Assembly (NCBI RefSeq): GCF_000014265.1
Contig: NC_008312.1
Location: 570,001-602,000, forward strand
Direction of reading: 5' to 3'
Length of the DNA: 32,000 bases
Source: Trichodesmium erythraeum IMS101
GTDB taxonomy: Bacteria; Cyanobacteriota; Cyanobacteriia; Cyanobacteriales; Microcoleaceae
Shown: positions 1-32,000 of the stretch, piece by piece
Layout of the letters: the number at the start of each line of letters is the position of its first letter
How positions within the stretch are numbered: position 1 is the stretch's first letter
Made by a program: the position numbers and the translations under genes
The notes under the pieces: model-generated
The model's database searches: none
What the model was told of the DNA's origin: nothing
Seen by the model: the letters and a program-made list of their open reading frames with translations, nothing else

Positions 1-250
1 CTAGCTTTTCTGCAACTATAAATACTAAATCACAATAAAGATTACTAAAGTTGGGAAAGGTGTCACCAGAAACCCAAAAGTTTATATTGCCAACTTGTGG
101 TGACATTTGAGTAATGTGGCAATAAGTATGAAGAAACTTTTGATTCCAAACATAGGGATCTTGATTACCATTTGTGTTGTCGTGGTAAACTTTCGTAGTT
201 TCAAAATTTGAAACTACACGAGGAGGGTGATAAATAAGATAACCGCTCAA
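1..250 (-). CDS. N-terminal part of an unnamed protein; the ORF runs off the left edge of the window
   Basis: Not in the ORF track because there is no stop in the window. The minus-strand frame is open from 250 to 1. A TTG start (rc of 248..250) follows AGGAGG (rc of 260..265) with a 9-nt spacer. Translation is (M)SGYLIYHPPRVVSNFETTKVYHDNTNGNQDPYVWNQKFLHTYCHITQMSPQVGNINFWVSGDTFPNFSNLYCDLVFIVAEKL, which is not low-complexity. No family recognised. Confidence 0.4.
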   Translation of the reverse strand, partial: MSGYLIYHPPRVVSNFETTKVYHDNTNGNQDPYVWNQKFLHTYCHITQMSPQVGNINFWVSGDTFPNFSNLYCDLVFIVAEKL

Positions 251-602
251 AATTATATGCCTCCTAAAAATTTAATTTATACCATTTCTTGACTCGAATT
301 TGGTTGATTTGTTTCTATCCCAGATTCCGTACCTCAAAATGTAGTATTTAAGATCACCTATTTTAAGCCTTGTCTGATCATAATTCTGAAATTTATAATT
401 AAAAATAAATATTAGATAGACTATTACTATTAATTATTAATATTAATTATTAATAATAGAATCTGAAATCTACAAAGGCACTTGCCTTTATATGTCAATG
501 CTGTGAAATTTAATCAGTAAGCCCTAAATAATTTTAGCGATCGCAACAATCATTTCTCAGTTTCTCAGGACTAATGCAAAACCTCTATAGTAGTGGCTTT
601 AT

Positions 603-655
603 GGCATTTACTCCCTACAGATAGGGTATTATCTAGGAGACTTGCGTAAGTCCTG
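603..655. repeat. Short dispersed repeat, copy 1 (CATTTACTCC..TAC.AGATA.GG...GCGTAAGTCCTG)
   Basis: Two-block match to 11598..11641 in the same orientation: a 10-nt identical block CATTTACTCC and a 12-nt identical block GCGTAAGTCCTG, with similar sequence between. It lies just 3' of the EamA gene stop. Confidence 0.4.
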
Positions 656-658
656 TTT

Positions 659-1606
659 CTAAAATAAACGTTTATGCTCCTGACTCAAAAATAAAATACC
701 CATAGTAACAATAGCAATACCCATAATTTGCAAACCATTAATAGTTTCTTGAATAGTTAACCATGCTAAAATTGCTGTCAGACTAGGATTAGTTGCTCCA
801 ATAGTTGCTGCAGTACTAGCACCTATCAACTTAATTCCATAATTAAACATTAAATGACCGCTCAAAGTAACGATCGCTGATAAGAAACCACCAACCCACA
901 TAGGAGTCCAGTTAAGGTCTGCATTATCTCCTTGCCAGATTAACAAACTTATGGAAGATAACCCTAAAGTAGTAGCAAAACTAATCCAAGTAAAGGGAAC
1001 TAGGTGTATAGTTTCAAAACTTTTTTGTGCATTTACAGTATAGAGAGCATAAGCAACTGCAGAAGCCAAGGCAAAAATTACTCCAATTCCGTTGTAGTAA
1101 TCATCAGATGTTGTCTGAGTGTAAGGAATAGTCAGAAAAGTACCAACTAATACAATTACCATGATCATCCAGCGAAACTTTGTAGGAGGAATACCCAAAA
1201 ATATCCAAGAAAATAGTGAAGTGAATATTGGGTAAGCAAAAAACAGAGTTAAAGCAATTCCAGTTTCAATTAAACCGATAGATACATAAAGTAGTGCTAA
1301 ATAGAGAAACATCAAGACTCCACCAAGAAGCGATCGCCCCAACATAGGATATGCTTCATGATTTCCTAATTTTCTAATATCTTGCCAGGTAAGCGGGTAA
1401 AGTTTTGTCGCGAAGGATGCCATCAACGGAACTACTAACACCATCCGCATAAACATTAGTAGAAAAGAATTTTGTAGGTTAGGTATAACAAATCCACCGG
1501 TTTCAAATATCCCTAAAATTGTCTGTTCATTAAAGAGAATTCTGACAATGACATTTTGGAAACAGAAACAGAAGGATGCCAGTAAAACAATGATCAAACC
1601 AAACAT
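659..1606 (-). CDS. EamA/DMT-superfamily permease (10-TM drug/metabolite transporter-like)
   Basis: 315-aa ORF that is almost entirely hydrophobic, with about 10 predicted helices in two similar halves. This layout is typical of EamA-domain transporters. Confidence 0.75.
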   Translation of the reverse strand: MFGLIIVLLASFCFCFQNVIVRILFNEQTILGIFETGGFVIPNLQNSFLLMFMRMVLVVPLMASFATKLYPLTWQDIRKLGNHEAYPMLGRSLLGGVLMFLYLALLYVSIGLIETGIALTLFFAYPIFTSLFSWIFLGIPPTKFRWMIMVIVLVGTFLTIPYTQTTSDDYYNGIGVIFALASAVAYALYTVNAQKSFETIHLVPFTWISFATTLGLSSISLLIWQGDNADLNWTPMWVGGFLSAIVTLSGHLMFNYGIKLIGASTAATIGATNPSLTAILAWLTIQETINGLQIMGIAIVTMGILFLSQEHKRLF

Positions 1607-2104
1607 AGACTAGGTTCAAATAAATGGTAGTTTTTGGGCTTAAAAAAATTAATAGTTTATACAATAGACATCTCGAAAAACGCCGATTTAGGAAAGGCGG
1701 GGCAAGGGTTTAATAACCTTTTCTAGAGAAGTCTAATAACTATTATAAAATTTTCTTCAGCCTACCAAAATTAAGTCTTTTAGTACAAAAAAATGCTGTG
1801 GGAAAATTGTTAATAACTTACCTCTATTATTTCGGTAAAAACTTGCCGCAGATTCGGTTATTAATATGTATTATTACTCTTTCATTCTTCTACGACTGAT
1901 AGCTATTTAGAAGTAAACTTCTTTCACTTTCACTCCAGAGAAATGTAGATTTCAGAAATAACTGTAGTTAAAATAAATCTTGTAATTATATCTGTAAAAA
2001 CTAACTTACCTATATCCTATTATAGGAAAACTGATAAACTATATAACTGCTTTATAGCTAATCAATCAAAAAAATACTACAATAACAGATATTAGTAGAA
2101 ATAT

Positions 2105-2130
2105 AACATAAAAAAGCAGAACTGCTTATG
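2105..2130 (-). terminator. Candidate intrinsic terminator downstream of tRNA-Glu
   Basis: The minus strand reads AACATAAGCA-GTTC-TGCTTTTTTATGTT: a short stem (AAGCA/TGCTT, extendable with a bulge) followed by a U-run, about 20 nt after the tRNA 3' end. The stem is weak. Confidence 0.35.
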
Positions 2131-2148
2131 TTATTATTTATCTTTAAA

Positions 2149-2221
2149 TACCCCCAAGGGAATTCGAATCCCTGTCGCCTCCGTGAAAGGGAGGTGTCCT
2201 AGGCCTCTAGACGATGGGGGC
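2149..2221 (-). tRNA. trnE: tRNA-Glu (anticodon UUC), no encoded CCA
   Basis: The reverse complement is GCCCCCATCGTCTAGAGGCCTAGGACACCTCCCTTTCACGGAGGCGACAGGGATTCGAATTCCCTTGGGGGTA. It folds as a cloverleaf: acceptor GCCCCCA/TGGGGGT, anticodon stem CCTCC/GGAGG with loop CTTTCAC, T-arm AGGGA-TTCGAAT-TCCCT. It is very close to canonical bacterial tRNA-Glu. Confidence 0.93.
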
Positions 2222-2246
2222 TTACTTCTTTCTTTTCACCTTTATA

Positions 2247-2275
2247 AGAATAGCGAATCTCTAAATAAATGTCAA
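2247..2275 (-). promoter_or_regulatory. Sigma-70-type promoter for tRNA-Glu (TTGACA-17 nt-TATTCT)
   Basis: On the minus strand there is a perfect -35 TTGACA (rc of 2270..2275), an exact 17-nt spacer, and -10 TATTCT (rc of 2247..2252). It sits about 25 nt upstream of the mature tRNA 5' end. Confidence 0.55.
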
Positions 2276-2414
2276 GGGTTATGAAAAAAAAATTTCTCTG
2301 GCATTATTTAGCTACATTGAAACCATCAGGAACAAAGGTCTGGATTGGTTGCTTGACATACTCCTAACCTAGTTTAGGAGCACAAACTATTAACCTTCTT
2401 ACTATAAATTCCAA

Positions 2415-3554
2415 CTAGGATTGTCCCTTGGCCTCCAAGACCATCTGAGCCGATATACCATCTTTCTGGTCCCCAAAATACCATAAGACAGCAGCAGCCT
2501 CAGCCCGACTTACAGTTTTATCTGGCCTAAACAATTTAGTATAACCAAAAACCCGGCGAATATTAGAAAACTTATTCCCACCATCTGCTAATACTGCCTT
2601 CAAAGCAATAGGATTAATTTTAGAAGCGTCTTGAAAGTCCCAAACAGCCTTAATTTTCTCTATTGTAGCTTCTGGTAATGGCTTGCGAAAATCTAAGGGC
2701 ACTTTCCAAAGAATTAAATCCTCACGAGTTAAAAAATCATCTGGGCGAAACTTGAGCAAATTAACATCTCCAAATAAAGGACTAGGAATTAAACCGGCCT
2801 CTGCCAAACCTTGAATTACAGCAAAGTCAGGGTCAGTTTTTGGCACATCTTGAAAAATCTGTTTTTCATTTGCTCTAGCTAATCGGATATGTTTAGCAGA
2901 ATTATTAGTAAACATCTTATTATTTGCACTGACTAACCATCTAGCATATACACGCCGACTCACAAGATTTTGAGGTTTAACTAACATAGTTGTCCCATCG
3001 GGATTATATTGATTGTTAAGTTCTTCCTGTGGAAATAGCCCCAACTTGGACAAATCTGCAATGTATGGACGTAAACCTGTAGGCACATCCTTAAGAGCCA
3101 TTTTCAATGGACGAGAACTTGAAGGTATGGGAGTAAGTACTGGAGGGATAATATTAGGGGGAGATGATGTCGGTGTTGATAGTGCCGATGCCGTGGAAGT
3201 AGGTAAAGGTGTGGGCAATACTTGGGGTAATGGTTGAGTTTTTGCTTGGGGAGTTGGTAGTAAAGTTGAAATTCTGGCAGGTTCAGATTTATCCAGCAAC
3301 TCGGAGTTAGGAGTTGGGGAATTTTCTAGAGGAAAATTAGTCGGAAGTTGTACTGTTTTTTCTGTTTGTTGGTTGTTTGGGCTAGAGCTTTGAATTAATT
3401 GGTTAAAGGGAGGATTATTTTTTAACTGGGGATCTGCTGCAAAAATTTGCTCTAATTCTTTGCTGGCAGGATTATTGGCGCAAGCACTCACAGAAGCTAA
3501 TAAACAAATAGTTAGACTAGCAAATATCTCAGGTTTATTTAATAACATATTCAT
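2415..3554 (-). CDS. Lipoprotein with a Pro/Ser/Thr-rich linker and three C-terminal SLH (S-layer homology) motifs
   Basis: Signal peptide with lipobox (LLASVSAC). There is a roughly 120-aa P/S/T-rich low-complexity linker. SLH-like repeats are present (LKDVPTGLRPYIADLSKLGLF...SRRVYARWLV; FQDVPKTDPDFAVIQGLAEAGLI...FRPDDFLTREDLILW; FQDASKINPIALKAV...FRPDKTVSRAEAAAVLW). Confidence 0.8.
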   Translation of the reverse strand: MNMLLNKPEIFASLTICLLASVSACANNPASKELEQIFAADPQLKNNPPFNQLIQSSSPNNQQTEKTVQLPTNFPLENSPTPNSELLDKSEPARISTLLPTPQAKTQPLPQVLPTPLPTSTASALSTPTSSPPNIIPPVLTPIPSSSRPLKMALKDVPTGLRPYIADLSKLGLFPQEELNNQYNPDGTTMLVKPQNLVSRRVYARWLVSANNKMFTNNSAKHIRLARANEKQIFQDVPKTDPDFAVIQGLAEAGLIPSPLFGDVNLLKFRPDDFLTREDLILWKVPLDFRKPLPEATIEKIKAVWDFQDASKINPIALKAVLADGGNKFSNIRRVFGYTKLFRPDKTVSRAEAAAVLWYFGDQKDGISAQMVLEAKGQS

Positions 3555-3592
3555 ACAAAGAAATTTACTTAGTATTTTTAGCTAAATCATTG

Positions 3593-3634
3593 GTTCATCT
3601 CATACCATAATTTTCAATTTGGTGTGAGATGAAC
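3593..3634. repeat. 14-bp inverted repeat (GTTCATCTCATACC / GGTGTGAGATGAAC) with a 14-nt loop
   Basis: Arms at 3593..3606 and 3621..3634 have 13 of 14 complementary positions; the odd position is a G-U pair only on plus-strand RNA. It lies between the DUF4231-like gene stop (3749) and the SLH gene start (3554). No adjacent U-run. Confidence 0.4.
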
Positions 3635-3748
3635 TGATAAAGTAATCTTACAAATAATGAGACTAGATTTGCGAGGATCAGAAACTTAGTTTAGCTGTTC
3701 CAGAAATATTAAGCTTTACTTGGTGCAAATGGGCTAGTTTCTTTAACC

Positions 3749-4633
3749 TTATTTTATTAGCATCTCCTTTGACTGTTCTTCTCCTTCCTCTAATCCTTTT
3801 TCAGTTTTTTCTTGATCTTGTATTTTTTTGAGGTGGATATTACTCATCGTATTAATAAATTTAGCCATAGCATCTCTTGTCATTTTGTAACGTTCCTTTT
3901 CTTCGGCATTACGAGGAATTCTATAACCTGTAGTTACTGCTAAGAGAAATTTCTCTTTTTCTGCTTCTAAATTTTCTACAGCTTTTTTAGAAGACAACCA
4001 AGTTTCTTCAAGAGGAATCGAAGTTGAAAGACTAGCAATAATAGAAGCGAATGCTGGCAATATTACAGGTAACCATTTTAACCAAGCTGGACTTGTTTCT
4101 GACTTTTCAACCAGAACTAAAATCGGAGTCACTGCAGAAAAAATTATTGTTACTATCTGCAATACATAGTAAAGGGATTTTGCCTGTGAACTAATTTTTT
4201 TATTATTGTCTATTAGCCGTTGAGCGTACTTTAAAGCTGATTCTACTCCTTCCATTATCTGTTGATTTTTTGGAGAGTCTTCTAGTTGTGACACTTTGAT
4301 ATACATGTCTCTATCTTTAAGTAAATTATAGTTCTTAAGCTTTTTAAGATAGTTGATCTTTAATTCCCTAGAAGTCAGGAAGAAAAAAACAAACAAACTA
4401 ATAGAAACTACTAAAATAATCAACAACAATTTAATCTCATTTGGTAAGAGAAAAGTTGTAATACCTGAAGCAATAGCTATAACCAAAGATAGATAGGTCA
4501 GTATTCTAAACAATAGCAATATATTGGGGCTAGGCGCTTGAGATTTAGAGATATCTACTTGGATTTTTTCTGACTGAGAATTAATTATTTGAGAAGAAGT
4601 TGTCATACTTTCCTTTATTTCTGAATTGCTCAT
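3749..4633 (-). CDS. 4-TM membrane protein with a C-terminal DUF4231/SLATT-like 2-TM module
   Basis: 294-aa ORF. The N-terminal TM pair is LLLFRILTYLSLVIAIASGITTFLL / LLLIILVVSISLFVFFFL. The second half has the DUF4231 layout as I remember it: SQAKSLYYVLQIVTIIFSAVTPILVL ... WLPVILPAFASIIASLSTSIPLEETWLSSKKAVENLEAEKEKFL..TTGY. The C-terminus is a charged tail. Confidence 0.6.
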   Translation of the reverse strand: MSNSEIKESMTTSSQIINSQSEKIQVDISKSQAPSPNILLLFRILTYLSLVIAIASGITTFLLPNEIKLLLIILVVSISLFVFFFLTSRELKINYLKKLKNYNLLKDRDMYIKVSQLEDSPKNQQIMEGVESALKYAQRLIDNNKKISSQAKSLYYVLQIVTIIFSAVTPILVLVEKSETSPAWLKWLPVILPAFASIIASLSTSIPLEETWLSSKKAVENLEAEKEKFLLAVTTGYRIPRNAEEKERYKMTRDAMAKFINTMSNIHLKKIQDQEKTEKGLEEGEEQSKEMLIK

Positions 4634-5476
4634 AATTTTCTTCTTTATTTTGATTGAATAACCATTTTATAATATACTATTTTTAGTCAAATAGCCAAGA
4701 TTAAATTACCTTTAAAGTATCTTGGATAAATATGGTTTTCAATCTAAAAATATTTTGGAGATAATCTTAACTATTAGTAAGCTATTTTTAACATTAAATA
4801 ACTACCTTATTATTCCTTTTATGACTCCATAAATATATTTATTTAATATAAAAAAAAGTCATACTTTATAAAAATTGCAAATCATTTTTTATGACTAAAA
4901 TGATGCTTTGCCTGACAATATATTTCGCACAAGTAACAACTTGATAGTTTTTCACTTATCAACTCTACTTTTACTTTGGCACTATAGTTTTCAGACAATA
5001 TTTATAAATAGGGGAACAATAGTTAGCGAAAAACCAAAACACAAACCTTTTTTAAATTACTGACATGTAATTATATATCTGGAAAAAGATATCCTTTAAA
5101 ATTTAGTCAATTACTTGAGAATAGCTAAAAAGTGAAGTCATAATTTGTAAAGTTAGTAACTTGTTGAACAGGGAGAGACTCCCAACCAATAAAGGAATAA
5201 AACCCATCAAAACATATGGCTGGTCCTAAGTTAAGCAGCATCAAAAAATAGACATCGGTGTTGTTATAGTGCTATGTGCGGGCAAGCAACATGATCCAAA
5301 CTATCAACCATAAACGTCTTGGTCTTGGCATCAAACAATAAGACCATGCCAGTAACAGCTCTCACTTTGGATGGAGTCATGCTTGCATATTTAATTTAAG
5401 GTGCAAGCTTTGAGTAGAGACTTTGTTGCACAGCTAGAATAGTTAATAATATTAGGTAATGACAGGAAATATTCAC

Positions 5477-6270
5477 CTAGTCTAGTTGAATATTTGTTAC
5501 TCTTGCCATTCCCCAAAAAATTAAATCAGGTGCATCTATAACTATTGCAGCTAGTTGAGGAAACAGGGTTGTGAAATGAGTAAATAGTATGGAGTGATCC
5601 CCTCCAGTAAATACTATTTTACTTTCAGGAAATTCTTCCAACCAAGATACAACGTAATTTTTCATACCTGCCAATATAGTGTAAATGACTCCACTTTGAA
5701 TTGCTATTCCTGTTTCTTTTGCCCACCGAGTGGGTAACTCTACAGGTATATCAGTTAATGGTAACATAGCTGTTCCCTTTGCTAAGGATGATAACTGTAA
5801 TCTTAGCCCTGGTAAAATAGCTCCTCCCATTATTTTTTTTTTGCATTGGCACCAGTAAAGGTCATTGCCGTACCAGTATCTATAACTAGTATAGGCCAAC
5901 CAAAGTTTGTACCTGCACCTAACACTGCCAAAGCTCTATCTATTCCTAGAGTAGGATAAAGTCCTTGCAACGGTAACTTATTCAGGGTAATCATATCGGA
6001 ATCAGGATAAGTTTGCCAAAGTGCTGTTTGCTCAGGAACTACTGATGCTATTAATAAAGGTATCCTATGATTCAAGTTTATGTTCTTAGTTTCTAATATA
6101 TTTTTGAGGCTTTTTTCTATTCCCTTTTCCTCATTTATATGAGATTTAATTTCTATTTGTTGAAGATGATTAGCATCCCAAGTATTCTGAATTATTTTAT
6201 CAGTAAAATAACCAAAATGTAACCGGGAATTTCCAATCATTAGACCTAACCATTTTTTACTTTCAGGCAT
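5477..6270 (-). pseudogene. coaX: Type III pantothenate kinase (CoaX) interrupted by a frameshift in an A10 tract
   Basis: Two overlapping ORFs (5830..6270 and 5477..5899) together give a full CoaX: GNSRLHFG, LGIDRA, VIDTGTAMTF, then GGAILPGLRL...TA.LP, GIAIQSG, TGG. They are offset by one frame at the homopolymer 5833..5842 (T10 on plus, A10 on the coding strand). One extra A would give ...TGANAKKKIMGGAILPG..., matching the family. Confidence 0.8.
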
Positions 6271-7301
6271 CTAAAATTTGATTTTTTTTAGCAAAAGGTT
6301 AACAATTAAAACAATATTTTTTTTTACTAATAGTTTTTTTTCTACAATATGATGAATTTATAAATATTTTTTTCTAAATTATCTAGACAGTTTTTGATAA
6401 AACAACTTATTACTTGGGTCATCTTATTTTACTTTTTTTTGCTACATACAAAGATATAATAATCCTATCTAAAGAGTGAAATAAATGGGCTGCTTTAAGG
6501 CAGAAGACAGAAGACACTTGTACTGAAGTCACAGGAGTTAGAGTTATTTTTTAAGAAGTCCGGTGATTTTATATAATATTTAGGATTGGTATACATAAGT
6601 ATAAATCAAAGAAATTAGGCAGAACAAATGTCTGGATAGATAATGGTGCTGGTTACTTATATCAAATCTTAAAAAAAAAATAGGGGAATGGGATGGGTCA
6701 ACCCAATACCTGCAGTTTTTTTTCTCATATCTTGTTCCTGATTACTATAACTGATTTAATCTCCTTTCTATTATTCGTAAAATTAATTCTTTTTTTTATT
6801 TGGACTACATATTTACTATCTATTATTATTAGAGAACATAATATAATAAATATGAGAATTTTTGGGGATTTTAGAATTTTTATATTATCTGAATCTAAAG
6901 GCTTCAAGAATAGTTAAATAGATTCAAATATAGTAGGCCATAAAAAACATATATTTCTATCATTTTTACATTTGTTTTCAATATATACTGCTTTTCTCTT
7001 TTTACTTCTGACCTAGAGTCTTTATAACATAAAAATAATTAATATTAACTTAGCTAAGGCGAATCAGAAAGTTATTATGCTTGTTTGAATTACTTAATAA
7101 CTTAAATTTTACCTTAAGTATAGTATTAATGCATGAAAATTTATATAACTACTAAATACTAAATATTCATTATATTCATTTTTTTTTTAAGTGTTGAGGG
7201 TAACTATTCTTAAAGCCTCACAATTTTTACTGCATATACAATTAATTATATTTGAATCCTATTCAATTAAATGATTAAGCTAAAATCAGCTAAAAAACCT
7301 T

Positions 7302-8246
7302 TTATTTAAGTCCAACACCCAAACCAAAAGTATATATAGCAACTGCCTTATATTGCATATTAAAAACTACTTTAATTCCTGTTTTATTAGGATTCATCCA
7401 TTTATAAGCATCCTTAATTTTATCCTCTTCTTTCTTTTCATTTGGCACTACTGGTTCCTGAGCAAGTAAGTCTTGGCGATAGGCAGTCATATTGATTTGC
7501 ATTTTTCTTGCTTCTCTTGATTTTTCAAAAGCTTCTGGATCAAATTCTGTATCTAATTCTCCTTCCTTTGTCAGAATATTTTTAATTTCTTGATATGTCA
7601 TTCCTAGCTGCAATTTTTCATATTTTTCTCGTGTAATGGTATAAACTGGTAATGGTTTATTCCAGAAAGGATTACCAAGATTGTAGGTATTCATATTTTT
7701 CGTTCTAATAGTCATAACTTTCTGATTAGAATCAAAAATTATAGTCATATTTGTACCATCAGGATTAAGCCAAATATATTCAGTAGTATTACGATTATTT
7801 AAAGGATTATCTCTAGTTGGTTGTTTTTTACCTCCACTGCCAATAATTGTTTTTACTTCATCATAAGTCATACCAACTTTTATATTTTCCCTATTTAAAC
7901 TTGTAACTACTGGGGCTTCTCTATTTATTCCAAAGCTATTAGTATTCAAATTTTGAGCAGTGAATTTAATTAACTTATTCTCAGAATTAAATACGGCAAC
8001 TATTCCTGTACCATCATTATTTATCCAGCGATAAGCAGCCCCAAAGTTTTCAAGATTCGGGCTATTATATTCTGTATAAATTTTACCTTCTCTACCTAAT
8101 ATTCTCTTGACTTCATGATATGTCATACCAATTTTTAAATTGTCATAATTAGCCTTAGTAATTGAGTTGGCAAAAACTGATTTACATTTCATAGGTAAGG
8201 CATATATTAAACCAGTAATAACTGTTGTTAATAAAATCTTTTTCAT
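7302..8246 (-). CDS. Secreted protein with three tandem BamE/SmpA-OmlA-like (BLIP-like/DUF3862-like) repeats
   Basis: Signal peptide MKKILLTTVITGLIYALP... Three roughly 90-aa repeats share LK(I/V)GMTY.E(V/I)K.I(L/I)G..G ... Y.W(I/L/M)NP(D/N)GT...(V/I)F. The third repeat has a Lys/Glu-rich insert. The family name is from motif memory only. Confidence 0.6.
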   Translation of the reverse strand: MKKILLTTVITGLIYALPMKCKSVFANSITKANYDNLKIGMTYHEVKRILGREGKIYTEYNSPNLENFGAAYRWINNDGTGIVAVFNSENKLIKFTAQNLNTNSFGINREAPVVTSLNRENIKVGMTYDEVKTIIGSGGKKQPTRDNPLNNRNTTEYIWLNPDGTNMTIIFDSNQKVMTIRTKNMNTYNLGNPFWNKPLPVYTITREKYEKLQLGMTYQEIKNILTKEGELDTEFDPEAFEKSREARKMQINMTAYRQDLLAQEPVVPNEKKEEDKIKDAYKWMNPNKTGIKVVFNMQYKAVAIYTFGLGVGLK

Positions 8247-8537
8247 ATTTACTCTATCAATATTTGCTAGATTGACTGGTAGTTTATAAATAGTACTCTA
8301 CTAATAAAAATACTGATAAATTGTGGATAATTTTCTTGGAAATAAGTAAATTATATTATATACATTTAATCAAAACAATTATGTCTAAAATCTCATATAT
8401 TAATACTAATTTTTTTTGTAATCTTGGTCAAAATTTATATCACAAGAAAAACTTATACTTTCTGACTTGTAATTTGTTTAATTACCTCTTTTTGACATCC
8501 ACTATAAATTAGTATATTTGCGGAAATAGCATCGGAT

Positions 8538-10040
8538 TTAATGATGATTTTTTAGGATATTAAATTGTTCATAATTAATCTTGTTAGACTCATATAAAGT
8601 TTGAGCAATTTCTGTCAAAGTCAATACTGAGTGACCTAGATATCCATGGTCTTGTAACTTATCCTTTACTCCTCGTTCATGGTCAATAAATACAACAATA
8701 TCTTCTACTTTTAATCCCACTGATTTTAGTTTCTCTGCTCCCTCCATTACACTATTACCAGTAATCATAATATCATCCACAACTACAATTTTTTCCCCTG
8801 GTTGAAAATGGCCTTCAATTAATCGGCCAGTACCATAAGCTTTTACCTCTTTGCGAGGAAATATCATTGGGCGTTCTAGATGTAAAGCTAAACCTGTTGC
8901 AGTGGGCAATGAACCATAGGGAATACCTGCAATTCTATCAAATTCCAAATTCTGGATAATTTCAGCATAAGCAGTAACAATTTTATGGAATATTTGGGGA
9001 ATTGAGATGATTTTTCTTAAGTCTATATAGTAGGGAAAAATAGCTCCCGATGCTTGTACATGATCGCCAAAAATAATACAGCCAAGATTATAAAGTTGTA
9101 AGATTAAATCCCGGTGTGGTTGATGTTGTAAAAAACAAATATCTGGCAACCACAATTCACAAGTTGGACTACCTTTAACCATCTTTAGACGTTGTTCATT
9201 TATCGTGCTTATTAAACTTTTAATAGCAGTCTTAGGTTCTGCAGTTCCTAATAATTTTGGTGGTATTGGTAAAAGTAATCCTTCACCATTAATATTCAAA
9301 CCAGCAGCTAAAAGTTGATTTAATTTTTGGGGATTATTAATATCATTTTCTTCTGCTATATCCCCTTGAATTAGTATTAGTCTTTCTGGAGCAACTTGTC
9401 TGATTTTGCCTAGGATATCTGGCATTATTCCTACTTCAAAACCTAGTTTTTCTGGTGTTGCCCATCTTTGAGCTTCTACTACTAATTTCAAATAAAGAGG
9501 TTGCTCTTGATTAGGATATTGTTGTAATACTCCTGCTGAAGCATTTGCTGTGGCACAAAGTAGAAAAACTGCTTTACCTGGATAAAGTAAAAAAGGTACA
9601 ACTAAATCAAATCCTGTATAGGGTAAAATTGTACAAGCATCTACTTGCAAATCTGCAAATATAGACTGAGCAAATACTGTGCTTGTTTTTAAGTCACTGT
9701 GTTTAGCATCTAAGATAATTGGAATTTCAGAAGGAATAGTTTTTAGGGTTTGCTGAAGTAGTTGTAAACCTGGTATGCCGAAAGATTGATAATAGCCTAA
9801 AGAAAGTTTATAAGCACATACATATTTTTCTGTTTGAGTTATTAAAAAATGGAGCCATTCCCACCAATCTTGAATTAGTTCTTGATTATCTTTTTCTGGA
9901 TGTTTAAGAAGCAAATATTTTGCTGGAATATTTTTACCCTCAGCTTGTTTGGGTAAACTTTCTGGATTAGGGTCTAATTCCAGATAAAGTAAACTTTGGT
10001 TCTTTTCTATGCTAGTTAGTAGCTTATCAAAAAAGTTCAT
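8538..10040 (-). CDS. pyrF/pyrE: Bifunctional orotidine-5'-phosphate decarboxylase / orotate phosphoribosyltransferase
   Basis: The N-terminal half has type-2 OMP decarboxylase motifs (LYLELDPNPE, PIILDAKHSDL). The C-terminal half is an OPRTase with the PRPP-binding loop (GEKIVVVDDIMITGNSV) and GIPYGSLPTATGLA. Confidence 0.88.
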   Translation of the reverse strand: MNFFDKLLTSIEKNQSLLYLELDPNPESLPKQAEGKNIPAKYLLLKHPEKDNQELIQDWWEWLHFLITQTEKYVCAYKLSLGYYQSFGIPGLQLLQQTLKTIPSEIPIILDAKHSDLKTSTVFAQSIFADLQVDACTILPYTGFDLVVPFLLYPGKAVFLLCATANASAGVLQQYPNQEQPLYLKLVVEAQRWATPEKLGFEVGIMPDILGKIRQVAPERLILIQGDIAEENDINNPQKLNQLLAAGLNINGEGLLLPIPPKLLGTAEPKTAIKSLISTINEQRLKMVKGSPTCELWLPDICFLQHQPHRDLILQLYNLGCIIFGDHVQASGAIFPYYIDLRKIISIPQIFHKIVTAYAEIIQNLEFDRIAGIPYGSLPTATGLALHLERPMIFPRKEVKAYGTGRLIEGHFQPGEKIVVVDDIMITGNSVMEGAEKLKSVGLKVEDIVVFIDHERGVKDKLQDHGYLGHSVLTLTEIAQTLYESNKINYEQFNILKNHH

Positions 10041-11597
10041 GATTTTTTATTCTGCTTTTTTAGTTATGTAATTATTTAAAATTATATGATATTATAATTG
10101 TTTTAGGAGTTAGGCAGAAACTGGATTATAATCGGAAATTTCGTGAGAGTGAATAACAATAATTAAGGTGAGAAACTGGGTTTCTTGTTTGGGTACATAA
10201 GTTCTGCATTTATTAGTTAATTTATATTACCTATTATTATATTTAGGTGCTGAGTTGGCAAGTATTTTACTTGTTGTTCATGTCTTCTAGCGTTTTAATA
10301 CGGTTATGGCATAAACCTGAATTATTGAGCAACCCTTTCCCAGAGTTTTTTTGGGGGGATAAAACTTTTCGAGTTATTTAACAAATTGATATTAACAGTT
10401 AATCAATAATAATCTATGGAGGAAATGTTTATTTTGTCAGCTAGGAATATCAAGCTACAGTTAAAATATTTGATTTAGGAAATATCTTAAGTAGACTTAT
10501 ATTTAGTAAAAAGATTAGATGAAGTAAATAGATGGATTAAATATTTAAAACTTAGTACTCTGAAAAATAAAAATTTTGTGATACTATTTTGGCAAATAGC
10601 TTATTCAAAATTATCAAATTTTTCTAATTATCAAATCTATCCCAAAGAACATTGAGGGATAATTTTAATATCGGAAAATGAATCCTACAGAATAATATTG
10701 ATATAGGGAATTATTTCCAAAATGGCTATAATAAAAATACGCATTATTTTAGATTGGGAAATAAAAGCTAATGTCAGGAGAGTTGACTCGGGAAAATAGG
10801 GGAATAATTAAGGCGATCGCTAATTAAATTGAATTGAATTAAGGCATATATTGACAAGGCTATCCTGTTTATTTGTTAATGGTAACTGATATTATTTTTA
10901 GTCTTATTCAAGAGAAACTATTACATATTTAAGTTACTAAATTGTCTAAAAAATTTGCTTTAAATAAGCAATAAAAATAGAAATATACTTTAGTATTTTG
11001 GGTAATTAATAGTTTTTTTTCAGCTATGCTCTTTGGTAAGAATATTTTCAAAATCAATTACTTAAAACTACATTAAATAAAAGCAAAACCTCCATCAAGT
11101 GATTATTTAAAGTATACTTTATAAAAGTAAAGTTTATAACTGAGTGTAAAGTAACTAAAGAAAAATATTAATATTATGGTGACAAACAAAAAAATCCGGT
11201 AGAGAAATTAGCAGAGTTTACAAAACTATTATAATTAACTCTGATTTTATTGGTTAATATTTTAATTTATAGTTAATAAACAGTAGGATTTTATGTAGAA
11301 TATATTGATTAAAATTGGTATAATAATATATAGTTTAATTATATGACTTTTTTTGCTTCAAAGTAATTAAATAGTAGCAGTAATATTGAGAAAAATATCA
11401 AGATAAAAATCTATATCGGAAATGACTTTAGAGTTATAAAAAATTATTTTATCGTGAAGAATTGGCACTTAACTTACCTAGTTTGCTTATCTATAATATC
11501 TATAATTATGTGAACTATATGATTTTTTATCGCCCTGTGAAAAACGGCATAAAAAATGCCATAGTTAGAGAGCAAATGCAACATTTAGGGGGCAAAT

Positions 11598-11641
11598 GCC
11601 ATTTACTCCTACTAGATATGGCGTTTGGTGCGTAAGTCCTG
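11598..11641. repeat. Short dispersed repeat, copy 2
   Basis: GCCATTTACTCCTACTAGATATGGCG...GTGCGTAAGTCCTG matches 603..655, with a 9-nt shorter middle. It lies about 45 nt upstream of the miaB start. Confidence 0.4.
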
Positions 11642-11687
11642 ATAATATTAAGTTCTGGTATACTATCATTTTATTCCATCTTTAAAT

Positions 11688-13043
11688 ATGAATACAAATA
11701 ACCGTCACTATCACATTACTACTTTCGGCTGTCAAATGAACAAAGCTGACTCCGAACGCATGGCAGGTATCTTAGATAATATGGGTCTTATTTCTTCAGA
11801 AGACCCTAACAAAGCTGATATCATTCTATATAATACTTGCACTATTCGCGACAATGCTGAACAAAAAGTCTATTCTTACCTGGGTAGACAAGCAAAACGT
11901 AAACATAAACAACCAGACCTCACTCTTATTGTTGCTGGATGTGTGGCTCAACAGGAAGGGGCGGCACTACTGCGGCGAGTTCCCGAACTTGACTTAATTA
12001 TGGGACCTCAACATGCTAACCGTTTGCAAGATTTATTAGAACAGGTATTTAATGGCAACCAAGTAGTCGCGACTGAACCTATTCATATTGTGGAAGATAT
12101 TACTAAACCTAGACGGGATAGTAAAATTACTGCTTGGGTAAATATAATTTATGGTTGCAACGAACACTGTACCTATTGTGTTGTTCCTAGTGTACGGGGT
12201 GTAGAGCAGTCTCGTACACCTGAGGCTATTCGCGCTGAAATGGAAGAGTTGGGGCGACAAGGTTATCAGGAAATAACATTGTTAGGTCAAAATATTGATG
12301 CTTATGGACGGGACTTACCCGGGGTAACAAAAGAAGGGCGTAATAAATACACTTTCACAGATTTACTTTACTATGTGCATGATGTACCAGGTGTTGAACG
12401 TATTCGCTTTGCCACGAGTCACCCCCGCTATTTTACAGAACGTTTAATTAGAGCTTGTGCTGAGTTGCCTAAGGTTTGTGAACATTTCCATATTCCGTTT
12501 CAGTCTGGAGATAATAAGTTATTGAAGGCAATGGCTAGGGGTTACACTCATGAAAAATATCGCCGCATTATTGATAAAATTCGGGAACTGATGCCGGATG
12601 CTTCTATTAGTGCTGATGCAATAGTTGGGTTTCCTGGGGAAACTGAGGCACAATTTGAGAATACTCTGAAGTTGGTGGAGGATATTGGGTTTGATCAGTT
12701 GAATACTGCTGCTTATTCTCCTAGGCCGGGAACTCCAGCGGCTTTATGGGAAAATCAATTGGGTGAGGAGGTGAAGTCAGATAGACTACAACGGTTGAAT
12801 CATTTGGTTGGTGTGAAGGCGGCCGATCGTTCGCAACGTTATATGGGTCGTATTGAAGAAGTTTTAGTTGAAGACATGAACCCTAAAAATGCTGCTCAAG
12901 TTATGGGTCGTACCCGTGGTAACCGTCTGACATTTTTTGAGGGAGATATTGCTCAGTTGAAGGGTAAGTTAGTTAAGGTGAAAATTACTGAAGTACGTCC
13001 ATTTAGTTTGACTGGTGAGGTGAAGGAATTTGTGCTAGTCTAG
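11688..13043 (+). CDS. miaB: tRNA (N6-isopentenyl-adenosine-37) methylthiotransferase MiaB
   Basis: N-terminal UPF0004 cysteines (FGCQMN, YNTCTIR, GCVAQ), the radical-SAM motif [11 protein letters not shown], and a C-terminal TRAM-like domain ([10 protein letters not shown]...VKITEV). Confidence 0.92.
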
Positions 13044-13598
13044 GAGTTTTGACTTATAACGTTTTCATATTAATGAACCATATCGTCATAAGCAAAACCA
13101 AGCTGGAAAATTGTTGTAGCCTGCGTATGAGTAATATCATGTCTGGATCATTAGTCATAAAAAGCATGTGGTTTGTAGTTGGGCAAGAGCTCTATTTGCA
13201 CAACTATACTTAGTCCATAAAGGGCTTTTGAAATTGATGAACCACATGGTGATAACCTAAACTGTGTAGAGGCGTTCAATAGAGCGTCCCTACTGTGGTC
13301 TACTGAAATAAAAACCGCTATAAGTTTTGAAAGCTTTATATAGATATGCTTATCCATTCTTAAAGTCTAGTATCTAAATAGCGATCGCATAATGTATTTT
13401 TCTCGTCAGCCCCAGCTTGACAAGCCTGGTTCCCCAAAAAGGAATAAGTGGTCTACCAGAAAGGTCAAAATTTAGGAGAAAGTAAAACCTATGTAATCTT
13501 TGCTCCATAAAGATTATCATAGTTTATTGCTAAGCAAATATCTGCACTTAGGGCTAAAGCTTTACTACAAAATTTAATTATAACTATTCAACCAGGCA

Positions 13599-13607
13599 TG
13601 ATATAAT
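13599..13607 (+). promoter_or_regulatory. Candidate extended -10 promoter (TGaTATAAT) for the TPS-CHAT operon
   Basis: Exact TGnTATAAT at 13599..13607, about 85 nt upstream of the TpsB GTG start. There is no good -35, which is compatible with an extended -10 promoter. Confidence 0.35.
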
Positions 13608-13691
13608 TCTTAAAAGCCTCAGTTAAACTAAGAAAGAAACATTGAGGTTTTATATCAGTTTTATCAAGTAATATATAAAGGTAGAATTTAA

Positions 13692-15479
13692 GTGTTTGAG
13701 AAATTTTCCCAGGAAAGGTGGCTAATTTTGCCCATATTTCTAACTGTTTTGGGGAGCCCTGTTAAAGTGTCTGCTCATCCGGTCTTGATTTCTAGTCAAG
13801 ATCCAGAAATAGCTAGGACTTTCTGGCTATCTCGGACTAATACTAGCTCTTTGGCTCAAGTTCCTGCTCCCATTCCTCCTAAAACTCCGGAACCCCCTCT
13901 TCCTAAATTTCCTATTCAGCTAGAGTCTCCCCAACTTGATATTACTCCACCCGGAGCTTCAGAGAATGAATTAGAAAACTCTGAACCTTATCTACGGGTG
14001 AAGATTAATAAGTTTGAATTTGTCGGTTACACGGCATTTACCAAGGAAGAATTAGAGGAGGTGGTTAAACCTTTTACTGAGCGACCTATTACCTTTGCTG
14101 AACTCCTCCAAGCTGAGAAAGCGGTGACTGATAAATACGTTCAGGCCGGTTATATCAATTCCGGAGCCGTAATCTTAGCTGGACAAAATCTCAAGGATGG
14201 GGTAGTAAAGATAAAGATTATTGAAGGGGAAATAGAAGATATTCAGGTAACCGTAACAGGACGCTTGAACCCCAACTATGTCCGTAGCCGGTTAGCTCTA
14301 GCTACGGAAAAGCCCTTTGATCAGAATAAGTTACTTCGGGCTCTCCAATTATTACAGCTTGACCCCCTAATAGCTATTATTAAAGCAGAGGTATCAGCTG
14401 GACCCCTTCCCCAATCTAGTTTGCTGACTGTCAGTGTTACCCAGGCAGACTCTTTTAGTATTGAATCTTTTGCTAACAATAGTCGCGCTCCTAATGTGGG
14501 CAGCTTTCAACGGGGTCTTCGGTTAAAGCAGGGAAATTTATTGGGTTTTGGTGATGGACTAAACGCGAGCTATACAAATTCTGACGGTAGTAACAATTTT
14601 AGTTTTAACTACACTATTCCGTTTAATGCCCGCAATGGTACGATTCAACTTACTACAGAATTAACTGATACTCGTGTAGTTGAATCTCCTTTCGATGACC
14701 TTGATATTATGGGAGAGTCCCAATACTACGAACTGACAGTGCGCCAACCTATTATCCAATTTCCTACCCAAGAATTGGCTCTGGGTTTAACTTTTTATCG
14801 ACAAAACCGTGAGAGTGAACTATTGGGAGAACCTTTTCCTCTATCTCCTGGTGCTAATGAGAAGGGGGAAACACGAATCTCGGCGATTCGACTTTTCCAA
14901 GATTGGGTTAAACGGAATCAGGCAGAAGTATTTGCTGTTCGTTCTCAATTTAGTTTGGGAGTGGGGGCTTTCAATGCTACCATTAATGATGACCTCCCCG
15001 ATAGTCGCTTTTTTAGTTGGCGAGGACAAGGACAGTATGTGCGACGTTTAGCTAAGAATTCGGATTCTTTGCTGGTGGTGCGCACAAATATCCAGTTGGC
15101 TGATAGAGGTTTGTTACCTGTAGAACAGTTTCGTATTGGTGGTGTTAATAGTGTTAGGGGTTATCGCCAAGATTTATCGTTTACTGATAATGGACTTTTT
15201 TTAGGCACTGAGGTCCGACTGCCTATTATGCGCTGGGATAATGTAGAGGGAGTTTTGCAGATAGTTCCTTTTGTGGATTTTGGAGTCGGTTGGAACAGTT
15301 CTGATTTGCCTGAACCAGAGCACAATAGTCTGGCAGGAGTCGGTTTTGGGTTACTATGGCAGATGAGCGATCGCCTCAGCGCCCGCTTTGATTGGGGTAT
15401 ACCTTTGATGGACGTTACTTCGGAGGAAAAAACGTTACAGGAAAATGGTCTTTATTTTACCATTGATGCTAAATTTTAG
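13692..15479 (+). CDS. ShlB/FhaC/HecB-family two-partner-secretion outer-membrane transporter (TpsB)
   Basis: GTG start. Signal peptide ...VLGSPVKVSA|HP. POTRA region (RVKINKFEFVGYTAFTKEELEEVVKPF...GYINSGAVIL...VKIKIIEGEIEDI). The C-terminal half is rich in beta-barrel strands (FRIGGVNSVRGY) and ends with a terminal aromatic residue, ...YFTIDAKF. Confidence 0.88.
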   Translation: MFEKFSQERWLILPIFLTVLGSPVKVSAHPVLISSQDPEIARTFWLSRTNTSSLAQVPAPIPPKTPEPPLPKFPIQLESPQLDITPPGASENELENSEPYLRVKINKFEFVGYTAFTKEELEEVVKPFTERPITFAELLQAEKAVTDKYVQAGYINSGAVILAGQNLKDGVVKIKIIEGEIEDIQVTVTGRLNPNYVRSRLALATEKPFDQNKLLRALQLLQLDPLIAIIKAEVSAGPLPQSSLLTVSVTQADSFSIESFANNSRAPNVGSFQRGLRLKQGNLLGFGDGLNASYTNSDGSNNFSFNYTIPFNARNGTIQLTTELTDTRVVESPFDDLDIMGESQYYELTVRQPIIQFPTQELALGLTFYRQNRESELLGEPFPLSPGANEKGETRISAIRLFQDWVKRNQAEVFAVRSQFSLGVGAFNATINDDLPDSRFFSWRGQGQYVRRLAKNSDSLLVVRTNIQLADRGLLPVEQFRIGGVNSVRGYRQDLSFTDNGLFLGTEVRLPIMRWDNVEGVLQIVPFVDFGVGWNSSDLPEPEHNSLAGVGFGLLWQMSDRLSARFDWGIPLMDVTSEEKTLQENGLYFTIDAKF

Positions 15480-15491
15480 AGGGATAAAATT

Positions 15492-18400
15492 ATGGACAAA
15501 TTTCGATGTCAGCCTAAATTAAGTGCTTTTGTTGCTTTGGCCTTTTCTTTGTCGCCAATTGTTGCGACTGCCCAAATTGTTCCTGATGACACTTTGGGTA
15601 AGGAGAGTTCGGTGGTGGTTCCTGATAATATTAAAGGTATTCCCAGTGAACGTCTGGAAGGAGGGGCAATTCGTGATGGTAATCTGTTCCACAGTTTCGG
15701 AGAATTTAATGTTGGGGAGGGACAAGGAGCTTATTTTGCTAATCCTGCTTTGATTGAGAATATATTCACCAGGGTGACTGGGACTAATGTGTCTAACCTT
15801 CTGGGAACTTTGGGAGTGTTGGGTAATGCTAACCTATTTCTGATTAATCCCAACGGCGTTATTTTTGGTCCTAATGCTAGCTTAGATTTGCAGGGGTCTT
15901 TTGTAGTTAGTAGCGCTGAGAGTTTTGTTTTCAACAATTTTGAGTTTAGTGCCTCTAATCCCCAAGCACCACCTTTATTGACGATAAATATTCCCCTGGG
16001 TTTGCGGTTTCAAGAGAATCCGGGACCGATAAGTGCTAGGGCTACTAGTGAGCTTAAGGTAGGACCAAGGCAAACTTTGGGGCTGTTGGGGGGTGAAGTT
16101 AGGTTGGATGGTACTGTCATTGAATCTCCGGGAACTCAAGTAGAGTTGGGGAGTCTCGCTGTTCCTGGGGTAGTGGAACTAAATGAGGATTTAAGTTTCA
16201 TTTTTCCTGAAGGGGCGGCGCGAGGGGATATATTTTTAGGGAATGAGGCGGTAATTAATGTCCGTAGTGGAGGGGGTGGAAGTATAACTATCAAGGCCCA
16301 GAATGTAGATGTTGTGGGCGGAAGTGAACTTCTGGCAGGAATAAGTGAAGGGTTAGGCTCCCCTGAAGCTCAGGGAGGTGATATTGAGATTAATGCTACT
16401 GGTAGAATTAATTTAGCTGATAACAGCTTGATTGATAATGAGGTCGAAGAAAATGCTGTGGGCAACAGTGGTAATATTAAAATTAAGACTGGTGCACTTT
16501 CAGTTAATAATGGCTCAATTATAGGTACTACCATCTCCGGAGAAGGAACTGCTGGCAGTGTGACTATTGAAGCGAGTGACGCTGTAGTCTTGGATGGAGT
16601 AAGAGACTTAGACATTTTAACTGGAGTAAGTAGCAGTGTGGAAGAAGGAGCAGAAGGGAATGGAGGGGTTATCACTATTACCACCGGCTCTCTGGAAGTT
16701 AAAAATGGTGCTGAGATACTTTCCATTAACTGGGGTAAAGGAAATGCAGGGACTGTGAATATTAATGCTACTGAGACTGTCGTCTTGGATGGAGGAAACT
16801 CAGAATTTTCCACTGGAATAGCTACCAGTCTGGAAGAAGGAGCAGAAGGGAAAGCAGGGGTTGTCACTATTACCACAGGCTCTCTGGAAGTTAAAAATGG
16901 TGCTATAATAGATTCCCTTACTTTGGGTAAAGGAGACGCAGGGGCTGTGAATATTAATGCTACTGAGACTGTCGTCTTGGATGGAGAAAACTCAGAATTT
17001 GCTACTGGAGTAAATAGCGATGCGGATCCAGGATCAGAAGGGAATGCAGGGGGTGTTACTATTACCACAGGCTCTCTGGAAGTTAAAAATGGTGCTGTGA
17101 TAGGTGCCGTTACCTTTAGTAAAGGAGATGCAGGGACTGTGAATATTAATGCTACTGAGACTGTCGTCTTGGATGGAGGAGACTCAGAAATTTTAACTGG
17201 AGTAAATAGCAGTGTAGCACCAGGAGCAGAAGGGAATGCAGGGGGTGTTACTATTACCACCGGCTCTCTGGAAGTTAAAAATGGTGCTGTGATAGGTGCC
17301 GTTACCTTTAGTAAAGGAGATGCAGGGACTGTGAATATTAATGCTACTGAGACTGTCGTCTTGGATAGAGGAGACTCAGAATTTTTAACTGTAGTAGCTA
17401 GCAGTGTAGCACCAGGAGCAGAAGGGAAGGCAGGGGGTGTTACTATTACCACCGGCTCTCTGGAAGTTAAAAATGGTGCAGAGATAGAAGCCAGTACCTT
17501 TAGTAAAGGAGATGCAGGGACTGTGAATATTAACGCTACTGAGACTGTAGTCTTGGATGGAGAAAACTCAGAAATTTTGACTGGAGTAACTAGCAGTGTG
17601 GAAGAAGGAGCAGAAGGGAAGGCAGGGGGTGTTACGGTTACCACCGGCTCTCTGGAAGTTAAAAATGGTGCTCAGCTACTTGCCGTTACCTTTGGTAAAG
17701 GAGATGCAGGGACTGTGAATATTAATGCTACTGAGACTGTAATCTTGGATGGAGGAGACTCAGAAATTTTAACTGTAGTGGCTAGCGGTGTAGCACAAGG
17801 AGCAGAAGGGAATGCAGGGGGTGTTACTATTACTACCGGCTCTCTGGAAGTTAAAAATGGTGCTGGGATAGCTGCCGATACTCTTCCTGAGTCCACAGGG
17901 AATGGTAGCGACATCTCCATTGACGCCACCAAAGTTACTATCACCAATAGCTCTGAAATAGTTGTAAGCAGCGCAGGACAGGGCAACAGTGGTAATATAT
18001 TCCTCAGTGCTGGGGACCTCTTCCTTGATCGTGGTTCTAAAGTCTCTGCCATTACTGCTAGTGGCCAAGGAGGTAACATGACTTTCAATATTGCCAATCT
18101 CTTCAGCTTGCGAAACAACAGTCCCATCTCAACTACGGCAGGAGGGACAGGTAATGGTGGAAACATCAACCTATCGACTGAATTTTTCCTCGCCAGAGAC
18201 GACAGCGACATCACTGCCAATGCTTTTGAAGGCAACGGTGGCAATATATCGATTGCAACTCAAGGTATTTTTAGCTTCCCTAATAGCACCATTGATGCTA
18301 GCTCACAACTAGGAATTGATGGAGTTATCGAAATCAATACCCCTGATATTGATCCTAGTCAGGGATTAATTAAGTTGTCAGAAAACGTGGTAGATCCTGA

Positions 18401-18713
18401 CCAATTGATTGCCCAAAATCCATGCCTACAGGGAGAAGAAAGCGAATATATCATCACGGGGCGAGGGGGTTTGTCTCCCAGTCCTGCTCAAACCCTAAAC
18501 AGCGACCCCTTAGAAGTGGGATTAGTGGAAGCAGCCACAGGGACGGCAGCCACTGTTACCCCACCGCCACCACCGACTTCTACTGCCCAAATTGTTCCCG
18601 CCAAAGGGTGGAAACTTAATGAAAAAGGTGAGGTGATCTTAGTGAGTTACGACCCCACTAATACCCAGGTTCAAAAGCACAGAGCTAATCCTGCTACCTG
18701 TCAGCCTCGCTGA
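15492..18713 (+). CDS. Filamentous-haemagglutinin-like TpsA exoprotein (TPS domain plus beta-helical repeats)
   Basis: Signal peptide ...SPIVATA|QIVP. TPS-domain motifs are GNLFHSFGEFNV and ANLFLINPNGVIFG. It is Gly/Asn/Thr/Val-rich, with seven 64-aa tandem units. The C-terminal tail reads NPC-LQGEESEYIITGRGGLSPSP...PPPPP...ATCQPR. It starts 12 nt after the TpsB stop, with AGAGGG 8 nt upstream. Confidence 0.9.
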   Translation: MDKFRCQPKLSAFVALAFSLSPIVATAQIVPDDTLGKESSVVVPDNIKGIPSERLEGGAIRDGNLFHSFGEFNVGEGQGAYFANPALIENIFTRVTGTNVSNLLGTLGVLGNANLFLINPNGVIFGPNASLDLQGSFVVSSAESFVFNNFEFSASNPQAPPLLTINIPLGLRFQENPGPISARATSELKVGPRQTLGLLGGEVRLDGTVIESPGTQVELGSLAVPGVVELNEDLSFIFPEGAARGDIFLGNEAVINVRSGGGGSITIKAQNVDVVGGSELLAGISEGLGSPEAQGGDIEINATGRINLADNSLIDNEVEENAVGNSGNIKIKTGALSVNNGSIIGTTISGEGTAGSVTIEASDAVVLDGVRDLDILTGVSSSVEEGAEGNGGVITITTGSLEVKNGAEILSINWGKGNAGTVNINATETVVLDGGNSEFSTGIATSLEEGAEGKAGVVTITTGSLEVKNGAIIDSLTLGKGDAGAVNINATETVVLDGENSEFATGVNSDADPGSEGNAGGVTITTGSLEVKNGAVIGAVTFSKGDAGTVNINATETVVLDGGDSEILTGVNSSVAPGAEGNAGGVTITTGSLEVKNGAVIGAVTFSKGDAGTVNINATETVVLDRGDSEFLTVVASSVAPGAEGKAGGVTITTGSLEVKNGAEIEASTFSKGDAGTVNINATETVVLDGENSEILTGVTSSVEEGAEGKAGGVTVTTGSLEVKNGAQLLAVTFGKGDAGTVNINATETVILDGGDSEILTVVASGVAQGAEGNAGGVTITTGSLEVKNGAGIAADTLPESTGNGSDISIDATKVTITNSSEIVVSSAGQGNSGNIFLSAGDLFLDRGSKVSAITASGQGGNMTFNIANLFSLRNNSPISTTAGGTGNGGNINLSTEFFLARDDSDITANAFEGNGGNISIATQGIFSFPNSTIDASSQLGIDGVIEINTPDIDPSQGLIKLSENVVDPDQLIAQNPCLQGEESEYIITGRGGLSPSPAQTLNSDPLEVGLVEAATGTAATVTPPPPPTSTAQIVPAKGWKLNEKGEVILVSYDPTNTQVQKHRANPATCQPR
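16548..17891 (+). repeat. Seven in-frame tandem repeats of 192 bp (64 aa) inside the TpsA gene
   Basis: Unit starts are at 16548, 16740, 16932, 17124, 17316, 17508 and 17700, an exact 192-bp period. The consensus is G(D/N)AGTVNINATETVVLDGG.SE..TGV.S.V..GAEG.AGGVTITTGSLEVKNGA.I....F.K. Units at 17124 and 17316 differ at only about 6 nucleotide positions. Further degenerate units flank the array. Confidence 0.9.
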
Positions 18714-18748
18714 GAAAATTCACAACTGACAACTGATGAGGAAAAAGA

Positions 18749-21631
18749 ATGAAGCCCAAAAATACCCCAAATAATTGGAAATTCCTTAAAACACTAATTA
18801 ACCAACGGCATTTCCTCCAAAGTCTGCTGTTGTTAATTTTATTTTTCATAGGCCTAGCAATTCCCCCAGTGGTTGCTCAGATGAGCCCCCAAACTCCCAT
18901 ATTCCAAATTCAACCTGATAGCTTCAGCCTGGAAAAACAGGCTAGAAGCCTCTATCAAACCAGAAACTTTCCTGAAGCCGCCAGATTTTGGGAACAAGCG
19001 GTAGTCGCCTTTGCTAAACAAGGGGATCAACTCAACCATGCCATGGCACTAAGCAACCTTTCCCTAACTCGTCAACAACTTCGAGAGTGGGAATTAGCAC
19101 AAAAGGCTATTGACGAAAGCCTAAATATCCTACAAACCCTAGAAAAAACACCAGAAACACAGCGCATCCTCGCTCAAACCCTGGATATTCAAGGAAAGCA
19201 GTTGCGGGAGGTAGAAAAGCCGGAAAAAGCTCTAGAAACTTGGCAACAAGCTGCTGACCTGTATCGGGAAATTGACAGACCAGAAGCAGCCGCCCAGAAT
19301 GAGTTTAACCAAATTCAGGTACTCCAAGACTTAGGACTTTATCCCCGCGCTTGCAAGAGTTTATTATCAATAATAGAGCTGAATGTTCAAAATTGTCAAG
19401 CATTAAGGAAATTAACCCCAGAAGATTTAAAGCAACAACTCCAAGTATTTGCTCAACGCCCCGCTTCCTTACTCGAAGTCCAGAAATTGCGAAATCTCGG
19501 TGATGTACTGCGAGTTTTAGGTCAGCCAACTAACTCGGAAGTTCTATTAGAAGCTAGTTTGGAGGGAGCTAAACAATTAGAACCTTTCCCAAGCAAAAAC
19601 GCCGAAATTGCTGCTATCTATCTCAGCTTAGGCAATACCGCTCGTGTCCAAGGCAAAAATGACAATGCTAGAGAAGCTTTAACATTCTACCAAGAGGCAG
19701 TTAAAGCAGCTACTGAGTCAGGAACAGCTACCCTCATAATTCAAGCTCAACTCAATGAACTGAGTCTGTTGGTGAAAAAGCAGTCCTGGCCTCAAGTGCC
19801 AGATTTGGTGTCTCAAATTGAACCCCAATTAAATAATTTGCCTCCTAGTCGCGCCGCTATTAATGCCCGACTTAATTTCGCCCAAAGCCTATTCTGCTGG
19901 AAAGAGCCAACCCTCAGTCAGGAAGAACGTCAACTCTCATCTCCTATTATTGAGCAGTGCAGTTTAGCCAGGGATAGAGAGAAAAATAATCAACTTCAGC
20001 CCTCAGATGTTCCGAAATGGGAAGATATTGCCGAAATAGTTACTACCGCTGTCAAGCAGTCTCAAACCTTGGGCAACAAGAGAGCAGAGGCTTATGCTCT
20101 CGGTTATCAGGGCAGCGTTGAGCAACAAATGGAAAAATTTTCAGAAGCTCAAGATTTAACCATAAAAGCTCTGAACATATCATCATCTTTCCAGTTGCCA
20201 GACATTGCCTATCTCTGGCAGTGGCAACTGGGGCGCTTGCGGGAAATTCAGGGAGAGGAAGATGACGCGATCGCTGCTTATAATACCGCCTTTGCCACCC
20301 TTCAGTCCCTGCGGGGAGACTTAGTTTCTATTGATCAGGAAGTTCAATTTACTTTTCGCGACAGTGTAGAACCTGTCTATCGAGAATATGTCGATTTACT
20401 CTTGCGAGGGGAAGATATCTCTCAAGACAACCTTAAACGAGCTCGTGAGGTGATTGAAGCCCTGCAACTAGCTGAACTGAATGACTTTTTTGGCAATGCT
20501 TGTTTGGAAGCAAAACCCAAGAAAATTGACACAGTGATTAAAGAAACTTCCTCCCCAACAGCATTCTTCTACGCAGTTATTTTGAAAGACCGTTTAGAAG
20601 TAATTTTGGCTTTATCAGGAGGCAAAGAATTACAACATTACCATACTAACAAATCTCAAGATGAAGTTAAAGCAATCAAAAAAACAATAAAAGACCTACG
20701 CACATTTCTCTCCAATAAGACGACGGCTTTGGAAGATGTGAAAAAACAATCCCATAAAATATATGATTGGCTAATCAAGAAAGCTCAAAAACAACTAGAA
20801 ACAAATGGGATCCAGACCTTGGTTTTTGTTCTAGATAGTCCATTACGTAATATTCCTATGGCAGTTCTATACAATATCGAAACTGAGCGATATTTGGTAG
20901 AAGACTACGCCATCGCCTTCACCCCAGGCCTGCAACTTTTGAGTCCTCAACCTGTCAAACAATTTCGCTTAAATGGGTTAACAGGAGGTGTGAGCGAAGA
21001 GCGAGAAACTGAGTCAATAAATTTTGGTAGAACGAAACCACAAGATTTTACTGAAATTCCCTTTGTCAAGGAGGAATTAAAAAAAATTCGCTCAGTAATA
21101 TCTAGTTCAACAGAAACTCTATTGAATGAGAAATTTCTTAAAGAGCGACTGCAAAATGAACTCAATTCAGCTAACTTCAACACCGTTCACCTATCAACTC
21201 ACGGCAAATTTAGTTCTAATATAGAAGACACCTATCTTTTAGCTTGGAATGAACTACTCAAAATGGAAGATTTAGAAAACTTGTTCCAAATTAAACTGGC
21301 TAATCAGTCAATTCCCATTGAATTACTCGTCCTGAGTGCTTGCCAAACAGCCAAAGGCGATGAGCGAGCAATATTGGGAATGGCTGGGGTAGCAGTGAAA
21401 GCGGGTGCCCGTAGCACACTAGCCACCTTGTGGCCAGTCTTTGATGAATCCACGGCCGAATTCATGTTCTTATTTTATCAGCAGTTAATCCAGAACCAGG
21501 CTCAAAATATGACCAAAGCTGAAGCACTTCGTCAAGCTCAACTAAAATTATGGGCTCAGAAAAAACCAGGAAAACGGTGGAATCACCCCTATTATTGGGC
21601 TCCCTTTATTTTGCTAGGTAATTGGCTATAA
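18749..21631 (+). CDS. Exported TPR-repeat / CHAT-domain (caspase-fold) protease
   Basis: N-terminal signal or anchor LLLLILFFIGLAIPPVVAQ|M. About 500 aa of TPR-like helical repeats follow. The C-terminal CHAT domain has an intact dyad: H818 in VHLSTHGKF (21200..21202) and C865 in LVLSACQTA (21341..21343), ending HPYYWAPFILLGNW. GAGGA lies 6 nt upstream, and the gene starts 35 nt after the TpsA stop. Confidence 0.88.
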   Translation: MKPKNTPNNWKFLKTLINQRHFLQSLLLLILFFIGLAIPPVVAQMSPQTPIFQIQPDSFSLEKQARSLYQTRNFPEAARFWEQAVVAFAKQGDQLNHAMALSNLSLTRQQLREWELAQKAIDESLNILQTLEKTPETQRILAQTLDIQGKQLREVEKPEKALETWQQAADLYREIDRPEAAAQNEFNQIQVLQDLGLYPRACKSLLSIIELNVQNCQALRKLTPEDLKQQLQVFAQRPASLLEVQKLRNLGDVLRVLGQPTNSEVLLEASLEGAKQLEPFPSKNAEIAAIYLSLGNTARVQGKNDNAREALTFYQEAVKAATESGTATLIIQAQLNELSLLVKKQSWPQVPDLVSQIEPQLNNLPPSRAAINARLNFAQSLFCWKEPTLSQEERQLSSPIIEQCSLARDREKNNQLQPSDVPKWEDIAEIVTTAVKQSQTLGNKRAEAYALGYQGSVEQQMEKFSEAQDLTIKALNISSSFQLPDIAYLWQWQLGRLREIQGEEDDAIAAYNTAFATLQSLRGDLVSIDQEVQFTFRDSVEPVYREYVDLLLRGEDISQDNLKRAREVIEALQLAELNDFFGNACLEAKPKKIDTVIKETSSPTAFFYAVILKDRLEVILALSGGKELQHYHTNKSQDEVKAIKKTIKDLRTFLSNKTTALEDVKKQSHKIYDWLIKKAQKQLETNGIQTLVFVLDSPLRNIPMAVLYNIETERYLVEDYAIAFTPGLQLLSPQPVKQFRLNGLTGGVSEERETESINFGRTKPQDFTEIPFVKEELKKIRSVISSSTETLLNEKFLKERLQNELNSANFNTVHLSTHGKFSSNIEDTYLLAWNELLKMEDLENLFQIKLANQSIPIELLVLSACQTAKGDERAILGMAGVAVKAGARSTLATLWPVFDESTAEFMFLFYQQLIQNQAQNMTKAEALRQAQLKLWAQKKPGKRWNHPYYWAPFILLGNWL

Positions 21632-21649
21632 GCTTGAGGATACAAGCCA

Positions 21650-22510
21650 TTATTTTTCCGGGATACAACAGGATAATATAGGTTCTTCCGCGAAACTTTC
21701 TAAGCCAGCAGCCTTCAACAACTTCTTCCAGTATCCTTTCAGTTCGGGTTCTTGTGGCTCACGACGGCGGCGTTCAGCTAAATCAGTCAGAGCATCATGC
21801 CAAATACCTTTATTAGCATAGTCACTATAAATCTGGAAATTAGAATTCCCCTTAACCCTTTGCACGTAACCTTCTAGAACAACGTTCGCATCTGTATCTT
21901 CTTGATTACAGAAAACTAGGAATAACCAAAGATAGGGACGTTCAATTTCCAGACTCTTCGGTAAATTATCCGGCAGGGGAATACTGACAATTCCAGGAGT
22001 AGCAGAAAAATTAAAAGTAGTTCGGTAAATATCCCTTTCTCCTTCTTCATCTTGGAGGACAAATTGTCCAGTTTGTACCTCCTGAGAATTGTAAGGAATA
22101 TAAAACCAAAATGTAGGAGAATTGCTAACTGTCAAACCCATGTTTTCCGGGACCAAAGCAGTCATCGGCGGATCTACTTTTGGGCAGTCAGGATTCTTAG
22201 TTCCTCCAGAGGTTCGTGTATTTGGTCTCCCTGTCCCAGAAAAATCGATGTTATCAGAATCGTTTTTTTTATCGGTTTTTTTTTCGCTTAAAAGCTTTAC
22301 CTTAACCGAGTCAGAATTGAGAATTAAGCTAGGTTCCTGTCCCTCCGCTGAGGGAAAATATATAATTAAGCTAGCAACACTCCAAGCAATAGTGAAAGCA
22401 GCAAAAGAAAACCCTAACAAAACTAATTTATTTTGATTCATTACTCCTAATCCTATATTTATGTAACTTACAGCAATTCCCGTTGTTATTATATACACCA
22501 ACGGGAGCAA
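21650..22510 (-). CDS. DUF928-domain exported protein (likely true start at 22441)
   Basis: Family-typical core: GTGRPNTRTSGGTKNPDC...MTALVPENMGLTVSNSPTFWFYIP...FVLQDE...PGIVSIPLP...YLWLFLVFCN...LEGYVQRV. The internal Met at 22441 (MNQNKLVLLGFSFAAFTIAWSVASL) gives a clean signal peptide and follows AGGAG. Its stop is 18 bp from the convergent CHAT stop. Confidence 0.8.
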   Translation of the reverse strand: MLPLVYIITTGIAVSYINIGLGVMNQNKLVLLGFSFAAFTIAWSVASLIIYFPSAEGQEPSLILNSDSVKVKLLSEKKTDKKNDSDNIDFSGTGRPNTRTSGGTKNPDCPKVDPPMTALVPENMGLTVSNSPTFWFYIPYNSQEVQTGQFVLQDEEGERDIYRTTFNFSATPGIVSIPLPDNLPKSLEIERPYLWLFLVFCNQEDTDANVVLEGYVQRVKGNSNFQIYSDYANKGIWHDALTDLAERRRREPQEPELKGYWKKLLKAAGLESFAEEPILSCCIPEK

Positions 22511-22555
22511 TATAGTTGCACTACAAGATTTTCATTATTTACCATGTATATCATT

Positions 22556-24907
22556 TTACAGAAACATGGTGTCATTAATTGTTTTATTAGAGAAAATTAT
22601 CGCTATCCCAGTTAAAAAGAAACCTAGTATCGAGGGAACCAGTGGCAGCCATCCGCCAATTTCTATAAAAACTAAAAAGCAGATTCCCCATAACGTAACA
22701 GGTACTGCTACTACAGTTATCCCAATGAACCACCTTCCAAAAACTTGCCTGCTCCAACAAATACCCAGTATTCCTCCTATAAAAGACCAACCCCAAACCC
22801 AAATATTTTCTAAGGCCTGCGGCCACCACCACAAAAGTGTTCGCCCATCTAAGACAGCACTGAGAATCTGACTGATCATGTGACCATGAATCATTATTCC
22901 TGGTATCTTCTTATTATAGGGAGTCAAATGCATATCTTCATAACCAACCTCAGCAGCATCAGTCCCAATGAGAACAATTTTGTTCTTGACCAGATGGGCG
23001 AGTTTAGAGTCACGGGATCCATCAAGTAATTCCTTAAGAGTCATCGTTTCCGCAATTTTCTCAGAAGAACGGTAATTGAGAAGAATTTGATAACCTAGTG
23101 CTTCCCTTTTAGGCAAATGATATCCCCCAGCATCCTTCTCTAATTTATGGAAAAGGACCTCATTAATTTTTAAGTTACCTTGATTAAATTCTCCTGCTCT
23201 CTTTTCCATGCCTTTTTCTTTTAGATAACGAATTGCTATCCTCAGACTAAAAGAATAACTTGAACAAAGGGAGTTTTCAGGAATTGACATCCCCAACAAC
23301 TGACGTCGAATAACGCCACCAGAGTCTTGAGGAAAATCAGCAAAACCTATTCGTTGTTTTTCTTGAATTTCAGGAGGAGGTTCTATGCCAATACTATTAT
23401 TTTTTTCTTCCTTAATTTTACATACAGCGATCAAGCTTTTATTCTGGGCGAGCTGAGTTTTTAAATGTTCATCTTTAGCAGGAAAATCTCGAAAGATATC
23501 TAGACCGATAACTAGAGGTTTATAGGTATTTAATTTGTCTAAAACTTTAATAATTGCTTGGTCTGATAGTGATTCTCCTCCTATTTCCCACCCCATTTCC
23601 TTTTGATATTTAATATCTTCTGGAGTAACTGTAACAATTAGCAAGCGTTTATCTGGACCTTCATCTCTCCTCCATCTTATCATCTGATCGAAAGCCTGTA
23701 GTTTGAATTGTTGTACTCTCTCTGGAGGCTTTGTTACTAAAGTAGTTATGAATATGCTTATTAGCAGTACAATAGACAGAATAGTATATGATTTTAATAT
23801 TTTAAAAAAATTTTGTTGATATTTGCCTTGATTTATCTCTCTTTTCAGGTTAATGTTTGGTAATTCTTTAAAGATTATTTCAGGCTCTTCTTGGGCAATT
23901 CCTAATTTATTTTTTGGTTTTTCTATTTGATATTTACACTTAAATAAATTCTCTTTAGATTCATTTCTCCTAAACTGTAACTTTGGCTCTAGTTGAGTTT
24001 TTGCTAAAACAATATCATAAGCTTCTCCATGTAAAATGTGGATTTCTGGTTTCATACCACCGCCATATTTGAATTTGGGGATATTCTCTTTAACATATTT
24101 CGGTATATTAACTTCCAAAAACTTATAAAAAGAGTCAACTGTTACTTTTCCTTCTTCGTTAGCAGCATCACCATTTAAAGCTAATTGAGCATAGTAAGTA
24201 AAGATAGAAAGATCAGACTGATTTTCCATAAAATATGATTTTTGATCCCCTGCTGAAGAAGTAATAATTACTAATCCTTCTTTTTGTTTAATTTCAACTG
24301 AATTATCCGAACTTATTCCCTTAGATATGGCTTGATATCTTTGTTTTTGATTTAACAACTGTTGAATTAGTAAATTCTCTGCTGAATCATTTTTACCTTT
24401 ACTGTATCCTCGAACAAAAGCGCCTGAATAACATAAATCTAACAGCCATACTTGAGAATTAGAAGTACAATTTTTTATTTGTCGGTGGAAATAACTTGCT
24501 TCAATAGCTCCTGTAATTATTTCTGTATCCCTATCATAACTTGTCTCAGAAGTTGCGATATAAAAAGTTCCTTCTGCATCTGTAATACCGTGACTTGAAA
24601 CATAAATAAGTAAAGTATCTGATTTTTGAGACTCGTAAAAAAACTTGTTGATGGCATATTCCATGTCTTTTCTATCAAGATTTTCCTCCTGGATAACTTC
24701 AAACCCACCCTTTTCTTCCAAGCATTTTTTCATAACTTGAACGTCTTCTAGTGTTGGGGAGAAGTTATCTAATCCTTCACCAAATATTGTTATTCCAATT
24801 AATAAAGCACGTCTTCGTTCCATAACTTGTTGATGACATATTCCCTGTATTTTTTTATCAAGATTTTCATTCTTGATAACTTCAAATACCCCCCTTTTTT
24901 TTAGCAT
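22556..24907 (-). CDS. Peptidase-C14 caspase domain (N-terminal, cytoplasmic) fused to a CHASE2 transmembrane sensor; alternative start at 24823
   Basis: The caspase core is RRALLIGI...LLIYVSSHGI (H106, 24590..24592) ... WLLDLCYSGAF (C159, 24431..24433). TM1 is at about aa 366-392. The CHASE2-like periplasmic region begins RLLIVTVTPEDI...LVIGLDIFRDFPA. Three C-terminal TM helices follow, and the protein ends about 15 aa later with no C-terminal output domain. Residues 1-28 derive from a decayed duplicate, so Met29 (MERRRALLIG) may be the real start. Confidence 0.85.
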   Translation of the reverse strand: MLKKRGVFEVIKNENLDKKIQGICHQQVMERRRALLIGITIFGEGLDNFSPTLEDVQVMKKCLEEKGGFEVIQEENLDRKDMEYAINKFFYESQKSDTLLIYVSSHGITDAEGTFYIATSETSYDRDTEIITGAIEASYFHRQIKNCTSNSQVWLLDLCYSGAFVRGYSKGKNDSAENLLIQQLLNQKQRYQAISKGISSDNSVEIKQKEGLVIITSSAGDQKSYFMENQSDLSIFTYYAQLALNGDAANEEGKVTVDSFYKFLEVNIPKYVKENIPKFKYGGGMKPEIHILHGEAYDIVLAKTQLEPKLQFRRNESKENLFKCKYQIEKPKNKLGIAQEEPEIIFKELPNINLKREINQGKYQQNFFKILKSYTILSIVLLISIFITTLVTKPPERVQQFKLQAFDQMIRWRRDEGPDKRLLIVTVTPEDIKYQKEMGWEIGGESLSDQAIIKVLDKLNTYKPLVIGLDIFRDFPAKDEHLKTQLAQNKSLIAVCKIKEEKNNSIGIEPPPEIQEKQRIGFADFPQDSGGVIRRQLLGMSIPENSLCSSYSFSLRIAIRYLKEKGMEKRAGEFNQGNLKINEVLFHKLEKDAGGYHLPKREALGYQILLNYRSSEKIAETMTLKELLDGSRDSKLAHLVKNKIVLIGTDAAEVGYEDMHLTPYNKKIPGIMIHGHMISQILSAVLDGRTLLWWWPQALENIWVWGWSFIGGILGICWSRQVFGRWFIGITVVAVPVTLWGICFLVFIEIGGWLPLVPSILGFFLTGIAIIFSNKTINDTMFL

Positions 24908-25006
24908 TTATTGATAACTTAAATTTCTTCCAGTGTGGGGGGGGAAGTTATCTAATTCTTCACAAAATGTTATTATTCAAATTAATAAAGCACGTCTTCC
25001 TTCCAT
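24824..25006 (-). pseudogene. Decayed upstream copy of a 183-bp tandem duplication of the caspase gene 5' end
   Basis: The minus strand from 25006 reads ATGGAAGGAAGACGTGCTTTATTAATTTGA..., against the functional copy from 24823, ATGGAACGAAGACGTGCTTTATTAATTGGA... The similarity continues for the full 183 bp (to ..ATCAACAAGTT). The upstream copy has a TGA at codon 10 and compensating single-nt indels at C8 and A8/G6 runs. Confidence 0.8.
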
Positions 25007-25023
25007 ATCTGTTAATCCAGATT

Positions 25024-25416
25024 TTAGATCATATTCTTAACTTCATGTAGTAAAGTATAAAACTCTTTATCAGAACAATTTTGTCTTTCTGCTTGAAAAA
25101 TTAAAGTACCATCTTCTCTGAAAAATTGTACTTTATACTTTCCATTTGTTTTTTCATCTACTAAACTCATTGACCGAGTGATTCTCTCTTCTTCTGCTTC
25201 TAATTCTAGCTCTATAATTCCTGGTAAGTAACCTCCCCCTTTATTTGGTTCAGATGAATTTGATTCAGGCTCAAGAATGCGTTTTACTTTTTCAATCACA
25301 TTCAAAAGTTTTAGCTGTTTCATTTGTTTCAAAAGCTTTATTGTTTCTGTCTCTAGTCTATTTGAATCAATATGTATCAGAGTTATAATAAGTTTAACAT
25401 TTGAAATATTATTCAT
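25024..25416 (-). CDS. Hypothetical 130-aa soluble protein (possible adaptor; weak resemblance to EACC1-type components)
   Basis: The ORF sits between the WD40 gene and the caspase-CHASE2 gene on the same strand. Its stop is 17 nt upstream of the ancestral caspase ATG (25006). It has no TM segment or signal peptide. The charged central segment is EPESNSSEPNKGGGYLPGIIELELEAEEE and the C-terminal region is beta-rich (KYKVQFFREDGTLIFQAER). Confidence 0.6.
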   Translation of the reverse strand: MNNISNVKLIITLIHIDSNRLETETIKLLKQMKQLKLLNVIEKVKRILEPESNSSEPNKGGGYLPGIIELELEAEEERITRSMSLVDEKTNGKYKVQFFREDGTLIFQAERQNCSDKEFYTLLHEVKNMI

Positions 25417-25538
25417 TAAGCTATATTTAATAAATTGAGTTTTTAAGTAAGATTTATGATAACATATTTATGGCAATAAAATCAACGAAAAATTCCCCCT
25501 TATGGCAAGGCTTTAGAGCTGATTTTTTTATTAATCTA

Positions 25539-26810
25539 TTACTGATTAATACTCGAAGGTTTCCAAGTACAAATATTTCCTTGGCTATTGCTACTAAGTA
25601 ATCTTTGAGAATGTTGACTAAATACAAGGCACTGAGTATAATTTGGATATGTCTCCAAAGTTTGTATAACATTGCTTTCACGCCAATTATGAATCTTAAT
25701 AGTCTGACTGTAACTAGCACTAGCCAGAGTTTGACTATCTGGACTAAAAGCCAATGAAAGAACTGCTTTTGAATGTTTCTCTAACTTTTTTATGAAAGTT
25801 CCCGAATTGAGATTCCAAAGATAAATCTCACCATCTTTCCCTCCACTAGCCACAACTTCATTATTTGGACTAATTGCTAGAGAAGTTACCCAATCTGAAT
25901 GTTGTTCTAAACTTTCTGATTCTGGAAAAGATATCCAATCTTCATAGTACTGATGAGGTTGATTATCTTTAGAAGGTACTCCCCAAGAATAAACCTTGCC
26001 ATCTTTTCCCCCGCTAACTAGCATGCCACCATTTGGGCTCATAGCTAAACACATAACTCCATCTTTATGCTTAGACAAACAACCTACTTGTTTTATTTCT
26101 TTAGGCAAAGACCAAACCTTAATTTGCTCACTCTCATAGGAATTAATAAATAAATACTCTCCATTTGGACTCAGAGACATAGATTCAATAGCATAAGGAT
26201 TAGACCCCAATTCTTTTTGATGCAAAGTCCATTTAACTTCTTGCGTCTGTAAATTCCAAATTTTTATTTTTTCGTCATAACTGCCACTAATTAATTCTTC
26301 CTCTGAACTGAAAACAAGACATGAAACATCTTTTTCATGAGCTTTTAATGAACATTTCACTTTTCGTTTCTGTAAATCCCAAATTTTTATTTCTCCGTCA
26401 TAACTCCCGCTAGCAAGAGTGTTTCCATTTGGACTCAGAGCTATACTGCCAACACTATTTGCATGACCTGTGAGAGTATATTCATTTTCAAGTAATGTAT
26501 TTTCCCAAGGATTTGAGACAAACTCATATTGATCTATTCCCAACGACTTCCAATCAGTTACTTTTCTCCAATCAATATCAATAGCTTGGCATAAGGCAAT
26601 GTAACCTTTAACTTCGATTGGCTTTTTGCTCTTAAATCGCTTCAATGTTGATACAGAAGTAACCCGTGCTTTATTATCAATGTGATTAGTAGCTTTTTCA
26701 AGCCAATCTAAATCATTCCAACTTGGATTATTTTTTTTTATTCTTGCAATATTATTTTTAATAATTTCCAACCCTTGTTCAGACAATTGTAAAGAACGCG
26801 GCCAACCCAT
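25539..26810 (-). CDS. HTH-like N-terminal domain plus seven-bladed WD40 repeat protein
   Basis: The N-terminus (LSEQGLEIIKNNI...VTSVSTLKRFKSKKPIEVKGYIALCQAIDIDWRKV) resembles the HTH-like module common at the N-termini of cyanobacterial WD40/STAND proteins. Seven WD40 units follow (for example LTGHANSVGSIALSPNGNTLASGSYDGEIKIWDL and LEQHSDWVTSLAISPNNEVVASGGKDGEIYLWNL). There is no NTPase domain between them. Confidence 0.85.
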   Translation of the reverse strand: MGWPRSLQLSEQGLEIIKNNIARIKKNNPSWNDLDWLEKATNHIDNKARVTSVSTLKRFKSKKPIEVKGYIALCQAIDIDWRKVTDWKSLGIDQYEFVSNPWENTLLENEYTLTGHANSVGSIALSPNGNTLASGSYDGEIKIWDLQKRKVKCSLKAHEKDVSCLVFSSEEELISGSYDEKIKIWNLQTQEVKWTLHQKELGSNPYAIESMSLSPNGEYLFINSYESEQIKVWSLPKEIKQVGCLSKHKDGVMCLAMSPNGGMLVSGGKDGKVYSWGVPSKDNQPHQYYEDWISFPESESLEQHSDWVTSLAISPNNEVVASGGKDGEIYLWNLNSGTFIKKLEKHSKAVLSLAFSPDSQTLASASYSQTIKIHNWRESNVIQTLETYPNYTQCLVFSQHSQRLLSSNSQGNICTWKPSSINQ

Positions 26811-27335
26811 AATTTTATCCTTTTACTTTCTTTATTGAGGTTAATTTTAGCCTCTTTAAGTATATTTGGGAAAAAAATCTATTGGACTATGGAGAGGGCA
26901 ATTTGATGCTCAAGCACCAGGGCAAGCTAGACTATCATTCCAGACAACACGGACACAACCTAGGTCACCTTGCTAATCGGTGTTTTTGTCCTAATTTGGA
27001 TATATACAGTACTTAAATCTTGCTTTCATAGAATGACTTTGAAACTAAAAAGCATAATCACATAAACATAACCAGTGGAAAAAAAATAAACTAAAAATTA
27101 ACCCGCTTATGGGCGAGGCTTGAAACCCAATTTTTCAGTAAATTATAACTTCGCTCTGACCTAAAAAGCTTGTATGGAGGGTCTCTACCTAACTCCTAAG
27201 TTCTGAATTCTACTCTCACCCATAAGACTTATTCAGTAAGCCCTATTTAGCTTTTTTTTTAACAAATAGTCTCTAATAAATAGTTAGGTTCAATTCATAA
27301 AAATATGCTGATCATATTCCATGTATTGAGACAAG

Positions 27336-27396
27336 TTCAGTAATGGTTCAGTTAAAGTTCAGTAATGGTTCAGTTGAAATTCAGTAATGGTTCAGT
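27336..27396 (+). promoter_or_regulatory. Phased array of six direct TTCAGT hexamers at exact 11-bp spacing (three 22-bp units)
   Basis: TTCAGT occurs at 27336, 27347, 27358, 27369, 27380 and 27391. The 22-bp unit is (A/G)GTTCAGTAATGGTTCAGTT(A/G)A, repeated three times over 27334..27399. The array lies 162 nt upstream of the sigma-factor ATG, in the divergent intergenic region shared with the WD40 operon. Confidence 0.6.
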
Positions 27397-27557
27397 TGAT
27401 ATACATCTACTAGAAAAATCAACTAAATTTAGTCAAAAATTGACCCTCAACTGCTCTTGTTTTTTAGGGAAAAATCAAGTATTATTAAGCTACTTTAAAA
27501 ATCAGAAAGTCTGGCAATTTTAAAAAAAACTAGTGTATCTAACAATAATTTTTTGTA

Positions 27558-28646
27558 ATGTTAAACGAACAGAAAACAACTAGAAATATTGATTCACTAT
27601 TTTGGCTAGAATGGCAAAAGCATCAAGAGTATCTCTACCGTTGCTGTGTCAAATGGATGGGAGGTAATTCTACAAATGCTGAGGATGCTTTAAGTATGGC
27701 CATGCTCAAGGCTAGGGAAAAAATACAACAGTCTTCCAGAAGAATTGAGAACTTAAAACCTTGGCTGGCTAAACTAACCTATAACCTTTGTATGGATCTA
27801 CTGAAGGAGTCTGCTCGATATAATCAAGGGGTTGAGGATCTAGACTTGGTTATTTCTGGCGCTGATGGGAGCACTCAAGGAGGAGATCCATTTTTTGTTG
27901 TTGCCTACGAAGAACTAAAAGATTTTTGTAACTTGGCCATTGATGATTTGCCAAAGAGACTACGAGAAACTTTTGTTCTCCTTTATCAGAAACAATTCTC
28001 TTCTCAAGAAATAGCTGCAGAGTTGAATATTTCTGACTCTAATGTCCGTAAGCGTATTTCCCGGGGGCGGGCTATTTTGGAAAAAAGGCGCCAGAAAGAG
28101 TACGAAAAACAAGAAGAAATAGTTATTGTGGAGAATCAAAAAATAGAAAGTTCCCAACCTCAAGAGTTGGATACAGAAATTGTTACTGCTGAGATACCCC
28201 AAGAGACTATTTTATCTGAAGAGAAAAGTGAGCCTATTTTAGTTGAGGCCACGGTTGAGGAGGAGTTACGGGAAATAGAGACTTTTGGCAATGGAGGACA
28301 GCAGCTCTTTGCTCTATCTGTATTGTTGAAATTACTTAGGGTAGAGAATAAAAAGCCCAAGGGTGAGAAACAACAAAAATGTGGTCTACTTAGTAGATGC
28401 ACAAATATAGGACTGGCATTGCTGAGGGGCAGGATGAATATAAGTGGAGTCCGCATCCTGCTAACCCAAAAATATAAGAAACGGCTCAAATGGCTCACCC
28501 ACAAAGTGATAGAGGCTCAACCACATTATTTATACAATTTTGGCAAGGGGGAACTAAAAGCTTTAGAAAAACAGTTGAATTGGTTAATAATGGAGAATTT
28601 CCTAGGGCCTTCAGCAGCAAAACTGGTATATAAAGACTGCTGCTAG
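27558..28646 (+). CDS. ECF-type sigma-70 family factor with a roughly 185-aa C-terminal extension
   Basis: Region 2 is YLYRCCVKWMGGNSTNAEDALSMAMLKAREKI...KPWLAKLTYNLCMDLLKE. Region 4 HTH is LPKRLRETFVLLYQKQFSSQEIAAELNISDSNVRKRISRGRAILEKR. An acidic linker and a basic, Leu-rich tail ending KDCC follow; neither has a recognisable TM segment or known domain. Confidence 0.75.
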   Translation: MLNEQKTTRNIDSLFWLEWQKHQEYLYRCCVKWMGGNSTNAEDALSMAMLKAREKIQQSSRRIENLKPWLAKLTYNLCMDLLKESARYNQGVEDLDLVISGADGSTQGGDPFFVVAYEELKDFCNLAIDDLPKRLRETFVLLYQKQFSSQEIAAELNISDSNVRKRISRGRAILEKRRQKEYEKQEEIVIVENQKIESSQPQELDTEIVTAEIPQETILSEEKSEPILVEATVEEELREIETFGNGGQQLFALSVLLKLLRVENKKPKGEKQQKCGLLSRCTNIGLALLRGRMNISGVRILLTQKYKKRLKWLTHKVIEAQPHYLYNFGKGELKALEKQLNWLIMENFLGPSAAKLVYKDCC

Positions 28647-28701
28647 TGGGCTTTTTCGCAGCTAAAGCCATTGTTGTTGAGCCACTCTTAAGTTCATAGT
28701 T

Positions 28702-29165
28702 GAGCGATCGCTATTTGTGGTCAAAAGCAGGCCTCTAGGATACCTTTGGCTAAAATTTATCAACGGTTTAATCACAGCTGCTAGTTGGTTTGGACTGCTG
28801 TTAGATTTATTGTGCTCATTTCCTAACTAGAAATGTAGAGCGATCGCTATTTGTGGTCAAAAGCAGGCCTCTAGGATACCTTTGGCTAAAATTTATCAAC
28901 GGTTTAATCACAGCTGGTAGTTGGTTTGGACTGCTGTTAGATTTATTGTGCTCATTTCCTAACTAGAAATGTAGAGCGATCGCTATTTGTGGTCAAAAGC
29001 AGGCCTCTAGGATACCTTTGGCTAAAATTTATCAACGGTTTAATCACAGCTGGTAGTTGGTTTGGACTGCTGTTAGATTTATTGTGCTCATTTCCTAACT
29101 AGAAATGTAGAGCGATCGCTATTTGCCATCAAAAGCTCGCTTACAGAATACCTTTGGCCTAATAT
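28702..29165. repeat. 136-bp tandem repeat, 3 full copies plus about 0.4 of a diverged copy, each starting with a HIP1 site
   Basis: Unit starts are at 28702, 28838, 28974 and 29110. Copies 2 and 3 are identical, copy 1 differs by 1 nt (GCTGCTAG versus GCTGGTAG), and copy 4 diverges after about 55 nt. There is no ORF. Each junction carries TTGACC-17 nt-TACATT on the minus strand (for example -35 at 28855..28860 and -10 at 28832..28837). Confidence 0.9.
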
Positions 29166-29352
29166 AGAGTCAAGGGAACTTTGCTATGGGAAAATAAGAC
29201 TTTCAGGTAAATGAGATTAAATCTATTCCCATTGGCACAGCATCTCGTCGGGAAAACGCTGAAGTTTCTTCTCTCTCAACTCTCAAAAAAAAAATTCACA
29301 ATTTCTTACCTAAAACAGTCATTAATATAGAGCAAGAAAATTTTTATCAAAA

Positions 29353-29778
29353 ATGGAGTTGAAAATAATGAAGAGTTCAATCATTTCTCGTTTTGTTGTA
29401 GTTAGTGGGCTAGTTGTTTGCAGTGCTTTGGGACTTGCTACTGTAGCTCGTGCTGGTGAAGGTGGTACTGCAGGTTCTGCAGCTTTTACCGTTGATAGTG
29501 ATGGTAAAGTTACAGGCGTAGCTGTGTCTGCTGCGGTAGGTAAGGAAAATGCTTCTTCTGCTGCTTTTAACTACGAGGCTGGTAGTGGTGTACAGAACTC
29601 TGCTTGGTCTTTAGGTACTGCTGGTACACAGGAGTTCACTGCTGTGGGTGATGCTAACGGTTTCAATGCTACATCTACTGAAGATAGCGCTCGGGGGACT
29701 GACATGACTAATACTTTTTCGGCTGACCCTTTTAGTGTAAACCTTGGTACTACTGACGGAAACTCTTTAGTTGACTAG
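29353..29778 (+). CDS. Small secreted Gly/Ala/Ser/Thr-rich protein (probable start at 29368)
   Basis: GGAG at 29355..29358 lies 9 nt before the second ATG (29368). The signal peptide is MKSSIISRFVVVSGLVVCSALGLATVARA|GEGG. The mature protein is about 110 aa, has no Cys, and has a strong preference for GGT/GCT/ACT codons. No family recognised. Confidence 0.7.
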   Translation: MELKIMKSSIISRFVVVSGLVVCSALGLATVARAGEGGTAGSAAFTVDSDGKVTGVAVSAAVGKENASSAAFNYEAGSGVQNSAWSLGTAGTQEFTAVGDANGFNATSTEDSARGTDMTNTFSADPFSVNLGTTDGNSLVD

Positions 29779-30304
29779 TAGACCTCTCGAAGATGAACCA
29801 GGAATAGAAGTGATTCTTTATAGAAAATAAAAAATTTATGTAAATGATCCTAGGTTTCTCGGAACGGTTCATCGGTTTCTCTTCGACTTCTACTCGACTA
29901 GGACAGGAATTACACGAAAAGACTAACCTGTAATGCAAATATCTGATAAAACTGCCAAGATGCACTATCAATGAGCCAGGATAGACTTACTTAAAGGAAT
30001 TAACGATTAACTTTAATGACCTTTTTGATGGTAACAGCGGCAAAGATATCCTCCAAGATACCGTTGCTGCCTATCTTATATAAGGTTTAGCTGAAGGCAG
30101 AAAGCAAAAGGAGCAAGGCTTGGAGCTATTTTTCTTGAAAACTACTGGTTTTCACAAATGATTTAGGATGGCTATATAACCGGATTATATCTAACAATGG
30201 AAAGCACTGTTGTATTTGTACTACAATAAGTGTCTTTGGGTAAGTCCTAATATTTCAATATCAGGCAAGCATTTATCTATTAACCTATTTCCTACAAAAA
30301 AACT

Positions 30305-32000
30305 ATGAAACTAAACACAAAAAGTATAGTAATAATAGATGCTAGTGTAGAGAACTACCAGCAATTATTAAACGGAGTCATTCCCGGAGTTAAACCTTTT
30401 CTCCTCGGCGGCGACACTGACGGTATCCAACAGATAGGGGATATCCTCCAAAAACATCCAGAAACGGATACTCTTCATATTATCTCCCACGGTTCTCCTG
30501 GTTGTCTGTATCTGGGAAATAGCCAATTGAGTTTGGATACTCTCAAAGGCTATGAGCCCCAACTACAACAATGGCAACTGGACAACCTTCTGCTCTATGG
30601 TTGTAACGTCGCTGCCGGGGATGGGGGAGAAGAGTTTATTGATAAGTTGCATCGGTTGACGGGGGCTGAGATAGCGGCTTCTAAGTCTTTGACTGGGGCG
30701 GCAGTTAAAGGGGGGAACTGGGAGTTGGAGGTGAGGACGGGCCAAACCAAACCCTCTCTGGCATTGCAAGTAGAAGCGATGGCTAGCTACTCTGATACTC
30801 TTGAACTGCAATTTGAATGGGCTAAACATATCGGCGGTCAAGGTTTGACCTATGTTTATCGCATAACCACAGATAGCATCGGCAATGTTTTGGTGGCGGG
30901 TGTTTTTGATGACAATATTGATATCGATGGCGACGGGAACAATGATTTTACCTCTAATAAGGATAGCAGCACCCGGGATGCTTATGTAGCCAAGTTCGAC
31001 AGCAATGGCAATTGGATCTGGGCTAAACAGATCGGCGGTAGGGGTTCTGAGGATATTAAAACGATAACCACAGACAGCAGCGGCAATGTCTTGGTGGCGG
31101 GTGGTTTTGGTGGCAACATTGATATCGACGGCGATGGAAACAATGATTTTTCCTCTAATAATGATTCCTCTAATAATGATGCTTTTGCGGCTAAGTTAGA
31201 CAGCAATGGCAATTTGGTCTGGGCTAAACAGATCGGCGGTAGCGTCACTACAGGTAACTATATTTCTGGCATAATCACAGACAGCAGTGGCAATGCCTTG
31301 GTGGCGGGTACTTTTAAGGGCAACATTGACATCGACGGCGATGGGAACAATGATTTTACCTCTAATAATGATGGCAGCAACGATTCTTATGTAGCTAAGT
31401 TTGACAGCAATGGCAATTTGGTCTGGGCTAAACGTATTGGCGGTAGCAATGGTAACTCTTCTGGTGCCATAACCATAGACAGCAGTGACAATGTCTTGGT
31501 GGCGGGTGGTTTTAAGGGCAACATTGATATCGACGATGATGGGAACAATAATTTTACCTCTAATGGGGAGGCGGATAGTTATGTAGCCAAGTTCGACAGC
31601 AATGGCAATTTTGTCTGGGCTAAACAGTTCGGCAGTATCCGTGCTGACTATATTAATAGCATAACCACAGACAGCAACGGCAATGTCTTGGTGGGGGGTC
31701 TTTTTAATAGCTACATTGACATCGACGGCGATGGGAACAATGATTTTACCTCAATTAGCGACATCGATGGTTATGTAGCCAAGTTAGACAGCAATGGCAA
31801 TTTGGTCTGGGCTAAACAGTTCGGCAGTAGCCTTGGTGGGGTTGTTAGGAGCCTGACCACAGACAGCAGCGGCAATGTCTTGGTGGTGGGTAATTTTAGT
31901 GGTGACGTTGACATCGACGGCGATGGGAACAATGATTTTACCTCTAATGGTAATGGTAACCATACTTTTACAGCCAAGTACGACAGCAATGGCAATTTGG
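30305..32000 (+). CDS. N-terminal part of a giant DUF4347-domain / SBBP beta-propeller-repeat protein; the ORF continues past the window end
   Basis: Absent from the ORF track because there is no stop in the window. From the ATG at 30305 it reads MKLNTKSIVIIDASVENYQQLLNGV...DTLHIISHGSPGCLYLGNSQLSL...LLLYGCNVAAGDGGEEFIDKLHRLTGAEIAASKSLTGAAVKGGNWELE, the DUF4347 pattern. At least six repeats of about 64-68 aa follow (ITTDSSGNVLVAGGF.GNIDIDGDGNNDFTSN...YVAKFDSNGNLVWAKQIGG), which is SBBP-like. No N-terminal signal peptide. Confidence 0.8.
   Translation, partial: MKLNTKSIVIIDASVENYQQLLNGVIPGVKPFLLGGDTDGIQQIGDILQKHPETDTLHIISHGSPGCLYLGNSQLSLDTLKGYEPQLQQWQLDNLLLYGCNVAAGDGGEEFIDKLHRLTGAEIAASKSLTGAAVKGGNWELEVRTGQTKPSLALQVEAMASYSDTLELQFEWAKHIGGQGLTYVYRITTDSIGNVLVAGVFDDNIDIDGDGNNDFTSNKDSSTRDAYVAKFDSNGNWIWAKQIGGRGSEDIKTITTDSSGNVLVAGGFGGNIDIDGDGNNDFSSNNDSSNNDAFAAKLDSNGNLVWAKQIGGSVTTGNYISGIITDSSGNALVAGTFKGNIDIDGDGNNDFTSNNDGSNDSYVAKFDSNGNLVWAKRIGGSNGNSSGAITIDSSDNVLVAGGFKGNIDIDDDGNNNFTSNGEADSYVAKFDSNGNFVWAKQFGSIRADYINSITTDSNGNVLVGGLFNSYIDIDGDGNNDFTSISDIDGYVAKLDSNGNLVWAKQFGSSLGGVVRSLTTDSSGNVLVVGNFSGDVDIDGDGNNDFTSNGNGNHTFTAKYDSNGNL

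Follow-up and report, generated by a model that had tools for sequence, protein, structure and literature searches.

Two conserved gene modules meet in a Trichodesmium envelope locus encoding a caspase-CHASE2 receptor

Two-partner (type Vb) secretion loci are represented by FhaB/FhaC and CdiA/CdiB, and a TPR-CHAT protease is part of Craspase, where the gRAMP-associated TPR-CHAT/Csx29 cleaves Csx30 and a sigma factor is released. The architecture in which a C14 caspase is joined to CHASE2 was already published in 2010 and 2012 (Jiang, PMC2853523; Asplund-Samuelsson, PMC3501461), and the metacaspase-CHASE2 protein of T. erythraeum IMS101 was proposed in these papers as a receptor-linked metacaspase. 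EACC2-caspase-CHASE2 systems with an ECF sigma factor and DUF1822 are a computational prediction of Kaur, Iyer, Burroughs and Aravind from 2021 (PMC8195603). EACC1 and Pepco are small proteins whose genes precede those of caspase-sensor fusions and from which proteolytic cleavage makes pore-forming toxins (Evans et al. 2025, bioRxiv 10.1101/2025.11.14.688446). A cluster of two WD40 genes, a hypothetical gene, CHASE2 and DUF928 was reported as specific to Nostoc punctiforme (Hu et al. 2017, PMC5587647).

The locus described here lies in a window (the whole stretch of DNA that was analysed) of 32,000 nucleotides. Its eight ORFs were re-derived, and ORF, motif and hydropathy scans reproduced the gene positions, spacings, catalytic residues and predicted topology that an earlier reading of the sequence, the original prediction, had given for all of them. 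The plus-strand gaps are 12 nt and 35 nt, 18 nt separate the convergent stop codons, a gap occupied by a terminator-like hairpin (21632-21647), and both catalytic dyads, of C14 and of CHAT, are intact. The features are:

13692-15479, plus strand: TpsB, Omp85-family outer-membrane transporter of two-partner secretion (ORF)
15492-18713, plus strand: TpsA exoprotein, TPS secretion domain at the N-terminus (ORF)
18749-21631, plus strand: TPR-CHAT protease of caspase fold, predicted to be exported (ORF, Pfam)
21632-21647, no strand assigned: small hairpin GCTTG-AGGATA-CAAGC (terminator-like scan, consensus match only)
21650-22441 from the Met24 start, ORF to 22510, minus strand: DUF928 protein, predicted periplasmic (Pfam)
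22556-24823 from the Met29 start, annotated start 24907, minus strand: C14-CHASE2 protein (Pfam, TM scan)
24642-25007, minus strand: 183-nt tandem duplication (TRF, 2 copies, 83% matches)
25024-25416, minus strand: p130, a 130-aa protein (ORF, no family match)
25539-26810, minus strand: WD40 beta-propeller protein (ORF, Pfam WD40)
27333-27398, plus strand: array of an 11-nt repeat, six units (repeat search, TRF)
27558-28646, plus strand: ECF-type sigma factor, divergent from the WD40 gene (ORF)

Profile-HMM searches confirmed the domain assignments made earlier for TpsB, TpsA, CHAT, DUF928, C14, CHASE2, WD40 and sigma. TpsB matches Pfam ShlB (6.7e-27), POTRA_2 (4e-18) and Omp85 (9e-14), while TpsA matches Pfam TPS (4e-48) and TIGR01901 (81 bits, cutoff 29) and has an NPNG motif in its N-terminal TPS domain followed by a repetitive beta-helical body, with a 64-aa (192-nt) tandem repeat present 6.8 times at 16582-17881. 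The hydropathy scan gave a signal-like N-terminus to both proteins (hydrophobic residues 10-28 in TpsB). As in type Vb loci, adjacent genes thus encode a POTRA and Omp85 barrel protein and a TPS domain with a repetitive body, but TpsA has no toxin, haemolysin or known adhesin C-terminus and ends instead in a cyanobacteria-specific domain of ~140 aa (about 18280-18713) with a TGRGGL(P/S)PSP motif and two Cys. This domain is kept in 30 TpsA ORFs spread over 27 of the 80 related loci introduced below. Type Vb loci also differ from the window locus in its coupling to an exported CHAT protein, DUF928 and a CHASE2 receptor, and in most relatives TpsB lies outside the locus. The TPR-CHAT protein (Pfam CHAT 5e-55, and TPR; dyad His819/Cys865) has an N-terminal hydrophobic segment at residues 25-43 in the hydropathy scan, and a signal-like export segment was found in 30 of 31 full-length orthologues. 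The orthologue from Richelia sinica, which has the same gene layout, is 47% identical over 957 aa, and in two genomes TPS and CHAT form a single protein (L079, 1786 aa; L085, 1925 aa). The TPR and CHAT architecture is shared with Craspase, whose protease switch cleaves a dedicated sigma-linked partner; the window protein, in contrast, is predicted to be exported, has no CRISPR association and is coupled to secreted TpsA in place of an RNA-guided complex.

The DUF928 protein (Pfam 7e-51) most likely starts at Met24 (22441), giving 263 aa, the length called in other assemblies, and counted from there it has a signal-like N-terminal segment in the hydropathy scan; a TTG at 22510 is a possible upstream start. 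Its disordered N-tail bears a GRPxxRTxGG(S/T)(R/K)xxC motif conserved in alignments, and in the AF2 model (pLDDT 73.7, core >85, tail <50) the tail is followed by an Ig-like beta-sandwich and a 3-helix bundle, for which Foldseek returned generic Ig, CBM and pilus-chaperone matches only. We compared 80 DUF928 loci from different cyanobacterial genomes, of which 71 had enough flank for the CHASE2 test and 47 were fully flanked. A CHASE2 gene stood directly upstream of DUF928 on the same strand in 67 of the 71 informative loci, so that the adjacency is not unique to one genome, and CHASE2-DUF928 is near-universal among these loci, whereas the cluster of PMC5587647, which has the gene series of the window minus strand (WD40, small hypothetical, CHASE2, DUF928), was reported as N. 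punctiforme-specific. Among fully flanked loci, 44/47 had CHASE2, 33/47 a stand-alone TPR-CHAT and 23/47 a TPS protein. Abundant families served as internal control in place of a genome-wide background, and these were far less frequent neighbours (histidine kinases in 11/80 loci, ABC ATPases in 8/80); by these neighbourhood statistics the arrangement of the cluster is not due to chance. The CHAT linkage occurs in three arrangements, being convergent in 16 cases, co-directional in 17 and upstream in 16. The linkage of CHAT and TPS to DUF928 holds across cyanobacterial orders, and the convergent order TpsB-TpsA-CHAT / DUF928-CHASE2 recurs identically in Richelia sinica. Comparative genomics shows an envelope module, near-universal and syntenic in filamentous cyanobacteria, which consists of an inner-membrane CHASE2 receptor and periplasmic DUF928, genomically coupled to TpsA and an exported TPR-CHAT protein. 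At the Trichodesmium locus the TpsB pore is additionally coupled to it; a TpsB gene adjoins the module in 3/80 related loci, and also in Richelia sinica, and is lacking in 77/80.

The cytoplasmic heads on 46 scanned CHASE2 proteins were CHAT in 40, AAA_35 in two, and TIR, protein kinase, EAD1 and C14 in one each. That a caspase-fold protease stands on either side of the inner membrane, as the original prediction noted, is no peculiarity of this locus: CHAT-CHASE2 together with an exported TPR-CHAT is the norm of the family (40/46). In canonical loci a sigma-like gene and DUF1822 lie directly upstream of CHAT-CHASE2; DUF1822 was found in 61/80 loci and sigma-like families c4 or c7 in 46/80, and Pvc16/AAA genes flank many Nostoc loci. 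This is exactly the sigma-like / DUF1822 / CHAT-CHASE2 operon of the EACC2 systems, which also share with the window the caspase-superfamily domain N-terminal to a TM-flanked CHASE2, the occurrence in multicellular cyanobacteria and the proposed logic of a stimulus leading to protease activation (PMC8195603). In most other cyanobacteria the envelope module acts on a cytoplasmic CHAT domain that is accompanied by DUF1822 and a sigma-like protein, and this suggests a transcriptional output there. The window differs in having C14 and not CHAT, in lacking DUF1822 and a related sigma, and in lacking an EACC2-like N-terminal region, the caspase beginning at residue ~3; p130 is also unrelated to the N-terminal region of the canonical proteins (hhalign probability 0.2%). 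The text of PMC8195603 makes no mention of DUF928, TpsA or an exported TPR-CHAT, and we found no published description of the link between them. CHASE2 proteins with no cytoplasmic domain stand beside a full envelope module in Richelia sinica and some Trichodesmium lineages; the envelope module therefore does its work with no output domain fused to it, and what the fusion adds could be small.

The receptor of the window locus matches Pfam Peptidase_C14 (2e-17) and CHASE2 (1.4e-58), with SSHG at 104-107 (His107) and Cys159 in the C14 domain. Hydropathy showed a single TM (374-392) and further hydrophobic residues clustered at ~700-772, from which a cytoplasmic C14, TM1, a periplasmic CHASE2 and C-terminal TM helices are predicted. 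It belongs to the same family as the IMS101 metacaspase-CHASE2, with the same 1+3 TM topology, cytoplasmic caspase and external CHASE2, but PMC2853523 and PMC3501461 treated that protein alone and its p130, WD40, DUF928, TPR-CHAT and TpsA/TpsB partners are not described there. The gene start is most likely Met29 (24823), giving the 755 aa called in other assemblies, as judged from homologues whose residue 4 aligns with residue 31 of the window protein. Codons 1 to 28 of the annotated ORF, together with the spacer ahead of them, make up a decayed 183-nt tandem copy of the gene's own 5' end, and this upstream copy has stop codons (MEGRRALLI*... in the spacer, MERRRALLIG in the gene). The duplication, at the junction of p130 and the caspase, looks like a recombination scar. 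The C14-CHASE2 fusion is confined to Trichodesmium. There, lineages with as little as 86% identity keep it at full length and without loss of the dyad, as does IMS101 (PMC3501461), and in a sister lineage (MAG_R04) an insertion of ~385 nt separates the C14 and CHASE2 parts. Over the C14 part, identity is 64% with a C14-TPR protein and 60% with a C14 protein of Moorena, and it extends to residue 365, just ahead of TM1. In NCBIfam the C14 domain scores best against 'caspase, EACC1-associated type', with 86 bits where the curated cutoff is 140.

These relatives lead to the second module, which comparative genomics shows to be a three-gene cytoplasmic cassette made of an N-domain-WD40 protein, p130 and a C14 protein with a variable C-terminal sensor. 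In Trichodesmium the position of the sensor is filled by the CHASE2 receptor of the envelope module. The cassette was found in two other contexts, one with C14 fused to a TPR sensor, and the evidence for it spans only ~3 independent contexts. Homologues of p130 lie 4 nt upstream of C14-TPR (L090, L098) and of the Moorena C14 (L093). The WD40 protein, product of the first gene (Pfam WD40 5e-59, no hydrophobic segment), has 54% identity, across 413 aa that take in the N-domain, with the product of the gene upstream of p130/C14-TPR in L098, and 55%, across 301 aa, with the WD40 portion of a Moorena C14-WD40 protein encoded upstream of p133 (L093). Its N-terminal ~100 aa, which had earlier been labelled HTH, gave no sequence match in Pfam or PDB. 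Only 2 true relatives of p130 came out of an exhaustive phmmer search; the family is very rare and is in all cases encoded directly 5' of this C14 type, and P0055 carries a p130-like domain joined to TRADD-like_N. No match to p130 was found in Pfam even at E<=10, in NCBIfam or in PADLOC; it has no hydrophobic segment, amphipathic helix or significant fold match. Its AF2 model (pLDDT 69.5) is a small, soluble alpha+beta protein of two halves with a disordered linker between them (49-62) that contains the invariant Lys59 and is followed by LPGI at 64-67.

Because its position matches that of the EACC1 and Pepco small proteins upstream of caspase-sensor fusions, p130 is a candidate caspase substrate or effector, by gene position and analogy. 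The resemblance to EACC1-caspase and Pepco-protease modules (PMC7159879; Evans et al. 2025) includes a small non-enzymatic protein immediately 5' of a caspase-like protease with a variable sensor, and two halves joined by a linker, cleavable in EACC1 and Pepco and disordered in the p130 model. However, none of the EACC1, Pepco and Trypco models matches p130, which also has no counterpart of the conserved TM helix of EACC1, the match of the window C14 to the EACC1-associated type is below the family cutoff, and the window adds a WD40 gene as third constant component and a periplasmic sensor. No published description of the p130 cassette was found.

The single coherent two-operon cassette of the original prediction is thus better described as a Trichodesmium-specific fusion of two separately conserved modules, in which a widespread uncharacterised envelope module is united with a rare cytoplasmic caspase cassette; the duplication scar at the p130/caspase junction and the split of the fused gene in the sister lineage speak for such a chimera. 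We give about even chances to the reading that this lineage-specific chimera forms a trans-envelope, protease-gated signalling system. TpsB would export TpsA, whose conserved C-terminal domain would remain accessible in the periplasm, where the TPR-CHAT protease would dock on it or process it. If contact, damage, failed secretion or phage attack changed the state of TpsA, CHAT activity would be altered, and the DUF928-CHASE2 complex would read the altered CHAT/TpsA state, possibly via the disordered GRP..RT.GG tail of DUF928. Clustering of the CHASE2 receptor would then switch on the cytoplasmic caspase by induced proximity, and the caspase would cut p130 in its disordered linker, most likely after Lys59, releasing an active fragment, with the WD40 protein as scaffold or co-substrate; in the end the fate of the cell would be decided, towards death, dormancy or a stress programme. 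A surface-to-cytoplasm proteolytic relay, as first proposed, is a reasonable reading of the locus anatomy, and we infer that it may end in the cleavage of p130 by the caspase; against it, every link between its components is genomic, and the motifs of the DUF928 tail and the TpsA C-terminus share just a short T-G-R-(G/P) string. The lack of TpsB in 77/80 loci, the CHASE2 proteins with no cytoplasmic head, the caspase score under its cutoff and the few contexts of the cassette also weigh against this reading. For a bloom-forming cyanobacterium, the cluster offers a candidate outside-in pathway of death-receptor type that can be tested. The earlier interpretation was supported in its conserved linkage and domain content, and not in the unity of the cassette, the sigma factor, the HTH or the degree of novelty: database names are indeed domain names, but the system is less obscure than had been stated (PMC2853523, PMC3501461, PMC8195603, PMC5587647).

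The same observations could be explained otherwise. It is unlikely, in our estimate, that the envelope module serves quality control of TpsA secretion, or feedback on it, and does not sense outside events, with the exported CHAT maturing or degrading TpsA, DUF928-CHASE2 reporting its periplasmic build-up, a regulatory, non-lethal output that in most species is a sigma-like factor, and a Trichodesmium caspase that simply takes the place of the regulatory CHAT head. A parallel for CHAT acting on TpsA is SphB1, which matures or degrades FHA. The sigma-like gene and DUF1822 directly upstream of CHAT-CHASE2 in canonical loci agree with such a circuit, as do the retention of TpsA, CHAT and DUF928 beside CHASE2-only variants and the link of CHAT to TpsA itself through TPS-CHAT fusions and the conserved TpsA C-terminus; yet TIR, EAD1 and caspase heads are typical of conflict and death systems, not of housekeeping feedback, the Trichodesmium cassette has no DUF1822 or orthologous sigma, and the p130/C14 pair resembles protease-activated toxin modules.

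An anti-phage or abortive-infection function, in which TpsA and the periplasmic module would detect phage adsorption or a breach of the envelope and the caspase would cut p130, kill the infected cell and protect the trichome, seems to us quite unlikely. We know of no phage sensor that is periplasmic with a CHASE2 domain, the genes flanking the cluster inside the window are housekeeping genes, and the near-universal, syntenic module is unlike patchy defence islands. PADLOC gave no system match, only a weak caspase match and a WD40 repeat-type match, which bears out the earlier statement that this is not a known defence system. On the other side, a constant sensor with a variable effector head (CHAT, C14, TIR, EAD1, AAA_35) is a hallmark of conflict systems (PMC8195603, PMC7159879), modules of a small protein and a caspase serve as phage-triggered death effectors (bioRxiv 10.1101/2025.11.14.688446), and the TRADD-like_N fusion in P0055 and the Pvc16/AAA genes of the Nostoc loci point in the same direction. 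Finally, the TPS/CHAT operon and the CHASE2/DUF928 operon with its caspase could lie side by side with no functional connection, the C14-CHASE2 fusion being an accident of evolution that plays no part in signalling. The restriction of the fusion to Trichodesmium, its split in the sister lineage, the duplication scar at its 5' end and the absence of a stand-alone CHAT from 14/47 and of a TPS gene from 24/47 fully flanked loci (within 10 kb) would fit; nevertheless we hold this to be very improbable, given that the CHAT/TPS-DUF928 linkage survives three gene orders across cyanobacterial orders, that the fused protein is maintained with its dyad in the Trichodesmium lineages and in IMS101 (PMC3501461), and that all seven genes are intact in the window.

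The ECF sigma factor (Sigma70_r4_2 9e-13, r2 under its Pfam cutoff; NCBIfam sigma70-ECF TIGR02937 63.8 bits, cutoff 42.9) has no hydrophobic segment and carries a C-terminal extension of ~180 aa with no Pfam match. It had been listed with the cluster, but it is a conserved partner of neither module: it is unrelated to the sigma-like genes of canonical loci, its homologues (in Scytonema, and a Trichodesmium paralogue) are located in unrelated contexts, and no sigma gene adjoins the cassette in L093 or L098. Judged from these comparisons its membership is doubtful. The array upstream of it is identical in three other metagenome contigs, a conservation that is uninformative because these belong to the same population. 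The unusual repeats described earlier are real, the array consisting of six 11-nt units (GTTCAGTAATG-like; three 22-nt units) that lie ~160 nt upstream of the sigma start codon.

The Trichodesmium locus is of chimeric origin: it is a fusion of an envelope module (module A, a CHASE2 protein followed by DUF928, with TpsA and an exported TPR-CHAT protein) and a cytoplasmic cassette (module B, a WD40 protein with an N-terminal domain of its own, then the 130-aa protein p130, then a C14 domain joined to a sensor), and this fusion is new with respect to the searched literature. The eight genes of the original prediction, with their spacings, were found the same in the ORF list:

13692-15479, plus strand: TpsB (ORF list, Pfam)
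15492-18713, plus strand: TpsA, 12 nt after TpsB (ORF list, Pfam)
18749-21631, plus strand: TPR-CHAT, 35 nt after TpsA (ORF list, Pfam)
21650-22510 as called, minus strand: DUF928 (ORF list, Pfam)
22556-24907 as called, minus strand: C14-CHASE2 (ORF list, Pfam)
25024-25416, minus strand: p130, a 130-aa ORF (ORF list)
25539-26810, minus strand: WD40 protein (ORF list, Pfam)
27558-28646, plus strand, divergent from the WD40 gene: ECF-type sigma gene (ORF list, Pfam, NCBIfam)

All the domains that had been named (ShlB/POTRA_2, TPS, TPR with CHAT, DUF928, Peptidase_C14 with CHASE2, WD40 and sigma-70 r4/r2) were confirmed by Pfam, and the proposed catalytic residues of the caspase (SSHG at 104-107, Cys159 within DLC159YSG) and of CHAT (His819/Cys865) are all present, both dyads being intact. 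The predicted topology, with TpsB in the outer membrane, TpsA on the surface, CHAT, DUF928 and the CHASE2 domain in the periplasm and the C14 domain, the WD40 protein and p130 in the cytoplasm, is consistent with a hydropathy scan, in which TpsB, TpsA, CHAT and DUF928 have signal-like N-termini and no hydrophobic segments were detected in p130, the WD40 protein or sigma. The convergent stop codons of the CHAT and DUF928 genes are 18 nt apart, and this gap is occupied by a hairpin with a 5-bp stem (GCTTGAGGATACAAGC, window 21632-21647). Proteins identical to those of the window are found on Trichodesmium MAG and metagenome contigs, and its caspase-CHASE2 protein is MCH2046935.1 in Trichodesmium sp. 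ALOHA_ZT_67. On either side the cluster is bordered by housekeeping genes that have no relation to it, namely MiaB, a PyrF-PyrE fusion, a BamE-like protein, a split CoaX, an EamA transporter and tRNA-Glu. CoaX, type III pantothenate kinase (window 5477-6270), is divided into two overlapping ORFs, 5830-6270 for the N-terminal and 5477-5899 for the C-terminal part, which suggests a frameshift or a pseudogene. The Rfam search of the window gave the tRNA and nothing else, the promoter scan was uninformative, with a count equal to the shuffled expectation, and PADLOC matched no system to the components, giving just a weak generic caspase match (2e-5) and a WD40 repeat-type match.

Genomic coupling within module A is conserved among cyanobacteria. 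Out of 219 matching loci of DUF928 the best 80, which come from different genomes of cyanobacteria, were taken with 10-kb flanks; their six-frame ORFs were compared with the window's domains by phmmer and BLAST rather than by a curated model for each ORF, and all ORFs were clustered. In these best 80 of 219, 71 loci have at least 2.5 kb of upstream sequence, and in 67 of the 71 DUF928 is immediately preceded by a CHASE2 gene in the same orientation, a near-obligate pairing that is new with respect to the searched literature and into which the window fits (22556-24907, then 21650-22441, minus strand). Restricting the best 80 of 219 to loci flanked by 9 kb or more at each end leaves 47, of which 44 contain CHASE2, 33 a stand-alone TPR-CHAT and 23 a TPS-domain protein. 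Over the whole best 80 of 219, CHAT is present in 50 loci and TPS in 32, and abundant families, which served as an internal control, are much rarer (histidine kinases in 11 loci, ABC ATPases in 8). The placement of the CHAT gene varies within the same best 80 of 219, being convergent right after DUF928, as in the window, in 16 loci, co-directional downstream in 17 and upstream in 16, and a linkage which outlasts rearrangement argues for functional coupling. The exact layout of the window, CHASE2 and DUF928 facing TPR-CHAT preceded by TpsA and TpsB, is found in Richelia sinica FACHB-800, where CHAT is represented by an orthologue with 47% identity over 957 residues and the CHASE2 protein is without a cytoplasmic domain. 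The 145-aa gene upstream of this CHASE2 gene, considered as a p130 relative, is not p130-like.

TpsB matches POTRA_2 (65 bits), ShlB (95 bits) and Omp85 (52 bits) in Pfam, every score being above the cutoff, and TpsA matches Pfam TPS (165 bits) and TIGR01901 (81 bits against a cutoff of 29) and has the NPNG-type motif INPNGVIFG; a POTRA plus Omp85/ShlB barrel protein adjoining a TPS-domain protein is a type Vb arrangement. TpsB is encoded in the locus in just three genomes of the best 80 of 219. A C-terminal domain of about 140 aa (TPDxDPSxGL, a Cys, F-x-(Y/I)-TGRGGLPPSP, IVEAxGW and a terminal Cys) is common to the linked TpsA proteins; Pfam does not recognize it, and it is kept in 27 of the best 80 of 219 loci; the window has both this family-specific domain and the exported TPR-CHAT. 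A signal-like N-terminus is present in 30 of 31 full-length TPR-CHAT orthologues, and two single proteins, L079:15256-20613(-) of 1786 aa and L085:11336-17110(+) of 1925 aa, carry TPS at the N-terminus and CHAT at the C-terminus and are natural fusions of partners that are separate in the window. These fusions, the export signals and the shared TpsA C-terminus give further support, from sequence, to CHAT and TPS being coupled to CHASE2-DUF928. That the CHASE2-DUF928 pair is coupled to the exoprotein TpsA and to a CHAT protease that is exported, TPS-CHAT fusions included, is also new with respect to the searched literature. The tpsA gene itself holds a 192-nt (64-aa) tandem repeat (window 16582-17881, 6.8 copies, 88% identity), and in the Trichodesmium MAG_R02 (L007) it is present as two overlapping ORFs across this repeat region, which suggests copy-number or assembly instability.

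The N-terminal head of the DUF928-linked CHASE2 proteins was scanned in 46 cases and is CHAT in 40, AAA_35 in two and a tandem TIR, a protein kinase or EAD1 in one each, C14 being found just in the window's protein. Since 40 of the 46 carry a CHAT head, it is normal in this family to have one caspase-fold protease in the cytoplasm and another in the periplasm. The tandem TIR head is at L041:1-2688 and the AAA_35 heads are at L068:7138-9555 and L076:5667-8087, in both latter loci with an AAA_35 paralogue just upstream. Canonical loci, those of most other cyanobacteria, have a DUF1822 gene upstream of CHAT-CHASE2 (61 of the best 80 of 219) and before it a sigma-like gene of one of two families, c7 (20 of these 80 loci, with a sigma-70 r4 match) or c4 (26). 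Directly upstream of the canonical sigma-like gene many Nostoc loci (L032, L035, L039, L047, L048, L054, L060 and L081, at about 1-4000) encode a Pvc16_N/TIG protein and an AAA ATPase, component types of contractile injection systems. In the window the CHASE2 receptor is instead preceded by the WD40 gene, p130 and the C14 domain, and the canonical DUF1822 and sigma-like genes are absent; HMMs built from 63 (DUF1822), 27 and 21 ORFs gave no match in the window at E<=10.

The point of fusion lies within the caspase gene. Its C14 domain (64 bits against a Pfam cutoff of 21.4) is p20-like with the His-Cys dyad of an orthocaspase, and its CHASE2 domain (199 bits, residues 387-713) is preceded by one TM segment (374-392) and followed by a hydrophobic cluster (700-772). 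The fusion of C14 with CHASE2 was seen in Trichodesmium only. The window's C14 is 60% identical to that of Moorena and 64% identical to a C14-TPR protein (L090/L098) over residues 31-365, that is, up to just before TM1. In a sister lineage, Trichodesmium MAG_R04 (L008:251-729), C14 and CHASE2 are separate ORFs with about 385 nt of real sequence between them, and the split falls exactly at the fusion point of the window's gene. At the 5' end, the alignments point to Met29 (24823) as the probable start of the caspase: residue 31 of the window's protein, where alignment with homologues begins, is their own residue 4, and the product has 755 aa in other assemblies. A 183-nt tandem duplication covers this end (window 24642-25007, two copies, 83% matches), and its upstream copy, decayed and with stop codons, holds the annotated first 28 caspase codons. 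The DUF928 start is probably Met24 (22441). An apparent deletion at the CHASE2/DUF928 junction of MAG_R02, considered as decay, is a run of N, a scaffold gap. The DUF928 model, of moderate confidence (42-sequence alignment, mean pLDDT 73.7), has a disordered N-terminal tail carrying the conserved motif GRPxxRTxGG(S/T)(R/K)xxC, followed by a confident Ig-like beta-sandwich and a three-helix bundle at the end; its fold gave no clue to function, the Foldseek matches being generic Ig-like, CBM and pilus-chaperone folds with query-normalised TM of about 0.3.

The evidence for module B comes from three contexts. An exhaustive phmmer search of 1.84 billion representatives gave two real relatives of p130: P0052 of Moorena sp. 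SIO3C2, flanked by a C14-WD40 gene on one side and by another C14 gene on the other, and P0055, in which TRADD-like_N (residues 167-230) is followed by a separate C-terminal p130-like domain (residues 257-367). A third homologue lies 4 nt upstream of the C14-TPR gene (L090, L098), and the metagenome scan added just one more Trichodesmium contig. In L098 p130 is preceded by an orthologue of the WD40 protein over its full length, N-terminal domain included (54% over 413 residues), and the Moorena WD40 domain is 55% identical to the window's and collinear with it. The shared order of WD40, p130 and C14 and these identities mark the cassette, itself new with respect to the searched literature, as a unit which carries different sensors. 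In L098 the C14-TPR gene of this paralogous cassette is directly followed by an 842-aa protein without Pfam match (7222-9750) and then by a RES/Xre-like toxin-antitoxin pair. The HTH domain that had been proposed at the WD40 N-terminus found no support in Pfam or PDB sequences, residues 1-105 having no Pfam match at E<=10 and no PDB sequence match; their pattern resembles cyanobacterial XRE-like N-terminal modules, and a relation to the N-terminus of P0055 found no support. The p130 model (three sequences, pLDDT 69.5, moderate confidence) starts with a beta-alpha-beta unit, which a disordered linker (49-62) joins to four strands and a helix, and Lys59 and LPGI 64-67 are invariant in a four-sequence alignment. 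Foldseek against PDB gave nothing for this fold at E<=0.001; a pore-forming haemolysin among the top matches is not significant (E~0.2, TM 0.35-0.39).

Relatives of the window's locus come close to published predictions. Kaur et al. 2021 predicted systems of EACC2, caspase and a variable C-terminus, CHASE2 being one example, accompanied by ECF sigma and DUF1822 (PMC8195603), and the canonical four-gene core matches them. The window differs, as its caspase starts at about residue 3 of the true protein, leaving no N-terminal EACC2 domain, and it has neither a TRADD-N gene nor the pair of ECF sigma and DUF1822, its adjacent ECF sigma being unrelated to the canonical sigma-like genes and unlinked elsewhere. 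That p130 is a split-off EACC2 was rejected with an hhalign probability of 0.2% in a comparison with the first 175 residues of 31 canonical CHAT-CHASE2 proteins, these N-termini standing in for an EACC2 model; p130 has no TRADD-like_N match either. DUF928, TpsA and a CHAT protein for export go unmentioned in the text of PMC8195603. EACC1 and Pepco, two small proteins whose genes precede caspase-sensor fusions, are cleaved into pore-forming toxins (bioRxiv 10.1101/2025.11.14.688446). The EACC1-associated caspase type NF047832 is the best NCBIfam match of the window's C14, at 86 bits, below the cutoff of 140, and the sensor joined to such C14 domains is confirmed to vary (CHASE2 or TPR). The p130 protein lacks the 5' EACC1 domain with a single conserved Gly-rich TM helix and has no Pfam or NCBIfam match to EACC1, Pepco or Trypco even at E<=10. 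A WD40, hypothetical, CHASE2 and DUF928 cluster of Nostoc punctiforme was deemed lineage-specific by Hu et al. 2017 (PMC5587647). The C14-CHASE2 protein of T. erythraeum IMS101 and its topology were already published (PMC2853523, PMC3501461), with the same TM-flanked CHASE2 as in the window, and so was a speculative receptor-caspase model (PMC7475262). A full-text search found no literature joining the CHAT domain with CHASE2 or two-partner secretion. The locus can be classed with the signalling or conflict systems that use caspase-fold proteases and vary in their sensors and effectors.

How the parts may work together can be proposed as follows. TpsB would export TpsA, whose conserved C-terminal domain would stay reachable for the periplasmic TPR-CHAT; an altered state of TpsA could then be relayed via CHAT and DUF928 to the CHASE2 domain, and clustering of this receptor would switch on the cytoplasmic caspase. 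By analogy with EACC1 and Pepco we infer that p130 may be the caspase substrate, cut within its linker, plausibly after Lys59 because C14 orthocaspases favour basic P1 residues, with the WD40 protein as a possible scaffold. Against this stand the CHASE2 proteins without a cytoplasmic domain which accompany full envelope modules, and no membrane-active feature was detected in p130. A bolder reading, which we regard as improbable, is that the locus is a bacterial counterpart of the extrinsic death-receptor pathway, from a TpsA probe to a p130 toxin. In it the TpsB-secreted TpsA filament would be an outside probe of contact, damage or phage, the exported CHAT protease would process its periplasmic end, DUF928 would present the product to the CHASE2 receptor, this would activate the fused caspase by induced proximity, and the cut after Lys59 would free a toxic or pore-forming fragment of p130, again with the WD40 protein as scaffold. 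If true, Trichodesmium trichomes would have a route to regulated cell death that would trigger bloom collapse at the molecular level, and in other filamentous cyanobacteria this receptor module would control heads of the CHAT, TIR or kinase kind.

Collapse of Trichodesmium blooms is thought to be driven by metacaspase-linked programmed cell death, and we know of no trigger of this process and of no metacaspase substrate in it. The only receptor-linked Trichodesmium caspase now gains candidate inputs (TpsA, the exported CHAT protease and DUF928) and candidate downstream partners (p130 as a substrate with a predicted cleavage site and the WD40 protein as a scaffold). DUF928, formerly a family without function, becomes a near-obligate partner of a CHASE2 receptor subfamily, and across filamentous cyanobacteria this receptor is tied both to an exoprotein of type Vb and to a caspase-fold protease in the periplasm, a link between secretion and trans-membrane protease signalling of which no description was found in the searched literature. 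Genetically tractable Nostoc strains have module A too, and the proteins of the locus could be tested as recombinants.

Membership of the sigma gene in the system is doubtful. Its ECF class is supported by NCBIfam, and homologues, with variable C-terminal extensions, are common in filamentous cyanobacteria. The two contexts inspected, in Scytonema (L094) and of a Trichodesmium paralogue (L095), are unrelated and speak against a conserved partner, no sigma gene lies beside module B in its other contexts, and the C-terminal extension, considered as a TRADD-N or anti-sigma domain, has no Pfam match. About 160 nt upstream of the sigma start an 11-nt sequence is repeated six times (window 27333-27398) as three 22-nt units (AAGTTCAGTAATGGTTCAGTTA) with helical-turn spacing; its conservation is uninformative because the three other contigs are of the same population and identical. 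Just downstream of the gene there is a 136-nt tandem repeat (window 28702-29158, 3.4 copies, 96% matches), whose unit starts with the HIP1-like palindrome GCGATCGC. Window 29353-29778 encodes a 141-aa protein that is rich in Gly, Ala and Ser, has a signal peptide and matched none of the family libraries, and this gene is called beside the sigma gene in other assemblies too.

Follow-up and report, generated by a model that had tools for sequence, protein, structure and literature searches.

A predicted inner-membrane CHASE2 orthocaspase of Trichodesmium erythraeum and its probable origin by cassette fusion within a conserved envelope gene cluster

How a caspase-type protease came to stand in front of a membrane-embedded CHASE2 module, and what the combination may do, is the question raised by a gene of Trichodesmium erythraeum IMS101. 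It lies in a stretch of 32,000 nucleotides (GCF_000014265.1 NC_008312.1:570001-602000), referred to here as the window, whose first letter is position 1. The gene, possibly Tery_0382 / TeMC1, is annotated on the minus strand as an open reading frame of 783 aa (22556..24907). Its product is identical in sequence to the protein of this strain deposited as ABG49850.1 / WP_011610246.1 / Q119H4, for which the database product name is 'putative Chase2 sensor protein'.

The protein has been published before. It was given as the CHASE2 metacaspase of this strain (IMG 638105709) by Jiang 2010 (PMC2853523), was assigned a 1+3 TM topology and a 'receptor outside, metacaspase inside' reading by Asplund-Samuelsson 2012 (PMC3501461), and was the subject of a model in a 2020 review (PMC7475262). 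The published architecture, with an N-terminal C14 domain, CHASE2 with 1+3 TM helices and the protease inside, does not differ in any respect from the one found here, and ligand-triggered activation had already been proposed there. The sequence-only reading from which this work started had implied that the caspase-CHASE2 combination was new; the observation is confirmed, but it was already known, having been published in 2010–2012. As first stated, the finding matters very little: it is a rediscovery of the cyanobacterial metacaspase literature of those years, joined to a claim of unusual layout that fails (see below). Added here are a conserved TpsB–TpsA–exported CHAT–DUF928–CHASE2 cluster, a fusion found only in Trichodesmium, the linkage to a 130-aa ORF and a corrected start. 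PMC2853523, PMC3501461 and PMC7475262 mention neither the TPS/CHAT/DUF928 gene cluster nor the junction of the fusion, and likewise neither the small ORF ahead of the gene nor the duplication at its 5' end.

The domain order was determined by Pfam, hydropathy and AlphaFold2 (AF2) modelling, and it agrees with the one first described (C14, linker, TM1, CHASE2, three TM helices). All features of the gene lie on the minus strand, and residues are given in annotated numbering. The C14 caspase-fold domain (residues 31-303, 23999..24817; Pfam, AF2, Foldseek and a subfamily profile) is predicted to be cytoplasmic. It is followed by a Lys/Arg-rich linker (residues 304-371, 23795..23998), which in the AF2 model runs at its C-terminal end without a break into TM1 as a single helix (residues 343-392). 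TM1 itself (residues about 372-392, 23732..23794) was placed by hydropathy and AF2. The CHASE2 domain (residues about 393-696, 22820..23731) is predicted to be extracytoplasmic on the basis of Pfam (PF05226, residues 387-713, 198.9 bits, cutoff 26.3), AF2 (pLDDT mostly above 90) and TM-loop charges. TM2, TM3 and TM4 (together residues about 697-782, 22562..22819) were located by hydropathy and the AF2 model at about 697-719, 725-749 and 756-782, with the stop codon directly after.

Membrane orientation was judged from several features. The charge counts on the two flanks of TM1 are equal (4 and 4), so this helix alone leaves the orientation unfixed. Of the loops between the later helices, the one joining TM2 and TM3 holds two Arg and the one joining TM3 and TM4 no Lys or Arg, which fits an N-in topology with CHASE2 outside, and CHASE2 has been described as an extracellular sensory domain (PMC2853523, PMC3501461, PMC7475262, Kaur et al. 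2021). No signal peptide or hydrophobic segment was detected by hydropathy before residue 367. The opposite arrangement, in which the caspase would be exported to the periplasm beside an exported CHAT protease and CHASE2 would lie inside the cell, gains something from the balanced TM1 flanks and from the fact that this partner CHAT protease, which also has the caspase fold, is clearly exported. It conflicts with the loop charges, with the lack of an export signal and with the published descriptions of CHASE2. Relatives of the protein, moreover, carry TIR, AAA_35, kinase or CHAT domains at the same N-terminal place. TIR, AAA_35 and kinase domains depend on NAD+ or ATP, a requirement that speaks for the cytoplasm as their site. 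We regard the reversed topology as highly improbable, and the caspase domain is most likely cytoplasmic, as the sequence-only reading had it.

Assignment to the caspase fold rests on concordant searches. Pfam Peptidase_C14 (PF00656) matched residues 31-248 with 64.1 bits (cutoff 21.4), and a profile of the caspase subfamily matched AtMC4 at 3e-8 and MALT1 at 9e-7. In a Foldseek search of the PDB with the full-length model, caspase-4, -11 and -1 and MALT1 led the matches (E about 5e-7, TM about 0.6), and nothing other than a caspase or MALT1 stood among the top 50, with E between about 5e-7 and 4e-5; the TM values (about 0.3-0.66) are normalised by target length, and caspase-only chains give higher ones. 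Sequence identity to the solved structures is only about 15-20%. The domain contains a 28-residue insertion after the Cys strand that is common only to the caspase-TPR protein P0006 and to P0179. In the AF2 model, the caspase core reached a pLDDT of 70-89; residues 154-224, including the loop of the catalytic Cys, were poorly defined, a point that counts against our main reading.

The catalytic dyad first proposed, His106/Cys159, was upheld, both residues being homologous to the catalytic residues of MALT1 and invariant in the subfamily alignment. His106 (codon 24590..24592, in 'SSHG') aligns with 'SGHG' of AtMC4, 'AGHG' of MALT1 and 'MSHG' of caspase-4. Cys159 (codon 24431..24433, in 'LLDLCYSG') belongs to a D-x-C motif found unchanged throughout the subfamily, and its counterpart in the MALT1 alignment is 'LDMC'. 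Asp157, two residues before Cys159, is a candidate S1-pocket acid; together with Asp55 it is invariant in the subfamily, and the two align with the Asp of 'PLVDV' and 'LDMC' of MALT1, so that candidates for two of the three pocket residues are placed. The MALT1 residues concerned are presumably D365, H415, D462 and C464. All four positions (His106, Cys159, Asp55 and Asp157) are kept in an ortholog with 86% identity. Arg/Lys specificity of the protease, as claimed from the outset, is plausible in view of these alignments; a statement in PMC6426788 has orthocaspases cleaving after basic residues. The fold and the His/Cys dyad are common to MALT1, AtMC4 and the Microcystis orthocaspase MaOC1, and the window protein is, unlike these three, tethered to a membrane. 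Caspases and MALT1 need dimerisation and MaOC1 needs autoprocessing; the requirement of the window protein could be either, and dimerisation driven by CHASE2, the mode suggested in the sequence-only reading, would be one candidate.

The protein had been described as ending about 15 residues after the last TM helix and as lacking any C-terminal output domain. The distance was too long, since the chain stops 9-10 residues past the last hydrophobic segment. The lack of an output domain held: none is present in the ORF, and both the orthologs P0001 and P0002 and the stand-alone CHASE2 relatives stop right after the last TM helix. A missed output domain, lost for instance through a frameshift, was considered and rejected. 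Only 45 bp separate the stop codon from the longest ORF of the neighbouring DUF928 gene (21650-22510), which likely starts at ATG 22441 and encodes its own signal peptide, so there is no room for such a domain; all orthologs and stand-alone relatives end alike.

What did not survive was the view that this layout is unusual and that a C-terminal cyclase, kinase or GGDEF output is the norm. When extensions at either end were counted by BLAST in the 148 nearest CHASE2 representatives, an N-terminal domain without a C-terminal one was the commonest layout (106/148), followed by stand-alone CHASE2 (31/148); a C-terminal extension alone was found in 7/148 and extensions at both ends in 4/148. The N-terminal effector layout also accounted for 65/119 word-indexed matches. 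The N-terminal domains in this clade are mostly CHAT, plus AAA_35, TIR and some kinases. A CHAT-CHASE2 protein of Calothrix sp. 336/3 (P0034) resembles the window protein closely in design, with a caspase-fold protease before TM1-CHASE2-3TM and no C-terminal output, and CHAT-CHASE2 genes of filamentous cyanobacteria have, as in the window, a DUF928 gene directly downstream. The CHASE2 parts are about 40% identical. In the CHAT-CHASE2 proteins, CHAT (PF12770) takes the place of C14 and is preceded by an N-terminal domain of roughly 100 aa, and the Calothrix neighbours are a sigma factor gene and DUF1822 instead of TpsA/TpsB. CHAT-CHASE2 proteins are probably what Kaur et al. 2021 describe as 'EACC2-caspase-CHASE2'.

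The annotated start of the gene requires correction. Directly upstream of ATG 24823 lies a decayed tandem duplicate of the gene's own first 183 bp (24824..25010, minus strand, period 183 bp); annotated codons 1-28 fall within it, and the annotated ATG at 24907 is probably spurious. Since the metagenomic orthologs P0001, P0002 and P0365 begin at the Met encoded by ATG 24823 (MERRR...), the coding sequence probably spans 22556..24823 (minus strand) and the true protein 755 aa, in whose numbering the dyad is His78/Cys131. P0001 and P0002 are 96% and 86% identical to the window protein, respectively. At the ortholog locus L004 the duplicate is absent and the stop codon of the small upstream ORF lies ~18 bp before the caspase ATG. 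Two further findings count against our main reading: the duplication has separated the gene from the start context it first had, and one ortholog from a metagenome-assembled genome (MAG; L001) is interrupted at about residue 700. The corrected start matters to anyone expressing the protease domain.

The composite nature of the gene became apparent from its relatives. The caspase-TPR protein P0006 matches residues 30-376 at 64% and the stand-alone CHASE2 protein P0003 matches residues 378-773 at 78%, so that the fusion junction coincides with the start of TM1; the linker is homologous to that of P0006 up to residue 376. No sequence matching both halves was found among 1.84 billion representatives, and the caspase-CHASE2 fusion has so far been found only in Trichodesmium. 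Synonymous divergence from the two separate-gene relatives is small (dS about 0.3 in each case). Stand-alone CHASE2 genes (P0010 of Richelia sinica FACHB-800, P0371 of Trichodesmium sp. MAG_R04, and P0003) encode CHASE2 domains 44-78% identical to that of the window and end, as the window protein does, right after TM4. They possess no cytoplasmic domain and only about 37 residues before TM1, compared with 343 additional N-terminal residues in the window protein. Because most orthologs in the cluster are without any cytoplasmic domain, the CHASE2 module may not be a classical signal-to-output sensor, which also counts against our main reading. The MAG_R04 gene shows that a stand-alone allele exists inside the genus; fused and stand-alone alleles of one CHASE2 gene in a single genus make a clean natural experiment.

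The caspase domain is under weak purifying selection, which counts against our main reading. Compared with the closest ortholog (L004), its dN/dS was 0.69 and did not fall significantly below 1 (p=0.15); compared with the caspase-TPR gene at L013, it was 0.64 (p=0.026). For comparison, values of 0.45-0.52 were obtained for the CHASE2 part, 0.31 for the neighbouring CHAT gene and about 1 for linker residues 304-371 (against L004). The fusion could be near-neutral and possibly decaying, with CHASE2 doing the conserved job of the cluster and the caspase being a recent passenger of little or no function. Consistent with this are the dN/dS against the closest ortholog, the coexistence of fused and stand-alone alleles, the decayed duplication at the 5' end, an interrupted copy in MAG_R02, a split pantothenate-kinase gene within the same window and a T. 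erythraeum genome that, according to a statement in PMC4143802, is only about 60% coding. It is contradicted by the full 755-aa reading frame, which is kept in several lineages (the window strain, the clusters at 96% and 86% identity and the mosaic P0365), by the retention of all four active-site residues and by the significant departure from neutrality against the caspase-TPR relative. For Trichodesmium metacaspases at large, reviews also report induction of several genes in Fe stress and bloom collapse. On balance, we judge this passenger account to be quite unlikely.

Upstream of the caspase-CHASE2 gene, on the same strand, lies a conserved ORF of 130 aa (25024..25416, minus). The same ORF, roughly 130 aa long, precedes by 4 bp caspase genes whose C-termini differ from that of the window, one of them in Moorena (L012) and another at L013 (caspase-TPR), and the dN/dS against these two copies is 0.39-0.45. 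The caspase therefore appears, from this shared gene order, to have come together with the 130-aa ORF, whose product is a probable caspase partner. The ORF has no TM segment (maximum 19-residue hydropathy 0.54) and no Pfam, NCBIfam or PADLOC match, even with the E limit relaxed to 1 or 10. Its AF2 model is poor (pLDDT 62) and gave only insignificant ferredoxin-like matches. Identity with TRADD-N or another known domain was rejected, there being no family match and no TRADD-N match with the low-confidence model.

The pairing of a small 5' gene with an N-terminal caspase of variable C-terminus recalls the EACC1 system (Kaur et al. 2020), whose variable C-termini may include TM helices and an extracellular domain. 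For EACC1/EACC2 caspase systems, activation by self-release has been proposed. Applied to the window, a constant autopeptidase would cut its own Lys/Arg-rich linker or the 130-aa protein on a stimulus, freeing a soluble protease or unmasking an effector, and CHASE2 with the TM helices would be a variable sensor or a released membrane module. This account draws on the two-gene layout with TPR or CHASE2 C-termini kept in Moorena and at L013, on the composition and fast evolution of linker 304-371, and on 'caspase, EACC1-associated type' (NF047832) as the best NCBIfam match. In addition, CHASE2 is one of the variable C-termini that Kaur et al. 2021 list for EACC2-caspase proteins, which they propose to be activated by autopeptidase action, and a statement in a bioRxiv preprint (10.1101/2025.11.14.688446) presents EACC1 as experimentally a protease-activated pore former.

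The defining features of these systems are nevertheless missing. What defines EACC1, the product of the 5' gene, is its single TM helix, which is conserved and bears a Gly patch (Kaur et al. 2020), and the 130-aa ORF has no such helix; the NF047832 score of 86.3 bits is under the 140-bit cutoff; and EACC1 systems are mainly actinobacterial, whereas this locus is cyanobacterial. EACC2-caspase proteins are accompanied by ECF sigma and DUF1822 genes or by a TRADD-N gene (Kaur et al. 2021), and the window contains no DUF1822 gene. There is no constant alpha+beta domain of the EACC2 kind ahead of the caspase, whose beta-strand 1 already begins at residue 3-4 in the probable 755-aa form. An hhalign comparison of the 130-aa ORF with CHAT-CHASE2 N-termini, used as a proxy for an EACC2 profile, gave a probability of 0.7%, and PADLOC returned only a weak generic caspase match. 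Membership in EACC1/EACC2 was rejected on these features, and self-release of this kind is, in our estimate, unlikely.

The recipient side of the fusion was traced through the neighbouring genes. On the plus strand, a TpsB (ShlB/FhaC-type) outer-membrane transporter with a POTRA domain (13692..15479) is followed by a TpsA-type exoprotein with a TPS secretion domain and filamentous-haemagglutinin N-terminal domain (15492..18713) and by an exported TPR-CHAT protease with signal peptide, TPR repeats and CHAT (18749..21631). The latter is convergent with the gene for a DUF928 protein with a signal peptide and a conserved 'GxGRP...RGxC' motif (21650..22441, minus), directly downstream of caspase-CHASE2. 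In Richelia sinica (L005/L006), a stand-alone CHASE2 gene and a DUF928 gene face CHAT, TpsA and TpsB genes on the opposite strand, that is, the same five families in the same order and orientation as in window positions 13692-24907; identities between the two are 47% for CHAT (full length), 34% for DUF928 and 34% for TpsA. The TpsB-TpsA-CHAT-DUF928-CHASE2 cluster is a descriptive grouping made here and not a named family. DUF928 adjoins the CHASE2 gene in 5/6 fully annotated loci of the clade, and a triad of exported CHAT, DUF928 and CHASE2 also occurs with an N-terminal CHAT on the CHASE2 protein (Calothrix) and with a C-terminal GGDEF-EAL (L015). Signal peptides were present in all CHAT and DUF928 partners examined.

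Farther upstream, on the same strand as caspase-CHASE2, lies the gene of a WD40 protein whose N-terminal domain is roughly 95 aa long (25539..26810, minus). A WD40-hypothetical-CHASE2-DUF928 array similar to that of the window has been described in Nostoc punctiforme (PMC5587647), and the WD40 gene is possibly part of the caspase-CHASE2 unit. A scan of 21400-27700 for promoters and terminators was uninformative on operon structure, as sites were no more frequent than in shuffled sequence, and an Rfam scan of the window returned only one tRNA, distant from the locus. An ECF sigma gene (27558-28646) lies divergently, 2.6 kb upstream. Since tblastn found no match in the window to either the sigma factor or the DUF1822 proteins of Calothrix, this sigma gene is unrelated to the Calothrix one, and a link to the sigma/DUF1822 genes of the Calothrix CHAT-CHASE2 locus was ruled out.

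Taken together, we consider it reasonably probable that the protein is an inner-membrane CHASE2 orthocaspase with a cytoplasmic C14 domain, formed by fusion of a cassette to the CHASE2 gene of an envelope cluster. A mobile cassette of 130-aa ORF, caspase and helical linker would have landed before a normally stand-alone CHASE2 gene in the conserved cyanobacterial cluster of TpsB, TpsA, exported TPR-CHAT, DUF928 and CHASE2. An extracytoplasmic event, probably originating from the exported CHAT, DUF928 or TpsA proteins, to which gene order alone points, may alter the state of CHASE2, and TM1 with the juxtamembrane helix would pass this change inward. The cytoplasmic protease could then be turned on by oligomerisation or by autoprocessing in basic loops and would cut cytoplasmic targets, the co-encoded 130-aa protein being the obvious candidate.

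A more specific proposal is offered tentatively, and we think it unlikely as it stands. Exported CHAT, DUF928 and, where present, TpsA/TpsB might form a signal-generating module, in which CHAT could, for example, process DUF928 or TpsA into a ligand. CHASE2 would be the dedicated receptor of this module with swappable outputs (none, GGDEF-EAL, CHAT or C14 caspase), and the Trichodesmium fusion, recent and still polymorphic, would couple the cell-surface circuit directly to a death-type protease in the cytoplasm and to the small protein encoded with it.

The genomic context is more useful than the architecture itself, because it names candidate partners, namely the exported CHAT, DUF928, TpsA/TpsB and the conserved 130-aa ORF. 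A literature search found no experimentally shown receptor-to-orthocaspase pathway, and Trichodesmium is, according to a review, the most-studied organism for cyanobacterial programmed cell death. If the signal-module proposal were true, it would provide a concrete receptor-to-caspase route for programmed cell death in bloom collapse.

The 783-aa ORF lies on the minus strand at exactly 22556..24907, and its product matches exactly ABG49850.1 / WP_011610246.1 / UniProt Q119H4, annotated as 'putative Chase2 sensor protein' of Trichodesmium erythraeum IMS101; the proteins encoded by the adjoining genes are likewise exact IMS101 proteins. Pfam assigned Peptidase_C14 to residues 31-248 (64.1 bits, cutoff 21.4) and CHASE2 to residues 387-713 (198.9 bits, cutoff 26.3). 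His106 is found within 'SSHG' and Cys159 within 'LLDLCYSG', which confirms the sequence-only reading of a caspase with an intact dyad in front of CHASE2. The architecture is already known, and since the protein has been published, that reading and its interpretation amount to a rediscovery. Jiang et al. 2010 (PMC2853523) reported a T. erythraeum metacaspase with CHASE2, under the annotation 'Putative Chase2 sensor protein', and found CHASE2 confined to that single metacaspase; Asplund-Samuelsson et al. 2012 (PMC3501461) gave its topology of 1+3 TM helices, with the receptor outside and the metacaspase inside. In the model of a 2020 review (PMC7475262), ligand binding to CHASE2 of membrane-bound orthocaspases triggers the p20 domain, and Kaur et al. 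2021 listed CHASE2 plus TM helices as one variable C-terminus in a class of bacterial caspase proteins.

Hydropathy analysis revealed one strong hydrophobic segment at ~367-395 and, towards the C-terminus, a hydrophobic block spanning ~722-774. The AlphaFold2 model (39-sequence input, mean pLDDT 73.8, CHASE2 mostly >90) contains a single helix at 343-392 that includes TM1, followed by TM2 (697-719), TM3 (725-749) and TM4 (756-782). The C-terminus is located 9-10 residues past the last hydrophobic stretch, rather than the ~15 claimed previously. The absence of a C-terminal output domain was borne out: the downstream DUF928 ORF, which has its own signal peptide, follows 45 bp after the stop codon, and the metagenomic orthologs P0001 and P0002 as well as the stand-alone CHASE2 relatives all end directly after TM4. 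Judged from sequence, there is no lost output domain behind CHASE2.

At the other end, the gene's first 183 bp are repeated upstream of ATG 24823 as a decayed tandem duplicate (24824-25010), in which three blocks recur 182-183 bp apart. Due to this duplication, residues 5-18 ('RGVFEVIKNENLDK') echo residues 66-79. The annotated ATG 24907 falls within the duplicate, so that the first 28 annotated residues are probably spurious. The duplication is missing from L004, a marine metagenome ortholog locus (86% protein identity), in which the upstream ORF stops ~18 bp ahead of 'ATGGAACGAAGACG'. As the metagenomic orthologs, moreover, are called from MERRR, with lengths of 755-762 aa, the true protein probably comprises 755 aa.

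In Foldseek searches against the PDB, the top 50 matches of the model were all caspases (caspase-4, -11, -1, -3, -7, -8) or MALT1 paracaspase, with E-values of ~5e-7 to 4e-5 and TM-scores (target-length normalised) of ~0.3 to 0.66. When the caspase subfamily was searched as a profile built from alignment A4, it matched Arabidopsis metacaspase-4 (3e-8) and MALT1 (9e-7). In the resulting alignments, 'SgHG' pairs with 'SGHG' and 'AGHG', 'aavkDv' with 'CVNDV' and 'PLVDV', and 'LDcC' with MALT1 'LDMC', which supports the homology of the catalytic dyad. The columns of Asp55, His106, Asp157 and Cys159 are invariant in A4, and all four residues are kept in the 86% ortholog. Their counterparts in MALT1 are D365, H415, D462 and C464, of which D365 and D462 contribute to P1 arginine binding. 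The positions of Asp55 and Asp157 thus make the predicted Arg/Lys-type S1 pocket plausible. Residues 154-224, including Cys159, are poorly modelled by AlphaFold2, and this loop carries a 28-residue insertion present only in the window protein, the caspase-TPR protein P0006 and P0179.

No hydrophobic segment was detected by hydropathy ahead of residue 367. The TM2-TM3 loop contains two Arg residues and the TM3-TM4 loop none, which fits a topology with CHASE2 on the outside and the two termini in the cytoplasm, whereas TM1 by itself is uninformative on orientation because positive charge is equal on both of its flanks. In relatives, the same N-terminal position is taken by AAA_35, TIR, CHAT or kinase domains. 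We therefore infer that, as proposed, the protease domain is most likely cytoplasmic and the CHASE2 domain extracytoplasmic.

The N-terminal position of the effector had been regarded as unusual, which did not hold. Among 119 CHASE2 relatives from a word-indexed search, BLAST-based comparison showed extensions that were N-terminal only in 65, C-terminal only in 43 and on both sides in 1, with 10 modules standing alone; among the best 148 representatives obtained when 1.84 billion cluster representatives were searched exhaustively, the corresponding numbers were 106, 7, 4 and 31. Pfam gave the same order in P0034 (CHAT 206-343, CHASE2 395-717), P0014 (AAA_35 11-350, CHASE2 377-701) and P0109 (TIR domains, then CHASE2 647-985), while outputs behind CHASE2 were GGDEF-EAL in P0108 and one kinase in P0073. 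A front cytoplasmic domain without a rear domain is thus the rule in this CHASE2 clade. The first sample comprised ~55 CHAT+CHASE2, 6 AAA_35+CHASE2, 1 TIR+CHASE2 and only 2 C14+CHASE2 clusters, the latter both Trichodesmium-like (96%, the window protein's own; 86%, marine metagenome).

The gene belongs to a conserved cluster comprising TpsB (13692-15479, +), TpsA with a TPS domain (15492-18713, +), TPR-CHAT (18749-21631, +), DUF928 (21650-22441, -) and caspase-CHASE2 (annotated at 22556-24907, -). All five families are found in Richelia sinica FACHB-800 with order and orientation preserved (identities: CHAT 47%, DUF928 34%, TpsA 34%), but the CHASE2 protein there, unlike that of the window, has 454 aa and lacks a cytoplasmic domain. 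DUF928 adjoins CHASE2 in five of the six loci with fully annotated neighbours (L004, L005-7, L008/9, L010, L015); the sixth, kinase-CHASE2 locus L014, has neither DUF928 nor CHAT. Exported CHAT and DUF928 also occur beside CHAT-CHASE2 (Calothrix) and CHASE2-GGDEF-EAL (L015), and all partners examined start with a signal-peptide-like sequence. The set of exported CHAT, DUF928 and CHASE2 recurs with varying output, CHASE2 carrying no such domain, a CHAT or C14 domain at its N-terminus, or GGDEF-EAL at its C-terminus. A WD40-hypothetical-CHASE2-DUF928 array has been noted in Nostoc punctiforme (PMC5587647); neither the triad nor its TPS link was found described in the searchable literature.

Directly past the signal peptide, the DUF928 proteins of the window, L004, L005, L008, L010 and L015 share a Gly/Arg-rich motif (e.g. 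'FSGTGRPN..R..GG....C', 'GGGTRGDC') that may serve as a site of processing or recognition. Divergent from the WD40/small-ORF/caspase genes lies an ECF-type sigma factor (27558-28646, +) with an uncharacterised C-terminal extension of ~180 aa; a tblastn search of the window with the sigma factor adjoining Calothrix CHAT-CHASE2 gave no match. A 424-aa ORF antisense within the TpsA gene (16370-17644, -), in a region of strong positive GC skew, is most likely spurious. Two overlapping ORFs at 5477-5899 and 5830-6270 (-), which match positions 141-202 and 6-141 of the type III pantothenate kinase profile, probably represent a single frameshifted gene. From ~30285 to the window end at 32000 and beyond (+), a large gene encodes repeated, beta-propeller-like 'DSNGN..WAK.IGG' units, with many short minus-strand ORFs as its antisense shadows.

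None of the 1.84 billion cluster representatives searched exhaustively matched both halves of the protein. Caspase-TPR protein P0006 aligns to residues 30-376 (64%) and stand-alone CHASE2 protein P0003 to residues 378-773 (78%), which puts the fusion junction where TM1 begins. Synonymous divergence is only ~0.3 to each separate-gene relative, and a stand-alone CHASE2 allele exists inside the genus (P0371, Trichodesmium sp. MAG_R04). P0365 (760 aa, 3.3-kb metagenome contig) combines a caspase 97% identical to that of the window with a CHASE2 part 91% identical to P0003, reflecting either recombination of fused and unfused alleles or chimeric assembly. In comparisons with L004, dN/dS (p for a value below 1) was 0.69 (0.15) for the caspase part, 1.07 (0.52) for the linker, 0.52 (0.012) for the CHASE2 part, 0.38 (0.022) for DUF928 and 0.31 (0.00014) for CHAT; the caspase part yielded 0.64 (0.026) against caspase-TPR locus L013 and the CHASE2 part 0.45 (1e-5) against L003. 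By these sequence comparisons, the caspase is the least constrained folded part, and the fusion may be nearly neutral. In line with this, the frame of the 95% ortholog in Trichodesmium sp. MAG_R02 (L001 1704-3839) stops at ~residue 700, ahead of TM2-4, which may reflect a frameshift/pseudogene or a MAG assembly error; against it, the caspase remains intact, active site included.

A conserved ORF of ~130 aa (25024-25416, -) precedes the caspase gene. It recurs 4 bp upstream of the caspase gene in Moorena sp. SIO3C2 (L012 7038-7439) and of the caspase-TPR gene in metagenome contig L013 (1-402). Across Trichodesmium, Moorena and L013 it directly precedes, by 4-18 bp, caspases with CHASE2, TPR or unknown C-termini. 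It looks like one half of a two-gene cassette in which it has moved together with the caspase. Its dN/dS against the Moorena and L013 copies is 0.39-0.45. The product has no TM segment and no family match, and its structure model is ferredoxin-like at low confidence; as a substrate or regulator of the caspase, it is the obvious candidate.

Beyond the established architecture, caspase fold, conserved catalytic residues, lack of another output, conserved neighbourhood and fusion junction, the sequence-only interpretation is partly supported. CHASE2 would sense a product of the exported CHAT/DUF928/TpsA set and relay the signal via the 343-392 helix to a putatively cytoplasmic, Arg/Lys-specific protease, which would be activated by oligomerisation or autoprocessing and might target the 130-aa protein. 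Caspases and MALT1 are activated by dimerisation, and a dimerisation mechanism is compatible with their being the closest structural matches; self-release in the manner of EACC systems would be a serious competing model. Modest new leads on this known protein come from its gene-cluster setting, from the occurrence of both fused and unfused alleles and from the small ORF as a putative partner.

Follow-up and report, generated by a model that had tools for sequence, protein, structure and literature searches.

EACC1 and its caspase form a two-gene system, the gene order of which has been described (Kaur et al. 2020, PMC7159879). KrEACC1 is cleaved near Asp49, directly before its hydrophobic segment, and cleavage of EACC1 separates an inhibitory N-terminal half from an active C-terminal half, a toxic fragment that permeabilises membranes (Evans et al. 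2025 preprint, bioRxiv 10.1101/2025.11.14.688446). In EACC2 systems, an N-terminal alpha+beta domain is fused to a caspase-CHASE2 protein, and either TRADD-N or an ECF sigma factor together with a DUF1822 TPR protein is encoded nearby (Kaur et al. 2021, PMC8195603). Tery_0382, the single CHASE2-bearing metacaspase of Trichodesmium erythraeum IMS101, has already been catalogued in surveys of Trichodesmium metacaspases, which, in the sections considered here, treat the caspase alone and make no mention of the small gene upstream of it (PMC2853523; PMC5756287, PMC7475262). On balance, and with moderate confidence, we propose that this small gene, Tery_0383, is paired with Tery_0382 in a protease-partner module of two genes that is of the EACC1-caspase kind and lies within a cyanobacterial envelope-signalling cluster.

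Gene order around Tery_0382

The window, i.e. the whole 32,000-nt stretch of T. erythraeum IMS101 DNA that was analysed, contains the genes Tery_0382 to Tery_0385, which were named by exact sequence look-up; searching the literature and transcriptomes by these locus tags gave no match. The ORFs described in the first-pass annotation were confirmed at their coordinates on the minus strand, with Pfam recognising WD40, Peptidase_C14 and CHASE2 domains in their products. Tery_0384 (25539..26810) encodes a 423-aa WD40 protein (Pfam WD40, E 4.9e-59), the seven WD repeats of which can, as had been claimed, be read directly from the sequence. Tery_0383 (25024..25416) encodes a 130-aa protein, predicted to be soluble and of alpha+beta type, which accompanies the caspase as its constant small partner; Tery_0382 (22556..24823) encodes the caspase-CHASE2 protein itself (Pfam Peptidase_C14, 2e-17; CHASE2, 1.4e-58). 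All three genes point the same way and are separated by 122 nt and then 116 nt (200 nt when counted to the likelier caspase start); no terminator-like site is predicted between them, and the same order is found on other Trichodesmium contigs (L002-L005).

The annotated ORF of Tery_0382 extends to 24907, but its most likely start is the ATG at 24823. In the interval between this codon and the small ORF, the 5' end of the caspase gene occurs once more as a decayed tandem duplicate of 183 nt (24824..25006, minus strand), as seen by DNA alignment with L004 and L005; in these two contigs the spacer measures 17 nt, while in IMS101 it is filled by the duplicate, which is specific to this strain and has a stop codon and a frameshift in its first copy. 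Tery_0382 consists of an N-terminal caspase domain with an intact catalytic dyad (H78/C131), one transmembrane (TM) helix preceding an extracytoplasmic CHASE2 domain, and C-terminal TM helices.

Directly downstream of Tery_0382 lies a DUF928 gene (21650..22510, minus strand; Pfam DUF928, E 7.2e-51), an order shared with L004 and with plasmid pNPUN01 of N. punctiforme; the order in Brasilonema pBOCT2 is alike, its 272-aa gene being recognised as DUF928 by eye only. A gene for a TPR-CHAT protein (18749..21631, plus strand; Pfam CHAT, E 5e-55, plus TPR), which also occurs in L004, runs convergently to the caspase operon. Beside the CHAT gene, a two-partner secretion (TPS) pair (13692..18713) is encoded on the plus strand, comprising a ShlB/FhaC-type transporter (13692-15479; Pfam ShlB, POTRA_2) and a TPS-domain filamentous-haemagglutinin-like protein (15492-18713; Pfam TPS); in Brasilonema, a TPS gene similar to that of IMS101, recognised by eye from its translation, follows the DUF928-like gene. 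CHASE2, DUF928, TPR-CHAT and two-partner secretion are the members of what we call the envelope-signalling cluster. On the other side, Tery_0385 (27558..28646, plus strand), divergent from the WD40 gene, encodes an ECF-type sigma factor (Pfam Sigma70_r2, r4_2; NCBIfam sigma70-ECF) with a C-terminal extension of ~180 aa after the sigma part. The intergenic region between these two genes harbours a tandem repeat (27333..27397; 22-nt unit x3.0, 95% matches, Tandem Repeats Finder) that may be a putative regulatory site. A split pantothenate kinase gene is also present in the IMS101 window.

The small-protein family and its caspase partners

Tery_0383 matched no model in Pfam or NCBIfam, even at E<=10. 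It has 21 close homologs of 59-94% identity, with the reading frame kept throughout, and profile searches uncovered a wider family of proteins of ~125 aa, the full-length homologs measuring 125-153 aa. The close homologs, the wider cyanobacterial family and the intact reading frame together rule out that Tery_0383 arose by chance. A scan of species-representative genomes returned 122 relatives; 78 of the 79 loci kept were labelled cyanobacterial, although, as the core subfamily served as the query, these loci are biased towards it. The family proved to be essentially confined to cyanobacteria. Near a member from Microcystis, a search for DGR repeats found none. On profile comparison, the core cyanobacterial family and the Trichodesmium clade proved homologous (hhalign probability 97.4%, E 1e-11, 119 columns).

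A caspase gene lies directly downstream of the small gene in 82 of 92 family loci, typically after a gap of ~10 nt; the linkage of small ORF and caspase, the absence of which the first-pass annotation had named as counting against its reading, is thus near-universal. The 45 family caspases tested all matched Peptidase_C14, and in 49 non-redundant relatives the caspase domain begins at about residue 5 (residues 3-5, including Tery_0382). Their C-termini vary and carry FGE-sulfatase (11), Peripla_BP_6 (5), TPR (4), CHASE2 (2), GUN4 (2), EAL (2) or WD40 domains. The conserved unit is the pair of small gene and caspase gene, not a trio, and the family of the small proteins is missed by the current Pfam and NCBIfam models.

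The locus had initially been presented as a minimal apoptosome-like trio, in which an HTH-WD40 protein is the ligand sensor, the small protein an adaptor and the caspase the effector, in the absence of a STAND NTPase. Apoptosome and STAND NTPase-WD40-caspase systems likewise encode a WD40 propeller together with a caspase, and the trio can draw on the co-directional genes without a predicted terminator, on the order of WD40, small ORF and caspase common to Trichodesmium and Moorena, on WD40 domains fused to family caspases elsewhere (L012, L001), and on the Leptolyngbya locus L073, in which a WD40 protein is encoded between an iSTAND-MoxR-vWA system and the small-caspase pair. However, a WD40 gene lies directly upstream in just a handful of the 92 loci (L001-L005 and L073, from Trichodesmium, Moorena and one Leptolyngbya), and upstream neighbours are otherwise heterogeneous. 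The WD40 gene is a lineage-specific upstream neighbour outside the conserved core, and since it is not a conserved partner, the trio framing fails. The locus further differs from apoptosome and STAND systems in that it has neither a STAND NTPase, among the ORFs scanned, nor a death-fold adaptor, the small protein matching none of the death-fold or EAD adaptor families of Pfam, and in that Tery_0382 is membrane-anchored and brings its own sensor domain; CHASE2, being fused to the caspase, is a likelier sensor than the WD40 protein.

The N-terminal region of the WD40 protein also weighs against the trio. The WD40 repeats of Tery_0384 occupy residues ~106-423 and follow a region of ~105 aa that had been called HTH-like; residues 1-105 matched no Pfam family, adaptor or HTH, even at E<=10. 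The AF2 model of this region is all-helical with a pLDDT of 52, a homolog search with it returned Trichodesmium fragments only, and it evolves fast (dN/dS 0.9-1.2). Taken together, we regard the trio as improbable. In Moorena, the propeller orthologous to that of Tery_0384 is fused to a caspase domain of its own; a tblastn search upstream of the Trichodesmium WD40 gene for a caspase remnant, which could have explained this fusion, found none.

The lack of an NTPase, as had been pointed out, was borne out, as the window ORFs scanned (most of those of at least 100 aa outside the trio) include no match to a STAND or AAA NTPase. In the survey of family loci, AAA domains occurred in only 3 of 50 upstream neighbours, the two of these that were checked belonging to iSTAND-MoxR-vWA systems. 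With an NTPase so rare a neighbour, and with EACC1 described as a two-gene system (PMC7159879), its absence is no anomaly.

The AF2 model of Tery_0383 (pLDDT 85, pTM 0.79) predicts a split alpha+beta fold, in which a strand-helix-strand unit is followed by a disordered loop and a strand-helix-hairpin-helix unit. The loop, exposed in the model, comprises residues 49-62 between strands 2 and 3 (codons at 25231..25272, minus strand), has a mean pLDDT of 51, falling below 50 at residues 57-60, and holds an N-K-G-G motif with K59-G60-G61. Conservation in and near it is high across 44 sequences (N58 37/44, K59 43/44, G61 43/44, G66 44/44). Searching the PDB with the model gave only generic ferredoxin-like, PII-like and dimeric alpha+beta-barrel matches, which were weak (TM ~0.5 or below, E >1e-3) and uninformative about function. 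Tery_0383 is devoid of a hydrophobic segment, the maximum Kyte-Doolittle mean over 19 residues being 0.54, so that the initial caveat about a missing hydrophobic middle was correct. Averaged over its central segment, Kyte-Doolittle hydropathy is -0.23, and 10 of the 26 residues are charged; the corresponding mean is 1.1-1.3 for the glycine-rich central segment of the core cyanobacterial family and 1.71 for that of KrEACC1. A charged central segment is common to Trichodesmium, Moorena and the more distant members P0027 and P0028, and thus represents an old, maintained state.

It seemed conceivable that the module is decaying in Trichodesmium, leaving Tery_0383 as a remnant under relaxed selection that lost a membrane-active segment, at a locus without current function. 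The dN/dS of the small ORF is indeed ~1 overall within Trichodesmium (the genes of the cluster are all at ~0.7), and the loss of the hydrophobic segment, the duplication scar with stop codons between Tery_0383 and Tery_0382, the split pantothenate kinase gene and the low coding fraction for which T. erythraeum is known (PMC4143802) would all fit. Against this, the ORF has stayed open in dozens of Trichodesmium variants and in Moorena, with indels in frame only, dN/dS relative to Moorena is 0.47-0.62, the caspase dyad is intact and the charged segment is shared with Moorena, P0027 and P0028. The within-genus pattern of the small ORF, moreover, is a mosaic of recombining half-alleles, two types for the N-half and two for the C-half, rather than random decay. 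We therefore think it quite improbable that the locus is merely decaying.

Relation to EACC1, EACC2 and Trypco2

The caspases provide a connection to EACC1. At E<=1e-5, all 45 family caspases matched the NCBIfam model NF047832 ('caspase, EACC1-associated type'), with a best E of 3.8e-54; Tery_0382 itself scored 86 bits against this model, the cut-off of which is 140 bits. For the small proteins, Pfam EACC1 (PF19953) was the sole recurring family, with sub-threshold matches in 11 of 43 proteins (best E 6e-4). The four of these matches that were inspected reached 15.7-19.4 bits and spanned most of the profile (e.g. positions 3-104 of 107); the gathering score is 23.6 bits, and KrEACC1 itself reaches just 28.2 bits. 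Tery_0383 itself had no match to PF19953 at E<=10.

Direct homology to bona fide EACC1, i.e. KrEACC1 (sequence taken from the Evans 2025 supplement) and its Streptomyces plasmid homolog, was not significant by hhalign or hmmsearch. The profiles of the small-protein family did not detect the K. racemifer and Streptomyces plasmid proteins, hmmsearch scores being no better than those of shuffles, and hhalign gave E-values of 0.016-0.12 with only the N-terminal strand-helix-strand in register, on an EACC1 side that was one to two sequences deep. Two metagenome scans for deepening the EACC1 profile returned nothing and a plasmid search only marginal Ralstonia matches, for which reason the comparison stayed shallow.

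In its organisation, the Tery module resembles the EACC1 system in several respects: a small gene (~115-130 aa) immediately precedes, on the same strand, a gene that starts with the caspase and has a variable end; the family caspases match the EACC1-associated NCBIfam model; the N- and C-terminal alpha+beta elements of the small protein flank a central segment that is immediately preceded by an exposed site; family members have weak Pfam EACC1 matches over most of the profile where inspected; and the host is a filamentous, multicellular bacterium. It differs in that Tery_0383 stays below every EACC1 model threshold and the family has no match to KrEACC1, in that Tery_0383 has a charged strand-helix where EACC1 has a conserved central TM helix with a small-residue patch, in that the family loop reads N-K-G-G with a conserved lysine, compared to T-Q-D in two EACC1 sequences, and in that the module sits inside a CHASE2-DUF928-CHAT-TPS cluster with a WD40 gene upstream. 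The proposal that the 130-aa protein is of the EACC type thus held for its caspase linkage, for the NCBIfam matches of the family caspases (45/45) and, weakly, for the Pfam matches (11/43), but not for a direct match to EACC1. From these comparisons, the best-supported assignment of Tery_0383 is that of an EACC-type constant component beside a caspase, and the small-protein family probably extends the EACC1 protease-effector class.

Alternatively, the small protein might be a caspase partner peculiar to cyanobacteria, either without relation to EACC1 or no more than its analogue, and act as a regulator rather than an effector; it could be a pro-domain or inhibitor acting in trans until cleaved or displaced, or an adaptor presenting substrates. 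Such a role would agree with the lack of significant direct similarity to experimentally studied EACC1, with a soluble Tery_0383 devoid of a TM helix, with its generic ferredoxin-like or PII-like alpha+beta fold, for which PDB matches are weak (TM ~0.5 or below), and with the N-terminal half being the more conserved part within the Trichodesmium clade. It does not account for Pfam EACC1 being the only recurring weak match, for all 45 caspases tested matching the EACC1-associated model, or for a gene order, a protein size and variable caspase C-termini that match the EACC1 system point by point (PMC7159879), and in N. punctiforme this slot is taken by a Trypco2 effector. We consider a regulator possible, yet clearly on the unlikely side.

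Trypco2/Pepco is the other known protease-activated small effector. On pNPUN01 of N. punctiforme, a 'trypco2 family protein' occupies the slot before a gene for a CHAT-like protease-CHASE2 protein and DUF928, such that here, too, a small effector gene directly precedes a caspase-fold protease with CHASE2, followed by DUF928, and a WD40 gene is nearby. The two loci share the slot and, by implication, the logic of a small protein that is licensed by a protease. Tery_0383 has no sequence similarity to these effectors, and neither Trypco1 nor Trypco2 was among the Pfam matches of Tery_0383 and 43 relatives.

As in the EACC2 systems (PMC8195603), caspases of the present family have variable C-termini that include CHASE2, an ECF sigma factor is encoded nearby, and DUF928-like and TPR-CHAT genes follow downstream. 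This raises the question of whether the small ORF could be a detached EACC2 domain (Kaur et al. 2021) that became a gene of its own. The ECF sigma gene next door would be in keeping with this, as would the Fischerella arrangement 'EACC2+CASPASE+CHASE2 -> TM+beta_rich -> TPRs+CASPASE' (source data, PMC8195603), which resembles the neighbourhood, and the relative P0026, which fuses TRADD-like_N to the small domain. However, the EACC2 domain is fused to its caspase, while the Tery small domain is a separate ORF with the caspase starting from about residue 3 of its own gene, and in no locus with a downstream caspase was the small domain found fused to it. Among the window ORFs scanned, none matched DUF1822 or TRADD-N, the ECF sigma gene being present. 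Aligning the N-terminus of a Brasilonema protease-CHASE2 protein, which has sigma-like and DUF1822-like neighbours, with the family gave an hhalign E of 0.089, where the identities of EACC2 and its neighbours come from reading the translations only; this presumed EACC2 region is dissimilar to the family. We consider an EACC2 origin of the small ORF most improbable.

Proposed mechanism and implications

By analogy with KrEACC1, which is cut near Asp49, we infer that the conserved K-G-G loop of Tery_0383 is a protease cleavage site, and Tery_0383 is probably a substrate of the catalogued CHASE2 metacaspase Tery_0382. In the two-gene module proposed here, the extracytoplasmic CHASE2 domain would sense a cue and switch on the cytoplasmic caspase domain of Tery_0382, which would then cut Tery_0383 in the exposed loop around K59-G-G and, as in EACC1, separate an inhibitory N-terminal half from an active C-terminal half. 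For most members of the cyanobacterial family, the released half would start with a segment that is rich in glycine and moderately hydrophobic, as would suit an attack on membranes. Pore formation is doubtful for the Trichodesmium/Moorena clade, in which the hydrophobic middle of EACC1 has been lost; with a strongly charged segment in its place, the released fragment would more likely act as a soluble effector or as a signal than form a classical pore. The WD40 protein would be an accessory confined to certain lineages, where it might supply a second input or serve as binding partner, and an NTPase would not be required by the Tery_0383-Tery_0382 module.

Taken further, the Trichodesmium/Moorena clade might represent a soluble derivative of the EACC1 type, in which the CHASE2-triggered cut at K59-G-G yields a C-terminal half that stays cytoplasmic and forms no pore; we grant this only a small chance. 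The charged C-terminal half would in that case perhaps bind the co-encoded WD40 propeller. If so, the half-alleles that recombine in natural populations would be a mark of ongoing conflict or of kin discrimination.

Caspase homologs are the main candidates behind the sudden collapse of Trichodesmium blooms, and to our knowledge, a substrate is known for none of them. A soluble derivative as outlined above would provide the first defined substrate, and a non-lytic output, for a metacaspase of Trichodesmium bloom collapse. Our analysis ties Tery_0382 to a conserved, unannotated partner protein and describes a family of small caspase partners that is widespread in cyanobacteria. If the branch with the charged segment is functional, protease-licensed effectors of the EACC1 kind would not be limited to pore formation.

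The WD40-caspase gene cluster of Trichodesmium erythraeum

Exact sequence matching assigns the window to Trichodesmium erythraeum IMS101. Four genes follow one another on its minus strand: Tery_0384 ('WD-40 repeat', 26810..25539, a 423-aa ORF; Pfam WD40, E 4.9e-59), Tery_0383 ('hypothetical protein', 25416..25024, a 130-aa ORF without Pfam assignment), Tery_0382 ('putative Chase2 sensor protein', 24907..22556, a 783-aa ORF; Pfam Peptidase_C14 and CHASE2) and a DUF928 gene (22510..21650, a 286-aa ORF; Pfam DUF928). No terminator-like sites were found between them. The co-directional WD40, small and caspase-CHASE2 ORFs of the first-pass annotation are thereby confirmed, as is the lack of an NTPase: neither a STAND nor an AAA NTPase was detected with Pfam and NCBIfam among the scanned window ORFs. 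The others encode an EamA transporter, an SLH protein, a DUF4231 protein, a split pantothenate kinase, BamE-like and PyrF/PyrE-like proteins, MiaB, a ShlB-type transporter, a TPS-domain protein, a TPR-CHAT protein and an ECF sigma factor. Seven repeats, as expected for the proposed seven-bladed propeller, are readable in Tery_0384 at residues about 106-423. For its first 105 residues, Pfam gave no match up to E 10, and their AF2 model, built from a shallow alignment, is all-helical but unreliable (pLDDT 52), so that the HTH-like module of the first-pass annotation is at most putative.

The catalytic dyad of Tery_0382 is intact (SSH78G, LD129LC131YSG). One transmembrane helix (346-364) precedes CHASE2 and more follow at 694-744, a layout that places the caspase domain in the cytoplasm and CHASE2 on the outward-facing side. 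The protein is already in the catalogue of Jiang et al. 2010 (PMC2853523), where no other metacaspase of T. erythraeum bears CHASE2. The IMS101 spacer 3' of the small ORF is filled by a decayed tandem copy, 183 nt long, of the 5' end of the caspase gene (window 24824-25006, minus strand), with a stop codon and a frameshift; the spacer in other Trichodesmium contigs measures only 17 nt. The annotated 783-aa ORF starts inside this duplication scar; the true start is most likely the ATG at 24823, not 24907.

Several further features were observed in the window. Between the WD40 gene and Tery_0385, encoding ECF sigma-24, in a divergent intergenic region of 747 nt, a 22-nt unit is repeated three times in tandem (95% matches, 27333-27397) and may be a regulator binding array. 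The type III pantothenate kinase (5477-6270, minus strand) consists of two overlapping ORFs, 5477-5899 and 5830-6270, and is probably a frameshifted gene or pseudogene. The DUF4231-domain protein (3749-4633, minus strand), of a domain class known from other bacterial conflict systems, also has a weak DUF6320 match. The translations of two minus-strand ORFs, 30982-31248 and 31771-31995, have near-identical peptide runs in common (…LAQTKLPLLSNLA…), which indicates a DNA repeat close to the window end, its copies separated by about 790 nt.

Gene context of the small ORF and its caspase partner

The strongest evidence in this case is gene context. With one genome scanned per species, 122 small-protein relatives were recovered; 78 of the 79 retained loci are labelled cyanobacterial (Nostoc, Microcystis, Pseudanabaena, Leptolyngbya and others), the exception being a 3-kb contig from a bin labelled Sphingobacteriaceae. 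The linkage to a caspase gene, on whose conservation the first-pass annotation had made its proposal depend, is present in these other genomes: in 82/92 loci, a caspase gene lies directly 3' of the small ORF on the same strand, typically after a gap of about 10 nt and in some cases with an overlap of 1 or 11 nt, and in several of the loci without one the small ORF is at a contig end. In 49 non-redundant cases, the downstream protein has its caspase domain from about residue 5 onwards. All 45 downstream proteins tested match both Peptidase_C14 and NCBIfam NF047832 ('caspase, EACC1-associated type'; best E 3.8e-54); the window caspase scores 86 bits, under the curated 140. The C-terminal regions of the 45 are diverse, with FGE-sulfatase in 11, Peripla_BP_6 in 5, TPR in 4, and CHASE2, GUN4 and EAL in 2 each; at one locus (L012) the caspase carries a WD40 region.

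Upstream of the pair, genes are heterogeneous, the commonest families, AAA and AAA_5, occurring in only 3/50, and a WD40 gene directly precedes it only in Trichodesmium, Moorena and one Leptolyngbya locus (L073). From this distribution and the caspase linkage, it follows that the conserved unit is the pair and not the trio, and we have very high confidence that small ORF and caspase form a conserved functional unit. A better description of the proposed 'apoptosome-like trio without an NTPase' is a two-gene module of EACC1 type, caspase and partner, beside a WD40 gene that is specific to the lineage. The suggested survey of neighbourhoods for an NTPase gave a divided answer: AAA families are scarce upstream, but the pairs of L067 and L073 are appended to an iSTAND-MoxR-vWA system, so that NTPase coupling exists, though rarely. 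In these two Leptolyngbya genomes (L067 1429-12597, L073 1674-8884), the ternary system of iSTAND, MoxR AAA+ and vWA(CoxE) precedes the pair together with a fourth protein whose C-terminus varies (Pilin_GH or WD40); in L067 the small-caspase pair is present twice, in tandem. In Moorena, a propeller orthologous to Tery_0384 is fused to its own, active-looking caspase domain. At the Moorena sp. SIO3C2 locus (L001 5187-8094), the small ORF lies between two caspase genes: upstream this caspase-WD40 fusion, with an overall identity of 46% between its propeller and Tery_0384, and downstream a second caspase gene ended by the contig edge. No caspase remnant was detected upstream of the Trichodesmium WD40 gene.

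The small-protein family and its possible relation to EACC1

Sequence comparison shows that Tery_0383 is a real gene. Its 21 homologs from marine metagenomes and Moorena sp. SIO3C2 are full length (59-94% identity), every indel is in frame, and dN/dS against Moorena is 0.47-0.62. Within Trichodesmium, where all cluster genes have values near 0.7, the small ORF reaches about 1 overall, in a mosaic pattern: between IMS101 and L002, the N-terminal halves are identical (0 non-synonymous changes) and the C-terminal half has 26 non-synonymous and 4 synonymous changes, while L002 and L004 show the opposite. The Trichodesmium alleles (window, L002, L004 and P0001-P0019) are mosaics in which each half is of one of two types and the halves join near residue 74, which suggests recombination between half types rather than decay. 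One further protein (P0020, 226 aa, on an ENA contig of 1019 nt), identical to Tery_0383 over its first 77 residues and continuing into SH3 domains, probably stems from a chimeric assembly of metagenome reads.

Among 1.84 billion representative proteins, the profile of the Trichodesmium/Moorena clade matched proteins of 125-153 aa over their full length (E 3e-8 to 5e-4). The search also found the 379-aa protein P0026 (L092 2254-3393), in which an N-terminal helical region and a TRADD-like_N domain precede the small-protein domain; no adjoining caspase gene was found on its 5-kb contig. A second profile search gave 56 proteins, the named matches all cyanobacterial, without Pfam domains except in P0020. 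The clade and core cyanobacterial family profiles align over 119 columns (hhalign probability 97.4%, E 1e-11).

EACC1 systems, as defined by Kaur et al. 2020 (PMC7159879), have the same layout: the 5' gene encodes a small constant component, described as a conserved transmembrane helix between short alpha+beta extensions, and the 3' gene a caspase with diverse domains behind it. The EACC link proposed at first pass remains the best lead. Pfam EACC1 was the sole recurring family among 43 small proteins scanned, with 11 members matching (best E 6e-4) and most of the profile covered in the four inspected (e.g. positions 3-104 of 107), but all scores were under the 23.6-bit gathering score, and direct comparison of the family with K. 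racemifer EACC1 and one Streptomyces plasmid EACC1, in which just one or two sequences represented EACC1, was not significant. K. racemifer EACC1 itself scores only 28.2 bits, indicating that the model is weak for divergent members. Taken together, homology to EACC1 is suggested only.

Predicted structure and a possible caspase substrate

The AF2 model of Tery_0383 (44-sequence alignment; pLDDT 85, pTM 0.79) comprises strand 6-13, helix 18-37, strand 43-48, a disordered loop 49-62, strand 63-73, helix 76-90, hairpin 94-110 and helix 116-129; the folds that it resembles in the PDB are generic, ferredoxin-like or PII-like. Outside the core, the best conserved residues are in the loop: N58 (37/44 sequences), K59 (43/44) and G61 (43/44). 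The loop lies just before the segment corresponding to the EACC1 hydrophobic helix; with this position, its disorder and its conserved motif, it has the look expected of a protease site and is a candidate for one. K. racemifer EACC1 is cut by its own caspase near Asp49, releasing an autoinhibitory N-terminal fragment from a C-terminal one that permeabilises membranes (Evans et al. 2025, bioRxiv 10.1101/2025.11.14.688446).

On Nostocales plasmids, CHASE2 followed by DUF928 recurs with CHAT and two-partner-secretion genes close by. The order on N. punctiforme pNPUN01 (L093 1-9075) is WD40, CHAT, a 'trypco2 family protein' of 124 aa, a protein with CHASE2, whose N-terminus looks CHAT-like to us, judging by the motifs GHG and SACQSG, and DUF928. 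This cluster, which looks like one noted by Hu et al. 2017 (PMC5587647), has the window's architecture, but with a different small effector family in the Tery_0383 slot. Since Trypco2/Pepco is the other small protease-licensed effector in Evans et al., this substitution supports a substrate or effector slot at the Tery_0383 position. Translations from Brasilonema pBOCT2, judged by eye, comprise sigma-like and DUF1822-like proteins, a CHASE2 protein whose N-terminal region is longer, and one DUF928-like and one TPS protein; the cluster looks like the Kaur-2021 type, and no similarity of that N-terminal region to the small-protein family was found.

The first-pass annotation had rightly seen that Tery_0383 lacks a hydrophobic middle and contains K-G-G (at K59); no hydrophobic stretch is present in the protein. 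The mean Kyte-Doolittle value of the post-loop segment is 1.71 (TM-like) in K. racemifer EACC1, 1.1-1.3 in the glycine-rich, moderately hydrophobic core cyanobacterial family, and -0.23 in the window protein, with 10/26 residues charged. As Moorena and two more distant members have the charged segment in common, this state is old and maintained, and it argues against a classical pore for the Trichodesmium/Moorena clade. We have moderate confidence that the pair works by the caspase cutting the small protein.
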